The notes under the pieces were generated by a model that worked only from the letters and a program-made list of their open reading frames with translations, did not search any database and was not told the origin of the DNA. A stretch of DNA of 39,208 nt from an uncultured bacterium (GTDB taxonomy: Bacteria > Auribacterota > CAZIXI01). How positions within the stretch are numbered: position 1 is the stretch's first letter; every line of letters starts with the position of its first letter. A program made the position numbers and the translations under genes. Below are positions 1 to 39,208 of the stretch, piece after piece. The stretch spans positions 1-39,208 of the forward strand of contig CAZIXI010000003.1 in the NCBI GenBank assembly GCA_964543115.1. Reading direction: 5' to 3'.

Positions 1-1679
1 ATCCCATCCGCATAATCTGGGGGATGCGATTCCGGCACCCAGATAACGTAATAGGTAGGTTTATCCAGGCTTAAATCCCTGATATCAACAAAAACACTTG
101 AGACAAGATTAAAGGGATAATCAGAATACTGGCTTTTCTGTTTATAAAAATCCAGGTATACCTGCAGGGGCGCCATTCGATCATCAATCACAATTCTTGC
201 CTGTTCCAGATCAGGCTGGGCGAGTAGATACTGAGCTGCCTGTTCTGTACCATAACAATTCTCCCGGCAGGTATCGAAATGTTCCGGAGCCCGCCAAAAG
301 TACTGCCCCAATTGCCAGCCGGTTAGGCAGATGATTGCCGCGGAAATAACGATAACCAAATACCCGATCCGTTTAAAATTAGAAAGAGAATCCAGTACAC
401 CGGCAACCATAATTAAGGGAACCGGTAAAATGATCAAAAGATACCTCGCCTCAACAAAATCCACAAAAGCAAGGACCGTAAAAAAAGTGACTGCCAGCCA
501 GGATAAAAGCAGCTTATCGGCCAGGCGCCGCCGCCAAAGGGCCTGCACCACCCCAATTAATAAAAGCAGAAGAACCAGACCGTTAACCAGCAAAGGAGCC
601 GGCAGGGCCTCACCATAAAGAAAATAAATTTTCTGCTTGAAAAATAAACCTTTAAGTACCGGGAGAATATTATTAGTTAGATTTTGCAAAAGATTAAGAA
701 GATAAAAACCCTGCGCAAAAACATTTTTCTGATAAAAGCGGTAGAAAGTTGCCGCAAAGTTAAACTTTCCGGAAATGACCAGGGAAATAAAAGGATAAAC
801 AAAAACGGCAAATACCAATAATCCGCCGTAGAGCGTCTGCCGCTTGAGAAATGACAATTCCTTACTGGCCCAACAGAGAAAAACCAGGAACACGGCAATA
901 AAAATCACCGCCGTTTGATAGGTATAAAGCGCGCCCAGCCCTAAGAAAAAGCAGGAAAGAATAAAAAACCACTGATTCCGTTCGTTAATCGCCCGGTAAA
1001 CAAAATAAAAGATTAATATCCCGAAAAGCGGCACCAGGACCTTTTCTTCACCTGCGCGGCTGAAAATAACGTGCCAGGGCAGGAGCGCCAGCCAAAGAGA
1101 AGAAAAAACTGCCGCCCGTTCACTCAACAACCGGCGGACAAACAAATAATTAAGCCAGACCGTTACCACCCCCAGAATCACTGCCGGAACACGCACCAGA
1201 TACAACGGATTCCTGAAAAAGGCCTGGGCAAAATAAATTAAATCCGGATAAAACGGCCGCATCACCCCGCCGAACATAAGCGGCAAGTGCCCGTATTCGG
1301 CTATCTGACTCGGCGAGGCGTAAATCGCCGACCAAAACGTCCAGGAGGCTTCATCAAAATTCAGGGGCAGGAGACCCAGACCGAAAATTCGCATCGCGGC
1401 AGCGGCCAGCAAGACAACCGCTAAAATCTTCTGTGGAGGCAGAAGCTGTTTTCCGGCCTCAACAGGAACGGATTTTTGCTGCTTCCCCTTAAACACAACC
1501 ACAAGGAGGATCAGCAGACAACTCGGCCAGTAGATTAACTGCTGAAGCTTATTGGCAAAGACAAGAATAACATTACTCGCCGAAACAAACCGCAACCCAA
1601 GATCAATCAGTACCGAAATCAATAATAAGGTAAAAAGATAAATATTTAAAACACTAATTAAATCCCTTTTGGTTTTCAT
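1..1679 (-). CDS. GT-C fold membrane glycosyltransferase (ArnT/PMT, GT39/GT83-like), 3' end runs off the window
   Basis: Not in the ORF track; I translated it by hand from ATG at 1679 down to about 900: MKTKRDLISVLNIYLFTLLL...AMRIFGLGLLPLNFDEASW...LVRVPAVILGVVTVWLNYLFVRRLL...LALLPWHVIFSRAGEE...GLGALYTYQT. It has the DE acidic motif after a TM helix, the R-x-P and P-W-H-x-x-x-S-R motifs, and many TM helices. Confidence 0.8.
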   Translation of the reverse strand, partial: MKTKRDLISVLNIYLFTLLLISVLIDLGLRFVSASNVILVFANKLQQLIYWPSCLLILLVVVFKGKQQKSVPVEAGKQLLPPQKILAVVLLAAAAMRIFGLGLLPLNFDEASWTFWSAIYASPSQIAEYGHLPLMFGGVMRPFYPDLIYFAQAFFRNPLYLVRVPAVILGVVTVWLNYLFVRRLLSERAAVFSSLWLALLPWHVIFSRAGEEKVLVPLFGILIFYFVYRAINERNQWFFILSCFFLGLGALYTYQTAVIFIAVFLVFLCWASKELSFLKRQTLYGGLLVFAVFVYPFISLVISGKFNFAATFYRFYQKNVFAQGFYLLNLLQNLTNNILPVLKGLFFKQKIYFLYGEALPAPLLVNGLVLLLLLIGVVQALWRRRLADKLLLSWLAVTFFTVLAFVDFVEARYLLIILPVPLIMVAGVLDSLSNFKRIGYLVIVISAAIICLTGWQLGQYFWRAPEHFDTCRENCYGTEQAAQYLLAQPDLEQARIVIDDRMAPLQVYLDFYKQKSQYSDYPFNLVSSVFVDIRDLSLDKPTYYVIWVPESHPPDYADG

Positions 1680-1686
1680 TTTACTA

Positions 1687-2832
1687 TTATCCTCTACCGT
1701 AACTATAAACCTTAATCGCCGAATCATTGCCGGCCCGGCACTGTTTTTCACAAAGACCGCAGCCCCGGCAGAGATCATACTTTACCAATGGTGAGCCTAC
1801 CCCCTGGGCATTGGGCACTGCCTCAATTGCCAGATACGGACAGAATTCCTTACAGACCAGGCACAATCTATTATCCATCCAGGCAATACAGTTATCCCTG
1901 GTCACCTTAGCTATACCGATCTTAACATTTCTCTTTTCCGCCAGCGGTAACCGTTTAATGGCCTGGGTAGGACAGGTCTGGCCGCATTTATTGCAAAATT
2001 CATCACACTCACCGATCTTAGGCACCAATCGCGGCGTGAAAACTCCTTCCCAGCCGCTCTCCAGTAACGTCGGCTGCAGGCCAGCGGTAAGACATACAGC
2101 CAGACAGCTGCCGCAACGAATACAACGGGAAGTAAACTCGTCTTCCGGCAAGGCGCCGGGAGGGCGGATTAAGCGGGAAAAACGAGGTTTTTCCCGCCAG
2201 TTAAACCGGCGCCACAAAAATCCACTTACCAGCCCGCTGCCTAAAAGAATCAGACTCTTGCGTTTAGCCAGATCCAATTTTTGTTTTTTTCTTATTTTTC
2301 TTTTGAGTAAAGTCAGCCAATCAACCAACGCGCCCAACGGGCAAAGCCGCAGACACCAGAACCGTTTAAATAAAATATTAATTAAGACAATCCCCGCAAG
2401 TAAAGATACAAAAACCAGCGCATCAGTTAAATGATATTCCCAGGTAACCACGGCCCGGTTAAAAACCGCCAACGGATCAAAAAACGCCAGCAGATTTAAC
2501 CCCCAAAAAGAAAAGGTAAATAAAAATAAAAAAATATATAAATTAGTTTTCGCGTTGCGTAATCGGCGGCGGGAAGGAACCATCTCCTGCACAAGCCCCA
2601 GCGGGCATATCCGCCAGCAGAAAAACCGTCCCTTAATCACAATCAACACCAATAGAGGGACAGACATCCAGGCAAGAAAAAACAACCGGTGACCGAGGGA
2701 AGTCACCAAAAACGCCGGGCTGAGGTTATGCGCCAATTGCGCGAGGAAAGGATAATGGAATTGAAAGTAGAATATCCCCAGCCAGAGCAGAATGATACAG
2801 ATATTCAGGAAATATCTAGTAGCTTTTTTCAT
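1687..2832 (-). CDS. Membrane 4Fe-4S protein (NapH/MauN-like TM region fused to MauM/NapG-type polyferredoxin)
   Basis: GRFFCWRICPLG and RFWCLRLCPLG motifs in TM region; RPPGA...CIRCGSCLAVC; CDEFCNKCGQTCP; CLVCKEFCP; CRGCGLCEKQC. Confidence 0.85.
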   Translation of the reverse strand: MKKATRYFLNICIILLWLGIFYFQFHYPFLAQLAHNLSPAFLVTSLGHRLFFLAWMSVPLLVLIVIKGRFFCWRICPLGLVQEMVPSRRRLRNAKTNLYIFLFLFTFSFWGLNLLAFFDPLAVFNRAVVTWEYHLTDALVFVSLLAGIVLINILFKRFWCLRLCPLGALVDWLTLLKRKIRKKQKLDLAKRKSLILLGSGLVSGFLWRRFNWREKPRFSRLIRPPGALPEDEFTSRCIRCGSCLAVCLTAGLQPTLLESGWEGVFTPRLVPKIGECDEFCNKCGQTCPTQAIKRLPLAEKRNVKIGIAKVTRDNCIAWMDNRLCLVCKEFCPYLAIEAVPNAQGVGSPLVKYDLCRGCGLCEKQCRAGNDSAIKVYSYGRG

Positions 2833-2843
2833 TTTCGTTATTC

Positions 2844-2916
2844 AGCCGCGAACGTGAAACGTACGAATTAGCTGCTATAAATTACTAATTACAAAAATCC
2901 GAGTGAATTCGTGGCT
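2844..2916. repeat. AGCCAC-ended intergenic inverted-repeat element, copy A (degenerate)
   Basis: AGCCGCGAA (2844-2852) pairs 8/9 with TTCGTGGCT (2908-2916); internal ACGAATT unit; AT-rich centre. Confidence 0.6.
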
Positions 2917-2923
2917 AATAAAA

Positions 2924-3853
2924 TTATATCTTTTTCTCGATTACTTTTATTTTCTCCAAATCCGCCTGGCCGATACCCATCTCGCCGGCAATCCTAATAT
3001 ATTCTATCTTCTCCGGCTTAAGTCCAAATAAGGTTGTGCCAAAGGCATCAACCGCTACATGATCGTGACCGGCAACAATCTTATTCAGCACCTTGACCTC
3101 ACCCGGCCCCTTAGGGCCGTTGGTGAGCAAAATACGGGTACAATCCATCAGCACCAGGTCGGGCTTAACAAAGCTGCTGATATCGGCAATACACTGATTC
3201 AGGCCCTGCTGATGAAAGGCCCACCTATTTTTAACAACTCCCATATAATTCTTCATCGCCATGGTTAAGGTAGCGGCACTATGATCTTTGGCAATGGGCA
3301 TATTAATAAAACAATCCGCCGCCAAAATCTGCTTGGCCACATCCGCCTTTTTTAGTTTTCGCGCCTTGGCAATTCTGACCGGACTAAAATTATCTCCTTC
3401 GCTAAGCGCGATCATCTTACCGCCGGCCTTTTTCACCGCCTCTTCCACGCCGCTGATCCGGAAGGCACTCTTGTAATTGTCACAGGCATGGTCGATCACA
3501 TCCACCTTCGCCGCCCCGGCCTCCCGGCAAAGTTTAATCATTTCCGCTACTAATACCGGATGGGTATTACCCGCCTCTTCCGGGGTACGGGACCAGGAAG
3601 CATTAGGCTTAATTACAACATAACTGCCCTTTTTAACATATTTATTAATACCGCCTAAGGCCTCCACCGCTTGCTGCAGCAGCCTGGCATAATCAGTTCC
3701 TTCTAGAACATAGAGCTCAGACTGCGCCGATTCCGCAACTAATTTATCAGTCTTGCCAAAGATCCTTTTGGGCCCGGCCAGAGAACCCACTGCCGCTAAC
3801 GCCACGCCGGCCGCCAGCTGTTTCAGGAATTCCCGCCGCGTGTAGGCTTTCAT
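2924..3853 (-). CDS. DUF362 domain protein with twin-arginine (Tat) signal
   Basis: MKAYTRREFLK Tat motif; VVIKPN, NTHP, INMPIAKDH and TMAMKNYMG DUF362 motifs. Start moved from 3910 to ATG 3853 because GGAGG lies upstream and the longer extension runs through a repeat. Confidence 0.85.
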   Translation of the reverse strand: MKAYTRREFLKQLAAGVALAAVGSLAGPKRIFGKTDKLVAESAQSELYVLEGTDYARLLQQAVEALGGINKYVKKGSYVVIKPNASWSRTPEEAGNTHPVLVAEMIKLCREAGAAKVDVIDHACDNYKSAFRISGVEEAVKKAGGKMIALSEGDNFSPVRIAKARKLKKADVAKQILAADCFINMPIAKDHSAATLTMAMKNYMGVVKNRWAFHQQGLNQCIADISSFVKPDLVLMDCTRILLTNGPKGPGEVKVLNKIVAGHDHVAVDAFGTTLFGLKPEKIEYIRIAGEMGIGQADLEKIKVIEKKI

Positions 3854-3875
3854 AATAGCCTCCAGTTTTAATTTT

Positions 3876-3913
3876 AACGCAGAGACCGCAGACGAGCTTT
3901 GCTCGCGCAAAGA
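3876..3913. repeat. Nonamer array (AACGCAGAG/ACCGCAGA/CGCAAAGA) interrupted by a 13-bp mini-hairpin
   Basis: AACGCAGAG ACCGCAGA [CGAGC-TTT-GCTCG, 3893-3905] CGCAAAGA read directly. Confidence 0.55.
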
Positions 3914-3944
3914 TTTCTACGTTTATTCATTAATTAAACAGGAC

Positions 3945-4337
3945 CTATTTAATCTTCACACATTTTCCGGCTGCGGTTGCCACCAGACTGCCATCTGCCT
4001 TTTTGGCCTCCGCTTCCGTAAAAATCAATCTCCCCTGCTCTTTAACAATCCGGCTGGTAAACCTAATCTCTTCACCAATATAAACCGGTTTCTTTAGCCG
4101 GACAGAGAATTCCGCCGTAACCGCCTTCTTGCCCAAAAGCCAGGGCAGATTAACCAGCATTTCATCCAGTACTATACCAATTATCCCGCCATGAACAATA
4201 TCGGCATAACCCTGGTGTTTCTTTTCCGGCACAAAACTTGTATGCAGGATCTGTCCTGCTAAACGGAAATCCAGCTGCAGCCCAATCGGATTCTTCTTCC
4301 CGCAGACAAAACACATCCCGTCATCACGCAATTCCAT
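3945..4337 (-). CDS. PaaI-family (hotdog) thioesterase
   Basis: CFVCGxxNPxGL N-terminus; HQGY..IVHGGII..VLDE signature. Confidence 0.9.
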   Translation of the reverse strand: MELRDDGMCFVCGKKNPIGLQLDFRLAGQILHTSFVPEKKHQGYADIVHGGIIGIVLDEMLVNLPWLLGKKAVTAEFSVRLKKPVYIGEEIRFTSRIVKEQGRLIFTEAEAKKADGSLVATAAGKCVKIK

Positions 4338-4440
4338 AAAAACCCCGCTATTTTGTGGATTTATTGCTCTATTGCAACCGGCAATATTGTAGCAAATTTA
4401 TGTCGCTTTTAGAATGTGTTTTTGCTAATATTATATCAGT

Positions 4441-5439
4441 ATGAATATCAAACTAAGATTATTAATCATCATTTCAATGCTCTCCTTTGTTTTCCTGTTT
4501 GGCGCGATCGGTTTCACCATCATCGAAGGCTGGGGCTTCCTGGAATCATCCTACATGACCGTAATCACCCTTTCCAGCGTTGGTTTCCAGGAAGTAAATC
4601 CCCTGACAGTGCCGGGCAGAGTTTTTACGATTATTCTGATCATTATGGGTATGAGTATTGTTTTTTACGGATTTACAACACTCACCGCCACTATTGTCGA
4701 AGGTATGGTTAAAGAAATCCTGAGGAGGCGTAAAATGGAACGCACTATTTCTAATTTAAAAAATCACGTCATTATCTGCGGCGGGCTGAAAACAACCCGC
4801 TCCATCATTGAAGAGCTTTCAAAGACAAAGACGCCTTTTGTCATTATTAATCACCAGGTAGTGCCTTGGCTGGAACAGGCCGGCTGTAAAAACGCCCTCT
4901 ATATTGAAGGCAACCCCAGCGAAGAAACAACCCTGCAAAAGGCCGGAATTAAAAACGCCCGCGGGCTGATCACCGCCATGGACAACGATACCCAGAATAT
5001 TTTTATCGTCCTCACCGCGCGGGAAATGAATCCTGACCTGCGCATTATTGCCCGCGTCTCCGAAATGCTAGCCGAACACAAATTCATCCGCGCTGGCGCC
5101 AATGCCGTGGTCTGCCCCAACTTTATCGGCGGCCTGCGCCTGGCCTCGGAGATTATCCGGCCGACCATCGTGGATTTCCTCGATGTAATGATGCGCGGCA
5201 AAGAGATGGTACTGCGCATTGAACAAATAAATGTCTCCCAGCACTCCCGATTCGCCAACCGCACCCTTCGTGAATCCAATATCGCCCATGACACCGGCGT
5301 TATTATCGTTGCCAAGAAAGAAGCGGCAACCGGACAATACCACTACAGCCCCGGAGCGGAAACCATAATCAACCCCGGAGATGTACTTATTGCCCTGGGG
5401 GAAATCGGCCAAATCGAAAATTTACGCAAATTAACTTAG
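4441..5439 (+). CDS. Potassium channel protein with TrkA-N/TrkA-C (RCK) domains
   Basis: Two TM helices around YMTVITLSSVGFQE pore/filter region; HVIICG Rossmann RCK domain; TrkA-C tail. Confidence 0.9.
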   Translation: MNIKLRLLIIISMLSFVFLFGAIGFTIIEGWGFLESSYMTVITLSSVGFQEVNPLTVPGRVFTIILIIMGMSIVFYGFTTLTATIVEGMVKEILRRRKMERTISNLKNHVIICGGLKTTRSIIEELSKTKTPFVIINHQVVPWLEQAGCKNALYIEGNPSEETTLQKAGIKNARGLITAMDNDTQNIFIVLTAREMNPDLRIIARVSEMLAEHKFIRAGANAVVCPNFIGGLRLASEIIRPTIVDFLDVMMRGKEMVLRIEQINVSQHSRFANRTLRESNIAHDTGVIIVAKKEAATGQYHYSPGAETIINPGDVLIALGEIGQIENLRKLT

Positions 5440-5473
5440 GTCTCGGATTAACCGATACAGTTTCGCTACAACT

Positions 5474-6985
5474 ATGCATAAAATTTTAATTATTTTATTT
5501 TTCCTTCTCTCTCTTTCCGCTTTCGCCTTTGCCGGCAGCAGTACCAACTATACTATCTTAAACGATATGTTCACCGCCGGCAGCGCTCAAGGCCTTAACT
5601 CCGCTAATTACCTGGCAAATGACATTGTGGGAAACAGCACCGGACCCGGTGATTTTAGTTCCACTAACTACAGCGCAGAGGGCGGCACCCATGATTATAA
5701 CGACTCCACCGTCTGGTACCTGGCCGAGGGCTGTACACGCGGCTTTGACACCTATGTGCTCATTCAAAACCCCAACAGCACTACAGCAGAAATTCAGGCT
5801 ACTTTTATGGATGCCGACGGGAATACCGCGATAGTAACTCAAACTATTAACGCGACAGAAAGATATACGATCCATGTAAATAATGTCAGCGGCTTTGAAA
5901 ACTGTGATGTCTCCACCACAATTATTTCCACGAATCAAGTCCCGGTAAGGGTCGAACGGGCCATGTACTGGGACAGCGGCAGCCTTTCCTGGGCCGGCGG
6001 ACACGACAGTATTGGCGTTACCGCTCCCTCCACCACCTGGTATCTTGCCGAAGGCAATACCAATATTTTCGATGAATACGTACTGTTCCAGAACCCGAAT
6101 ACCGCTACCGCCTCGGTAACCGCTACTTTTATGGATGCTGACGGCAATACCCAGCAAGTTTCCTTTACCCTAGCCGGGCAAAGGCGATACACAATCCATG
6201 TAAATAATGTGGAAAATATGAATAACCGTGACGTCTCCACAAGTGTCTCCTCCGATGTTCCCATTAACGTGGAACGGGCCATGTACTGGAACAGCGGTGA
6301 TTACAGCTGGTGCGGCGGCCATGACAGTATCGGGGTAACCGCTCCAGCCACCAGCTGGTACTTGGCCGAAGGAAATACCGCCAGATTTGATGAGTATGTA
6401 CTATTCCTTAATCCCAACACCGCTAGCGCGTCCATTACCGCCACTTTTATGGATGCTGACGGCAACACCCAGCAGGTTGGCTTTACCCTGGCCGGACAAC
6501 GAAGATATACAGTTCATGTAAACAATGTAGACAACATGAGTAATCGCGATGTTTCCACAAGCGTGGCCTCAGATATCCCGATTATCGTTGAGCGTTCTAT
6601 GTACCTAAACAGCGGTAACCTTACCTGGGCCGGCGGCCATGCCACTGTGGGCATTCCCCTACCGGCAACTACCTGGTATCTGGCGGAAGGTAACACCAAT
6701 ATTTTCGATGAATATGTATTATTCCAGAACCCGAATACCGCGACCGCCTCTATTACCGCTACCTTTATGGATGCTGACGGCAATACCCAGCAGGTTTCCT
6801 TTACCCTGGAAGGGCAGCGGCGATACACTATCCATGTAAATAATGTTGAAAACATGAATAATCGTGATGTCTCAACAACAGTATCTTCCGATGTGGCCAT
6901 TAATGTGGAACGGGCCATGTACTGGAACAGCGGCGACTACACCTGGATTGGCGCACATAGCAGCCGCGGGATAAGCCAGGAATAG
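5474..6985 (+). CDS. Secreted protein with four WYLAEG...VERAMY repeats (DUF5719-like)
   Basis: Signal peptide (..SAFAFA); short N-terminal S-x-N-Y region; four 106-108 aa repeats with Trp codons at 5714, 6038, 6356 and 6674. Confidence 0.8.
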   Translation: MHKILIILFFLLSLSAFAFAGSSTNYTILNDMFTAGSAQGLNSANYLANDIVGNSTGPGDFSSTNYSAEGGTHDYNDSTVWYLAEGCTRGFDTYVLIQNPNSTTAEIQATFMDADGNTAIVTQTINATERYTIHVNNVSGFENCDVSTTIISTNQVPVRVERAMYWDSGSLSWAGGHDSIGVTAPSTTWYLAEGNTNIFDEYVLFQNPNTATASVTATFMDADGNTQQVSFTLAGQRRYTIHVNNVENMNNRDVSTSVSSDVPINVERAMYWNSGDYSWCGGHDSIGVTAPATSWYLAEGNTARFDEYVLFLNPNTASASITATFMDADGNTQQVGFTLAGQRRYTVHVNNVDNMSNRDVSTSVASDIPIIVERSMYLNSGNLTWAGGHATVGIPLPATTWYLAEGNTNIFDEYVLFQNPNTATASITATFMDADGNTQQVSFTLEGQRRYTIHVNNVENMNNRDVSTTVSSDVAINVERAMYWNSGDYTWIGAHSSRGISQE

Positions 6986-7051
6986 CCATTGGAAATAAAA
7001 CCAAAAATAATTTTATTACCATTTAAATCGTCATTAAAAAGGAGTATTACT

Positions 7052-8968
7052 ATGAGATCAGTAAAAAAATTAAAACTGTTACCACTCATCTTCATTACCA
7101 TTCTCCTACTATTTATCTGCCTCTCGTCTTTTGCCGATATCCCGCAACTAATTGATTATCACGGCTTTGTTAAAAGCGATAACATCCCCTTTAACGGCAC
7201 CGGTTCCTTTAAATTCGCTATTGTGGACAGCGCCGGCACAACCACCTACTGGTCAAACGACGGCACCTCCACCAGCGGCAGTGAACCCACAAACGCCGTT
7301 CCGGCGACCGTCACTAACGGGGTTTTTAACGTGCGCCTTGGTGATACGGAACTCTCTAACATGAGCGCTATTACCACCACCATTTTTACCAGCCGCAGTT
7401 CCGCCTATCTGCGCATCTGGTTTGATGACGGCACCAATGGCTCACAATTACTCTCTTCCGACAAACAAATCGTTGCCGTGCCTTATGCCTACAAGGCCTA
7501 TAGCGCCGATTATATCGGTAATCTCAGCGCCCCTACCGGTGACCTGGTGGGAACAACCGATACCCAGATCCTCACCAACAAAACCCTGACCAGTGCCACA
7601 CTGACCACACCGACTACCGGTGGCAGCTGGACCTTAAACAGTGACCTGAATATAGACAGTAACACCTTGTTTATCGATAGAGACACTAACCGTATCGGCA
7701 TCGGCACCGCCAGTCCTGCTGATGCCCTAGATGTTAACGGCGATCTAAACATGAGCGGCGGTGATATCAAAACCGATAGATGGCAAAGCAGCGATACTAA
7801 TACCTTTATCGGTGTTGGTGCTGCCGGAGCGGGTAACCTAACCTCTGCCGGACTCAACAACACCTTCCTTGGATATTACGCGGGCAGAGTGGTAACCTCT
7901 GCCGATTCCTGTGTGGGTGTCGGTTATCAAGCCCTGGATTCCCTGATCAGCGGCAGCAACAACACCGCCATCGGTTATAACACCCTGCAGGCAGTCCAGA
8001 CAGAAGATGATTGCACCGCCGTCGGCTACAACGCCCTCCGCCTTAATACCACCGGCACCGCCGTAACCGCTGTGGGCAGCGGCGCCCTGGAGGAAAATAC
8101 TACTGGGAACTTCAATACCGCCCTGGGATACGCGGCCTTGGGCGGCAATCAAGAAAACAGTAATAATACCGCCGTGGGCTACAATAGCCTGGGCACTAAT
8201 TCCTCCGGCATCCAAAATACCGCGATGGGCAGCGGTACCCTGGACAACAACGATAGCGGAGACAACAATAGCGCATTTGGTTATAATGCCCTGGGCGCTA
8301 ACGATAGCACCAGCCGCAATACGGCAGTGGGTTCCGGGGCCCTGGCAAATCTTGCGGCTTCTGGTAATTGGAATACAGCAGTTGGCTATAACGCCCTCAC
8401 TACTACCACCAATGGAGTTTATAATGTCGGAGTCGGCTATGAAGCACTTGATGCTCTAACCACTGGCTGCAACTACAACACAGCCTTAGGCTATCGGGCC
8501 GGTGATAACATTACTACCGGAGACAATAATATTATTATTGGGGCCGAAATAGATGCTCCCGCAGCAGATAGTACTTATCAATTAAATATCGGCAATACCT
8601 TATACGGCGAACTGGATGGAGCAACTACCGCTGATAATATTGGCATAAATACATCAACATTTCAAGCAGCTGCTGTCGGTGTATTAGCAATCGCAAACGG
8701 AACGGCCCCCGGGGCAGGAACAGACAACCAAAGTTATTTTTATGCCAAAGATGACGCAGCAAGTTCTGAGATGTATGTTATGGATCAAGGGGGTAATGAA
8801 ACAAAAATTTCTCCCCATGACCCGGAGACCGGCAAATGGATATTCTACTCGAAAAATACCGAGACCGGCCGGGTTTTGAGAATAGAAATGGAGGAATTAA
8901 TATCCGATCTGGCCGAAGAAATGTCCCCAAAAACAGGGAAAAATTATGTTTCCAGATATATTGAATAA
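7052..8968 (+). CDS. Secreted phage-tail-fibre/adhesin-like protein, paralog 1
   Basis: ATG 7052 preceded by AGGAG; signal peptide; IPQLIDYHG...VPYAYKA N-domain; LVGTTDTQILTNKTL; IGIGTxxP..LDVNG; 15 NTA(V/I)G-type ~14-aa repeats. Confidence 0.7.
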   Translation: MRSVKKLKLLPLIFITILLLFICLSSFADIPQLIDYHGFVKSDNIPFNGTGSFKFAIVDSAGTTTYWSNDGTSTSGSEPTNAVPATVTNGVFNVRLGDTELSNMSAITTTIFTSRSSAYLRIWFDDGTNGSQLLSSDKQIVAVPYAYKAYSADYIGNLSAPTGDLVGTTDTQILTNKTLTSATLTTPTTGGSWTLNSDLNIDSNTLFIDRDTNRIGIGTASPADALDVNGDLNMSGGDIKTDRWQSSDTNTFIGVGAAGAGNLTSAGLNNTFLGYYAGRVVTSADSCVGVGYQALDSLISGSNNTAIGYNTLQAVQTEDDCTAVGYNALRLNTTGTAVTAVGSGALEENTTGNFNTALGYAALGGNQENSNNTAVGYNSLGTNSSGIQNTAMGSGTLDNNDSGDNNSAFGYNALGANDSTSRNTAVGSGALANLAASGNWNTAVGYNALTTTTNGVYNVGVGYEALDALTTGCNYNTALGYRAGDNITTGDNNIIIGAEIDAPAADSTYQLNIGNTLYGELDGATTADNIGINTSTFQAAAVGVLAIANGTAPGAGTDNQSYFYAKDDAASSEMYVMDQGGNETKISPHDPETGKWIFYSKNTETGRVLRIEMEELISDLAEEMSPKTGKNYVSRYIE

Positions 8969-9028
8969 TAAAAATAATAAATTATTTAATTTAAAATTTA
9001 TATATATAAAATATAAAGCAGGTTTGTT

Positions 9029-10939
9029 ATGAAAAAGAACATTCGCCTGGGCCTAATAACCAGTATCGCGCTGGCAATTCTTCTCGCCGTCCAACCGGCC
9101 CAGGCGGATATCCCGCTAATAATAGACTATCCTGGTTATGTTGCCAGTAATAACATAGCCTTTAACGGTACCGGCTATTTTAGATTCGCCTTTGTGGACA
9201 GCACCGGCACAACCAGCTATTGGTCCAACGACGGCACTTCTAGCGGCGGTAGTGAACCTGCCGCCGCAATTGAAGCAACCGTCACCAACGGAGTTTTTAA
9301 CGTCCCTCTCGGCGATACAACTATCAACAATATGACCGCCATCGCCACCAGTGTTTTCACCAGCCGCAGTTCCATTTATATCCGGATCTGGTTTGACGAC
9401 GGAATTAACGGCTCGCAACTGCTGTCCCCAGATAAACAATTAGTCGCTATATCTTACACTTACAAAGCTGCCAGCGCCGATTACCTGGGCAGCAGCAGCC
9501 CCCCTGCCGGTAACCTGGTAGGAACAACCGATAGCCAGACCTTGACCAATAAAACATTTTCCAGCCCAAGTCTAACCACGCCAACAACCGGAGGTAGCTG
9601 GACCCTGAACAGTGATCTTAGTCTCGACAGTAACACGCTGTTTATTGAAAGAGATACTAACTATATCGGTATCGGCACAAGCAACCCAAATGATGCTCTG
9701 GACATTAACGGTAATTTGAATATGAGCGGCGGCGATATCAAAACCGATAAATGGCAGAGCAGCGATACCAATACTTTTATCGGCGTTGGTGTGGCAGGAT
9801 TGGGAACGCTGGAAGCCGCCGGACTATATAATACCTTTTTTGGCTATTACGCAGGCAGACAGGTTACCTCAGCTAATTCTTGTGTTGGTCTTGGCTATAG
9901 AACCCTGGTAATGCTGCAGAACGGCACTTGCAATACCGCGATCGGTTATGGCGCCCTGGATGCAACTGCCGCGGAAGGATATTGCACCGCCGTCGGCCAC
10001 AATGCCTTAGGGGCTCATACCACCGGCGACTATGCCACCGCCGTGGGCTACGGCGCCCTGGATGCTAATACTACCGGAAACAATAATACCGCTTTTGGAT
10101 ATGCTGCCCTGGGCACCAATAGCAATGGCGACAATAATACCGCCGTTGGCTACAATGCCCTGGCTGCTAATACCACAAGCACACAAAATACCGCAATGGG
10201 CAGCGGCACCCTGGCTGCTAATACTATCGGTATCGGCAATACCGCTCTGGGATATAATGCCCTGGGAGCCAATACGATCGGTGATTACAACGTGGCCGTC
10301 GGCCGCAGCGCCCTGTTGGTAAATACCGGTGAAGGCAATGGAAATGTTGCGGTGGGTGATTTATCCCTGGACGCCAACACCAGCGGCGATTATAATGTGG
10401 CAATTGGTGTTGGCGCCCTAGGAGGCAATAGCGAAGGTGTCGACAATACCGGCTTGGGCCATTTCGCCGGAGACAACATCACTACCGGCAGCAGTAACAT
10501 TATTATTGGGGCCAGCATAGATGCTCCTAGCGCTACAGGCAGCTATCAACTTAATATTGGCAACACATTATACGGGCAACTTGATGAAGACGCCGCTGGC
10601 GATGACAATATTGGCATAAATACATCAACCTTTGAAACAGATGCTTCAGGGGTATTGGCAATAGCAAATGGAACGGCCCCGGGGGCAGGAACGGCTGACC
10701 AATGCTACTTTTACGCAAAAGGTACCTCCCCAAACTCAGAGATGTATGTAATGGATGAAGCAGGCAATGAAACACTGTTATCGCCTCATGACCAGCAAAC
10801 CGGCAAATGGATCTTCCGCTCTAAAAACGTAAATACCGGGGAAGTCCTGAGAATGGAAATGGAAGAATTGATCTTTGATCTGGCCCAGGAAATGTCCCAG
10901 AAAACTGGGAAACAATATATTGAGGAATATTACGAATAA
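9029..10939 (+). CDS. Secreted phage-tail-fibre/adhesin-like protein, paralog 2
   Basis: Collinear with paralog 1 over its whole length (signal ..AQA, IPLIIDYPG N-domain, 15 repeats, same C-terminal SEMYVMD..SPHD..TGKWIF domain). Confidence 0.7.
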   Translation: MKKNIRLGLITSIALAILLAVQPAQADIPLIIDYPGYVASNNIAFNGTGYFRFAFVDSTGTTSYWSNDGTSSGGSEPAAAIEATVTNGVFNVPLGDTTINNMTAIATSVFTSRSSIYIRIWFDDGINGSQLLSPDKQLVAISYTYKAASADYLGSSSPPAGNLVGTTDSQTLTNKTFSSPSLTTPTTGGSWTLNSDLSLDSNTLFIERDTNYIGIGTSNPNDALDINGNLNMSGGDIKTDKWQSSDTNTFIGVGVAGLGTLEAAGLYNTFFGYYAGRQVTSANSCVGLGYRTLVMLQNGTCNTAIGYGALDATAAEGYCTAVGHNALGAHTTGDYATAVGYGALDANTTGNNNTAFGYAALGTNSNGDNNTAVGYNALAANTTSTQNTAMGSGTLAANTIGIGNTALGYNALGANTIGDYNVAVGRSALLVNTGEGNGNVAVGDLSLDANTSGDYNVAIGVGALGGNSEGVDNTGLGHFAGDNITTGSSNIIIGASIDAPSATGSYQLNIGNTLYGQLDEDAAGDDNIGINTSTFETDASGVLAIANGTAPGAGTADQCYFYAKGTSPNSEMYVMDEAGNETLLSPHDQQTGKWIFRSKNVNTGEVLRMEMEELIFDLAQEMSQKTGKQYIEEYYE

Positions 10940-12150
10940 CTTTTTGGCGTTAACAGGCGAAATATCTTTTTCGCTGCCGCCTCAGCCAGCTTGACCAGCC
11001 TGATAAACGTGGGCATCTTGAGACAAATGGCATTATCCGGACAAAGCTCCTGGCAGCAATAACATTCAATGCATTTGCGGTAATTAATAACCGGGCTCTT
11101 ACCCGGGGCATGGCTCATCGCCGCTGCCGGGCAGGCAGCCACACAGGCGTAACAAGTGCTGCACGCGCGGCTGTCAATTACCGGCCGCCCCATGGTCATC
11201 CCTTCCATTAAATGTTTTAAAAAAATACCCGGCAGCCAATCCAGGATCTTGTTCCTTATTCCAATAGTGGGTTTACTGAACCCCTCTATCCTTACCCCCA
11301 CGAGTTTTTCTCCTTTGATTTCTATTTTTGTTAAGTCAGCTTCCCCCAGCCCTTGCTCTCCGGCAATACGGGTACCGGCAACCTCCCCCGGTTTGAAACC
11401 GACTATCTCCCCGGCCACGGCATCCAAACTAACGGCATCGCGGCTGGCTAACAATAATCCCGCCGCTACCGGTTCACCGGCCGCCGGGCCGTCGCCGGCC
11501 ATAGACACCACCGCATCCATTAAGGAAAGTTGCGGCCGTACAGAGGCAAATAACTCGACAAAACAGCGGGACATCTGTTCCGGGGGCGGCGCCAGGGCAT
11601 GCATCCTCCGCTTACCGCTGCCCGGCACCAATCCCATCATATTCTTCACTGCGCCAGTAAAACCAACCAGACTGTGCGTTTTAAGTTTGGGCAGGGAGAT
11701 AACAACATCCACCTCCCGCAGAAAACCCGTTACCTTTACGGATTTTAGAATAGCCGCTTTTTCATTCTTCATCTCCTGTTGAGCGATTTTATCAAAATCC
11801 ACTAACTCAACTCCCAACTCCGCGGCCAGGCGATCATACCCACCGGCGGCAAAGGCCTGTTTTGTCCGGCCGTAAGAAAGGCCGCCTGAGCTATCACCAA
11901 GAGAAATCCGCCGGCACTTATAATCCTGCTGCAAAACAACTGTTAGCGCCCTGACAACCTGCGGATGGGTATTACAGGGCTGTTCCGGGCCGCGGCGAGA
12001 AGAAAGGAGATTGGGTTTAAGCAGTATCCGGGAATGCGGATGGAATAAATCGGTAAGATCACCTAACTGCCGGAGACAATTCCGCACGGACTCACACACA
12101 ATAGAAAAATCATCATAATTCCGGCATCGGGAAATAGAAACAGTTGTCAT
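10930..12150 (-). CDS. DUF362 domain protein with C-terminal 2x[4Fe-4S] ferredoxin
   Basis: ILLKPNLL, NTHP, ISLPKLKTH, TGAVKNMMG; CSTCYACVAACP and CIECYCCQELCP. Confidence 0.9.
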   Translation of the reverse strand: MTTVSISRCRNYDDFSIVCESVRNCLRQLGDLTDLFHPHSRILLKPNLLSSRRGPEQPCNTHPQVVRALTVVLQQDYKCRRISLGDSSGGLSYGRTKQAFAAGGYDRLAAELGVELVDFDKIAQQEMKNEKAAILKSVKVTGFLREVDVVISLPKLKTHSLVGFTGAVKNMMGLVPGSGKRRMHALAPPPEQMSRCFVELFASVRPQLSLMDAVVSMAGDGPAAGEPVAAGLLLASRDAVSLDAVAGEIVGFKPGEVAGTRIAGEQGLGEADLTKIEIKGEKLVGVRIEGFSKPTIGIRNKILDWLPGIFLKHLMEGMTMGRPVIDSRACSTCYACVAACPAAAMSHAPGKSPVINYRKCIECYCCQELCPDNAICLKMPTFIRLVKLAEAAAKKIFRLLTPKSYS

Positions 12151-12158
12151 ATTTTTTT

Positions 12159-12247
12159 AGCCACGGATTACACCGATTTCAATTATAATATTTTAAATCA
12201 GGGTTAATCATCAGTGAAAATCCGCGAGCGAAGCTCGATCAGTGGCT
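12159..12247. repeat. AGCCAC-ended intergenic inverted-repeat element, copy B, with nested GAA mini-hairpin
   Basis: AGCCACGGATT ACACCGATT ... AATCAGGG..ATCAGTG AAAATCCG [CGAGC-GAA-GCTCG 12225-12237] ATCAGTGGCT. Confidence 0.75.
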
Positions 12248-12253
12248 GAAGAA

Positions 12254-13552
12254 CTACTCATGCACCACCACGCAGTTGCGGCCCTTGGCCTTGGCCTGGT
12301 ACATGGCGCTATCGGCAATATCCACTAAGCGCTGAATAGCATCATCATCCGGCTCCTCTTGCATCAAACAGCCAGCTACACCAATACTTATCGATACCTG
12401 AAATTTGCCCTGAGCCACTTGAAATAAATGGGCATTTACCTCCCGCCGCAGTCGTTCGGCAACTACCCGGGCCTCCACAAGCCTGGTGCGCGGCAGGGCC
12501 AGGCCAAATTCATCTCCACCATAACGGCAGATAACGTCATTTTCCCGTGATTTCTGCATCATGATAACGGCCACCGTTTTAAGAATCAAATCACCTACCA
12601 AATGACCATATTCATCATTGTAACGCTTAAAGAAATCAATATCCATCATCAGAAAACTCAACGGGCGGCGTTGCCGGTAACAACGGTCAAGCTCTCCGGC
12701 CAACAGCCGCAGGAAATGACGCCGCAGATTTAAGCAGGTTAAACCGTCTATTATCGATAGATCCTTAACCCGCCGATAAAGTTGCGTTTTCTTGACTTCT
12801 AAGGCAAACTGAGTAGCAACGAAACTGATCTTCTCCAGACTCTCCGGAGGGAAATTGGCCAGGGTAAGCACCGCCACTAATTCCTGTTCAGCCATTAAGG
12901 GCACCGCCAAAAAAGGCTGCCAATCAACCGGCAAAAAATTAAACGGAGCAGCTTCGCCTTGCCGCCATAAAACGGGCTCAGATTTATCCTTTAAGACAGA
13001 AAAAATCTTTTCGTCAAAATCATCTTCTGCTTTCCCCTGCTCCTGCCCGATACCCGGAACATGGTAGGCATCAGCAACTTTCCCTCTCTCAATCAGAATG
13101 AGCCGGCCGGCGGAAAAACGCGTCAACGCAGTCAGGGTCTCTTTAAGCACCGTCACGGCCTGCTCAAAATCAAGCGTCAGCCCTAATTTCTTTACATAAT
13201 CGTAAAAGGCCACTGTTTCATGTAGATCCTGCCGCAAGGTCAGATTATCATTTTTTAATTGCTCTTCTTGCTGAGTTAACTGCTCAAATTGTTTTTGCTT
13301 TCCTTCGCTGACCGTAACTATTTTATCTAATTCCTGCCGCCGGATTTCCTGGTAATAATACAACAAGTAAATAGCAATTAAATATAAAGAAAGATTGCTG
13401 GCAATAAAAATCACTGCCGGCACCCGGCATTCAGCCGCATACCAGAATAAATGTACCCCCCCCAGCAAGGCGAGAACAACCGCCCACTTGTATTTAACTA
13501 GAAAACAAAGCCAGACAATAAGAGTAAAATAAGTTAAAAATACCAAATTCAT
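12254..13552 (-). CDS. Membrane-anchored diguanylate cyclase (TM, coiled coil, GAF-like, GGDEF)
   Basis: DGLT; DIDFFKRYNDEYGHLVGD; RENDVICRYGGDEF with canonical RxxD I-site. Confidence 0.92.
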   Translation of the reverse strand: MNLVFLTYFTLIVWLCFLVKYKWAVVLALLGGVHLFWYAAECRVPAVIFIASNLSLYLIAIYLLYYYQEIRRQELDKIVTVSEGKQKQFEQLTQQEEQLKNDNLTLRQDLHETVAFYDYVKKLGLTLDFEQAVTVLKETLTALTRFSAGRLILIERGKVADAYHVPGIGQEQGKAEDDFDEKIFSVLKDKSEPVLWRQGEAAPFNFLPVDWQPFLAVPLMAEQELVAVLTLANFPPESLEKISFVATQFALEVKKTQLYRRVKDLSIIDGLTCLNLRRHFLRLLAGELDRCYRQRRPLSFLMMDIDFFKRYNDEYGHLVGDLILKTVAVIMMQKSRENDVICRYGGDEFGLALPRTRLVEARVVAERLRREVNAHLFQVAQGKFQVSISIGVAGCLMQEEPDDDAIQRLVDIADSAMYQAKAKGRNCVVVHE

Positions 13553-13554
13553 AA

Positions 13555-14997
13555 TTAAATCTCGGCCACAACCACCCGGTTGCGCCCTTCGCGTTTGGCC
13601 TGATAAAGGGCCCGGTCAGCACATTCGATAATTTTTATTCCCTGTTCGCCGTTGCGGGGATATTCCGCGATACCAATACTGATAGTTGCCCGCACGCCTT
13701 CGCGGCGAATAGAAAAATTCGATTCGCCAACCGCTCTGCGGATCGACTCAGCAATATCCCGCGCACCCTGCCGGGCAATATTGGGCAGTAAAACAATAAA
13801 TTCTTCTCCGCCATAACGGGCGGCAACTGGTTTTGTTACTGTCCCAGGCGAAGCCTGGGACAGTTCATCCTCAATCAATTGAGCAACTTTCTGAAGCACC
13901 TTATCCCCGACAGAGTGGCCATAGGTATCATTTAATTCTTTAAAGCTATCCAGATCCAATAAAAGAACGGAAAAGGACCCGCCCGAAAGCCTGGCCTCGG
14001 CAACCACCTGCTCCAGGGCCTCGTCAAAATATCGCCGGACATAAAGCTCCGTTAAACCGTCACGATTAGCCAGATGTTCCGTTTGTTTAAACAAATCAGC
14101 ATTATAAATAGTCAGGGCCGCTATATTAGCAATAATCGCCAGTAGGCGCAGATCATCAAGCGTAAAGGTATTCGCCTGAAAACTATCCACGCGAATAATA
14201 CCCATCATCTTGTCGGCGGTGGTTAATGGCGCCACAATCAGGCTCCTGGTTTTTGTGCCTGCCATAATCTGCTGAGTATTGAAACGATAGTCCTTGGCTA
14301 AATCAGTCACCAGCAACGGTTGCCGGTGCCGCATCGTCCAAAGATTGAATTCATCAGACTGCACAGAATCAGTCAGGGTAATTCCCCGGGAACTCTCCAA
14401 CACCTGAAGCTGCAATGACTGCAAATCTGCGCCTATCTCCCAAAGATAATAGACATCTCCGGTATCAATACTGCGCATGAGGTTATTCACAATCTGTTTG
14501 TTGATTTCCTTTGACGCGAGACTAAAGGCTGCCTCTTTAACCACTTCACTCAAATAACTAAAACGTTCGGTTTTCTTGTGATAAGACTCTTTTAAATGCT
14601 GCTGTTTACTATAATCCTGCAATAAAAGATTATAGTCCCGCTCCACATGTTCCAGCCTCAAATTATGTGCTGTGACTGCCACCTTTACCCGCTGTTGGCG
14701 ATTGTAGAGAGAAAGACCCAATAAAAAGGCCGGCAAAACAACTAAGAGATAAGACCCGTCACTAGCCGCTAAACTGTTATACAGGGCGACAAGCAAGGTA
14801 ATCAAGTAGGCAATCACACCCCCCCATAACCCCCAGACCGTCCAATTAATAATAATAAACAGGAGTAAGCTCCAGGTAAAAAAATGACGAAGGAAACAGG
14901 CAGAAGGATAGAACGCTACCAGTCGAAACACAAGGACAATTATAGCCGGCAAACCAACTAATGAAAGCACACGGAGAATGAGATTGAATCGTTTCAT
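13555..14997 (-). CDS. Membrane-anchored GAF-GGDEF diguanylate cyclase
   Basis: TM N-terminus; GAF (RSLIVAPL..MGII..F..DDLRLL); DGLT; DLDSFKELNDTYGHSVGD; ARYGGEEF. Confidence 0.92.
   Translation of the reverse strand: MKRFNLILRVLSLVGLPAIIVLVFRLVAFYPSACFLRHFFTWSLLLFIIINWTVWGLWGGVIAYLITLLVALYNSLAASDGSYLLVVLPAFLLGLSLYNRQQRVKVAVTAHNLRLEHVERDYNLLLQDYSKQQHLKESYHKKTERFSYLSEVVKEAAFSLASKEINKQIVNNLMRSIDTGDVYYLWEIGADLQSLQLQVLESSRGITLTDSVQSDEFNLWTMRHRQPLLVTDLAKDYRFNTQQIMAGTKTRSLIVAPLTTADKMMGIIRVDSFQANTFTLDDLRLLAIIANIAALTIYNADLFKQTEHLANRDGLTELYVRRYFDEALEQVVAEARLSGGSFSVLLLDLDSFKELNDTYGHSVGDKVLQKVAQLIEDELSQASPGTVTKPVAARYGGEEFIVLLPNIARQGARDIAESIRRAVGESNFSIRREGVRATISIGIAEYPRNGEQGIKIIECADRALYQAKREGRNRVVVAEI
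13838..13864. repeat. Perfect 27-bp hairpin inside the GGDEF coding sequence
   Basis: ACTGTCCCAGGC-GAA-GCCTGGGACAGT: 12-bp perfect stem, GAA loop. Confidence 0.85.
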
Positions 14998-15019
14998 AAA
15001 AACTATATTCTTAAAATTG

Positions 15020-16135
15020 TTAATAGCACATCCGCCCTATGCGGTCATAGAGATTTTTGGCTCCGCTTAGAATTTCAATCTCCACCCGCAAATAATACAA
15101 AGGGAATCTGCGCGGCTGATTAACCGGCGGAAACCTCACCGCATCCTTCTCCGTAGTCACCAGGGCCTCAGCTTTTTCCATCTGCGCGCACCTGATAATC
15201 TCTTCCAATTCAGCCGCTGAGTAAAGATGGTGATCGGGAAAACGATGACAACTGGTAAGTACTGCCCCCAATTCCGTCAAGGCCTGCTCAAAACCCTGCG
15301 GGCTGGCAATCCCGGAAATACAACTCACCCGGCGGCCGGCAAGAAAACTGAGATCCCGTTTAGTCCCGGAAAAAATACTATTAAGATAACGGGGCCGGTG
15401 AGCCGATTCAATAACATCCGCGCGCGGATTTATTTTTTTTAATTTGTTTTTCAGTCCACTAAGATTCATCCCCTTAGTTTTAGTAAGAAAAAATATATTC
15501 GCCCGGTCAAGATGCCGCAGCGGCTCGCGCAACACCCCCCGGGGCAACAGCCGCTGATTGCCAAAGGGATTCGTACAATCAATGAGCATGATATTTACCT
15601 GCCGGTCGAGCCGCAAATATTGATAACCGTCATCGAGAATAATCGTATCCACCGCAAACCTTTTGATCGCCTGCCGGGCGGCCCGTACACGATCCTTATC
15701 AACCAGCACTATCGCCTGAGGTACTTCCCTGGCCAGCATATAGGGCTCATCCCCGGAAGAAATCACATTAAGCAGTAATTTCTCCCCGTCAGCAACCACC
15801 CGCGGAAAATCTTTTACCTTACTGCCGGACTTGTACCCGCGGCTGAGTATAGCCACTTTGCGGCCTCCCCGCAGTAACTCCCGGGCCAGCATCTCCACCA
15901 TCGGGGTCTTACCGGTTCCTCCCAAAGTAACATTACCGACACTAATTACCGTACAACCAAGAGAAGTCGGCCTTATTAGCCGGGAACGATATAAAAAAAC
16001 CCGCAGACCAATAGCAACGGCATAGATCTTCGCCAACCCGGCCAACACCCGCCTTAAGCCGGAGGCAAAAAGGCCCCGGGCCTGCCGATTAACTACCGCA
16101 ATTAAATATGGTTCGTACTTTTCTAATAAAGACAT
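15020..16135 (-). CDS. lpxK: Tetraacyldisaccharide 4'-kinase
   Basis: [53 protein letters not shown]. Confidence 0.96.
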
Positions 16136-16156
16136 AATACTTTTAAAAGGACCAGA

Positions 16157-16627
16157 TTATCTCTTATGATGCCTTACGCCGCTGCCCCGGACCGCTTCAA
16201 TTATCTCCACCGGCTTTCTGGCCTTGAGTAAAACTTCTCTTACACTCTGGCGCATGGCCACCTTGCCGATCTGACTGAGAATATCCAGATATTCATTAAT
16301 CAACCGGCTGGGCCCAATAACCAGAAAAATATAATGCGCCAATTGACCATCACTGGCCTGCCAGTCAAGACCAGCGGCAGAACGGCCAAAAACAACATAT
16401 AGTTTGTCCACTAATTCTGTTCTGCCATGAGGAACCGCCAATCCGCGGCCCAGACCGGTACTCTCGATCTTCTCCCGCTCAAGAATAGAAGAAGACAATT
16501 CTTCCTGACAATGTAAATCGTAATAGGCACAAAACTTTTTTGCCAGAAACTTCATCGCTTCCGTCTTTGTCCGGCTAGGCATATCGAGAAACATTAACTG
16601 TTCATGTAAATATTCGGCAATCTTCAA
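16157..16627 (-). CDS. PTS IIA-like (fructose/nitrogen type) protein
   Basis: ILEREKIESTGLGRGLAVPHGR with the phospho-His motif; DW..DG...IFL. Confidence 0.88.
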   Translation of the reverse strand: MKIAEYLHEQLMFLDMPSRTKTEAMKFLAKKFCAYYDLHCQEELSSSILEREKIESTGLGRGLAVPHGRTELVDKLYVVFGRSAAGLDWQASDGQLAHYIFLVIGPSRLINEYLDILSQIGKVAMRQSVREVLLKARKPVEIIEAVRGSGVRHHKR

Positions 16628-16669
16628 CTTTTCTTCCTTTTCCTAATATAACATTATAAATAATACTTA

Positions 16670-17956
16670 TTATGTCATGTTAGCCTTAACCAGTTCCATG
16701 TCCCTTTCAATTACACCTCCGGCAGCGGAAATTAATTCTCGCGCGCGGAAACCCTTGCGCTGACCTTCCTCAGGAACAGTCAATAATTTGGTAACCGTTC
16801 TCTTTAGATCCTCTTTATCCCGGACCTGGATAATTCCCCCTTCAGTCAGCAGCCAATCTGTTACTGCCTGAAAATTTGTCATCAACGGACCACAAACAAC
16901 AGTCTTCCCCAGGGCCGCCGGTTCAAGCAGGTTCTGGCCGCCGCCTTTAATCAGACTTTTTCCAATAAAAACAATATCCGCCAAAGAATAAACCGAAAGC
17001 AGTTCCCCCAAAGTATCCACTAAAACAACATCTACATCCGCTAGACTTGTTTGCGGCCCCCAGGCAGAACGAAAAACACACTTAAACTGATAGCCGGCCA
17101 GCAACCTCAGCAGGGCCGCTTTCCTCTCCGGATGACGGGGCGCAATTATTAACTTTAACCCCGTAAAATTATCCTTTAACTCCCTATAGATATCAAGTAA
17201 TATCTTCTCCTCTCCCTGATGGGTGCTTCCTCCAACCAGAACACGGAATCCCGGCCGCCAGCCCCAATCACTCCTGATCCGGTTAATTCTATCTTCCCCA
17301 GGCAAACGGCTGAGCGCTGAATCAATCTTTATACTGCCGGTCACCGTCACCTTCCGGGCATCAATACCCAAAGAAACTACCCGTTGCCGGTCAATTTCAG
17401 ATTGCATGCCCCAGGCACTGATAGCCGCGCAAAAATATCTGAACCCTCCCCGCCAGCGGGTATAATTACGAAACGAGCTTGCCGATAAACGGCCATTAAG
17501 CACCACTATGGGAATTCCCTTCTTTCGGCAGACACTGAGAAAATTCGGCCACAATTCTGTCTCCAGTAAAATCACCATTCGCGGAGAAACCCTGCGCAGG
17601 AAACGGCGTACCGCCCACTTAAAATCCAACGGAAAAAAAACCACGGCAGAATCTCCGGCAAGCTGTTTGCGCGCCACTCTGTTTCCGGAAAGCGTAGTGG
17701 TTGAAACAACCAGGGGATATTGAACCAGCTCTTTTTCCAGCGCGGAAAACAGGGGGAGCGCGGATAAAAATTCCCCCACCGATACCGTATGAACAAGAAT
17801 TCCCGCCCCGCCTTTGGCGTCTCTCCGGGGCACAAATCCTAATCTCTGTTTCAGGCCCACCCTGTATTTTTCAGAAGTGCAAAATTTAAACAAATAAAAA
17901 GGAAATGCCAAAATAAAATAAATGTATAATAATAAATTATAAAAAAATAAATGCAT
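16670..17956 (-). CDS. waaA: 3-deoxy-D-manno-octulosonic acid (Kdo) transferase
   Basis: HTVSVGE, FPLD, ETELWPN, NGRLS, GSTH.GEE, APRHPER, DTLGEL, GGQNLLEPA. Confidence 0.95.
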   Translation of the reverse strand: MHLFFYNLLLYIYFILAFPFYLFKFCTSEKYRVGLKQRLGFVPRRDAKGGAGILVHTVSVGEFLSALPLFSALEKELVQYPLVVSTTTLSGNRVARKQLAGDSAVVFFPLDFKWAVRRFLRRVSPRMVILLETELWPNFLSVCRKKGIPIVVLNGRLSASSFRNYTRWRGGFRYFCAAISAWGMQSEIDRQRVVSLGIDARKVTVTGSIKIDSALSRLPGEDRINRIRSDWGWRPGFRVLVGGSTHQGEEKILLDIYRELKDNFTGLKLIIAPRHPERKAALLRLLAGYQFKCVFRSAWGPQTSLADVDVVLVDTLGELLSVYSLADIVFIGKSLIKGGGQNLLEPAALGKTVVCGPLMTNFQAVTDWLLTEGGIIQVRDKEDLKRTVTKLLTVPEEGQRKGFRARELISAAGGVIERDMELVKANMT

Positions 17957-18021
17957 AATCCGTTTAATGAATATTTAAAAGACGATACCTTGTAAATTAC
18001 TTAGATTGCCGCATTAGCCAA

Positions 18022-18903
18022 TTACGCCCGCGGATGGGCCTTGTCGTAAACCTTTTTTAACCTCTCCGGCGTAACATGAGTATAGATCTGGGTTGTGGAT
18101 ATACTCTTATGACCAAGTAATTCCTGCACAGAACGCAGATCCGCGCCGGCACTAAGCAGATGAGTGGCAAAAGTGTGCCGCAGGGTATGGGGAGATATCC
18201 GTTCCTGCAGGGCAACCTGCTTCATATATTTTTCTACTATCCGCTGGATCCCTCTAGTCGAGAGCCGCTGACCAAATCTATTGGCAAAAACCACCTTACC
18301 CTTAACACGGGGCTGTTCCTGGGACCGTTGCTCGAGATACTTTCTGATGGCCATTACCGCCGGCCGCCCCAAGGGCACCAGGCGCTCTTTTTTTCCCTTA
18401 CCTTTAGCCTTCAGCGCCTCGGCAATAAAATCAATATCATCAATACCGGCTCCGGCTAATTCACTGACCCGCAAACCTCCGCTATAGAGCACCTCCAGTA
18501 TCGCCCGGTCCCGCAAACCCTGCAGTGTATCCCGGCCGGGAGCCTCCAACAATTTCACGACCTTAGCCTTATCCAGAAAAACCGGCAATTTCTTTTCTCT
18601 TTTCGGTGCTGAAATCCCGGCAATCATATTTGTATCTACATACCCCTCCCGCTGCATGTACTTGTAAAAGCTCTTTAAGGAGGATAACTTCCTCGCCCGG
18701 CTGGCCCGGGAAAGATTCTGCTGCTGTAACTTGGCCAGGTAGGTCCTTATCTGTGCTACGGTAACATCGCCCAAATTTGTAATATTACGTCTTTCTAAAA
18801 AATCGGTAAAATGAAGAATATCCCTTTTATAATTGCTTAGTGTATGCCGTGAGGCATTCTTCTCCACCGTTAAATAATCAAGAAAATTTTTTAATTCCTT
18901 CAT
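18022..18903 (-). CDS. xerC: Tyrosine recombinase XerC
   Basis: RDRAILEVLYSGGLRVSEL, GKGKKER, HTLRHTFATHLL..GADLRSVQELLGH, TTQIYTH, YDKAHPRA; downstream of dprA-topA as is usual for xerC. Confidence 0.88.
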   Translation of the reverse strand: MKELKNFLDYLTVEKNASRHTLSNYKRDILHFTDFLERRNITNLGDVTVAQIRTYLAKLQQQNLSRASRARKLSSLKSFYKYMQREGYVDTNMIAGISAPKREKKLPVFLDKAKVVKLLEAPGRDTLQGLRDRAILEVLYSGGLRVSELAGAGIDDIDFIAEALKAKGKGKKERLVPLGRPAVMAIRKYLEQRSQEQPRVKGKVVFANRFGQRLSTRGIQRIVEKYMKQVALQERISPHTLRHTFATHLLSAGADLRSVQELLGHKSISTTQIYTHVTPERLKKVYDKAHPRA

Positions 18904-18919
18904 GTTTTATTTTTTTGTT

Positions 18920-19071
18920 GCCCCAAGCACAGCGAGGGGGACAGGCTCCTACAACCAACGGGCCGGGCAGTCTATATCCATTCCAATAATAGCAGTCTAT
19001 ATACATTCATATAATAGCAGCCCCGCGAAGCGGGGCAGTCCCAGCTTTGCTGGGGCAGGCCCGGCCCCTAC
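18920..19071 (-). repeat. GTAG-type REP hairpin with four units stacked in its loop, plus a second degenerate GTAG element
   Basis: Arms GGGCCGGGC (18960-18968) and GCCCGGCCC (19059-19067), then CTAC (19068-19071); GCAG at 18967, 18992, 19017, 19035, 19055; second CTAC at 18949-18952 next to GGGGACAG. Confidence 0.8.
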
Positions 19072-22000
19072 TAATATTTCCCATTTACCCTGACAAACCA
19101 GCCCTTGGAATCCCATTTGTCTTCGTTGCGGAGGTCGTCGTCGTAGTCGGTAAAATTATAACCTACACCCAGACGGATATACCTGCCAATCTCGCGGTCC
19201 ACCTCCAGCAGCCAGCCATTTTTCTGATCTTCAATCTGCTTGTTGCGTAATGTCCGGTACTCCGCCGCCAAATCCCAGGCACGGGTAAGATGAAAATTCA
19301 CCCGCCCCAGATATAAATACGTGTCACTATGCGTCCAGCTGCGATACCCCACTTTTTCTTTCATGTCACGATAGGCAACCTTCCCCACCAATTGCAGCCA
19401 TTTCAGAACATCGAACACTCCCTCTATCGCGTATACATGCCTTCGCGATTCCGTTCTTTCTACAAAATCTATCTGACTATCAGGCGGCAGGTTAGTGAGA
19501 TAACTGTACTTACCCAAGATGTTCAACCGGTCCCAGTCGATCGGGCGCAAACTGAATCCGCTGCCAACTTCGTAAAATTCCGCTTCATTGCGCTTTGTGC
19601 TACGGTCCTCGGTCCAGCCCCAGTTACCTCTGCCGGTCACACTCAATCCTTCAGTTAACCGCCATAACAAATCATTTTCCGTTACCCACTGCCGCACATC
19701 GGTCGTACCCCGGTCATTACGCAGTTCCACCTTACTATAACCCTTAACGCCTCTGGTACCAAACCAGAACTCATCCGGGTTAAGGTAGGTTAGGGCCACA
19801 CTACCGGCATCGCGATTAATTACCTCGGGATCCCGCCGCCGTTCGAAGTTACTACGCTCATAGGTCAGGCCCAAAGCAAAGGTTTCGGATACTTTTTCTT
19901 CATAACCCAATACCGTTCCCCGCACCAGATTCTCCTGCCAACTGCTGTAATCCTCTTCCACATACACCCGACTATCCGCACTGAGTGAGGTTGATTGACC
20001 ATAGGTCGTGCGGGCATATTTACCCAGATGAATATGATTTCCCACTTCCAGATTGGCATAGACATCCGTACCTTCAGTCATTTTACTGGTCACTCCCAAC
20101 AAGGTACTATTACCCAGATTGCCTATGGTCTCCGCTACATTCAACCGCGTCTTTTCCCAGATAACCATATCCGCGCCCACCGTCCCTTGATTATTCGTTC
20201 GGCCCTGCAATGTTGCCTGTCCCCGGACATAGGGATGAAACCACTTAAACAGCTGATAACCCACCCGGGCCGCCACAAAATCATTATCCTTTAACGGTAA
20301 CATGCCAAAATACGTATAATCCGTCTGCGGATGCTTTACCGTCTGATGCTGATATTCCCCGCGCAGGTCCCATTTCCCCCGCCGGTAATCGGCGATCCCC
20401 GTTGTTACATGCACATCCCGGGCACCCAATTCAGTCAGCGGAGTGGATTGCTTCTTTATCCTGGAGGTGACATGATTAAAACCCAGGGCCAGATACTGGG
20501 TAAGGCGGCTGTACACCATCCCCACTATCTTTTCTGTACCCTGCTGGCTGATACTATTCGTAATGGAAAAATACGGATCATAATTGCTGTAGGAAAGATA
20601 AACATCGGTATTCTTAAACAGCTTGGTCCGGCCGTTAACACTGTACCCCTCACCGGTTTTACCGTTACTGAATGTCTCCTGCTGGTCACTGAAATTAAGG
20701 CCGCCATCATAACTGGTACTGCTGCCCAGCTGTGTTTCCTTACTGTGGCCGTAAAAGGCATTTATCGAGGTATCCTCATTAATCTTTAAGGTGGCATCTC
20801 CGCTATAAACCTCATAGTTCGGGCCGTCTTTCTGCTCCTGCACATACGCCCCGCCAAGGCGCACATGATGCCCCAACTGCTGGCTTACCCGGCCGCCCCA
20901 GGTATTATCGCTTAATCCCTCACTCAAATACTCGTAATCCACTATCAAATACACGCGTTCTCCCATCAGTAAATCATTACTAATTATAGTACTATTATAG
21001 GCCTGCTGAACACTATTCAGCGGCTTTCTTAATAAAATCCGGCCGCTGTCATAATCTACCTCATAATCCTTCTCTTCGGCCAGCGGAATACTGCTTAAGG
21101 TGGCCTTACTCACCCGGTCCCGCACCTCTATGCGCAGCTTTTCACTACCCTCGATCACATCCTGGTGCCGCAGGTAATAGAGACTGCCGCCGGTACCCAC
21201 AAACTCATCATGGGCGGCCTTCTGCCGGCTAGCCGCGCCAAAACCCTTTACCATCGTCCAGGGATCACCAAATTTTGTCTCTCCCACACTAACATAATTT
21301 ACTATCCCGCCGCTCAAGGTGCGTTCATAAATATTAAAGGGCATTTCCGTATTAAAACTGCCCCACTTGGCAAAACTCTCGTCCCATTCGATTAACACAA
21401 ACGCCACATCCTGCGTATCCACTCCCTCATAATTAACTGTGGAGGCATCACCATAAACCGGATAATATTTATCCGGATCAAGGTTAGTAAACAGGTCCTT
21501 GGTGCGATACCGGCCGCCAGGCAGACGTTCCGTATCTACACAGGCCTTAACCAGATACTTACCTAAGACCTTTCCTTTTAAATAAAACGCCAATCTCCCA
21601 TCTACCCGCACCCCGTCATCGTAACGGTCATCCTTATCCATCATCTTAATGTTGCCGCTGGTATTGAGATTACTTACGGTTCCTTCGCCTAACGCTACAA
21701 TAAAGAACTTATCTAATATATTCTTGACCCCCGAGGGCTGCTCGCCTTTGACCATTTCTTCGTCAATTGCTTTTTCCTGCGATACACCAAAGTTTACCTT
21801 TGCCAACAATCCCTGCGTAACCTTCACAAAATACGGATTTTCTGTTGTAAATGTAGCCCCCTCCGGCAAGGTATTCGGATCCACTTTTAAAAGATGATTT
21901 TCCGCTGGCACATCCGCTATATGGTACTTGCCATCTTCGTCAGTGGTTACACAAACACCATACTCGGTATATATCTTTACTCCCGCTATACCTTTTTCGT

Positions 22001-25000
22001 CGCTCGTCGCTCGTATCTCGTCGTTCGTATCTTGAATTCCATTATTATTGTAGTCCCAGAAAACTTTACCAATAATGGTTCCTCTGGTAAACAAGGGGTC
22101 TGCCGTAACTTCTATGCTGGCGCTGTCAATGTTACTGTTGCGGCTGAGGGTGGTACTGTTACGCGTGTGTGCCGCTGCCTTGTAACGGCCCGGGGGAATA
22201 GCGGTGCCCACCCGGAACTGGTAACTGATATTTACCGTGGTGCGTTTAGCTATGTTACCGATATTAAATACTGCCTGGCGGCCGCTAACAACCGGATCAG
22301 CTACTTTTGCGCTTCCCCGGTAGCTGCTGCCGCTGACATATTTAAACCCATTCACCACTTCATCTGCCAGTTCCACATTACCCACCGGCTCGTACCAGTG
22401 TTTATTCTCAATTTTTACATTGTAGGTAACTATCTCCCCATTCTGTACCCGTTTTTTATTAACGGTCTTAGTTACCACCAGCCAGCCGCCCGGGTCCATA
22501 GGGATATTAATGGTCAGCGGATCACTGGCCGCCGGGAAATTCTCACCATGATCACCGAGCACCACTCCACTCACCATTTGAGAGGGAAAACCATATCCGC
22601 TCTTGGCAACAGAGATATGATAATTCCCCGGCTCCACATTAAAGGTATAGGGATTACTGGTGGTGGTGGAAAGCGCCGCAGAAGAGTCTTTGCGGTAAAT
22701 GGCCACCGTGGGCCGGCTGATCAGCTCACCGGTTACCGAGTCATATACCCGGCCGGTAATCGGCGGGTCACCTACTACGGTTTCAAAACAACCAATATCG
22801 TAATCCGTTCCCTGTGGGCGGGCCGTGCCTTGAATATCATCAGTAACTCCTTCAACTGCTAAATTTTCTCCGGCATCCACACAGGGAGAACCGGGATTGG
22901 TAGGCCGAAAGTCTTCTGCGGGTTCATCTTTAAACTGCGGGTCAGCATCGGTGTTGGTTGCACTGCCGGCATCGCCCGAATCCCAGCCCCAGGTAACCAG
23001 ATCATCAACACCGGTTGACTGAGTAGCCACATCAAATGCTAGAGCATCGCCATTATCACTATATAATAAACAATGTTCAACACTGGGATTGGCAGTGGCA
23101 TCTAGGGTTACCAGCACAAAACCATTATCGTTATTAAAAAGGCAGTTCCGGATTGTCGGTGAAGAGTTGAGACCCATAACAACTTCGTTATCCTGATTGG
23201 AACCAGATGTATTATTGCTAAACGTACACTGATAGATGTTTGGCGAAGATGTAGTGAGCCAAACCGCCCCTCCGTCTCCCCCGGAGCTATTACCATAAAA
23301 AAGACAATTGATCAGATGCACGGTACTGTTCGTTTCACTAACCGCACCTCCAGTCTGGGTTGCCTGGTTATTATTAAACGTACATTTTGAAATAGTACCG
23401 GTACTGCCAGCTATTTCAACGGCGCCTGATACCCCATCAGTAGCAGAATTATTTGAAAATGTCGCACCCATTAGAGTAATCGTAGAAGCACTACTTTCTA
23501 CTGCCGCCATAGAAGGAGCGGTGTTTTGGCTAAACGTAAAGGTACCATTACTAAAACTGAGCGTACTGCCATCACTAACAGCCACGCCCCCGGCTTCTTG
23601 CGTGGCTGAATTACTACTAAAAGTGGTACTGGAATTAGTATAGGTAGTGGAATTGTATATATAAGTATCAGTCAATGTCGAAGACTCCGAAATTACGAAA
23701 GCACCGCCAATAACAGCGGAATTATTAGATAATGTACAATCAACAATCGCGATTGTGCTGGAATCATAGCCGTGCAAAAAACCGCCAGCAACTGTTGACT
23801 GGTTATTGGACATTATACAGCTGTCGAAACTCACCGTTGAATTGCCGACTTTAAATGCCCCGCCATCATCATCAATATTATAGCCATTCTGAAATCCCAG
23901 CTGGGAGAAAATTGCTGTATGTGTGGAATTTCCTATATCAAAAAGAACACTAGTATTTCCCCCATCAATAATCGTACTACTGGCCCCTTCACCGATAAAG
24001 CGCACCGTCGGGCCACCACTAACCATAATAGGGAAATTCTCCCCGGAGGCGGCATTAAAGGTGCCCATTAGATAAACATCAATATTGCCGCTTCTACTGG
24101 CCAACTGACTGACCGCGTAACCGATGGTGCCCCAGGCTTCCGCCCAGGTAGTCCCGTTATTGCTATCACTGCCGGTACCGGCCCATACATAGTAGGTATT
24201 GGGCGTTGCCCCGACAGAAATAGCAACTGTGGCCGTATCACTAAGGCCGTCATTATCCACCACCGTTAATGTAGCAGTATATGTTCCTTCGGTATTATAT
24301 GTATAAGAAGCGCTGGCCCCGGTACCGGTATTACTATCACCATAATCCCAACTATAGGAACTAATGGTTCCATCTGAATCAGTGCTTCCGGAACCGTCAA
24401 AAGTTACAGTTAACGGTGCCGGACCGCTGGTGGGACTGGCGGAAATAGAGGCCGTGGGCCCGCTAGGTGTTGGTGTTGGATCAGGCGGCGGTTCCGGCTG
24501 CGGCGGCGGGGCGGGCTGTTCCTCCTCCTCTGCCAATTCCACCTCTTCTAATACCGGACCTTCTCCTTCACCCACAATCTCTTCATCATGCACTTCACCA
24601 GTATCATTATTTGTATCGGGAATGGGCAAAATAATCGGATCTATGCCTTCAACAGGAGAAACACCTCCGTCACCTTCTTCAAGCGGAGAAATGTATTCTT
24701 CATCTTCCTCAACAACTACCACTTCTTCTTCCTCAATCGTTGATTCTTCCTCTTCCCCCGGCTCAGCTTCTTCTTCACCTGGTTCTGCCTCATCTTCTTC
24801 CCCCGGTTCCGCTTCATCTTCTTCCCCAGGCTCCGCTTCATCTTCCTCCCCTGGTTCGGCTTCGTCTTCCTCACCCGGCTCTGCTTCGTCCTCCTCGCCC
24901 GGTTCCGCCTCGTCTTCCTCACCCGGCTCTGCTTCGTCTTCCTCCCCCGGTTCCGCCTCTTCTTCCTCCCCCGGCTCTGCTTCGTCCTCCTCGCCCGGTT

Positions 25001-25640
25001 CCGCCTCTTCCTCCTCACCCGGCTCGCCTTCTTTTTCTTCCTCTTCTTCTCCCGGCGCCACCTCCTCTTCTTCCTCATCCACTGGCGGCAGATCCTCTAT
25101 TTCAATCCCTTCTTCTTCTAAAACTTCCTCATTTGTCTCTTCTTCGATCTTCTCTTCTGTTTCCTGTTCTTCCTTTTCCTTATCTTCCCTTACCTCTTCC
25201 GCCTCTTCCTCTAATTCCCGCTTTTCCTTAACAACTATCTTGGCAACCTTGCCCTTAAGGTACTCCTCTCCCCCGGTTACCGTCCGACCCACACTCAGCA
25301 CATCCCAGGCTGTCTGGTATTTGCGGCGATTATTCTTTATCAGCAATACCTTGGCCTGGGGCTGAAGCTGTTCCCAGATCTGGTAACGAAATTCATAAGG
25401 CAGGTAACAACTGATCCGCTTCTTCCTGGCTCGCACTTCCCCGGTATATTCATTTACCCGCTGCAGGAATATTCCCACTTCGATCTCCCCCCGGCGAACC
25501 TGCTCCCTCAATTCCTCAGGATAATCAAAACAGTAAACTTCCCCCTCCACAACTTTCACCAGGGTAGTTGTCTCGGCCGCACAAATAATTAACGGACAAA
25601 TGAAAAGTAAGACTAAGGATAGAAAAGTAGTTTTACGCAT
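19071..25640 (-). CDS. Giant secreted/outer-membrane protein: acidic repeat stalk, PKD, Pmp-like beta-helix, DUF11, SdrD-B-like and probable C-terminal beta-barrel
   Basis: Signal peptide; (EEDEAEPG)n; SASPTSGPAPLTVTFDGSGS.D.DG.I.SY.WDYGD (PKD); GGA[FV]/FxxN repeats; GSPCVDAG..DIGCFE; VTKTV...GEIVTY (DUF11); IGKVFWDYNNNG.QD; amphipathic C-terminal strands ending WFVRVNGKY. Confidence 0.75.
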   Translation of the reverse strand: MRKTTFLSLVLLFICPLIICAAETTTLVKVVEGEVYCFDYPEELREQVRRGEIEVGIFLQRVNEYTGEVRARKKRISCYLPYEFRYQIWEQLQPQAKVLLIKNNRRKYQTAWDVLSVGRTVTGGEEYLKGKVAKIVVKEKRELEEEAEEVREDKEKEEQETEEKIEEETNEEVLEEEGIEIEDLPPVDEEEEEVAPGEEEEEKEGEPGEEEEAEPGEEDEAEPGEEEEAEPGEEDEAEPGEEDEAEPGEEDEAEPGEEDEAEPGEEDEAEPGEEDEAEPGEEDEAEPGEEEAEPGEEEESTIEEEEVVVVEEDEEYISPLEEGDGGVSPVEGIDPIILPIPDTNNDTGEVHDEEIVGEGEGPVLEEVELAEEEEQPAPPPQPEPPPDPTPTPSGPTASISASPTSGPAPLTVTFDGSGSTDSDGTISSYSWDYGDSNTGTGASASYTYNTEGTYTATLTVVDNDGLSDTATVAISVGATPNTYYVWAGTGSDSNNGTTWAEAWGTIGYAVSQLASRSGNIDVYLMGTFNAASGENFPIMVSGGPTVRFIGEGASSTIIDGGNTSVLFDIGNSTHTAIFSQLGFQNGYNIDDDGGAFKVGNSTVSFDSCIMSNNQSTVAGGFLHGYDSSTIAIVDCTLSNNSAVIGGAFVISESSTLTDTYIYNSTTYTNSSTTFSSNSATQEAGGVAVSDGSTLSFSNGTFTFSQNTAPSMAAVESSASTITLMGATFSNNSATDGVSGAVEIAGSTGTISKCTFNNNQATQTGGAVSETNSTVHLINCLFYGNSSGGDGGAVWLTTSSPNIYQCTFSNNTSGSNQDNEVVMGLNSSPTIRNCLFNNDNGFVLVTLDATANPSVEHCLLYSDNGDALAFDVATQSTGVDDLVTWGWDSGDAGSATNTDADPQFKDEPAEDFRPTNPGSPCVDAGENLAVEGVTDDIQGTARPQGTDYDIGCFETVVGDPPITGRVYDSVTGELISRPTVAIYRKDSSAALSTTTSNPYTFNVEPGNYHISVAKSGYGFPSQMVSGVVLGDHGENFPAASDPLTINIPMDPGGWLVVTKTVNKKRVQNGEIVTYNVKIENKHWYEPVGNVELADEVVNGFKYVSGSSYRGSAKVADPVVSGRQAVFNIGNIAKRTTVNISYQFRVGTAIPPGRYKAAAHTRNSTTLSRNSNIDSASIEVTADPLFTRGTIIGKVFWDYNNNGIQDTNDEIRATSDEKGIAGVKIYTEYGVCVTTDEDGKYHIADVPAENHLLKVDPNTLPEGATFTTENPYFVKVTQGLLAKVNFGVSQEKAIDEEMVKGEQPSGVKNILDKFFIVALGEGTVSNLNTSGNIKMMDKDDRYDDGVRVDGRLAFYLKGKVLGKYLVKACVDTERLPGGRYRTKDLFTNLDPDKYYPVYGDASTVNYEGVDTQDVAFVLIEWDESFAKWGSFNTEMPFNIYERTLSGGIVNYVSVGETKFGDPWTMVKGFGAASRQKAAHDEFVGTGGSLYYLRHQDVIEGSEKLRIEVRDRVSKATLSSIPLAEEKDYEVDYDSGRILLRKPLNSVQQAYNSTIISNDLLMGERVYLIVDYEYLSEGLSDNTWGGRVSQQLGHHVRLGGAYVQEQKDGPNYEVYSGDATLKINEDTSINAFYGHSKETQLGSSTSYDGGLNFSDQQETFSNGKTGEGYSVNGRTKLFKNTDVYLSYSNYDPYFSITNSISQQGTEKIVGMVYSRLTQYLALGFNHVTSRIKKQSTPLTELGARDVHVTTGIADYRRGKWDLRGEYQHQTVKHPQTDYTYFGMLPLKDNDFVAARVGYQLFKWFHPYVRGQATLQGRTNNQGTVGADMVIWEKTRLNVAETIGNLGNSTLLGVTSKMTEGTDVYANLEVGNHIHLGKYARTTYGQSTSLSADSRVYVEEDYSSWQENLVRGTVLGYEEKVSETFALGLTYERSNFERRRDPEVINRDAGSVALTYLNPDEFWFGTRGVKGYSKVELRNDRGTTDVRQWVTENDLLWRLTEGLSVTGRGNWGWTEDRSTKRNEAEFYEVGSGFSLRPIDWDRLNILGKYSYLTNLPPDSQIDFVERTESRRHVYAIEGVFDVLKWLQLVGKVAYRDMKEKVGYRSWTHSDTYLYLGRVNFHLTRAWDLAAEYRTLRNKQIEDQKNGWLLEVDREIGRYIRLGVGYNFTDYDDDLRNEDKWDSKGWFVRVNGKY
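21997..22031. repeat. Five tandem heptamers within the giant gene
   Basis: TCGTCGC TCGTCGC TCGTATC TCGTCGT TCGTATC on the + strand. Confidence 0.75.
24756..25025 (-). repeat. 24-bp coding tandem repeat (EE[D/E]EAEPG x10 plus one 7-aa unit)
   Basis: First and last Pro codons are 261 bp apart = 10x24 + 21; synonymous codons vary between units. Confidence 0.92.
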
Positions 25641-25696
25641 AGGAATACTCCTTTTAGGGTAGTGCCCCCGCTTTCTCCTAAAAGAAAAACGCAGAC

Positions 25697-27685
25697 TTAA
25701 CCGTCTTTCTGCTGGTATTTTTTCAGCGAACTAGTGGTAAACGTGCATTCAGGATATTTGCTGCAACCAAAAAATGTTCTACCTTTGCGGGAACGACGGT
25801 GGATGAGTATCCCCTCGCAACCTTCTTGCGGACAGGGAATATCCGTGGGCAGCGGGGCGGTATGTTTACACTCGGGGAATCCGGAACAGGCCAGAAATTT
25901 TCCATACCGGCCATTACGGATAACCAGCTGTTTATTACACTGGGGACATATTTCGTCCGTCATTACGGGCTTAATGGTCACCCGTTCCTGTTCTTCGTGG
26001 GCCTTATCCAGATCCTTTATAAAAGGTTTATAAAACTCTTTCAGCAACTCCGTCCAGCAGACTTTCCCTTTTTCAATTTCATCAAGCTCATCTTCCATTT
26101 TAGCGGTGAATTTCACCTCAATAATATCGGGGAACCGCTCCACCAGGATCTTATTAACCACCTTCCCTAATTCCGTGGGGAAAAGTCTGGCCTTTTCTTT
26201 TTCCACGTAATTGCGCCTGGTAATCGTAAAAATAATCGGCGCATAGGTGCTCGGGCGCCCAATCCCGTTTTCTTCCAGGGCCCTGACCAAAGTGGCCTCC
26301 GTATAATACGGGGGTGATTTCGTAAAATGCTGCTGCGGCAAAAGCTCGACCAGGGTAAGCTCTTGCCCCTTTACTAGCGGTGGTAGGTCTGTTTTTTCTT
26401 CGCCGTTATCCTGCTGCAAAATAAGAAAACCGGGGAAGATAACCTGGGTACCGGTGGTCTTAAACACCGCCGCGTCAGCATGAATTAATATTGTGGTTAA
26501 AAGAGTTTTCGCGCTGGCCATCTGACTGGCCAGAAACCTTTTCCAAATAAGCGTGTATAGGGCCAGTTGATCTTTATTTAAAAACTCCTTAACTGATTCG
26601 GGAGTGTGCTCCACCATTGTGGGCCGGATGGCTTCGTGCGCCTCCTGGGTCCTTCTTTTTGATTTATAACGCCGGGGATGGTCCGGCAGGTATTCCTTAC
26701 CGAATTTCTCTTCAATAAAATGCAGGGCCGCCTGCTGAGCCTCTTTGGCCACGCGGAAGGAATCGGTACGCATATAGGTAATTAAACCCACACTGCCTTC
26801 TGCCCCCAGCTCAATTCCTTCATAGAGCTGTTGGGCAATAACCATTGTTTTCTGAGCGGTAAAGCCCAATTGATTAATGGCCGCCTGCTGCAGGAGGCTG
26901 GTTATGAAAGGCGGCAGGGGATTTCTCAGCCGTTCCCGTTGTGAGACACTGGCTACCGTATAACTCGCGTCTTTTAAGCCGGCCACTATCTTATCGGCCT
27001 GTTCCTGATTATCTATTTTAATTTTTTTATGATCCAGCTTCTCCAGCATAGCGCTGAATTGCTGCTGGGAATTGTCTTGCGGATGGAGTTTAGCGGTAAT
27101 ACTCCAATATTCCTGCGGTACAAAATTATCTATTTCTTCCTGCCGTTCACAGATCAACCGCAGGGCCACTGATTGTACCCGGCCGGCACTCAACCCGCCT
27201 TTTACTTTGCGCCACAGAAGCGGACTGATTTTATAACCCACTATCCGGTCCAGTACCCGGCGGGCCTGTTGTGATTGCACCTTATCAATATCCACGCGCC
27301 GGGGATGTTTAAACGCCTCCCGAACAGCGTTCTGGGTAATTTCATTAAAAGTCACCCGCCAAATCTTCTTCCTGTCACCCTGTTCCTTAGCCAGCAGTTC
27401 CTGCAGGTGCCAGGCGATGGCTTCACCTTCCCGGTCCGGATCCGGCGCCAGGTAGATCTTCTCGCACGCAGCGGCCGCCTTCTTCAATTTGGCCACCAAA
27501 GGCTGACTTTTCTTGGGCACAACATAATGGGGTTTGAAATCCTCTTCAACATTGACGCCAAACTTTTTTTGTGGCAGATCCCTGACGTGCCCCAGGGAAG
27601 CTTCGATTTTGTAACCCTTCCCTAAAAATTTGGAAATACTTTTAACCTTTGTCGGTGACTCAACAATAACCAGTTTTTTTGCCAT
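25697..27685 (-). CDS. topA: DNA topoisomerase I
   Basis: LVIVESPTK, DPDREGEAI, SAGRVQS, GLITYMRTDS, GIGRPSTY; two C-terminal Zn ribbons. Confidence 0.97.
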   Translation of the reverse strand: MAKKLVIVESPTKVKSISKFLGKGYKIEASLGHVRDLPQKKFGVNVEEDFKPHYVVPKKSQPLVAKLKKAAAACEKIYLAPDPDREGEAIAWHLQELLAKEQGDRKKIWRVTFNEITQNAVREAFKHPRRVDIDKVQSQQARRVLDRIVGYKISPLLWRKVKGGLSAGRVQSVALRLICERQEEIDNFVPQEYWSITAKLHPQDNSQQQFSAMLEKLDHKKIKIDNQEQADKIVAGLKDASYTVASVSQRERLRNPLPPFITSLLQQAAINQLGFTAQKTMVIAQQLYEGIELGAEGSVGLITYMRTDSFRVAKEAQQAALHFIEEKFGKEYLPDHPRRYKSKRRTQEAHEAIRPTMVEHTPESVKEFLNKDQLALYTLIWKRFLASQMASAKTLLTTILIHADAAVFKTTGTQVIFPGFLILQQDNGEEKTDLPPLVKGQELTLVELLPQQHFTKSPPYYTEATLVRALEENGIGRPSTYAPIIFTITRRNYVEKEKARLFPTELGKVVNKILVERFPDIIEVKFTAKMEDELDEIEKGKVCWTELLKEFYKPFIKDLDKAHEEQERVTIKPVMTDEICPQCNKQLVIRNGRYGKFLACSGFPECKHTAPLPTDIPCPQEGCEGILIHRRSRKGRTFFGCSKYPECTFTTSSLKKYQQKDG

Positions 27686-27707
27686 CTAGACCTCGCTTGT
27701 TAAAATC

Positions 27708-28649
27708 TCAGTTTAACACCGGGCGGGAAAAATCTCCCACAGTATACTTATCCTGCTTTTTCTCTTCCGGAGAAGGCACGGCATAACTCAACTCTTCCAG
27801 AATATCATTTAGCTCAAGTACCGGCCGGGCACCATGCTTGATCAACACATTCGTACCCTGTGAAACCACCGTATCAATCCGGCCGGGAACGCTGAACACT
27901 TCTCTTCCCTGTTCCGCCGCTAACCGGGCAGTGATCAATGATCCGCTGCGGCTGCCGGCTTCCACCACCACTACCCCCAGGCATAGGCCGCTAATAATCC
28001 GGTTGCGTTTAGGAAAGTTATGGCGGTAAGGCGGTGTTCCCAGAGGAAATTCACTGATTACCGCTCCCGCCTTTATTATCTCGTCGCGCAGCTGCCGGTT
28101 TTCCGGCGGATAAATCCTGTCCACCCCGCACCCCAGAACAGCTACGGTTCGTCCCTGCCCGCCGAGCGCGCCCTGATGGGCAGCAGTATCAACGCCCCGG
28201 GCCAACCCGCTGACAATCGTAAAACCCCGATTAACCAGCTGCCCCGCCAGCCGCTGGGCCGTACTCAATCCATAATAGGAAGCACGCCGGGCGCCAACTA
28301 TGGCCAGCCAATAACAATCCTTTGACTGTATCTCCCCCCGCACATAAAGAGCCACCGGCGGATCATAAATCTCGCGCAATAACGCCGGATAATCAGCATC
28401 CTGAATCGTAACAATTTTTAGTTGATACTTTTCTATCAGTGTCAGTTCACGTTTTAAATCGAATAATTTCGCCCAGCCGCAAACGGTTTCGGCATTCTTC
28501 CTGCTGATACCCGCGACACCCGTTAACCTGTTTACAGAAGCACGAAAAATCTTATCCGGAGAATCATACTCTCCGAGTAGACGGTTAATCTTTACCGGCC
28601 CTAGATCCGGCAGGGCATTTAATATTAATAACGCTTCCTGATCATTCAT
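27708..28649 (-). CDS. dprA: DNA-processing protein DprA (short C-terminus)
   Basis: YPALLREIYDPP.ALYVRG, AIVGAR, IVSGLARGVD.AAH, FPKRNRIISGL, SGSLITA, GREVFSVPG. Confidence 0.95.
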   Translation of the reverse strand: MNDQEALLILNALPDLGPVKINRLLGEYDSPDKIFRASVNRLTGVAGISRKNAETVCGWAKLFDLKRELTLIEKYQLKIVTIQDADYPALLREIYDPPVALYVRGEIQSKDCYWLAIVGARRASYYGLSTAQRLAGQLVNRGFTIVSGLARGVDTAAHQGALGGQGRTVAVLGCGVDRIYPPENRQLRDEIIKAGAVISEFPLGTPPYRHNFPKRNRIISGLCLGVVVVEAGSRSGSLITARLAAEQGREVFSVPGRIDTVVSQGTNVLIKHGARPVLELNDILEELSYAVPSPEEKKQDKYTVGDFSRPVLN

Positions 28650-28661
28650 AAATAAAAAAGC

Positions 28662-28737
28662 TTAGCCACAGATTACACTGATTTATTTTCTAGTATTTTT
28701 CATATAATCAGTGAAAATCTGTGAAATCTGTGGCTAA
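28662..28737. repeat. AGCCAC-ended intergenic inverted-repeat element, copy C (cleanest)
   Basis: Perfect 13-bp IR TTAGCCACAGATT (28662-28674) / AATCTGTGGCTAA (28725-28737), with inner ACACTGATT / AATCAGTG and AATCTGTG units. Confidence 0.85.
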
Positions 28738-28741
28738 AAAA

Positions 28742-29335
28742 TTATTTCCTGTTTTTTTTAGCACTAAACAATTCCAGTTGTCCACCCTTTAATATATCAT
28801 ACACCTTAAACAATCTGATCAGCTGCAGCGTATCAGATTCCAGATAATTCCTGTTTATTCTGACCATTTTTGTTAAGGATTTTAAGATCAGCTTAAATTC
28901 TATCACTCCATCAACACCCTTTTCCCTCAAAATATCAATACTGCGGGCCTTCATTTCCCGGTCAGCCGGTAAACAGGGGACAACGAGTATTCTGGCAAAA
29001 TCTTTTGTGCCAAAAAACTGGGCAGCCAGCTTGATTACTCCCGGCGAAATAAACCGGAATATTTTTGGTGATCCGGTCAGGACAGAAGGGCAAAAAGTTT
29101 CCGTGTGCCAGCCCTTGACCTTAACTATAGCCCGGGACAATTTATCGATGTCATCGGCACTGAGCACGAAAGACCTCAACCGATCAGGTTGAGGTTTCAG
29201 ATTAAGCACTGCCAAATCAGCTTCAGAAATTTTTTCCCGGTCCTTTTTTGTCGGAATATATTTGCGGTTTATCTTTACCAGAAACTGATGGGCCTCAAAA
29301 AACTCCCTTACTAATTCGATTCCAACATCAGCCAT
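28742..29335 (-). CDS. Hypothetical protein, possible PD-(D/E)xK-like fold, C-terminal QLELF
   Basis: 197-aa ORF with GGGAG upstream and tight operon spacing; LVREFFE..F.V, EADL, IVKVKGWH, QLELF. Confidence 0.65.
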   Translation of the reverse strand: MADVGIELVREFFEAHQFLVKINRKYIPTKKDREKISEADLAVLNLKPQPDRLRSFVLSADDIDKLSRAIVKVKGWHTETFCPSVLTGSPKIFRFISPGVIKLAAQFFGTKDFARILVVPCLPADREMKARSIDILREKGVDGVIEFKLILKSLTKMVRINRNYLESDTLQLIRLFKVYDILKGGQLELFSAKKNRK

Positions 29336-29362
29336 AATAACTCCCGCTAGATCTCTTTTGAC

Positions 29363-30505
29363 CTAAGAAATAATCTCTTTAAGGACCTCTCGCACATCCG
29401 CTTCCGGTACTTTGTCAGTAAGCTTTACTTTGCCGATCTTCTCGGCCAAAACAAACCTTAGCTTGCCGGCAACCGCTTTCTTATCATGCCGAAGCATGGC
29501 CAAAACTTTATCTTCTAGCCTGGCGTCCCGCCCCCGACACGTCGGGGACAGCCTTAGAGGAATGGCTATAGACTGACCGGCTGTCTCTAAGTGTACCGGT
29601 AAACCCAATGCCTTAAGCAAATCAATCTGACTATCCCGCGAAGCGCCATTAAGATAGCCTAATCGGCAGGCCAATTTTGCCGCCGCCGCCATACCGATAG
29701 CAACCGCTTCTCCATGAGTCAGTTCCTGATACTCGGTTAATGTCTCTAAGGCATGGCCGATTGTATGGCCATAATTAAGAATTGCCCGCAAACCGCTAAG
29801 CTCACGCTCATCCTTACTAACAACCTCAGCCTTAATCCGGGCACAGGTGGTAATTATATCCAGCCACAAATCTTTTTCAAGCTTAAATAATTTTTCCTGC
29901 TGTTCCGCCAGCATATTGAACAGGCGCCGGTCCCTGATCACACCATACTTAACCACCTCCGCCAATCCAGTACGTATCTCTTTCTGCGAAAGAGTACTAA
30001 GTGTTTGGACGTCGGTATAGACAAACCTGGGCTGCCAGAAACTACCCACGAGATTTTTACCCTGAGAAAGATTTACCCCTGTCTTACCGCCAATACTGCT
30101 ATCCACCTGGGCCATCAATGTTGTGGGTAACTGCAGATAATCAATTCCCCGCATATAGGTAGCGGCAATAAATCCAGTCAGATCGCCCACCACTCCTCCA
30201 CCGCAGGCAATGAGAAAACTTTTCCTGTCTAATCCCCAATCCACTAATTGCTGATAAATCTTATCCGCGGTACTCAGGGATTTCGATTCTTCCCCCGGCC
30301 GCACCGCATAAACCGGCAGATCATAACCCGCCCGGGCCAGCTCGTCTTTTAACTTGTTTACCCACAAACCATTAACCGTCTCATCGGTAATAATCCCGCC
30401 GCTCTTGCCTAACGGCTTCAGCAATTCCGCCAGACCGGCAAAAATATCATATCCTATATATATAGGATAGCTGCGCTCAGCCAAGGAAACAGATATTTTT
30501 TTCAT
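29363..30505 (-). CDS. aroB: 3-dehydroquinate synthase, with an in-frame insertion near the C-terminus
   Basis: GEESKS, GGGVVGDL.GF.AATYMRG, PTTLMAQVDSSIGGKTGVN, LNYGHTIGHALE, HGEAVAIGM, DKK. Confidence 0.96.
   Translation of the reverse strand: MKKISVSLAERSYPIYIGYDIFAGLAELLKPLGKSGGIITDETVNGLWVNKLKDELARAGYDLPVYAVRPGEESKSLSTADKIYQQLVDWGLDRKSFLIACGGGVVGDLTGFIAATYMRGIDYLQLPTTLMAQVDSSIGGKTGVNLSQGKNLVGSFWQPRFVYTDVQTLSTLSQKEIRTGLAEVVKYGVIRDRRLFNMLAEQQEKLFKLEKDLWLDIITTCARIKAEVVSKDERELSGLRAILNYGHTIGHALETLTEYQELTHGEAVAIGMAAAAKLACRLGYLNGASRDSQIDLLKALGLPVHLETAGQSIAIPLRLSPTCRGRDARLEDKVLAMLRHDKKAVAGKLRFVLAEKIGKVKLTDKVPEADVREVLKEIIS
29521..29583. repeat. Hairpin plus ~24-bp unit inserted in frame in aroB
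   Basis: CCCCGAC-AC-GTCGGGG (29532-29547) followed by GGAATGGCTATAGACTGACCGGC, which matches the minus strand of the xerC-upstream element at 21/23. Confidence 0.75.
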
Positions 30506-30521
30506 TTATTATCCCCTATTC

Positions 30522-30566
30522 GGGAGGGCACCTGCCTGCCGGCAGGCAGGCAAGGCCCTCCCCTAC
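30522..30566 (-). repeat. GTAG-type REP hairpin with a 20-bp perfect palindrome in its loop
   Basis: Minus strand: GTAG GGGAGGGC CTTG [CCTGCCTGCCGGCAGGCAGG] T GCCCTCCC, starting immediately after the aroK TAG. Confidence 0.82.
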
Positions 30567-31079
30567 CTATTTGTTTCTTGATACTATCAGTGCCTTAATA
30601 TCTTCCACCACCTGTTGGATAGATTTCCCCGTAGTATCCACTTGCAGTTCAATCTTATCATAGAATGGTTTTCTAAAAGCCAGCAATTCCTTAATCTTAA
30701 GCAGAGGATCGGCAACCTTCAGTAAGGGCCGCTGCGTTTCCCGCGCTACCCGGCGATAGATTTCCTCAGGCGCTGCCTGCAAACAAATCAAAATCCCGCT
30801 TTCTCCCAGGGCCTGAATATTGTCTTCAGCTAAAACCACTCCCCCGCCGGCAGAAATAACCAGTCCCTGCCGGGCAGATAATTGCCTGGCCATTTCTTTC
30901 TCCAGCCTGCGAAAACAGGCCTCCCCGCGTGTGGCAAAGATATCATTAATCGTTATTTTTTCCTGATCTTCTATCAGGGCATCCATTTCCACGAATTCCC
31001 TGCCAAGGTCCTGCGCCAACCTCTGCGCTACGGCAGTTTTGCCCGTACCCATGAAGCCAAGAAGAACAATATTTTTCAC
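30567..31079 (-). CDS. aroK: Shikimate kinase
   Basis: NIVLLGFMGTGKT, D..IE, GE..FR.LE, GGGVV, RPLL; GTG start. Confidence 0.95.
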   Translation of the reverse strand: MKNIVLLGFMGTGKTAVAQRLAQDLGREFVEMDALIEDQEKITINDIFATRGEACFRRLEKEMARQLSARQGLVISAGGGVVLAEDNIQALGESGILICLQAAPEEIYRRVARETQRPLLKVADPLLKIKELLAFRKPFYDKIELQVDTTGKSIQQVVEDIKALIVSRNK

Positions 31080-31082
31080 TCC

Positions 31083-32201
31083 TTAACCCAATCCCTTTAC
31101 ATACTGCCGGTAGGCGGCTTTTGTGGCCCTAAGATTGTCGCCGCCGAATTTCTCCAGCATCGCCCGGCACAGTTCCACACCAACCATCGCCTCTCCGATT
31201 ACCGCCGCACTGGGAACGGCACAGACATCAGATCTTTCCCGAGCCGCCCGAACAGTTTTTTTATTTTTAATATCTACGGAAGCCAGCGGTTTACCCAGCG
31301 TGGCAATCGGTTTCATAACCGCCCGTAACATTATCGGTTCACCATTACTGATCCCGCCTTCAATCCCTCCACAGCGATCTGTCTTTCGATAAAAACCCAT
31401 CGGTTTTTTATAATAGATCGGATCATGAACCTTTGAACCGGGCAGACCCTGCATCCGAAACCCTAAACCAATCTCCACGCCCTTAATCGCCGGAATACTC
31501 ATCATCACCGCCGCCAACCGGGCATCCAAACGCTGGTCCCACTGCGCGTAACTACCCAGACCCGGCACAACACCGACCGCAATAACCTCAAAGGTTCCAC
31601 CCAGAGTATCTTTATCTTTTGCCGCCTTTTTAATCCGGGCAATCATTTTCTGTTCCGCTTTTTTGTTTACACACCTGACCAATGAACCTTCCGCACGAAT
31701 AAGAATATCCTGAATCTTCACACCTTCTGCTTCCGCCTTCACTCCGCCCAGCTCGACAACATGACTAAATATTCCTATCCCCAACTCTCTCAATAGTAAC
31801 CGGCAGACACTCCCGATGGCCACCCGGATCGCCGTTTCTCTGGCACTGGCCCGTTCTAACACACTGCGAATATCATCCAATCCGTATTTAAGCCAGCCCG
31901 CCAGATCCGCGTGTCCCGGCCGGGGAGCAGTCACCGCAGGCAGGGTATCAATTTTAAAATCCTTATTCTCAATATAGAGGGCCAAAGGACTGCCGATCGT
32001 TTGCCCCTTCCGGATCCCCGCTAAAATGCGCACTTTATCCTGTTCTATCTGCATCCGGGCCCCGCGGCCATAACCGGTCTGCCGCTGCTTTAATTGCCGA
32101 TTAATGAAATCAATATCTAATTTCAAGCCTGCCGGAATGCCTTCCAGAACCCCTACTAATCCGGCTCCATGAGACTCTCCTGCTGTAAACCAGCGAAACA
32201 T
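31083..32201 (-). CDS. aroC: Chorismate synthase
   Basis: MFRWFTAGESHG, PRPGHAD, ERASARETA, GGIEGGISNG, ERSDVCAVP. Start placed at ATG 32201 (GAGGAGG upstream); the ORF-track extension is translated repeat DNA. Confidence 0.96.
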   Translation of the reverse strand: MFRWFTAGESHGAGLVGVLEGIPAGLKLDIDFINRQLKQRQTGYGRGARMQIEQDKVRILAGIRKGQTIGSPLALYIENKDFKIDTLPAVTAPRPGHADLAGWLKYGLDDIRSVLERASARETAIRVAIGSVCRLLLRELGIGIFSHVVELGGVKAEAEGVKIQDILIRAEGSLVRCVNKKAEQKMIARIKKAAKDKDTLGGTFEVIAVGVVPGLGSYAQWDQRLDARLAAVMMSIPAIKGVEIGLGFRMQGLPGSKVHDPIYYKKPMGFYRKTDRCGGIEGGISNGEPIMLRAVMKPIATLGKPLASVDIKNKKTVRAARERSDVCAVPSAAVIGEAMVGVELCRAMLEKFGGDNLRATKAAYRQYVKGLG

Positions 32202-32217
32202 AAAATCCTCCTCTTCC

Positions 32218-32263
32218 AATTGCGGAATGCGGATTTCGGATTGCGGAATTAGGAATTCCGCAA
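32218..32263. repeat. GATTGCG-type heptamer array with inverted end
   Basis: AATTGCG GAATGCG GATTTCG GATTGCG GAATTAG; perfect 10-bp IR TTGCGGAATT-AGG-AATTCCGCAA (32241-32263). Confidence 0.8.
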
Positions 32264-32296
32264 AACTCAATCAATTAATAGAAATTCTAGTATCTT

Positions 32297-33085
32297 TCAA
32301 AACAGATTTAAGTACCAATGCACAATCTCCGGTCCCCAAAAAAGACTGACCAGCGCCCCGAGACAGAGAAAGGGGCCAAAAGGGATTTTCCCCTTTAAAG
32401 AAGCCTTGCCCAGCGCTAATAACACCACAGCAGCCAGAGTACCCAACAGAGAAGAAGTAAAGATAGTGAATAACGCCCAGGGCCAGCCGAGAAAGGCACC
32501 GATCATGGCCAGCAACTTTACATCACCCATGCCCATGGCTTCTTTTTTTAATAAATAAGAAGCACTAACCGCGATCAAATAAAGCACGCCGCCGGCAATA
32601 ATCACCCCCAGAAATGACCGGTAAAGCCCCTGCCACCAGCTGTTGGCCTGCAAAAGCGGCGGATACAAAGCGGCAAAAATCAATCCGCAGCCAATGCCGG
32701 CAAAATTTATCACATCGGGAATAATGAGAAATTCCAGATCAACAAACGTGGCAACAATAAAGAGACAGACTAATACCCCATAAGCAGCAACAACCAATGG
32801 ACTCTCAGCGCCAAAGCACCACCAGAGCAAACACAATAAACAAGCAGTCAAAAGTTCAACGAAAAAATAACGAAAACTTATTCTGCCTTTACAGTAGCGG
32901 CACACACCGCCTAAAAGAATATAACTTAGTAACGGTATATTATCATACCAGGGAATCATCTGGCGGCAATGCGGACAGAACGACCGGCTCAGGCCGATCT
33001 TCTCTTCCCGCGGCAGGCGGTAGATTAACACATTGAGAAAACTGCCAATACACAGACCAAAAATAAATAGAATTAAATAAATCAT
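32297..33085 (-). CDS. pilD: Prepilin peptidase/N-methyltransferase (A24)
   Basis: GSFLNVLIYRLP, SFCPHC, WYDNIPLLSY...G.CRYC, VDLE..IIPD, MGMGDVKL, IPFGPFL. Confidence 0.93.
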   Translation of the reverse strand: MIYLILFIFGLCIGSFLNVLIYRLPREEKIGLSRSFCPHCRQMIPWYDNIPLLSYILLGGVCRYCKGRISFRYFFVELLTACLLCLLWWCFGAESPLVVAAYGVLVCLFIVATFVDLEFLIIPDVINFAGIGCGLIFAALYPPLLQANSWWQGLYRSFLGVIIAGGVLYLIAVSASYLLKKEAMGMGDVKLLAMIGAFLGWPWALFTIFTSSLLGTLAAVVLLALGKASLKGKIPFGPFLCLGALVSLFWGPEIVHWYLNLF

Positions 33086-33110
33086 AGTGTTTTAGATTAT
33101 CGTCTAAAAT

Positions 33111-34808
33111 TCACTCCCAGGCTACCCGCAGAACCTCATCCAGCGTGGTTACCCCGGCATAGACCTTAAGCAGTCCATCTTCTTTAAGGGTTTTCATTCC
33201 CAACTGGCGGGCCCGTTTTTTTAGCTCCGTACTGGGTATCTTCTGATAAATCAATTTCCTTAACTCTTCCGTAATCACCAATAATTCAAATATTCCCACT
33301 CGGCCCCGGTACCCGGTACCATTACAGTATTCACATCCTTTACCATACCAAAACTGTTGCTCCTGCTGCCCCAGTTTCTCCAAATCAATATCAATGGCCT
33401 TCAATTTATCCCGCGGAGGCGTATAGGGACTCTTACATTTAGGACAGATTACCCTCACCAGACGCTGGGCCAGGATCCCCTGCACGGAAGAAGCCACCAG
33501 AAAAGGTTTAACTCCCTGATCGATTAATCTGGTTATTGCACTGGCCGCGTCATTAGTATGCAGGGTACTGAAAACCAGATGACCGGTCAATGAGGCATGA
33601 ATCGCGATATTAGCCGTTTCTAAATCCCTGATCTCACCGATCATAATCACATCCGGAGCCTGCCGGAGCATCGAACGAAGGATATTGGCAAAAGTAAAAT
33701 CAATATCTTCATTCACCTGTACTTGATTGATACCGGTTAATAAATATTCAACCGGATCCTCAACCGTAATGATCTTTCTATCCGGCCGGTTAATATGGTT
33801 CAGACAGGCATACAGAGTGGTTGTTTTACCGCTGCCGGTAGGGCCGGTAACCAGCAGTATGCCATTGGGTAAATTAATCAATTGACGAAATCTTTTCTCC
33901 TCTTCACTCATTAATCCCAGTTGCGGCAATCCCAGCAAGAGGCTTTCCCGGTCCAATATCCGCATCACTACACATTCACCGTGATTACCCGGAATGGTAG
34001 AAACCCGCAGATCAATATCCCGCCCCAAGACCTTCAATTTAATTCGGCCATCCTGCGGCAGGCGCTTTTCATCAATACTCATATTGGCCATAATCTTTAT
34101 CCGGGAAATAATGGAATTCTGCAAATGTTTGGGCGGGGCCTCTACTTCTTCCAGCATCCCGTCAATCCGGTAACGGACACGAAATTTATGTTCCAGCGGT
34201 TCCAGATGAATGTCACTAGCCCGGCGGCGAAAGGCCTCGGCAATAACCAGGCTAACCAGTCTGATAACCGGCGCTTCTTCTTCGATTTCTTCCTTTAATT
34301 CCTCTACTTCACCATAGACTATACCGGTAGAACTTACCCCTTTTTCTCCTTCTTCGGCAGTTTTGCCCAGCACCTCTTGATAACCATAATGTTTACGCAG
34401 GGACCACTGGATATCAGCGGGCGTTGCCAATACCGGATCAATAAGCAGTCCAAGGGCCAGGGCCAGGTTGTCCACAACCTCTAATTTGTAGGGATCGGCA
34501 ATAGCCACCTGAAGAGACTCACCTTCTTTCTTCAGGGGAATAACTTCATACCGCCGGGCAAGGGCACCGGGAAGAAGTTTAAGCATTGAGCGCGAAACCT
34601 CCTTATCACGCAAACTGATAACTTCCATATTAAATTTCGCCGCCAAAACATCCCGGATCTGCGCCTCTTCAACCATTTTCAACTGCAGGGCGGTCTCCAC
34701 CATTTCTCTGCCGGAACGCAGGGTCATCTGCTCCAGCTGCTGCACCTGCTCAGCGCTTAACAACCCCCGTTCCTTTAACGTATTAATAATTAATCCTTCA
34801 CGAGACAT
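33111..34808 (-). CDS. GspE/PilB-family secretion/pilus assembly ATPase
   Basis: ASDIHLEP, RLPQDGR, TGPTGSGKTTTLY, TVEDPVE, LRQAPDVIMIGEIRD, TGHLVFSTLHTN, CPKC..CEYC. Start placed at ATG 34808 because the extension is repeat DNA. Confidence 0.93.
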   Translation of the reverse strand: MSREGLIINTLKERGLLSAEQVQQLEQMTLRSGREMVETALQLKMVEEAQIRDVLAAKFNMEVISLRDKEVSRSMLKLLPGALARRYEVIPLKKEGESLQVAIADPYKLEVVDNLALALGLLIDPVLATPADIQWSLRKHYGYQEVLGKTAEEGEKGVSSTGIVYGEVEELKEEIEEEAPVIRLVSLVIAEAFRRRASDIHLEPLEHKFRVRYRIDGMLEEVEAPPKHLQNSIISRIKIMANMSIDEKRLPQDGRIKLKVLGRDIDLRVSTIPGNHGECVVMRILDRESLLLGLPQLGLMSEEEKRFRQLINLPNGILLVTGPTGSGKTTTLYACLNHINRPDRKIITVEDPVEYLLTGINQVQVNEDIDFTFANILRSMLRQAPDVIMIGEIRDLETANIAIHASLTGHLVFSTLHTNDAASAITRLIDQGVKPFLVASSVQGILAQRLVRVICPKCKSPYTPPRDKLKAIDIDLEKLGQQEQQFWYGKGCEYCNGTGYRGRVGIFELLVITEELRKLIYQKIPSTELKKRARQLGMKTLKEDGLLKVYAGVTTLDEVLRVAWE

Positions 34809-34812
34809 AATC

Positions 34813-34895
34813 GATTGCGGATTGCGGACCCTCTGCGAGGGCTGCAAAAAGCCTGTTTTAGATTGCGGATTTGCAGCTATTCAAAATTCGCAATT
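34813..34895. repeat. GATTGCG heptamer array interrupted by a 13-bp hairpin; inverted arm overlaps the larC stop
   Basis: GATTGCG GATTGCG GA [CCCTC-TGC-GAGGG 34829-34841] CTGC...GATTGCG GATTTGC ... ATTCAAAATTCGCAATT. Confidence 0.7.
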
Positions 34896-36013
34896 AAATC
34901 TTTAACCGCTATTCCCCTTTTAGCCGCCAGTTTTTTACAATCTTTGTATTCCGGTTTTATTTTTAGTATCTTATCGCCATAACTGCCGACCTTTGCCTTT
35001 ACCTTACCAAACGGAGTAGAGACCGCACGGAATTTCCTGTGTAACGTCCTGCGTTCCGCCTGCCAATAACGCAGGCCAAAACTGGTTGTTTCTTTAAAAA
35101 CAACAGCGATAATTTTTTCTAAAGAAGAAACCGGACAGAGCACCGTCACCTGAATCCCCGGCCGATTTTTTTTCGCCTGCACGGGAACCCAGAAAACATC
35201 CAGGGCACCCTGCCGGAACAGGGATTCCATCAACCCTTCATATAACTGCGGGTTCATATCATCTATATTTGTCTGTACCTGATAAATAATATCCGCTTCC
35301 GCCAGGTCCTTTTTTACCGGCTGACCGATAACAACCCGCAGGGAATTGGACAGATCAGCATCATCCCGGCTGCCGATACCATAACTGATCCCGGTCAGCT
35401 TCATCCGTGGTAATGCGCCAAACCGCAGAGCAAATCCCTTGAGCAAAACCGCCCCGGTCGGGGTAACCATTTCCTTGTCTCTCCCCGTTCCCTCAACCCG
35501 GGCATCCATCCCGGCCAGCAACTCCAGGGAGGCCGGCGCCGGTACGGAACTTATACGCAGCGGAGAGGCATAGATCTTTTCCAGGCTCAGATAATGCACG
35601 CCAATCACCGCGCCAATAATATCAATAATCGAATCAACCGCCCCTACTTCATGAAAATGAACGGTTTCCGGCCGGCCGCCGTGTACCCGCGCCTCCGCCC
35701 CGGCCAGCAGCTGAAAAAGTGAAACGCTTTTATCCTTAATTACCGGAGGAAGTTTACTGCCGGCAATGATACGTAAAATATCCCTCAGATACCGTTCTTT
35801 TTGCCGCTTCTTGTTTATCTTAACAATAAATCTCTTTCCCCTAATGCCTTTACGCTGTTCCGCCCGGCTGCTGAGTTCGTACCCGGTTAACGGTAATTTG
35901 CGTAATTCCCCTTTAAGATAAGCCAGCGGCAGACCGGCATCAAGCAGAGCGCCAAGAAACATATCCCCGCTAATTCCGGCATAACAATCTAAATAAGCAA
36001 TTTTTCCAGTCAT
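34877..36013 (-). CDS. larC: Nickel-pincer cofactor Ni-insertion protein LarC
   Basis: YLDC.AGISGDMFLGAL, AEARVHG...VHFHEVGAVDSIIDI, VPAPA, EMVTPTGA, TNIDDMNPQ, KKNRPG, ETTSFGLR, KPEYKDC. Confidence 0.92.
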   Translation of the reverse strand: MTGKIAYLDCYAGISGDMFLGALLDAGLPLAYLKGELRKLPLTGYELSSRAEQRKGIRGKRFIVKINKKRQKERYLRDILRIIAGSKLPPVIKDKSVSLFQLLAGAEARVHGGRPETVHFHEVGAVDSIIDIIGAVIGVHYLSLEKIYASPLRISSVPAPASLELLAGMDARVEGTGRDKEMVTPTGAVLLKGFALRFGALPRMKLTGISYGIGSRDDADLSNSLRVVIGQPVKKDLAEADIIYQVQTNIDDMNPQLYEGLMESLFRQGALDVFWVPVQAKKNRPGIQVTVLCPVSSLEKIIAVVFKETTSFGLRYWQAERRTLHRKFRAVSTPFGKVKAKVGSYGDKILKIKPEYKDCKKLAAKRGIAVKDLIANFE

Positions 36014-36054
36014 TTTTTACCCAATAAATATCTATTAACAGCAAAAACTACATA

Positions 36055-36810
36055 TCACTTTTCACTCGCTAAACGGTTGATCAAGCCGGCGGCATAGCCG
36101 GCGCCAAAGCCATTATTGATGTTTACCACTACCACCCCGGCCGCACAACTATTAAGCATGGTCAATAACGGGGCAATCCCCTGGAAACTTGCACCATACC
36201 CCACACTTGTAGGCACAGCGATTACCGGCCGGCCCATTAATCCGGCCACCACTCCCGGCAGCGCCCCTTCCATTCCGGCCACGGCCACAATCACCCGGGC
36301 CCGCTCCAATTGATCCGTATAGGCAAACAGGCGGTGAATCCCGGCAATCCCCACATCATAAAGGCGCTCTACCCGCGCACCGACTAATTCCGCCGTTACC
36401 GCCGCCTCTTCCGCCACCTGCCCGTCTGCTGTCCCCGCACTAACCACCGCTACTAAACCCTGCCGCTGCAATTTCTTTTGCACCAGCGTAATCAAATCAG
36501 CATCTCGATTATAATGGGCGCGGGGGAATTTCTGTTTAACCGCGCGGTAAGTTTTTTCATCTGCGCGGGTAGCCAGAATATTACCGCCGCTCCGGGCCAG
36601 TTCCCTGAAAATTGCCACTACCTCTAGAGTCTTTTTACCCTGGCAATAGATCACTTCGGGAAAACCAGTACGTAATGAACGGTGCGTATCAACCTTGGCA
36701 AACCCGATATCCTGAAAAGGCAACCGCTGCAGTTCCCGCAGGGCCTGATCAATGGACATTGTCTTTTTTTGAACCGCTGCTAATAATTTTTTTATACTGT
36801 CCGGATGCAT
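36055..36810 (-). CDS. larB: Nickel-pincer cofactor biosynthesis protein LarB
   Basis: FAKVDTHR..RTGFPEVIY, SAGTAD..VAEEA, DVGIAGIHRL, AGMEGALPGV, PVIAVPTSVGYG, MLNSCA, NINNGFGA. Confidence 0.95.
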   Translation of the reverse strand: MHPDSIKKLLAAVQKKTMSIDQALRELQRLPFQDIGFAKVDTHRSLRTGFPEVIYCQGKKTLEVVAIFRELARSGGNILATRADEKTYRAVKQKFPRAHYNRDADLITLVQKKLQRQGLVAVVSAGTADGQVAEEAAVTAELVGARVERLYDVGIAGIHRLFAYTDQLERARVIVAVAGMEGALPGVVAGLMGRPVIAVPTSVGYGASFQGIAPLLTMLNSCAAGVVVVNINNGFGAGYAAGLINRLASEK

Positions 36811-36839
36811 AATTATGCTCTCTGGCTGATAATCACTTG

Positions 36840-37511
36840 TTACTTCACCACCATATGCCTGATAATATCCCCCACATTCTCTATCCGGTCAGCAATCCGG
36901 GTAATCTTATCCGCCACCTCCACAAGAAAAAATATCGTCACCGGATCCAATTGCTTCTCCAGGGCGAACAACACCTTGAGGAATTCCAGCTCCAAAGTTT
37001 CAACCTGATCCTTGCCCTGCTGAGTATCGGCGACTAACCCGGATAATTCTTTAAATTCCGCCGGAGTATATTCCTTTACTGACATTTGGCAAAACAACTT
37101 TACGCCGCAATTAAGGTTATCCATCATCTTAATCACCCCGGCTCCCAGCCGTTTTAAATGATCCTGAAGTTTTTTGGGAACCTTGGTTTTCCGTAAACTA
37201 AATAACTTAACAATATCCTCACAACAATCAGCGATTCCATCCTGCTGCCGCAGCCAGGCCATAACATCTGAGCGCTGAACAGAAGAAAAAATACTGCGGG
37301 TAAGCCGCTGACGAATATTCTCTTTGATGGCGTCGGCATCCTTCTCCAGCCGGCTGATTTTCTTTGAAAGTTTCTGCAATTTGGCATCGTCCTGGGCCAG
37401 GAAACTTTCTATACCCTGCCGCAGCAAATCCACACAATCACTGGCCTTAGCCAGATGCTCCCAGAGCGGACCCCAGGCCGATCGTCCCCAAAACCCACCA
37501 ATAATCCGCAT
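36840..37511 (-). CDS. DUF47 / TIGR00153 PhoU-like protein
   Basis: LEKDADAIK..IR..L, QDGIADCCED, IADRIENVGD; ATG 37511 with GGAGG upstream. Confidence 0.85.
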   Translation of the reverse strand: MRIIGGFWGRSAWGPLWEHLAKASDCVDLLRQGIESFLAQDDAKLQKLSKKISRLEKDADAIKENIRQRLTRSIFSSVQRSDVMAWLRQQDGIADCCEDIVKLFSLRKTKVPKKLQDHLKRLGAGVIKMMDNLNCGVKLFCQMSVKEYTPAEFKELSGLVADTQQGKDQVETLELEFLKVLFALEKQLDPVTIFFLVEVADKITRIADRIENVGDIIRHMVVK

Positions 37512-37529
37512 ATTTCCTCCGTTTATTTT

Positions 37530-37613
37530 AGCCACGAATTCGCACGAATTCACACGAATTCACACGAATTATTAAAAATAATATTAAAAATTAAATTCGT
37601 GATAATTCCTGGC
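37530..37613. repeat. AGCCAC-ended intergenic inverted-repeat element, copy D (10-bp tandem units)
   Basis: AGCCACGAATT CGCACGAATT CACACGAATT CACACGAATT, AT-only core, then AATTCGTG AT AATTCCTGGC. Confidence 0.82.
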
Positions 37614-37619
37614 CAAAAG

Positions 37620-38558
37620 CTATACCGCTATTTTACTCCTAAAATAATCAATCGTCCCGCTTAAACCTTCTTCCAGGTCAACGCGCGGCTGCCAGCCAAG
37701 GTGTTTTTTCGCCTTAGTAATATCCGGGCAGCGCACTTTAGGGTCATCAACCGGCAAGGGCTTAAAAATAATTTCACTTTTACTATCCGTCAATTCAATA
37801 ATCTTTTCCGCCAAACCCAATAGCGACAGTTCACGGGGATTACCGATATTAACCGATTCGTTGCGATCACTCATTATCAACCGGTAAAGCCCTTCTACCA
37901 TATCAGTGACATAACAGAAACTCCTGGTTTGTTTACCGTCCCCGTATACCGTTACCGGCTCAGAACGCAGGGCCTGACTGATAAAATTAGGAATCGCCCG
38001 GCCGTCATTGAGCCGCATTCGCGGTCCGTGACAATTAAAAATACGGGCAATTTTTATATTAACCTTATGCACATTATGATAGGCCATGGTAATGGCTTCC
38101 GCGAACCTTTTGGCCTCATCATAAACACCCCTGGGTCCCACACAATTGACATTGCCCCAATAATCCTCTTTCTGCGGATGAACCAAAGGATCACCATAGA
38201 TCTCTGAAGTACTGGCCAGCAGCAACACCGCGCCTTTGGCCTTAGCCAGACCAAGGGCATTATGTGTGCCCAATGAACCTACCTTTAAGGTTTGTATCGG
38301 ATAATTAAGATAATCCACCGGGCTGGCCGGAGAGGCAAAATGAAAGATATAATGCAGGGGCCCGGTCAATTCAATAAACTTGCTGATATCATGTTCAACA
38401 AAAGTGAAATCAGGATTACTGCTAAGATGAGCAATATTCTCCTTGTTCCCGGTAATCAGATTATCCATACAGATAACCGCATACCCTTCCTTGAGCAAAC
38501 GATCACAGAGATGTGACCCGATAAATCCCGCTCCTCCGGCAATCAGGCAACGTTTCAC
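37620..38558 (-). CDS. UDP-glucuronate decarboxylase (UDP-xylose synthase)-family SDR
   Basis: [69 protein letters not shown]. Confidence 0.93.
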
Positions 38559-38605
38559 ACAAACCCCCTATTAATAGATTAATAGTAATATTATCTAAAC
38601 TTGTC

Positions 38606-38634
38606 ATTATAACTATAAATCATTATAAAGACAA
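38606..38634 (-). promoter_or_regulatory. Sigma70-type promoter at the head of the long minus-strand block
   Basis: Minus strand TTGTCT (38634-38629), 17-bp spacer, TATAAT (38611-38606). Confidence 0.7.
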
Positions 38635-38647
38635 GCAAAACAAGCTC

Positions 38648-38676
38648 TTTACCTGCAACCGGCATTTTAGTAAAAT
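38648..38676 (+). promoter_or_regulatory. Possible sigma70-type promoter for the ABC binding-protein gene
   Basis: TTTACC (38648-38653), 17-bp spacer, TAAAAT (38671-38676); ATG begins 8 nt after the -10. Confidence 0.45.
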
Positions 38677-38683
38677 CTTATGC

Positions 38684-39208
38684 ATGAAAAAGATAGTGCT
38701 TTTTTTTATTGGTTTATTACTTACCGCTCCCTCTTCAGCAACCCCCGCGGAAACCGCTTCGTACGGCGGCACATTACATCTGGCCGCGGTTTCGGACCCG
38801 AAGACATTTAATCTCATCATCGCCCAGGAAACCTCTACCACTGAAGCAGTTGGCCTGCTTTTCGAGGGATTAACAAGAACCGATGGTGTAACTTTAGCGG
38901 TGGAACCCGCCCTGGCCGAATCATGGACACACAGCCCTGATGGACTGACCTGGACATTCAACTTACGCCGCGGCGTTAAGTGGTTTGACGGCAAAGAACT
39001 TAGGGCCGCTGATGTGGTGTTTACCTTTAACGACCTGATTTACAATGAAGACATCCCCTGCAGTTCCCGTGATATTTTTACCATTCAGGGGAAAAAGTTT
39101 AAAGTAGAAGAAATCGATAAATACACCGTGCGCATCACCACACCCACACCGTACGCTCCCCTGTTAAGATACCTGGGACAGTCTATTTTACCTAAACATA
39201 TTCTGGGA
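38684..39208 (+). CDS. ABC transporter substrate-binding protein, family 5 (OppA/DppA-like), partial
   Basis: Not in the ORF track; hand translation gives MKKIVLFFIGLLL...YGGTL....SDPKTFN...LFEGL......EPALAESW..SPDGLTWTFNLRRGVKWFDG....AADVVFTF...ILPKHIL, open at the window edge. Confidence 0.92.
   Translation, partial: MKKIVLFFIGLLLTAPSSATPAETASYGGTLHLAAVSDPKTFNLIIAQETSTTEAVGLLFEGLTRTDGVTLAVEPALAESWTHSPDGLTWTFNLRRGVKWFDGKELRAADVVFTFNDLIYNEDIPCSSRDIFTIQGKKFKVEEIDKYTVRITTPTPYAPLLRYLGQSILPKHILG

Follow-up and report, generated by a model that had tools for sequence, protein, structure and literature searches.

The 39,208-nucleotide stretch of DNA analysed here (the window) is probably a sample of genome-wide, lineage-specific single-strand mobile DNA of the REP/BIME/RAYT type, in a modular variant with unusually small modules. 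The host organism is an uncultured marine bacterium. Its genome carries about 100 arrays (101 in the tests) of 18-25 base modules, which occupy hairpin loops and intergenic DNA and are also found, in frame, within housekeeping genes. Three layers are present throughout the genome: the host repeats, the CAG-headed modules A and B, and a 13-nt hairpin. Three sequence families of GTAG-tagged palindromes act as hosts, as do AGCCAC inverted arrays of 9-10-mers and heptamer arrays. A sequence-only reading of the window had proposed a system of small nested units, and further copies do occur across the genome. The small units are dispersed and near-identical in unrelated contexts, with counts of repeat units far above those of the controls.

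In the window, nine structured intergenic repeats had been listed, and most co-directional gaps over about 60 bp were said to hold one. Direct reading of the DNA bears out both statements. The nine repeats are all present (9/9), and they are found in nine of the twelve co-directional gaps of at least 60 nt. The gaps at 8969-9028, 17957-18021 and 38559-38622 carry no such repeat. Likewise, the five hosts described as interrupted by a smaller unit are real (5/5; at 3893, 12225, 18968-19055, 30531-30550 and 34829). The DNA-fold z-scores range from -2.5 to -7.4 in seven of twelve window stretches, and the fold is weak (z -0.4 to -1.5) at 2844, 3872, 34810 and 29520. No Rfam 15 family reached its gathering score anywhere in the window. 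Four window genes (2924-3910, 31083-32270, 33111-34847 and 36840-37553) have longest-ORF starts that engulf repeats.

The AGCCAC family presents the layout TTTTTAGCCAC, 9-10-mer repeats, AT-rich loop, inverse repeats and GTGGCTAAAAA, at about 25 loci genome-wide. Its members in the window are at 2844, 12159, 28662 and 37530. The element at 28662-28737 is intact, with arms of 23 nt (91% complementary), an AT-rich loop of 30 nt and a z-score of -6.4. At 37526-37618 (z -3.7), the left arm contains 3.8 copies of the 10-mer CACGAATTCA. The element at 12159-12246 (z -2.6) carries the 13-nt hairpin CGAGCGAAGCTCG in its right arm (12225-12237), and the context of this arm recurs at C195 with an AAA-loop variant of the hairpin. 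Finally, a degenerate member (AGCCGCGAAC...GAATTCGTGGCT; 2844-2916) lies 12 nt upstream of the start of the minus-strand gene at 1687-2832, with a weak fold (z -1.5).

Arrays of 7-9-mers are present at 3876, 32218 and 34813. GCAGAG-type 9-mer units occupy 3872-3920 and are broken by the 13-nt hairpin CGAGCTTTGCTCG (3893-3905); the fold of the whole stretch is not significant (z -0.4). At 32219-32272, a GGAATGC/GGATTGC heptamer array shows an inverted partner (TTGCGGAATT-AGG-AATTCCGCAA; z -2.6). The GATTGCG heptamer array at 34813-34876 folds weakly (z -0.9). It is broken at 34829 by CCCTCTGCGAGGG-CTGCAAAAAGCCTG, a unit that also breaks up a CTATCGA array on C41.

The 13-nt hairpin CGAGCRAAGCTCG has 24 copies genome-wide, compared with about 0.2 expected. 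Its two forms account for 14 and 10 copies (0.1 expected each). This hairpin is found in at least seven unrelated types of host repeat, and, as CGAGC[TTT/GAA]GCTCG, it makes the interruptions at 3893 and 12225 in the window.

Module A is an AT-rich, non-palindromic 25-mer, and module B is a GC hairpin with a GAA-type loop; both are CAG-headed. With one mismatch allowed, a 17-mer of A has 125 copies (64 forward and 61 reverse) and the reversed control none. B has 218 copies, compared with 38 in the control. Module A is absent from 40 of the 40 other genomes of the phylum that were searched and from two public collections. The modules are non-coding, measure 18-25 nt, start with CAG[TC]C and abut without spacers in a fixed polarity, within 1 nt at 121 of 130 junctions. 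Seen on the GTAG strand, the CAG head gives a CTG at each junction.

Dispersed copies most often take the form of an A+B pair of 43-47 nt (43 of 210 clusters). Other cluster types include AABB (8), ABB (7), BAB (5) and ABAB (3). The earlier estimate of 13-27 bp for the mobile unit agrees with the size of single modules. Wherever a single-strand cluster type contains both modules, B lies on the 3' side of the first A. On the A strand, B loops are purine-rich in 82 of 102 cases and pyrimidine-rich in 13. The base at position -1 of A is G in 69 of 97 copies and A in 23. No GTAG tag is present on the A/B modules; the four bases 5' of B are ATAG or ATGG instead. Because this tag is missing, we do not file the modules as REPs, and they are only likely passengers of REP chemistry. 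CAG directly follows 28 of 70 arrays ending in B, compared with 9% of random 7-mers. Most arrays sit in plain intergenic DNA, 3' of a purine run, and the genes between neighbouring arrays are housekeeping genes. The strand bias against GC skew is not significant (57 vs 39, p = 0.08).

Two known classes were considered and rejected. The A/B modules are not MITEs: they have no terminal inverted repeats (the end of A is unrelated to the end of B) and no target duplication, the flanks sharing at most CA(G), in 28-40 of 70 arrays. Intrinsic terminators do not fit either. What comes after the B hairpins is G, A or the next module rather than a T-run, and their orientation against genes is random. 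In the AGCCAC elements, a T-run precedes the palindrome and an A-run succeeds it, on both strands.

The GTAG host families show 27 (GTAGGAGGTC), 17 (GTAGGGGCCGGGC-type) and 17 (GTAGGGGAGGGC) hits genome-wide. Empty GTAGGGGCCGGGC copies have the loop CTG, and in filled copies each unit ends in CTG. In empty GTAGGGGAGGGC copies the loop is CTTGYG; C18 (two), C105 and C274 carry filled ones. The polarity of the modules relative to GTAG is identical in ten of ten filled hosts. The GTAGGAGGTC hairpins are paired at 60-100 nt on C4, C31, C313 and C140, each hairpin being symmetric by itself. Immediate flanking inverted repeats of at least 8 bp are present in 8 of 101 arrays, compared with 0.2% of 1946 shifted controls. 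The enrichment of small units inside palindromes, a point raised by the sequence-only reading, is strong, and nesting is still a minority habit.

A filled host occupies the locus 18920-19072 (minus strand). Its GTAG-tagged palindrome (GTAGGGGCCGGGC ... CCCGGCCC; 18960-19072; z -2.5 and -2.2) has a CTG loop with four abutting modules (18968-19055), and its GTAG overlaps the stop codon of the gene at 19071-25640 by one base. The modules lie on the plus strand. They consist of an outer A (CAGTCTATATCCATTCCAATAATAG; 18968-18992), an inner pair of 43 nt (18993-19035) and an outer B (CAGTCCCAGCTTTGCTGGGG; 19036-19055), a variant typical of palindrome-hosted arrays. The inner pair comprises an A variant (TATACATTCATATAAT type; 18993-19017) and B (CAGCCCCGCGAAGCGGGG; 19018-19035), and it recurs at the junction between A and B of other arrays (AABB, 8 loci). 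A joint skipping this pair is seen in runs X1 and X2, and it is ambiguous, with a shorter side of only 27-32 nt. The second palindrome, GTAGGGGAGGGC...GCCCTCCC (30520-30566, minus strand; z -4.8), holds a perfect 20-nt palindrome in its loop (30531-30550). Between its end and the aroB start codon there are 16 nt.

Related DNA had also been placed in frame at 13838, 21997 and 29521. Two of the three (13838 and 29521) are borne out, as an insert of 6-7 amino acids in a GGDEF gene and one of 20 in AroB. In the GGDEF gene, a solo B-type hairpin, CTGTCCCAGGC-GAA-GCCTGGGACAG (13838-13862, minus strand; 12-bp stem, z -7.4), encodes LSQASPGT. It coincides with a 7-aa gap relative to the neighbouring paralogue and a 6-aa gap relative to WspR. 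In aroB, an A+B pair on the minus strand (A 29552-29575, hairpin 29530-29551) is read as QSIAIPLRLSPTCRGRDARL. It forms an exact 20-aa insert compared with nine of nine relatives, at 29516-29575 (limits accurate to within about 3 nt). The third site is a possible member of the system, a TCGTCGC heptamer run of 4.6 copies (21997-22032) inside a gene of 2189 aa. Arrays in spanning ORFs are few (15 of 101, vs 74% of random positions), and 12 of these 15 are in the stop-free sense frame.

The statement that no enzyme is in view is right for the window, but not for the genome. Outside the window, there are two RAYT-like Y1 (HUH) transposase genes (Y1_Tnp), both with the H-hydrophobic-H (HYH, HFH) and YIHxNPV motifs. 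The gene on C161 scores 62.3 bits with Pfam Y1_Tnp and 82.3 bits with NCBIfam REP_Tyr_transpos (cut-off 80). It lies between 26-nt inverted repeats starting with GTAG, of which the genome has just these two copies. The gene on C140 scores 39.3 bits with Y1_Tnp and 39.7 with REP_Tyr_transpos, under the cut-off. It has a ATGTAGGAGGTCAGACCTCCTACAT hairpin on both sides, a repeat with 27 arm hits genome-wide and hairpin-in-hairpin nesting. Flanking of the RAYT-like genes is seen for the GTAG palindromes and inverted repeats, but not for the A/B modules, which flank neither Y1 gene; no enzyme is linked to them in this genome. The enzyme census is incomplete, because the assembly is 86.8% complete, in 349 contigs. 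As in a REPtron, the genome presents a RAYT-clade Y1 HUH gene, its flanking GTAG palindromes or long inverted repeats, and GTAG 5' of a high-copy palindrome (the hosts). PMC3733652 describes RAYT genes that lie between GTAG repeats or, in the TIRYT form, between long inverted repeats, and the two Y1 genes fit that description. According to PMC3333891, E. coli TnpAREP requires GTAG and a folded single-stranded REP, and it cuts between C and T (C/T) in inverted REPs, linkers and distant sites.

We propose that a REP-associated Y1 (HUH) tyrosine transposase would bind the folded single-stranded GTAG hairpin. It would cleave a nearby C/T and join the ends by strand transfer, as for E. coli TnpAREP in vitro. 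With such binding and cleavage, the enzyme would excise modules bounded by C/TG and insert them, in trans and in a single orientation, at exposed C/TG sites. These targets would include hairpin loops and the junction between A and B of an earlier insert. Each insert would re-create the site, so that stacks (AABB, ABB, ABAB) could build up. The copies left after selection would be those in loops, in intergenic gaps and in protein loops that tolerate them. Composites may at times be copied whole, and arrays may also lengthen by slippage. Several observations weigh against this reading: the modules have CAG heads and no GTAG tag, only 28 of 70 arrays show CAG at the far end, the strand bias is not significant, no enzyme is linked to A/B, some composites spread as wholes, and the GTAGGGGAGGGC hosts keep a fixed place before start codons.

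Since the modules have no coding capacity, any mobility must be in trans. An activity acting in trans to insert hairpin DNA had already been suggested from the window. Their dispersal, the loops of palindromes also found empty, the in-frame tolerance and the missing coding capacity agree with it, and the idea is partly supported; the composites copied whole call for a change to it. A further claim is possible, though doubtful. The single 18-25-nt modules and the 43-47-nt AB pair might be true transposition units, the smallest known. A REP-bound Y1 transposase, recognising the host hairpin and not the passenger, would move them as single strands between C/TG sites. If true, any short C/TG-bounded sequence near a REP could become a passenger. 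It would also account for A being non-palindromic, for the stacking in REP loops and for the in-frame additions to proteins.

Nesting could instead be mostly apparent. A few composites (a palindrome with its loop content, or an AABB block) would have arisen once and spread whole or by gene conversion, with tandem slippage adding ABAB and single 13-25-nt units not being mobile. Whole-unit copying is clear for some composites: an identical, unusual A/B variant is carried by three MITE-like hosts (C8, C20 and C181). Moreover, the last B of nine of ten palindrome-hosted arrays is of the CCCAGC-TTT-GCTGGG type or close to it, the inner pair of AABB arrays comes in just two versions, and an AB unit is repeated identically three times in a row on C32. 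Given these copied composites and the B variant common to palindrome-hosted arrays, some of the nesting may be inherited and not the result of repeated insertion. However, we consider this explanation unlikely overall. The same A+B(TTT) content occurs in two palindrome families (GGGCCGGG and GGGAGGGC), and one inner pair is enclosed by different outer modules, in arrays with a host as well as in arrays without. The solo B of the GGDEF gene, the AB pair of aroB (without any host) and the 13-nt hairpin in its unrelated hosts also argue against it.

It is quite improbable that the repeats are selected cis-elements and not mobile DNA. They would be intercistronic RNA hairpins for mRNA stability or processing, 5'-UTR hairpins tuning translation, or protein-bound DNA structures, recurring by selection and local duplication. 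The filling of nine of twelve window gaps and the AGCCAC elements, which stop 8-18 nt short of start codons in the window, are in its favour. Likewise, all 17 GTAGGGGAGGGC hits are GTAG-first towards the downstream ORF, and 13 of the 17 end 12-20 nt before the start codon, with a GGAGG-type site in between. This fixed place suggests that the hosts have a function under selection, at the RNA or DNA level. Nevertheless, A/B arrays show no orientation preference relative to flanking genes (++ 30, -- 24, -+ 15, +- 10) and no cis-regulatory polarity. The missing T-runs, the in-frame modules of aroB and the GGDEF gene, the restriction of A to this genome among those searched and the lack of an Rfam match for the window point the same way. 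Finally, the modules could be mobile by something other than the two Y1 proteins, which seems very improbable. Candidates are an unassembled transposase, an XerC/D-like recombinase, a small GIY-YIG nuclease, or replication and repair at hairpins (fold-back synthesis). The genome is incomplete, it has three GIY-YIG hits, and the modules flank neither Y1 gene. The Phage_integrase-family gene for the recombinase (18022-18903) lies 17 nt from the repeat-bearing gap with the largest array, but it belongs to a dprA-topA-xerC-type housekeeping cluster. No TnpB-type or IS110-type gene was found in the genome. The modules also show neither the terminal inverted repeats nor the consistent target duplication expected from most other transposase classes.

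The REP/BIME/RAYT-type reading, which we prefer, agrees with the REP/BIME/REPIN and RAYT (TnpAREP) systems of E. coli, Pseudomonas and Stenotrophomonas. The shared traits are GTAG-tagged intergenic palindromes, a Y1 HUH gene with its own GTAG hairpins on either side, mosaic arrays in which palindromic and non-palindromic motifs are mixed, and no target duplication. The module junctions lie at C/T on the GTAG strand, the dinucleotide cleaved by E. coli TnpAREP (PMC3333891). Unlike in those systems, the stacking modules lack the GTAG tag and flank no RAYT, and A is a non-palindromic AT-rich 25-mer. They lie in direct orientation in the loop of a host REP, not as inverted REP pairs with a linker.

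Small dispersed repeats (SDR) of 21-27 nt, reportedly mobile, are said to have been described by Elhai et al. in 2008 in cyanobacteria (Nostoc and relatives). They are reportedly non-autonomous and occur inside one another and inside tandem heptamer repeats; some reportedly lie in genes, and no responsible enzyme is reported. Size and nesting are alike by analogy. However, phylum and sequences differ, and a fixed CAG/CTG junction, hosting in REP loops and candidate Y1 enzymes are visible here. Rickettsia palindromic elements (RPE) measure roughly 100-150 bp, whereas the inserts here measure 21-60 nt and consist of modules that also stack between genes. As here, RPE are palindromic repeats tolerated in frame in housekeeping genes (PMC3733652).

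Repeat nesting and in-gene repeats are not new in kind. REPs inside longer palindromes are reported for A. variabilis, T. roseum and H. neapolitanus, and REPs inside genes are also known (Di Nocera et al. 2013, PMC3733652). In the cases described there the REP is the guest, whereas here it is the host and smaller modules are the guests, at most four stacked per loop. MITEs and the palindrome-associated elements derived from IS200/IS605 are similarly non-autonomous, with the enzyme in trans, and hairpin-guided single-strand chemistry is plausible. MITEs usually measure 70-300 bp (PMC3733652), whereas the A/B modules measure 18-47 nt and have no hairpin at the A end.

The spread of REP-type elements is still debated, chiefly on the basis of E. 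coli biochemistry and population data from Pseudomonas. This genome is a natural record of it, in which empty and filled hosts, guests bounded by the RAYT-cut dinucleotide, a fixed polarity and successive stacking are visible. The longest-ORF starts of the four window genes are a warning for annotation. Finally, inserts of 21-60 nt are tolerated in core enzymes (AroB, diguanylate cyclase), which bears on gene calling and on the evolution of protein loops in uncultured lineages.

The metagenome-assembled genome comprises 3.38 Mb in 349 contigs, with 45.7% G+C and 86.8% completeness. The gene content of the window (all of contig C3; other C numbers denote contigs of the same genome) is ordinary for a chromosome, and most genes lie on the minus strand. 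They encode Fe-S and DUF362 proteins, a K+ channel, two GGDEF proteins, LpxK, KdtA, an XerC/D-type recombinase, a 2189-aa protein, TopA, DprA, AroB, AroK, AroC, PilD and PilB. The nine intergenic and three coding repeat loci reported by the sequence-only reading are present on direct reading of the sequence. Its claim that structured repeats fill co-directional gaps also holds, for 9 of the 12 gaps of at least 60 nt in the ORF list and the sequence. Over-long ORF starts reach into the repeats in four window genes; with an inner ATG, these repeats are intergenic. Folded as single-stranded DNA, 7 of 12 stretches are better than shuffled sequences (z from -2.2 to -7.4), and no better-than-shuffle fold was found at 2844, 3872, 34810 and 29520. 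Rfam gave no family match across the window. The 12-mers present at least six times cover 23% of coding versus 27% of non-coding DNA, at a threshold too loose for a 3.4-Mb genome. Two longer tandem repeats are coding. A 318-nt unit is repeated 3.1 times at 5954-6940, in the gene at 5474-6985, and its motif, seen among the high-count 12-mers, recurs across numerous genes of this genome. A 24-nt unit is repeated 11.5 times at 24754-25025, inside the gene of the 2189-aa protein.

Three kinds of repeat act as hosts. The GTAG-tagged palindromes form three families, which are ATGTAGGAGGTC[A/T]GACCTCCTACAT (27 arm hits genome-wide), GTAGGGGCCGGGC-CTG-CCCGGCCC (17 hits, degenerate pattern) and GTAGGGGAGGGC-CTTGYG-CCCTCCC (17 hits). 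The AGCCAC family occupies about 25 loci genome-wide, for example 12159, 28662 and 37526 in the window, and others on C6, C58, C130 and C246. The element runs from a T-run and AGCCAC through a 9-10-mer (for example CACGGATTA) in two to four copies to an AT-rich loop, followed by the inverse. The arms vary among loci (GGATT, AGATT and GAATT cores) and are complementary within each locus, which implies concerted change at the individual locus or, alternatively, many sub-families. The outer TTAGCCACA would differ from the DnaA-box consensus by a single base. The third kind consists of heptamer or 9-mer tandem arrays (GATTGCG, GCGACTA, GGGTCAA, GTGACARAG and GCAGAGNNN).

The GTAGGGGAGGGC-CTTGYG-CCCTCCC hairpins lie at 30520-30566 in the window and on C18, C36, C67, C97, C105, C142, C158, C173, C180, C231, C287 and C331. 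All 17 are placed GTAG-first toward the downstream ORF. In thirteen, a GGAGG-type site separates the hairpin end from a start codon 12-20 nt further on. Their 5' arm resembles a Shine-Dalgarno site, and their 3' arm resembles the complement of one. This hairpin may be a translation or mRNA-stability element, and its placement makes the hosts look functional. Another genome of the phylum, from a different family (G048), carries 14 copies of the GTAGGGGAGGGC GTAG hairpin with the loop CGCCGT (loci L105-L118). There, the hairpin is half of a head-to-head pair, GTCGGCCCCTAC joined to GTAGGGGAGGGC, within a longer conserved element, and it has no fixed relation to start codons.

The guests are smaller. 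Module A is an AT-rich 25-mer, CAGTCTATAnCCATTCCnATAATRG, with 125 copies at one mismatch or less to its 17-mer core. It has no copy in the reversed control, in 40 other genomes of the phylum or in two public collections (genome contigs and metagenome contigs). Module B consists of CAG[TC]CCC and a hairpin whose stem is variable but complementary and whose loop is mostly GAA, GGA or AAA; the C-GAA-G type is a very stable DNA mini-hairpin. The genome has 218 such sites and its reversed sequence has 38. The third guest is the 13-mer hairpin CGAGC[G/A]AAGCTCG, with 24 copies where about 0.2 are expected. Further copies of the small units exist genome-wide. By reading, 16 of the 24 13-mer copies lie within another repeat. 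One sits precisely midway in a minimal AGCCAC palindrome on C23, whose empty form is on C301. Others are in AGCCAC arms (C3, C39, C195), in arrays of the units ACGAGAA, AACCAGA, CTATCGA and GGGTCAA, in a CCGCGG hairpin loop (C286) and in further palindromes (C161, C325).

A longer MITE-like element has TTCTGCAAAATAG-type ends and CCGCGG-TCAAG-CCGCGG / GGATCCCGCGG hairpins, and its 12-mers recur about 30-36 times (C8, C20, C118, C127, C134, C181, C256, C286 and other sites). Three copies contain an identical A/B insert, and one has the 13-mer hairpin in a loop.

The A and B units fall into 210 groups, among them AB (43), AABB (8), ABB (7), BAB (5) and ABAB (3). In every single-strand cluster type with both modules, the first A has a B 3' of it. 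The units abut within one base at 121 of 130 junctions, and on the A strand the B loops are purine-rich in 82 of 102 cases and pyrimidine-rich in 13. Therefore, the composite has polarity. The AABB inner pair is one of two, the CAGTTTATATCC or the TATACATTCATATAAT form of A followed by CAGCCCCGCGAAGCGGGG, while the outer modules vary. The insertion of an AB pair at the A-B junction of another would give this shared inner pair. In 97 arrays, the base 5' of module A is G 69 times and A 23 times, usually with GG before it. Among the 70 arrays ending in B, CAG comes next in 28 (9% expected), and CAG or CAA in 40 (17% expected). The internal junctions accordingly all read CTG on the GTAG strand. 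Neither terminal inverted repeats nor a consistent duplication were seen in the arrays. On C4 (9666-9935) and C8, A/B arrays of either orientation lie immediately next to tRNA gene 3' ends.

One line of evidence for insertion is the presence of paralogous hosts in both empty and filled forms. The host GGGCCGGG-CAG-GCCCGGCCC is empty on C6, C11, C39, C84, C217, C262 and C307, and contains two to four CAG-headed modules on C3, C5, C14, C39, C98 and C273. Likewise, GGGAGGGCA-CAAG-GCCCTCCC is empty at no fewer than 11 sites. On C18 (twice), C105 and C274 it is filled with A/B modules; on C3, C46 and C331 its content is a 20-nt palindrome. The polarity of the modules relative to GTAG is identical in all 10 hosts filled with A/B. 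Nesting is also enriched. Among the 101 A-containing arrays, 8 are directly flanked by an inverted repeat of at least 8 bp and 7 split a direct repeat of at least 8 nt. The corresponding rates are 0.2% among 1946 shifted controls and 0.7% among 1952.

Genes also carry modules. In AroB, A and B (29516-29575) encode an exact 20-residue insert relative to nine of nine relatives at 43-49% identity. In a GGDEF protein, a solo B (13838-13862) encodes 6-7 extra residues. Overall, 15 of 101 arrays are in spanning ORFs, compared with 74% of random sites. Twelve of these 15 are in the sense orientation, the one with a stop-free frame. The orientation of A/B arrays relative to the flanking genes is unbiased (30, 24, 15 and 10 in the four gap types, and 7 at contig edges), which weighs against promoter or terminator roles for A/B. 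A GC-skew comparison for strand-specific insertion gave 57 versus 39 (p = 0.08), and 46 versus 36 for intergenic arrays only; the local skew follows the gene strand, so these counts do not bear on strand-specific insertion.

The comparison genomes are of the same phylum at closest (79 in the collection). AroB relatives at 38-47% identity are spread over many phyla, and the best one in the metagenome contig collection is 37% identical. Seven public runs from two studies, of marine and seawater metagenomes, contain contigs, about 3-fold deep, that cover parts of the window. In contigs of two of these runs (X1 and X2, compared with 18001-38000), a joint connects 18990 to 19034 and omits the 43-nt inner pair exactly. 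The shorter side of this joint has just 27-32 nt, and paralogous loci with an identical arrangement exist. The joint may come from such a locus and is no evidence of an empty allele. The remaining joints in run contigs fall within repetitive coding DNA, with sides below 35 nt.

The sequence-only reading saw no enzyme. This is correct for the window, which has none of the expected kind, but two Y1_Tnp genes are present elsewhere in the genome. Both proteins carry the H-hydrophobic-H motif and YIHxNPV. The C140 gene (249 aa) has a ATGTAGGAGGTCAGACCTCCTACAT hairpin on each side. The loop of this hairpin is likewise CAG/CTG, and on C180, C4 and C313 the hairpin occurs in nested, hairpin-in-hairpin form. 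The C161 gene (323 aa) scores above the NCBIfam cut-off for REP-associated tyrosine transposases. It is flanked by 26-nt inverted repeats with GTAG at the start and GGGTCAR motifs inside (locus L001, 860-894 and 1867-1960). Arrays of this heptamer occur at 13-14 loci elsewhere, four of them with a 13-mer-type hairpin, so the motif is a possible link between the Y1 enzyme and the heptamer-array family. For a DnaA-like C-terminal domain in the 323-aa protein, Pfam gave only a sub-threshold Myb-like match (16.9 bits, cut-off 27). Y1_Tnp genes occur in 66 of 79 phylum genomes, with up to 20 matches per genome, and in one of nine genomes of family f4. Many of their open frames have about 230 or 320-350 aa, resembling the C140/C161 pair. 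The genome search found no TnpB-type or IS110-type genes and gave three GIY-YIG matches. Between neighbouring arrays, the search for an enzyme gene returned housekeeping genes only. An XerC/D-type recombinase gene (18022-18903, minus strand) starts 17 nt from the gap with the largest module stack (four modules, 18968-19055). It is probably a housekeeping gene and belongs to a dprA-topA-xerC-like cluster.

The E. coli enzyme TnpAREP binds folded single-stranded REPs with a 5' GTAG. Its cleavage sites, between C and T, are found in inverted REPs and linkers and, on single-stranded circles, also hundreds of bases away (PMC3333891). RAYTs perform cleavage and strand transfer (PMC8266576). A Y1 enzyme bound to the host hairpin would cleave between C and TG and rejoin the ends. 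Passengers bounded by CTG would thereby move into exposed CTG sites in a single orientation, and each insert would re-create the site. The B loops differ between strands in a way that fits a single-strand intermediate. We regard this Y1-driven cut-and-paste into exposed CTG sites as moderately likely. Against it, A/B modules flank neither Y1 gene, the modules have no GTAG, the far junction is CAG in just 40% of arrays, and in some cases the whole composite was copied. The functional look of the hosts also speaks against it, and so does the public-run result, in which no polymorphic module site was seen. The broader proposal of an activity in trans inserting tiny hairpin DNA is supported in part. 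The empty and filled hosts and the gene inserts favour it.

In size, the nearest precedent is reportedly the 21-27-nt dispersed repeats of cyanobacteria (Elhai, 2008); the review PMC3184786 makes no mention of that study. Both the hosts and the Y1 gene pair have the form of REP/RAYT and TIRYT systems, as these are set out in PMC3733652. The same paper describes REPs nested in palindromes, REPs in genes and mosaic arrays (BIME, neisserial mosaics). What sets this genome apart from the REP systems described there is that the REP serves as host to guest modules smaller still. A non-palindromic module is among these guests, as many as four are stacked in a loop with fixed polarity, and core enzymes carry the same guests. 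A narrow search of open-access literature did not find this arrangement; the REP family tables of PMC3733652 may list related GTAG families. In this genome, RAYT-type cut-and-paste of very small passengers takes a concrete form that can be tested.

What the first reader, a model, noticed from the sequence alone, without database searches (positions are those of the whole stretch)
18960..19071. REP hairpin whose loop holds a stack of four units separated by GCAG
Seen (+ strand): GGGCCGG GCAG tctatatccattccaataata GCAG tctatatacattcatataata GCAG ccccgcgaagcggg GCAG tcccagctttgctggg GCAG GCCCGGCCC CTAC. Periods are 25, 25, 18 and 20 bp. Deleting the 88 bp at 18971-19058 restores a perfect REP, minus strand GTAG-GGGCCGGGC-CT-GCCCGGCCC, whose first G is the last base of the giant gene's TAG. 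Two units are GC hairpins; two are related AT-rich 25-mers. Inference: repeated insertion at one site that regenerates a 4-bp GCAG each time, giving a tiny ordered array that records successive events.
Basis: partly seen in the sequence, partly recalled or inferred. Interest (0 to 1): 0.85.

Follow-up and report, generated by a model that had tools for sequence, protein, structure and literature searches.

The report
Nested mini-repeats inside a REP hairpin
The 88 bases in this hairpin's loop are two nested copies of a roughly 45-base, two-part insertion element that occurs more than 100 times in this marine bacterium, even in frame inside housekeeping genes, and was found in no other genome searched.

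Summary
The outer hairpin is a GTAG-tagged REP.

The loop content belongs to a large family private to this genome. An AT-rich 19-22-nt box (A) is joined by GCAG to a GC hairpin (H). A strict A+GCAG+H pattern gives 126 hits against 0 in a reversed-genome control. Each of 78 other genomes of the phylum has 0-1 hits. Three public collections gave only chance hits.

The unit that inserts is the A-H pair (42-50 nt), not a single unit:
- Paralogous sites have one GCAG where filled sites have GCAG[A GCAG H GCAG].
- REP copies carry 0, 2 or 4 units.
- A-H pairs sit in frame in aroB (in this window), yjbQ and a 5-formyl-THF cyclo-ligase, as clean 14-18-residue gaps against solved homologues.

The window's A-A-H-H is an outer pair with a distinct inner pair in its central GCAG. 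That means two events, not four.

The mechanism is inferred only. Flanks look like a 3-4-bp duplication, GCAG/GTAG plus hairpin resembles a REP, and two RAYT-like genes exist. No element is linked to an enzyme.

This is a new variant of known kinds (REP/BIME, Rickettsia palindromic elements, cyanobacterial small dispersed repeats).

The parts
18960..18968 (+). Left arm of the REP hairpin (GGGCCGGGC). Its last two bases overlap the first GCAG.
   Evidence: The same arm occurs in empty REPs on C84, C6, C11, C14, C39, C217 and C307.
18967..18970 (+). GCAG no. 1. This is the host loop tetranucleotide, that is, the target or left copy of the duplication.
   Evidence: Empty REPs read GGGCCGG-GCAG-GCCCGGCCC.
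18971..18991 (+). A1, the outer (alpha) A box, TCTATATCCATTCCAATAATA.
   Evidence: 4 exact copies in the genome. It fits the 21-nt A profile.
18992..18995 (+). GCAG no. 2, the junction where the inner pair sits.
18996..19016 (+). A2, the inner (beta) A box, TCTATATACATTCATATAATA.
   Evidence: 2 exact copies. The TCTATATACATTCATATAAT type is the inner A on C4:32092 and C150, and stands at the 5' end of arrays on C45, C5, C87, C30 and C10.
19017..19020 (+). GCAG no. 3, internal to the inner pair.
19021..19034 (+). H1, the inner (beta) hairpin, CCCCGCGAAGCGGG.
   Evidence: 13 exact copies. It is the commonest inner hairpin of nested arrays.
19035..19038 (+). GCAG no. 4.
19039..19054 (+). H2, the outer (alpha) hairpin, TCCCAGCTTTGCTGGG.
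   Evidence: 6 exact copies. All six lie inside REP loops: C3, C4, C18 twice, C98 and C274.
19055..19058 (+). GCAG no. 5, the right copy of the flanking tetranucleotide.
19059..19067 (+). Right arm of the REP hairpin (GCCCGGCCC).
19068..19071 (-). GTAG tag of the REP. It reads CTAC on the + strand, and base 19071 is shared with the TAG stop.
   Evidence: GTAGGGGCCGG occurs 19 times in the genome.
19071..25640 (-). 2189-aa surface-type protein gene (PKD, DUF11 and PMP-repeat matches) that ends at the REP.
   Evidence: The last ~1.1 kb or less of its 3' part has six paralogues in the genome.
18022..18903 (-). Xer-like tyrosine recombinase gene downstream of the REP. It is context only, and no link to the element was shown.
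   Evidence: Pfam Phage_integrase 1e-47 and Phage_int_SAM_1 1.5e-23.
29528..29576 (-). A second family member in the window. It is one A-H pair with degenerate delimiters: TCAG, A (20 nt), GCTG, H (17 nt), GCGG. It lies in frame inside aroB (29363-30505, minus strand).
   Evidence: The two best-matching solved 3-dehydroquinate synthases show 18-19 gap positions here.

Best explanation
The outer hairpin is an ordinary GTAG-tagged REP placed at the stop codon of the giant gene. Its loop has been invaded twice by a lineage-specific, non-autonomous mini insertion element that I call A-H. The element is an AT-rich A box of 19-22 nt (consensus TCTATAnCCATTCCwATAATr), then GCAG, then a GC-rich hairpin H (5-9-bp stem, mostly a GAA loop). 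One insertion adds 42-50 nt.

First an outer (alpha) pair, A1...H2, entered the loop's GCAG. The result was a form still seen in other REP copies. Then an inner (beta) pair, A2-GCAG-H1, entered the central GCAG of the first pair. That gives A1-A2-H1-H2 with GCAG at every joint.

Shown here:
- The family exists, is dispersed and is private to this genome as far as searched.
- The A-H pair is the unit of insertion.
- The same sites exist empty and filled.
- The element inserts in frame in genes.
- The inner and outer pairs are different subtypes.

Inferred: insertion prefers RCAG next to or inside a hairpin and leaves a 3-4-bp duplicate of the target. Because GCAG/GTAG plus a hairpin has the architecture of a REP, the most likely driver is a single-strand-DNA cut-and-join enzyme of the HUH/Y1 (RAYT-like) kind acting in trans. 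I put about 0.3 on that specific enzyme class. The element itself probably has no host function and is selfish DNA.
For: Family and chance:
- 126 strict hits against 0 in the control.
- 66 forward and 64 reverse hits in G000 (control 0/0), against 0-1 in each of 78 other genomes of the phylum.
- 9, 12 and 1 isolated hits in the genome, metagenome and viral collections. None of the 21 genome and metagenome hits has the CAG prefix or a following hairpin. The viral hit's context was not inspected.

Grammar: AH 69, AAHH 8, AHH 7, AHAH 6 and others 10, of 100 arrays.

Empty against filled sites:
- C84 has the empty REP at the paralogous gene end.
- C31 and C114 read ACGCAG|AG where C10, C105 and C89 read ACGCAG[A GCAG H GCAG]AG, with flanks 79-93% identical for C10 against C31/C114.
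- REP stem types I, II and III each exist empty and with an A-H pair. Types I and II also exist with AAHH.

In-frame insertions:
- aroB has 18-19 gap positions against the two best-matching solved homologues.
- yjbQ has exactly 15 aa, equal to 45 nt.
- The 5-formyl-THF cyclo-ligase has 14 aa, equal to 42 nt.
- Pfam domain matches run across the arrays in four more proteins (GT9, metallophosphoesterase, MnmE and a pseudouridine synthase). In a fifth, the B12-radical-SAM protein, the array lies between its two domains.
- All three forward frames and the reverse strand are used.

Nesting: the inner A is beta type in 12 of 14 and the outer A in 0 of 14. The inner H starts with C in 14 of 14 and the outer H in 1 of 10. 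In 58 simple pairs, beta A is 8 and C-start H is 19. The window's outer hairpin H2 is the one found only in REP loops.

Flanks:
- The 4-mer after H is GCAG in 53 of 102, and within 1 mismatch in 63 of 102, against 6 of 101 at a control offset.
- The flanking triplets copy the host loop: GCA/GCA, ACA/ACA, ACG/ACG.
- The first bases of the 5' and 3' flanks are associated, table [[23,6],[2,8]], Fisher p=0.0015.

Hairpins: 101 of 122 have perfect stems of at least 5 bp, against 1 of 122 in a shuffle, with 20 arm types. Some are tagged GTAG instead of GCAG.

Candidate enzymes: two Y1_Tnp/RAYT-like genes. No RVT_1 was found.

Literature, passages read:
- The GTAG tag of REPs degenerates to GYAG, and REPs occur in ORFs (PMC3733652).
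- RAYTs cleave and join single-stranded REPs (PMC8266576).
Against: - No element is linked to an enzyme. The C140 RAYT-like gene is flanked by a different REP (GTAGGAGGTC...), and the C161 gene by a unique 30-nt inverted repeat.
- RAYT-family matches occur in 62 of 79 genomes of the phylum, yet the A-H family was found only here. Having such a gene does not predict the family.
- HUH/Y1 transposition classically leaves no target duplication, whereas the flanks here look duplicated.
- About a third of copies have no recognisable RCAG after the last hairpin.
- Copies in REPs may descend from a few events, so the Fisher test overstates independence.
- 95 of 112 A-H pairs are distinct. The family is mostly old, and activity today is unproven.
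- No close relative and no spanning read or contig was available, so no insertion polymorphism was seen.
- The window array itself rests on a short-read assembly through repeats.
Confidence: 0.72

Rival explanations
1. One reading: four independent single-unit insertions at one GCAG site, each regenerating GCAG. The array would then be a chronological stack.
For: GCAG stands at all five joints. Three-unit arrays exist: AHH 7 and AAH 3 of 100. Hairpins after RCAG without an A box exist.
Against: - No A box stands without a hairpin-like H. Of the 30 near-perfect cores left outside the parsed arrays, 28 are followed by GCAG or GTAG, nearly all then by a hairpin-like H, and 2 are chance hits.
- REP copies carry 0, 2 or 4 units.
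- Protein gaps equal one pair.
- The AHH arrays examined are alpha-A + beta-H + alpha-H or beta-A + beta-H + alpha-H. That is what loss of one A from a nested array by slippage between GCAGs would leave.
- Subtypes depend on position. This fits nesting, not stacking.
Confidence: 0.08
2. The four-unit block A-A-H-H is itself one ~90-nt composite element that entered the REP loop in a single event. Two-unit forms would then be deletion derivatives.
For: AAHH recurs at 8-14 loci with the same internal order. GCAG direct repeats would allow slippage deletions.
Against: - Simple pairs are about 7 times more common (69 against 8-9 of 100).
- Outer hairpins differ widely among nested arrays, while inner pairs are few types with identical copies at separate loci.
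- The window's inner pair differs from those in the other two REP-borne AAHH arrays (C39, C274), while its outer hairpin is shared with two-unit REP forms on C98, C18 and C4.
Confidence: 0.12
3. The region is a functional structured RNA or a protein-binding array (regulatory, terminator or mRNA-stabilising), kept by selection and not mobile.
For: The + strand folds better than shuffles (-53.2 kcal/mol, z -3.41, 1 of 200 shuffles as good). Hairpin stems keep pairing through different sequences. The A box is strongly conserved. The REP sits at a gene's 3' end.
Against: - The Rfam scan of 18000-20000 at E up to 10 gave 0 hits.
- The mRNA-sense strand folds no better than shuffles (z -1.41).
- Copies lie in both orientations to neighbouring genes: 27 same/same, 25 opposite/opposite, 19 between divergent and 11 between convergent genes.
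- Copies lie inside coding sequences in every frame.
- The family was not found in any of the 78 other genomes of the phylum searched.
Confidence: 0.05
4. Assembly artefact: the four units were strung together wrongly from repeats in a short-read metagenome bin.
For: All units are multi-copy. Contigs end or carry N gaps inside such arrays on C41, C77, C81, C145, C159 and C79. No public contig spans the locus.
Against: Pieces from public runs cover 18965-19015, 18995-19042 and 19013-19140 with 0-1 differences. The same A-A-H-H plan is assembled independently at 8 or more other loci, two of them in REP loops.
Confidence: 0.03

Closest known systems
REP / BIME elements with RAYT (TnpA-REP) transposases
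   Same: The outer hairpin is a GTAG-tagged palindrome at a gene's 3' end, with doublets nearby (C84). Each H unit is a tetranucleotide (GCAG, sometimes GTAG) followed by a perfect GC hairpin, which is the REP plan. According to PMC3733652 (passages read), the GTAG tag degenerates to GYAG in some families. BIMEs also combine palindromes with other fixed motifs. RAYT-like genes are present.
   Different: REPs are not described as carrying a conserved 21-nt AT-rich partner box. They are also not described as nesting in each other's junctions or leaving duplicated flanks. No cognate RAYT flanked by A-H or GCAG hairpins was found.
Rickettsia palindromic elements (RPE), and REPs inserted in ORFs
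   Same: Small repeats inserted in frame into unrelated housekeeping genes without destroying the reading frame. Sources: the review PMC10969869 and PMC3733652, passages read.
   Different: RPEs are about 150 bp and each encodes a conserved peptide. A-H is 42-50 nt, is read in all frames, and is mostly intergenic.
Small dispersed repeats (SDR) of Nostoc (Elhai et al. 2008, Genome Res 18:1484)
   Same: From recall: repeats of 21-27 nt, some of them hairpins, found inserted inside other repeats and tandem heptamers and argued to be mobile. Here A-H likewise interrupts 8-mer tandem repeats, REPs and a 170-bp MITE-like element.
   Different: The paper is not held. I saw only its citation in PMC3116915, so the details are recalled. 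The SDR sequences are unrelated as far as I recall. The bipartite A+H plan and GCAG joints are not recalled from that work.
IS200/IS605-type and palindrome-associated mini-elements (Y1 HUH, single-strand transposition)
   Same: No terminal inverted repeats, a hairpin next to a tetranucleotide, and insertion beside a specific tetranucleotide. PMC8266576 (passages read) describes guide tetranucleotides 5' of the hairpins.
   Different: Those elements have hairpins at both ends and leave no target duplication. A-H has one hairpin, and its flanks look duplicated.
MITEs and BOX elements
   Same: Non-autonomous, short and multi-copy. BOX elements are modular, with repeated middle boxes (recalled).
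   Different: A-H has no terminal inverted repeats (5' TCTATA..., 3' ...GGG). It is 2-6 times shorter than typical MITEs.

Membership tests
REP (GTAG-tagged repetitive extragenic palindrome): the outer hairpin | Conserved unpaired GTAG next to the palindrome | tested here: met
   GTAG lies at 19071-19068 on the minus strand. GTAGGGGCCGG occurs 19 times and GTAGGGGAGGG 18 times.
REP (GTAG-tagged repetitive extragenic palindrome): the outer hairpin | Short perfect palindrome with a small loop, many extragenic copies | tested here: met
   Empty copies have 8-9-bp stems and 4-6-nt loops. There are about 10 of stem type I, about 12 of type II and 3-4 of type III.
REP (GTAG-tagged repetitive extragenic palindrome): the outer hairpin | A cognate RAYT gene flanked by the same REPs (a REPtron) | tested here: not met
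   The C140 RAYT-like gene is flanked by GTAGGAGGTC-type REPs, and the C161 gene by a unique inverted repeat. The assembly is 86.8% complete, so a third gene may be missing.
REP-like unit: each H with its GCAG | Tetranucleotide tag plus a hairpin that keeps pairing while the sequence varies | tested here: met
   101 of 122 have perfect stems of at least 5 bp, against 1 of 122 after shuffling, with 20 arm types. The tag is GCAG, or GTAG in 3 copies.
MITE | Terminal inverted repeats | tested here: not met
   The ends are TCTATA... and ...GGG. They are not complementary.
MITE | Target-site duplication of fixed length | tested here: inconclusive
   The flanking triplets match in 8 of 10 REP-borne copies, by my reading of the flanks printed. 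The first-base association has p=0.0015. However, only 63 of 102 copies keep an RCAG-like 3' flank, and the copies are not independent.
Rickettsia palindromic elements | In-frame insertion in conserved genes | tested here: met
   aroB, yjbQ and 5-formyl-THF cyclo-ligase against solved homologues. Five more proteins were checked with Pfam.
Rickettsia palindromic elements | A conserved encoded peptide and a length of ~100-150 bp | tested here: not met
   Three forward frames and the reverse strand are used. The length is 42-50 nt.
CRISPR array | Identical repeats alternating with unique spacers | tested here: not met
   Every unit is itself multi-copy elsewhere. The periods are 18-25 nt.
Known RNA family / riboswitch | A match to an Rfam covariance model | tested here: not met
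   0 matches at E up to 10 over 18000-20000, both strands.
IS200/IS605-type single-strand element | Mobilised by a Y1 HUH transposase that cleaves at a tetranucleotide beside a hairpin | not testable with these tools
   Only the presence of two Y1_Tnp genes was shown. Biochemistry is needed.

The most novel reading that the evidence does not exclude
A-H is a new class of ultra-small (about 45 nt) site-specific insertion element without terminal inverted repeats. It targets RCAG at the foot or in the loop of DNA hairpins, including the junction of its own earlier copies. It leaves a 3-4-bp duplication and so builds 'Russian-doll' arrays whose nesting order records insertion history. It also seeds 14-18-residue insertions in essential proteins. 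It would be moved by an unrecognised activity: either a RAYT-like enzyme working on GCAG-tagged hairpins in a way that duplicates the target, or an enzyme not yet identified.
Probability: 0.25. Interest if true: 0.8.

Novelty: new variant of a known kind. Interest (0 to 1): 0.58.

Why it matters
How very short bacterial repeats spread is still largely unsolved. This applies to REPs, small dispersed repeats and Rickettsia palindromic elements. This genome offers an unusually legible case. It has a two-part element of about 45 nt and many internal 'before and after' sites. These include empty, singly filled and doubly filled REP loops, paralogous empty sites, and in-frame insertions in genes with solved homologues. 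The nesting rule is also clear. Together these give precise substrates (GCAG plus hairpin, the A box, the RCAG target) for biochemical tests of RAYT-type enzymes. The case also shows that such elements can add short peptide segments to essential enzymes. For annotation it explains why this bin breaks into contigs at these arrays, and why aroB, mnmE and other genes carry odd inserts.

Tried and rejected
- Rfam scan of 18000-20000 at E up to 10: nothing.
- Folding: only the + strand beats shuffles. This was not pursued as an RNA.
- Close relatives for orthologous empty sites: all 40 relatives are only 'same phylum', and they match just the recombinase gene. Orthologous comparison was therefore impossible.
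- Public collections: the genome, metagenome and viral scans with the A-box pattern gave 9, 12 and 1 isolated hits. The 21 genome and metagenome hits are coding-like chance matches. The viral hit's context was not inspected.
- Reads: seven runs hold parts of the stretch, and the four laid are Logan contigs at about 3x depth. No contig spans the locus.
  - 'Skips 43' joints (18990->19034 and 18991->19035, runs X1 and X2) would equal loss of the inner pair. They have sides of only 27-32 letters and can come from other A+H2 loci.
  - A 'goes back 33' joint carries the C77-type hairpin.
  - I draw no conclusion on polymorphism.
- First attempt at flank statistics: flawed, because the hairpin end swallowed the closing T-A pair. 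It was replaced.
- Search for an autonomous master element: no long element begins with an A box. The five-copy context on C8, C20, C181 and C247 is a ~170-bp MITE-like composite, not an IS.
- Reverse transcriptase: no RVT_1 match in the 86.8%-complete assembly.
- RAYT distribution: 62 of 79 phylum genomes have matches, so there is no specific link.
- CRISPR, integron attC and promoter readings were considered from the sequence and dropped. There are no unique spacers and no attC-type core sites. A TATAAT-like end of the A box occurs only in some copies.
- Taxon name: not determined.
- Literature: Elhai 2008 is not held. A full-text search for the A-core 14-mer found 0 papers. Supplementary files of PMC3733652, which list the REP families, could not be seen. 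They might include GCAG-tagged families.
Full report
**1. The observation**

On the + strand the sequence reads GGGCCGG, GCAG, A1 (18971-18991), GCAG, A2 (18996-19016), GCAG, H1 (19021-19034), GCAG, H2 (19039-19054), GCAG, GCCCGGCCC, CTAC. The periods are 25, 25, 18 and 20. The two AT-rich units differ at 3 of 21 positions, and the two GC units are perfect hairpins.

The 2189-aa ORF on the minus strand ends at 19071. The first G of the minus-strand GTAG is therefore the last base of its TAG. The next gene on the same strand (18022-18903) is a Xer-like tyrosine recombinase. The giant gene has PKD, DUF11 and PMP-repeat matches. Rfam finds nothing in 18000-20000 even at E up to 10. As RNA, the + strand folds better than shuffles (z -3.41). 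The mRNA-sense strand does not (z -1.41).

**2. The units are a genome-wide family**

The genome holding the window has 349 contigs, 3.38 Mb, 45.7% G+C and 86.8% completeness.

- A1 has 4 exact copies, A2 has 2, H1 has 13 and H2 has 6.
- The 14-nt core of the A box occurs 30 times exactly and 110 times with up to 1 mismatch. A reversed-genome control gives 0 and 4.
- A strict pattern (xCAG, A box, GCAG, then (T)CC) occurs 126 times against 0 in the control. The 5' tetranucleotide is GCAG 96 times, ACAG 20, CCAG 7 and TCAG 3. The A box is 21 nt in 83 copies, 20 nt in 26, 19 nt in 13 and 22 nt in 4.
- After the A box and GCAG, 101 of 122 copies have a perfect stem of at least 5 bp, against 1 of 122 after shuffling. 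There are 20 different stem arms. Loops are mostly GAA (50), GGA (12) or AAA (11).
- A stricter parser finds 100 arrays with 128 A and 128 H units. The grammar is AH 69, AAHH 8, AHH 7, AHAH 6, AHA 3, AAH 3, AHAHAH 2, AHAHA 1 and AHAAHH 1.
- An earlier, looser parser gave 113 arrays.
- Tandem (AH)n arrays have identical neighbours and often lie at contig ends or N gaps (C41, C77, C81, C145, C159, C79). The counts are therefore lower bounds.
- A second A-box variant (TCTATAATATTCC...) exists and is only partly counted.

**3. The family is private to this lineage as far as can be searched**

- CAGTYTATANCCATTCC with up to 1 mismatch occurs 66 times forward and 64 times reverse in this genome, with a control of 0/0. 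Five of the 78 other genomes of the phylum have a single one-mismatch hit, and the other 73 have none.
- An exact IUPAC pattern found 9 isolated hits in one genome per 185,579 species, 12 in the metagenome contigs and 1 in the viral contigs.
- None of the 21 genome and metagenome hits has the CAG prefix or a following hairpin. They look like coding sequence. I did not inspect the context of the single viral hit.
- All 40 nearest genomes are only 'same phylum', so no orthologous comparison was possible.
- A full-text search for the 14-nt core found no paper.

**4. The outer hairpin is a REP, and empty copies exist**

GTAGGGGCCGG occurs 19 times and GTAGGGGAGGG 18 times. A census of GTAG-tagged hairpins shows three main stem types.

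| Type | Stem | Empty loop on the GTAG strand |
|---|---|---|
| I | GGGCCGGG | CCTG |
| II | GGGAGGGC | CTTGT or CTTGC |
| III | GGGACGAC | CTCCGT |

The last ~1.1 kb or less of the giant gene has six paralogues in the genome. The closest is C84, at 78% identity.

Within type I there are about 10 empty copies. Two-unit copies lie on C98, C273 and C5. Four-unit copies are the window and C39. Type II has about 12 empty copies, two-unit copies on C18 (twice) and C105, and a four-unit copy on C274. Type III has 3-4 empty copies and one two-unit copy on C4.

The window's outer hairpin H2 (TCCCAGCTTTGCTGGG) has six exact copies, and all six lie in REP loops. In 9 of 10 REP-borne copies the A-to-H direction is antisense to the GTAG strand. 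This count is my reading of the flanks printed.

**5. The pair A-H is what inserts**

(a) Paralogous copies of another repeat read ...TTAACGCAG|AG... on C31 and C114. On C10, C105 and C89 they read ...TTAACGCAG[A GCAG H GCAG]AG.... The C10 flanks are 79-93% identical to those on C31 and C114.

(b) In the window itself, aroB (29363-30505, minus strand; DHQ_synthase 7e-47, DHQS_C 5e-44) carries TCAG, A (20 nt), GCTG, H (17 nt), GCGG at 29576-29528. The two best-matching solved 3-dehydroquinate synthases show 18-19 gap positions there.

(c) A YjbQ-family protein on C110 has a clean 15-residue gap against 1xbf. That equals 45 nt, or 4+21+4+16.

(d) A 5-formyltetrahydrofolate cyclo-ligase on C4 has a clean 14-residue gap against 1sou. 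That equals 42 nt, or 4+20+4+14.

(e) Pfam domain matches run across arrays in a GT9 heptosyltransferase, a metallophosphoesterase, MnmE and a pseudouridine synthase. In a B12-radical-SAM protein the array lies between the two domains. Giant ORFs of 5648 and 2784 aa also carry arrays.

The inserts are read in all three forward frames and on the reverse strand, so the repeat is a DNA-level feature and not a peptide repeat.

(f) Of the 30 near-perfect A cores left outside the parsed arrays, 28 are followed by GCAG (three by GTAG), nearly all then by a hairpin-like sequence. One is followed by a REP instead, and two run into a contig end or an N gap. The other 2 are chance hits. No A box stands without an H, and no long element starts with one.

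**6. A-A-H-H is nesting**

In 14 arrays that begin A-A-H, the first A is never of the 'beta' type (TTTATA... or TCTATATACATTCATATAAT...), while the second A is beta in 12 of 14. The first H starts with C in 14 of 14, and the second H does so in 1 of 10. Among 58 simple pairs, 8 have a beta A and 19 have a C-start H.

The inner pairs are of few types and include identical copies at separate loci. The outer hairpins are diverse. The window's inner pair differs from the inner pairs in the other two REP-borne four-unit arrays. Its outer hairpin is the REP-loop type.

The simplest history is empty REP, then REP plus an outer pair, then an inner pair into the central GCAG. The AHH arrays examined read as such nested arrays minus one A. 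Slippage between GCAG repeats would produce that.

**7. Target and flanks**

- The 4-mer after the hairpin is GCAG in 53 of 102 copies, and within one mismatch in 63 of 102. At a control offset the figure is 6 of 101.
- In REP loops the flanks copy the host loop: GCAG...GCAG or GCAA in type I, ACAG...ACAA in type II, and ACGG...ACGG in type III.
- Across arrays with RC on both sides, the first bases of the two flanks are associated: table [[23,6],[2,8]], Fisher p=0.0015. REP-borne copies may share ancestry, so this overstates independence.
- This pattern fits a 3-4-bp target duplication with the element beginning at the G before TCTATA. It would also fit insertion beside a pre-existing RCAG. 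About a third of copies lack a recognisable 3' RCAG.

**8. Mechanism (inference)**

A GCAG or GTAG tag followed by a perfect hairpin is the REP plan. According to PMC3733652 (passages read), the GTAG tag degenerates to GYAG in some families, and REPs occur inside ORFs. According to PMC8266576 (passages read), RAYT enzymes bind single-stranded REPs through the tag and hairpin. They cleave at CT or CA beside them and join strands.

The genome has two Y1_Tnp genes.
- C161:5665-6636 is 323 aa and scores 82.3 bits on NF047646 against a cut-off of 80.
- C140:4218-4967 is 249 aa and scores below the cut-off.

Neither gene is flanked by A-H or by the window's REP type. RAYT-family matches occur in 62 of 79 genomes of the phylum, so having such a gene does not predict the family. 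No RVT_1 reverse transcriptase was found.

I therefore rate a trans-acting HUH/Y1 enzyme as the most likely driver, at about 0.3. The duplicated flanks are atypical for that class.

**9. What could not be shown**

- Seven public runs hold parts of the stretch. The four that were laid are contigs at about 3x depth, and none spans the locus.
- Pieces cover 18965-19015 (1 difference), 18995-19042 and 19013-19140 (0 differences).
- Joints that would equal loss of the inner pair have short sides and may come from other loci.
- No occupancy polymorphism and no present-day activity is shown.
- 95 of 112 A-H pairs are distinct, so most copies are old.
- Orientation to neighbouring genes shows no bias: 27 same/same, 25 opposite/opposite, 19 divergent and 11 convergent. 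The remaining arrays are 21 inside crude ORFs and 10 at contig ends, of 113 in all.

**10. Verdict**

It is wrong in unit and count: there were two nested pair insertions, not four stacked units.

The thing is a new variant of known kinds of very short bacterial repeats (REP/BIME, Rickettsia palindromic elements, small dispersed repeats).

Noticed in passing
window 29528-29576 (minus strand), inside aroB 29363-30505: One A-H pair with degenerate delimiters (TCAG / GCTG / GCGG) lies in frame in 3-dehydroquinate synthase. It adds about 15-18 residues near the end of the C-terminal domain, relative to the two best-matching solved homologues.
   Followed up: yes
window 30522-30566 (minus strand), just upstream of aroB: A type-II REP (GTAGGGGAGGGC...GCCCTCCC) whose loop holds a different insert, the palindrome CTGCCTGCCGGCAGGCAG. 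That palindrome is built from CTGC/GCAG repeats. Similar copies lie on C331 and C46. It could be a footprint of A-H traffic or another mini-insert.
   Followed up: partly
window about 34815-34875 (minus strand): Another small repeat: GCAG followed by the hairpin CCCTCGCAGAGGG, flanked by AATCCGC-type short tandem repeats. Similar copies lie on C41, C23 and C47.
   Followed up: no
C8 (~12650), C20 (~21840), C181, C247: A ~170-bp MITE-like composite with terminal inverted repeats (TTCTGCAAAATAG...CTATTTTGCAGAA) and inner CCGCGG palindromes. It carries an A-variant+H pair inside it.
   Followed up: partly
C259, C110, C219, C63, C19; C81, C214, C11; C79, C235, C10, C105, C89: A-H pairs interrupt short tandem repeats: 8-mers such as GACAGAGT, GGGTCAA-type heptamers, and CGCAGAG repeats with an inverted partner. 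The genome is unusually rich in nested small repeats.
   Followed up: partly
C161:5665-6636 (minus strand) and C140:4218-4967 (minus strand): Two RAYT-like Y1 transposase genes. The C140 gene is flanked on both sides by GTAGGAGGTCAGACCTCCTAC REPs. A 21-nt core of that REP (AGGAGGTCAGACCTCCTACAT) has 12 copies in the genome. The C161 gene is flanked by a unique 30-nt inverted repeat and has a long C-terminal extension.
   Followed up: partly
C44:1578-18521 and C145:393-8744: Giant ORFs of 5648 and 2784 aa carry in-frame A-H arrays. The C145 ORF also contains an N gap inside an array.
   Followed up: no
window 19071-20200 and C84, C270, C147, C244, C242, C23: The last ~1.1 kb or less of the giant gene has six paralogues at 67-78% DNA identity. 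C84 and C242 also show a duplicated ~90-nt gene-end segment.
   Followed up: partly

Follow-up and report, generated by a model that had tools for sequence, protein, structure and literature searches.

A 45-nt segment lying in frame within the aroB gene of an uncultured marine bacterium is very probably a single copy of a mobile repeat that is lineage-specific and non-autonomous. The repeat has a mosaic build, in which a non-palindromic head (module A) is followed by GC-rich hairpin modules (module H). The segment is located in a window of 39,208 nt, the whole stretch of DNA that was analysed, and its parts and surroundings are as follows.

29363..30505, minus strand: aroB (3-dehydroquinate synthase), 380 aa, intact open reading frame identified by Pfam, PDB and fold, with the insert at residues ~310-325
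29531..29575, minus strand: inserted repeat unit (A+H), 45 nt or 15 codons, in frame in aroB, parsed as an ordinary AH unit 45 nt long
29552..29575, minus strand: module A (head) of the insert, 24 nt, non-palindromic, starting CAGTCTATAnCCATTCC
29531..29551, minus strand: module H of the insert, 21 nt, with leader CTG and then a GC hairpin
30567-31079, minus strand: aroK (shikimate kinase; Pfam SKI, 6.5e-43), lying just upstream of aroB in the same orientation
31083-32270, minus strand: aroC (chorismate synthase; Pfam Chorismate_synt, 1.8e-114), upstream of aroB on the same strand

By its predicted domains, motifs and modelled fold, the product of the host gene is a 3-dehydroquinate synthase (DHQS) whose remainder appears intact. 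It matches the Pfam families DHQ_synthase (7e-47) and DHQS_C (5e-44) as well as DHQS entries of the PDB at 6e-76, and the alignment of 66 AroB sequences contains 67 invariant columns, including the G-G-G-V-x-G-D, K-N, H-x-x-x-H and D-K-K motifs. The AlphaFold2 model has a mean pLDDT of 91.5 and Foldseek TM-scores of 0.86 and 0.92 against the solved DHQS 6lla. Modelling of the loop, as proposed in the first-pass annotation of this DNA, gave a low-confidence coil: the residue blocks 311-320 and 321-330 have pLDDT values of 51 and 60, respectively, and are placed between helices 287-299 and 330-339.

The inserted segment is absent from the relatives of this protein. A block of 20 columns at the insert site is missing from all 19 AroB orthologues of the phylum in the alignment, the segment is lacking in the nine closest database homologues (9/9), and the alignments to the solved DHQS structures 3okf and 6lk2 are gapped at the same place. 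The closest AroB found (P0002, from a Logan assembly, 83% identical) is exactly 15 residues shorter at the insert site; it is the only close relative for this site and is known as a protein sequence, so that the comparison stands at the protein level. It had been claimed from the letters alone that the repeat added a peptide to AroB, and the orthologues, the closest homologues and the two solved structures all bear this out. The 19-residue string quoted as the extent of that peptide did not hold, the addition amounting to 15 residues relative to the nearest relative and to about 20 relative to distant orthologues.

The insert is also supported by sequencing runs. Of the runs listed for the window, eight are DNA runs, from two studies, and none is an RNA run; among the Logan contigs of these runs one of 151 nt, from run X4, spans 29462-29612 with 0 differences and extends beyond the unit into unique aroB sequence by 69 nt on one side and 37 nt on the other; no contig skipping the insert was found in this set. 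That the repeat was wrongly threaded into aroB during assembly of the metagenome bin is therefore exceedingly improbable. The family does break assemblies elsewhere, where arrays on contigs C159, C145 and C79 contain runs of N, and the Logan contigs of runs X1 and X2 end inside the unit at 29560, but the X4 contig crosses the whole unit, a false join would give an exactly in-frame and stop-free unit only by luck, and five other genes show the same in-frame pattern. Two contig joints that go back from 29579/29582 to 29545 resemble other copies or tandem forms of the repeat and were not read as aroB variants.

The minus-strand letters 29583-29521 were re-read and agree with those first reported. 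Within module A, CAGTCTATAGCCATTCC is identical to the family core, and TCTAAGG comes next. The hairpin of module H has an 8-bp stem and a 4-nt loop, with a DNA folding energy of -9.4 kcal/mol (z = -2.1); hairpins of this type recur at other loci. The translation of the minus-strand reading frame 29363-30505 across the unit is ...AGQSIAIPLRLSPTCRGRD..., and the register of the insert is ambiguous by 3 nt, 29528-29572 fitting equally. The module H leader is CTG in aroB and CAG in most family copies. Two CAG leaders of the aroB copy are in fact mutated, to CTG inside and to CGG at the 3' edge, which indicates that the copy is not brand new.

A second locus of the family lies in an intergenic region of the same window, inside the loop of another hairpin.

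18968..19055, plus strand: AAHH array, 88 nt, composed of A 18968-18992, A 18993-19017, H 19018-19035 and H 19036-19055
18960..19071, plus strand: host REP-type hairpin with the AAHH insert in its loop; left arm GGGCCGGG at 18960-18967, right part CAGG + CCCGGCCC + CTAC at 19056-19071
18022..18903, minus strand: XerC/XerD-type tyrosine recombinase gene (Phage_integrase 1e-47 and SAM-like domain), downstream of the intergenic repeat

From 18962 on, the plus strand contains a related unit pair and then CCCCGCGAAGCGGGG. The identity of 21/23 nt first noticed between the aroB unit and this locus was recovered; as to the description of the aroB copy as a reappearance of the pair, the relatedness is real and the pairing is not, since aroB contains a single head-plus-hairpin unit. 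With up to three mismatches, the 17-mer CAGTCTATAKCCATTCC has three matches in the window (18968, 18993 and 29559) where ~0.10 are expected, and 0 of 100 shuffles reach three. The XerC/XerD-type recombinase gene is a neighbour of the repeat only.

The intergenic locus allows filled and empty sites to be compared. The host REP region (18957-19074) folds at -27.4 kcal/mol (z = -4.7), an energy that none of 200 shuffles equalled. The same REP, GTAGGGGCCGGGCAGGCCCGGCCCCTAC, is uninterrupted on seven contigs (C6, C11, C39, C84, C217, C262 and C307) and is filled with A/H units between GGGCCGGG and CAGGCCC in the window copy and on C5, C39, C98 and C273. One hairpin module, intact at six other places, is split by an AH unit on C27. 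At the level of sequence comparison, these paralogous empty and filled sites are evidence that the repeat has been mobile.

The family is abundant in this genome. In the 3.38-Mb assembly G000, which is 87% complete, the head was found in 125 copies with at most one mismatch and in none of the backwards-read control, and a looser core gave 155 matches against 4 in the control. These counts uphold the initial view that the unit is dispersed rather than a product of local slippage. The earlier interpretation would have been refuted by orthologues sharing the long loop with unrelated DNA, together with the lack of a third copy of the unit; the orthologues have a shorter loop and further copies are numerous. 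The head was searched for in 79 genomes of the phylum and matched in one, G000 itself (0/78 in the others).

The information profile of 130 copies has a sharp 5' edge at CAG. The build consists of a 24-25-nt non-palindromic head followed by at least one GC-rich hairpin module, all in uniform orientation, each H module being CAG plus a hairpin of 15-21 nt. Single A+H units, 41-50 nt long, are the most frequent form. Among 106 parsed arrays, AH accounts for 64, AAHH for 9, AHAH for 7, AHH for 7, AAH for 4 and other architectures for 15, counts to be read with the reservation that the parser mis-parses some arrays, e.g. the copy in the pseudouridine synthase gene. The array leader is CAG in 90 of 94 arrays. 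A permissive hairpin search returned 575 matches against 184 in the control and was used for exact-string counts only.

The wider searches were of limited reach. No Rfam family matched the window at gathering level. A metagenome scan with a pattern of 24 fixed bases gave 0 matches in a collection that may leave out records of this genome and of near ones, and no more can be concluded than that the family is uncommon there. An all-species scan with a pattern of 16 fixed bases over 596 Gb gave at least 74 records from unrelated taxa with one match each, where a few hundred chance matches were estimated; as chance suffices for these, they say nothing about the distribution of the family. Relative to genes, called crudely, arrays in tandem spacers are oriented with the genes in 26 cases and against them in 27, and 16 lie in divergent and 12 in convergent spacers. 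A terminator or promoter role of the repeat was dropped, the arrays being unbiased in position relative to genes.

Judged by orthologue alignments, in-frame copies that the orthologues do not have occur in at least six conserved genes, aroB included. Extra residues at the repeat were found in MnmE (14, absent from 7/7 orthologues), 5-formyl-THF cyclo-ligase (14, absent from 7/7), a UPF0047 protein (15, absent from 7/7), a GT9 glycosyltransferase (~27, absent from 5/5) and a pseudouridine synthase (~30, absent from 6/6). In these five genes, as well as in those of a metallophosphoesterase and a B12-radical SAM protein, Pfam domains span or flank the repeat. The insertion in the metallophosphoesterase is unconfirmed, its alignment offering a single distant homologue in 16 relatives. 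Further unconfirmed candidates came from the ten reading frames run against Pfam, in which the long frames with a repeat on C207 and C135 matched no Pfam family; on C324 the repeat lies outside the matched Pfam domains, and on C79 a reading frame with a repeat is cut by N. The in-frame copies are read in three different frames, giving QSIxIP, VYxHS and SLYPF.

These copies bear on what the extra AroB residues might do. In a functional reading, the 15 residues would be a selected addition, e.g. an interaction or regulatory loop, for which the repeat DNA was merely raw material. The open reading frame is intact, its internal CAG leaders have mutated, and the insert loop is separated by ~10 residues from the helix preceding the invariant D-K-K motif; all of this would suit such a role. 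Such selection is nonetheless very unlikely: the unit occurs in at least five unrelated enzymes in three different frames, and thus no shared peptide is under selection; the AroB loop is predicted as low-confidence coil; and the AroB of the closest relative does without these residues, its loop being shorter by 15. We infer that the AroB peptide is a neutral passenger.

The insert very probably arose when one 45-nt unit landed in a length-variable interhelix loop of the C-terminal domain of 3-dehydroquinate synthase. Because the unit length is a multiple of three and the frame used is stop-free, aroB stayed open and encodes 15 additional residues, which probably form a disordered surface loop. 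Copies that break genes would be lost, and therefore those left in genes would represent the tolerated fraction.

The manner of movement can be approached from the insertion sites. The element would have depended for its movement on an enzyme supplied in trans that works on single-stranded hairpin DNA, a type of enzyme that is favoured because the insertions sit in hairpin loops. An HUH/Y1-type transposase is a possible candidate for this enzyme, offered as a guess that is somewhat more likely to be wrong than right. Of the two Y1_Tnp genes in the assembly, on C161 and C140, neither has the repeat family beside it (in the flanks on C161 and within ~150 nt on each side on C140); the gene on C161 is flanked by a unique inverted repeat and that on C140 by a different GTAG REP. 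No homologue of IS110 or TnpB was found in the assembly, two DDE_Tnp_1 loci have inverted repeats or ends unrelated to the A/H family, and A/H modules are absent within 500 nt of two small GIY-YIG genes. The gene of the enzyme may simply be missing because the assembly is only 87% complete.

Alternatively, the repeat could be a classical MITE. Such an element would have arisen by deletion from a DDE-type insertion sequence, would move by a cut-and-paste or copy-and-paste mechanism, and would duplicate a 3-bp CAG-like target and become mosaic by landing in the CAG at the edges of older units. CAG does bound every module, and REP loops read CAG-unit-CAG when filled and hold one CAG when empty. 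CAG also follows 16 of 94 arrays, far over its background frequency, with G+CAG after 10 more and CAA after 8, and in three of six arrays with variant leaders (CGG, CAA, CGG) the same trinucleotide was read by eye just after the array. Most arrays lack a CAG-like 3' trinucleotide, however, and the trinucleotide following the array equals the leader in 17 of 94 arrays, no better than when the pairs are shuffled (15.5 on average, with 17 reached in 185 of 2000 shuffles). Terminal inverted repeats are not present: the unit begins with TCTATA... and finishes with ...GGGR, which are not complementary. In the GTGACAAAG arrays, the unit stands between AAAG and TGACAG with no duplication, and the ends of the two DDE transposase genes are unrelated to the repeat. 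A MITE of this kind is accordingly an unlikely explanation.

The reading of a non-autonomous repeat moved through single-stranded hairpins could be carried further, to a proposal that is itself doubtful. The A/H units would then constitute a distinct class of ultra-short modular mobile DNA, whose CAG-bounded modules of ~20-25 nt insert singly into single-stranded hairpin loops (those of REPs and of earlier modules) and into genes, by means of an enzyme that is none of the known partners of REP, MITE or Ssn systems. Mosaics would form by adjacent landing, and the class would be a steady source of short peptide insertions across the proteome in a little-known marine phylum.

Several consequences follow for the study of proteins and of mobile DNA. 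Selfish DNA translated inside proteins is not confined to Rickettsia, as an uncultured marine bacterium carries a 42-48-nt unit in six or more conserved genes, several with core housekeeping functions. Such inserts make orthologues look unusually long and may be misread as new domains or as errors. They mark loops with room for ~15 additional residues, information of use in protein engineering, and constitute a natural experiment on the entry of new loop sequence into proteins. The clean pairs of empty and filled hairpin loops also make the chemistry of insertion testable, given an enzyme candidate.

Among known repeats, the BIMEs of enterobacteria are mosaics of REPs and spacer motifs (PMC11893778). 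The A/H arrays are likewise modular mosaics of hairpin and non-hairpin motifs, often in tandem, but their units are uniformly oriented, unlike the alternating hairpin orientation generally described for BIMEs, and most arrays (64 of 106) are single A+H units. REPs, which are GC-rich palindromes of 20-40 bp, and REPINs share with the family lineage specificity, sometimes clustered mosaics and short GC-rich hairpins in high copy number, the last of these applying to the H modules only; head A is not a palindrome. The differences are that the A/H leader is CAG rather than a GTAG or CGTC tag, that the modules are all in direct orientation with inverted dimers absent, that the most conserved part is the invariant non-palindromic head and, with respect to REP/RAYT systems, that no A/H modules occur in the Y1 gene flanks read (C161; ~150 nt each side on C140). 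G000 also holds true GTAG REPs, one of which flanks a Y1 transposase gene. Some REPs with a GTAG/CGTC tag have been described inside known genes, where they encode 20-30 residues (Di Nocera et al. 2013; PMC3733652).

The NTS, dRS3 and SRM hairpin repeats are cut by the Ssn GIY-YIG single-strand nucleases (PMC11893778). Some H modules (the TCCCGCGAAGCGGGA type) have a stem and loop resembling the NTS hairpin core as given in that source, but the degenerate SRM pattern published there matches 0 of 106 arrays, and the two small GIY-YIG genes of G000 have no A/H modules nearby, contrary to the Ssn systems.

A close parallel is found in the Rickettsia palindromic elements (RPEs; Ogata et al. 2000, 2002), which reviews describe as dispersed gene-less repeats of ~100-150 bp, palindromic and each encoding a conserved peptide, that occur both in intergenic regions and in frame in housekeeping genes and are thought to be tolerated in loops (PMC10969869; PMC3184786). 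The A/H family is similarly dispersed between genes and, in six cases by orthologue alignment, in frame within conserved genes whose proteins remain unbroken. It is set apart from the RPEs, as these are described, by a unit of 41-50 nt made of a non-palindromic head and a short hairpin, by its use of three frames and by its presence in another phylum. The in-frame entry of selfish DNA is a known kind of event, represented by RPEs and intragenic REPs, of which the A/H family is a new and differently built case.

The gene aroB, encoding 3-dehydroquinate synthase, is located downstream of the genes for shikimate kinase and chorismate synthase, which share its strand. Its reading frame runs uninterrupted across one unit of the A/H family, a genome-wide mosaic repeat consisting of a non-palindromic head (A) and a GC hairpin module (H), and the translation there is ...AGQSIAIPLRLSPTCRGRD... 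The sequences of the aroB region (29521-29583, minus strand) and of the plus strand from 18962 agree with the first-pass annotation, in which the unit had been recognized at both places in inverted orientation.

Repeat units and neighbouring genes in the window
18968 onward, plus strand: AAHH array of 88 nt; the adjacent gene encodes a XerC/D-type tyrosine recombinase
28742-29335, minus strand: 197-codon ORF immediately downstream of aroB, without a Pfam match at E <= 1e-5
29363-30505, minus strand: aroB ORF, 380 aa, 3-dehydroquinate synthase (Pfam DHQ_synthase 7e-47, DHQS_C 5e-44)
29531-29551, minus strand: hairpin H of the aroB copy, with leader CTG replacing CAG
29552-29575, minus strand: head A of the aroB copy, core matched exactly

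The proposal that the unit had added a peptide to AroB was borne out by the orthologues. In the alignment, a 20-column block at the position of the unit is missing from the AroB of 19/19 genomes of the phylum, and the closest homologues retrieved from 5.8 billion proteins lack the segment as well. The best match, P0002 (365 aa, 83% identical in the alignment), has exactly 15 residues fewer at the unit and the next eight aligned homologues have 15-20 fewer; a gap is also present there in the two PDB alignments viewed (3okf and 6lk2). Fifteen residues equal 45 nt, the exact length of the A+H unit in aroB. The empty site is known only at the protein level, from P0002, whose left junction residue is glutamine; since the unit starts with CAG and the next codon is CGG, the register of the insert is ambiguous by 3 nt. 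Three homologues (P0002, P0003 and P0006) carry five residues more than the others at this loop, so its length is naturally variable. A 151-nt Logan contig (run X4) spans the entire unit and both flanks with 0 differences, and no Logan contig skipping the unit was found. The 66-sequence AroB alignment has 67 invariant columns, including the glycine-rich, K-N, H-x-x-x-H and D-K-K motifs. The AlphaFold2 model built from it (mean pLDDT 91.5, pTM 0.90) matches solved DHQS with a TM of 0.86 (query-normalised) or 0.92 (target-normalised), and its sole weak stretch (residues ~311-330, block means 51 and 60) is modelled as coil between helices 287-299 and 330-339.

The 17-mer CAGTCTATAKCCATTCC has three matches with <=3 mismatches in the window (18968, 18993 and 29559), where ~0.10 are expected and 0/100 shuffles reached three. 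That the unit is dispersed, as first proposed, holds for the whole genome: the assembly (3.38 Mb, 349 contigs, 45.7% GC, 87% complete), in which the window is contig C3, contains 125 copies of the head motif with <=1 mismatch (64 forward, 61 reverse) against 0 for the pattern read backwards, and 155 matches to a looser head core against 4 in the reversed control, numbers that, like array lengths, underestimate the true ones because the assembly breaks or collapses at members of the family. Runs of N were observed within tandem A/H arrays (C159:6270-6385, C145:2050-2090, C79:4480-4590). At <=1 mismatch, the head motif is absent from 78 other genomes of the phylum, the nearest of which are phylum-level kin only.

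When 130 copies were anchored on the head, no conservation was found upstream of about -3; after this sharp edge comes a conserved block, CAGTCTATA-n-CCATTCC-nn-TAA-nn-G, followed by CAG and the start of a C-rich stem. The head measures 24-25 nt and precedes GC hairpin modules of 15-21 nt, of several interchangeable types, to which a CAG leader is added; all modules of an array are in direct orientation. A single A+H unit (41-50 nt) makes up 64 of the 106 parsed arrays, the others being AAHH (9), AHAH (7), AHH (7), AAH (4) and 15 further arrays, one of which has five A+H units. The arrays show neither orientation bias nor 3'-end bias relative to genes, which counts against a role as terminator or promoter.

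Eighteen head copies (<=1 mismatch) are located in 15 stop-free ORFs, i.e. frames of >=150 codons with >=40 codons on either side of the copy. A Pfam search of ten repeat-bearing ORFs besides aroB identified a family in eight and none in two (on contigs C207 and C135). The element falls within the matched domain of a 5-formyl-THF cyclo-ligase, a UPF0047 protein, a GT9 glycosyltransferase, a pseudouridine synthase, MnmE and a metallophosphoesterase; it sits between the two Pfam domains of a B12-radical SAM protein and beyond the matched domains of a TPR protein (C324). Comparison with orthologues confirms clean A/H insertions in five of these genes; the metallophosphoesterase insertion is a candidate, as only one distant homologue was available.

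Extra residues at A/H units, with the aligned orthologues lacking them
MnmE: 14 residues, 7/7
5-formyl-THF cyclo-ligase: 14 residues, 7/7
UPF0047 protein: 15 residues, 7/7
GT9 glycosyltransferase: about 27 residues, 5/5
Pseudouridine synthase: about 30 residues, 6/6

Unit lengths in the confirmed or Pfam-supported genes (42, 42, 45, 45, 48, 90 and 96 nt) are all multiples of three; the pseudouridine synthase copy, shortened by the array parser, is 93 nt by manual count. Outside long ORFs, the array length is a multiple of three in 29/80. Across genes, three reading frames of the unit are used (QSIxIP, VYxHS, SLYPF), which is evidence against selection for a common peptide. Giant open frames also carry in-frame units on C44 (5657 codons) and C145 (2788 codons, three units), and one on C74 (2112 codons) carries an antisense unit.

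That the repeat is mobile is supported by paralogous empty and filled sites of three kinds. The GTAG-tagged REP GTAGGGGCCGGGCAGGCCCGGCCCCTAC is uninterrupted on seven contigs; in the window copy and on C5, C39, C98 and C273, A/H units separate its GGGCCGGG from CAGGCCC. The stretch 18960-19071 is thus a REP hairpin whose loop holds an insert of 88 nt, and its single-stranded DNA has a folding energy of -27.4 kcal/mol (z = -4.7). On C27, an A+H unit interrupts a hairpin module found intact six times elsewhere. Finally, tandem arrays at several loci contain A/H units in a matching relative position, flanked by ACGCAGAG-like 8-mers (C10, C105, C89, C235, C79) or by GTGACAGA/GTGACAAA-like short repeats (C110:4460-4560, C219, C19, C259); either these repeat types are preferred targets or the composite itself has spread.

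In the window REP, the right arm with its CTAC tag (19056-19073) extends into the stop codon (19071-19073, minus-strand TAG) of a 2189-codon ORF, so that the insert-bearing REP begins exactly at the end of this giant ORF (19071-25640). As regards a possible target duplication, 16 of 94 arrays are directly followed by CAG, 10 more by G+CAG and 8 by CAA. The leader equals the 3' flanking trinucleotide in 17/94 arrays, no better than shuffled pairs; by eye, 3/6 variant-leader arrays repeat the variant after the array. On C4 (9687-9850; locus L037, 1431-1600), an AHAH array starts at the extreme 3' end of a gene for tRNA-Gln, whose ARAGORN call ends 5 nt inside the first CAGTC; arrays on C116, C8 and C330 seem adjacent to tRNA-like 3' ends.

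A/H units may move by a single-strand route like that of IS200/IS605-RAYT, which their position in hairpin loops favours. No mobilising enzyme was found in the 87%-complete assembly among HUH/Y1, IS110, TnpB, DDE and GIY-YIG candidates. There are two HUH/Y1 transposase homologues, one bounded by a unique inverted repeat. The other, at C140:4100-5100 (L122; Pfam Y1_Tnp, 40 bits), has a different, classical GTAG REP on either side, CATGTAGGAGGTC(A/T)GACCTCCTACATG, present at about 15 loci and often paired; gene and REP make up a REP-RAYT-like system distinct from the A/H family. IS110 and TnpB homologues were not found in the genome, the ends of two DDE transposases are unrelated to the family, and no A/H units lie near the two small GIY-YIG genes. 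A link to Ssn, the GIY-YIG single-strand nucleases, and their hairpin motifs (SRM) found no support, the published pattern (PMC11893778) matching 0/106 A/H arrays. Genome-wide, this pattern has 56 matches against 18 in the reversed control, 0 of them within A/H arrays; they may belong to a separate family of SRM-like hairpins.

In-frame repeats within genes are established: reviews describe Rickettsia RPEs, intragenic ERIC and BRE (PMC10969869, PMC3184786), and Di Nocera et al. 2013 describe GTAG/CGTC REPs that lie within genes of Opitutus terrae and R. conorii and code for 20-30 residues (PMC3733652). The A/H family behaves alike, as an in-frame repeat in genes. It is nevertheless devoid of a GTAG/CGTC tag, inverted dimers, terminal inverted repeats and RAYT linkage, and conservation is highest in an invariant non-palindromic head; it is not a member of the RPE, ERIC, BRE or GTAG/CGTC REP families. 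The first-pass finding on the aroB repeat is correct, and what chiefly deserves attention is the count of housekeeping genes affected, the use of three reading frames and the clean insertion sites in hairpin loops. Overall, the aroB case is a known phenomenon whose carrier is a new, differently built repeat family.
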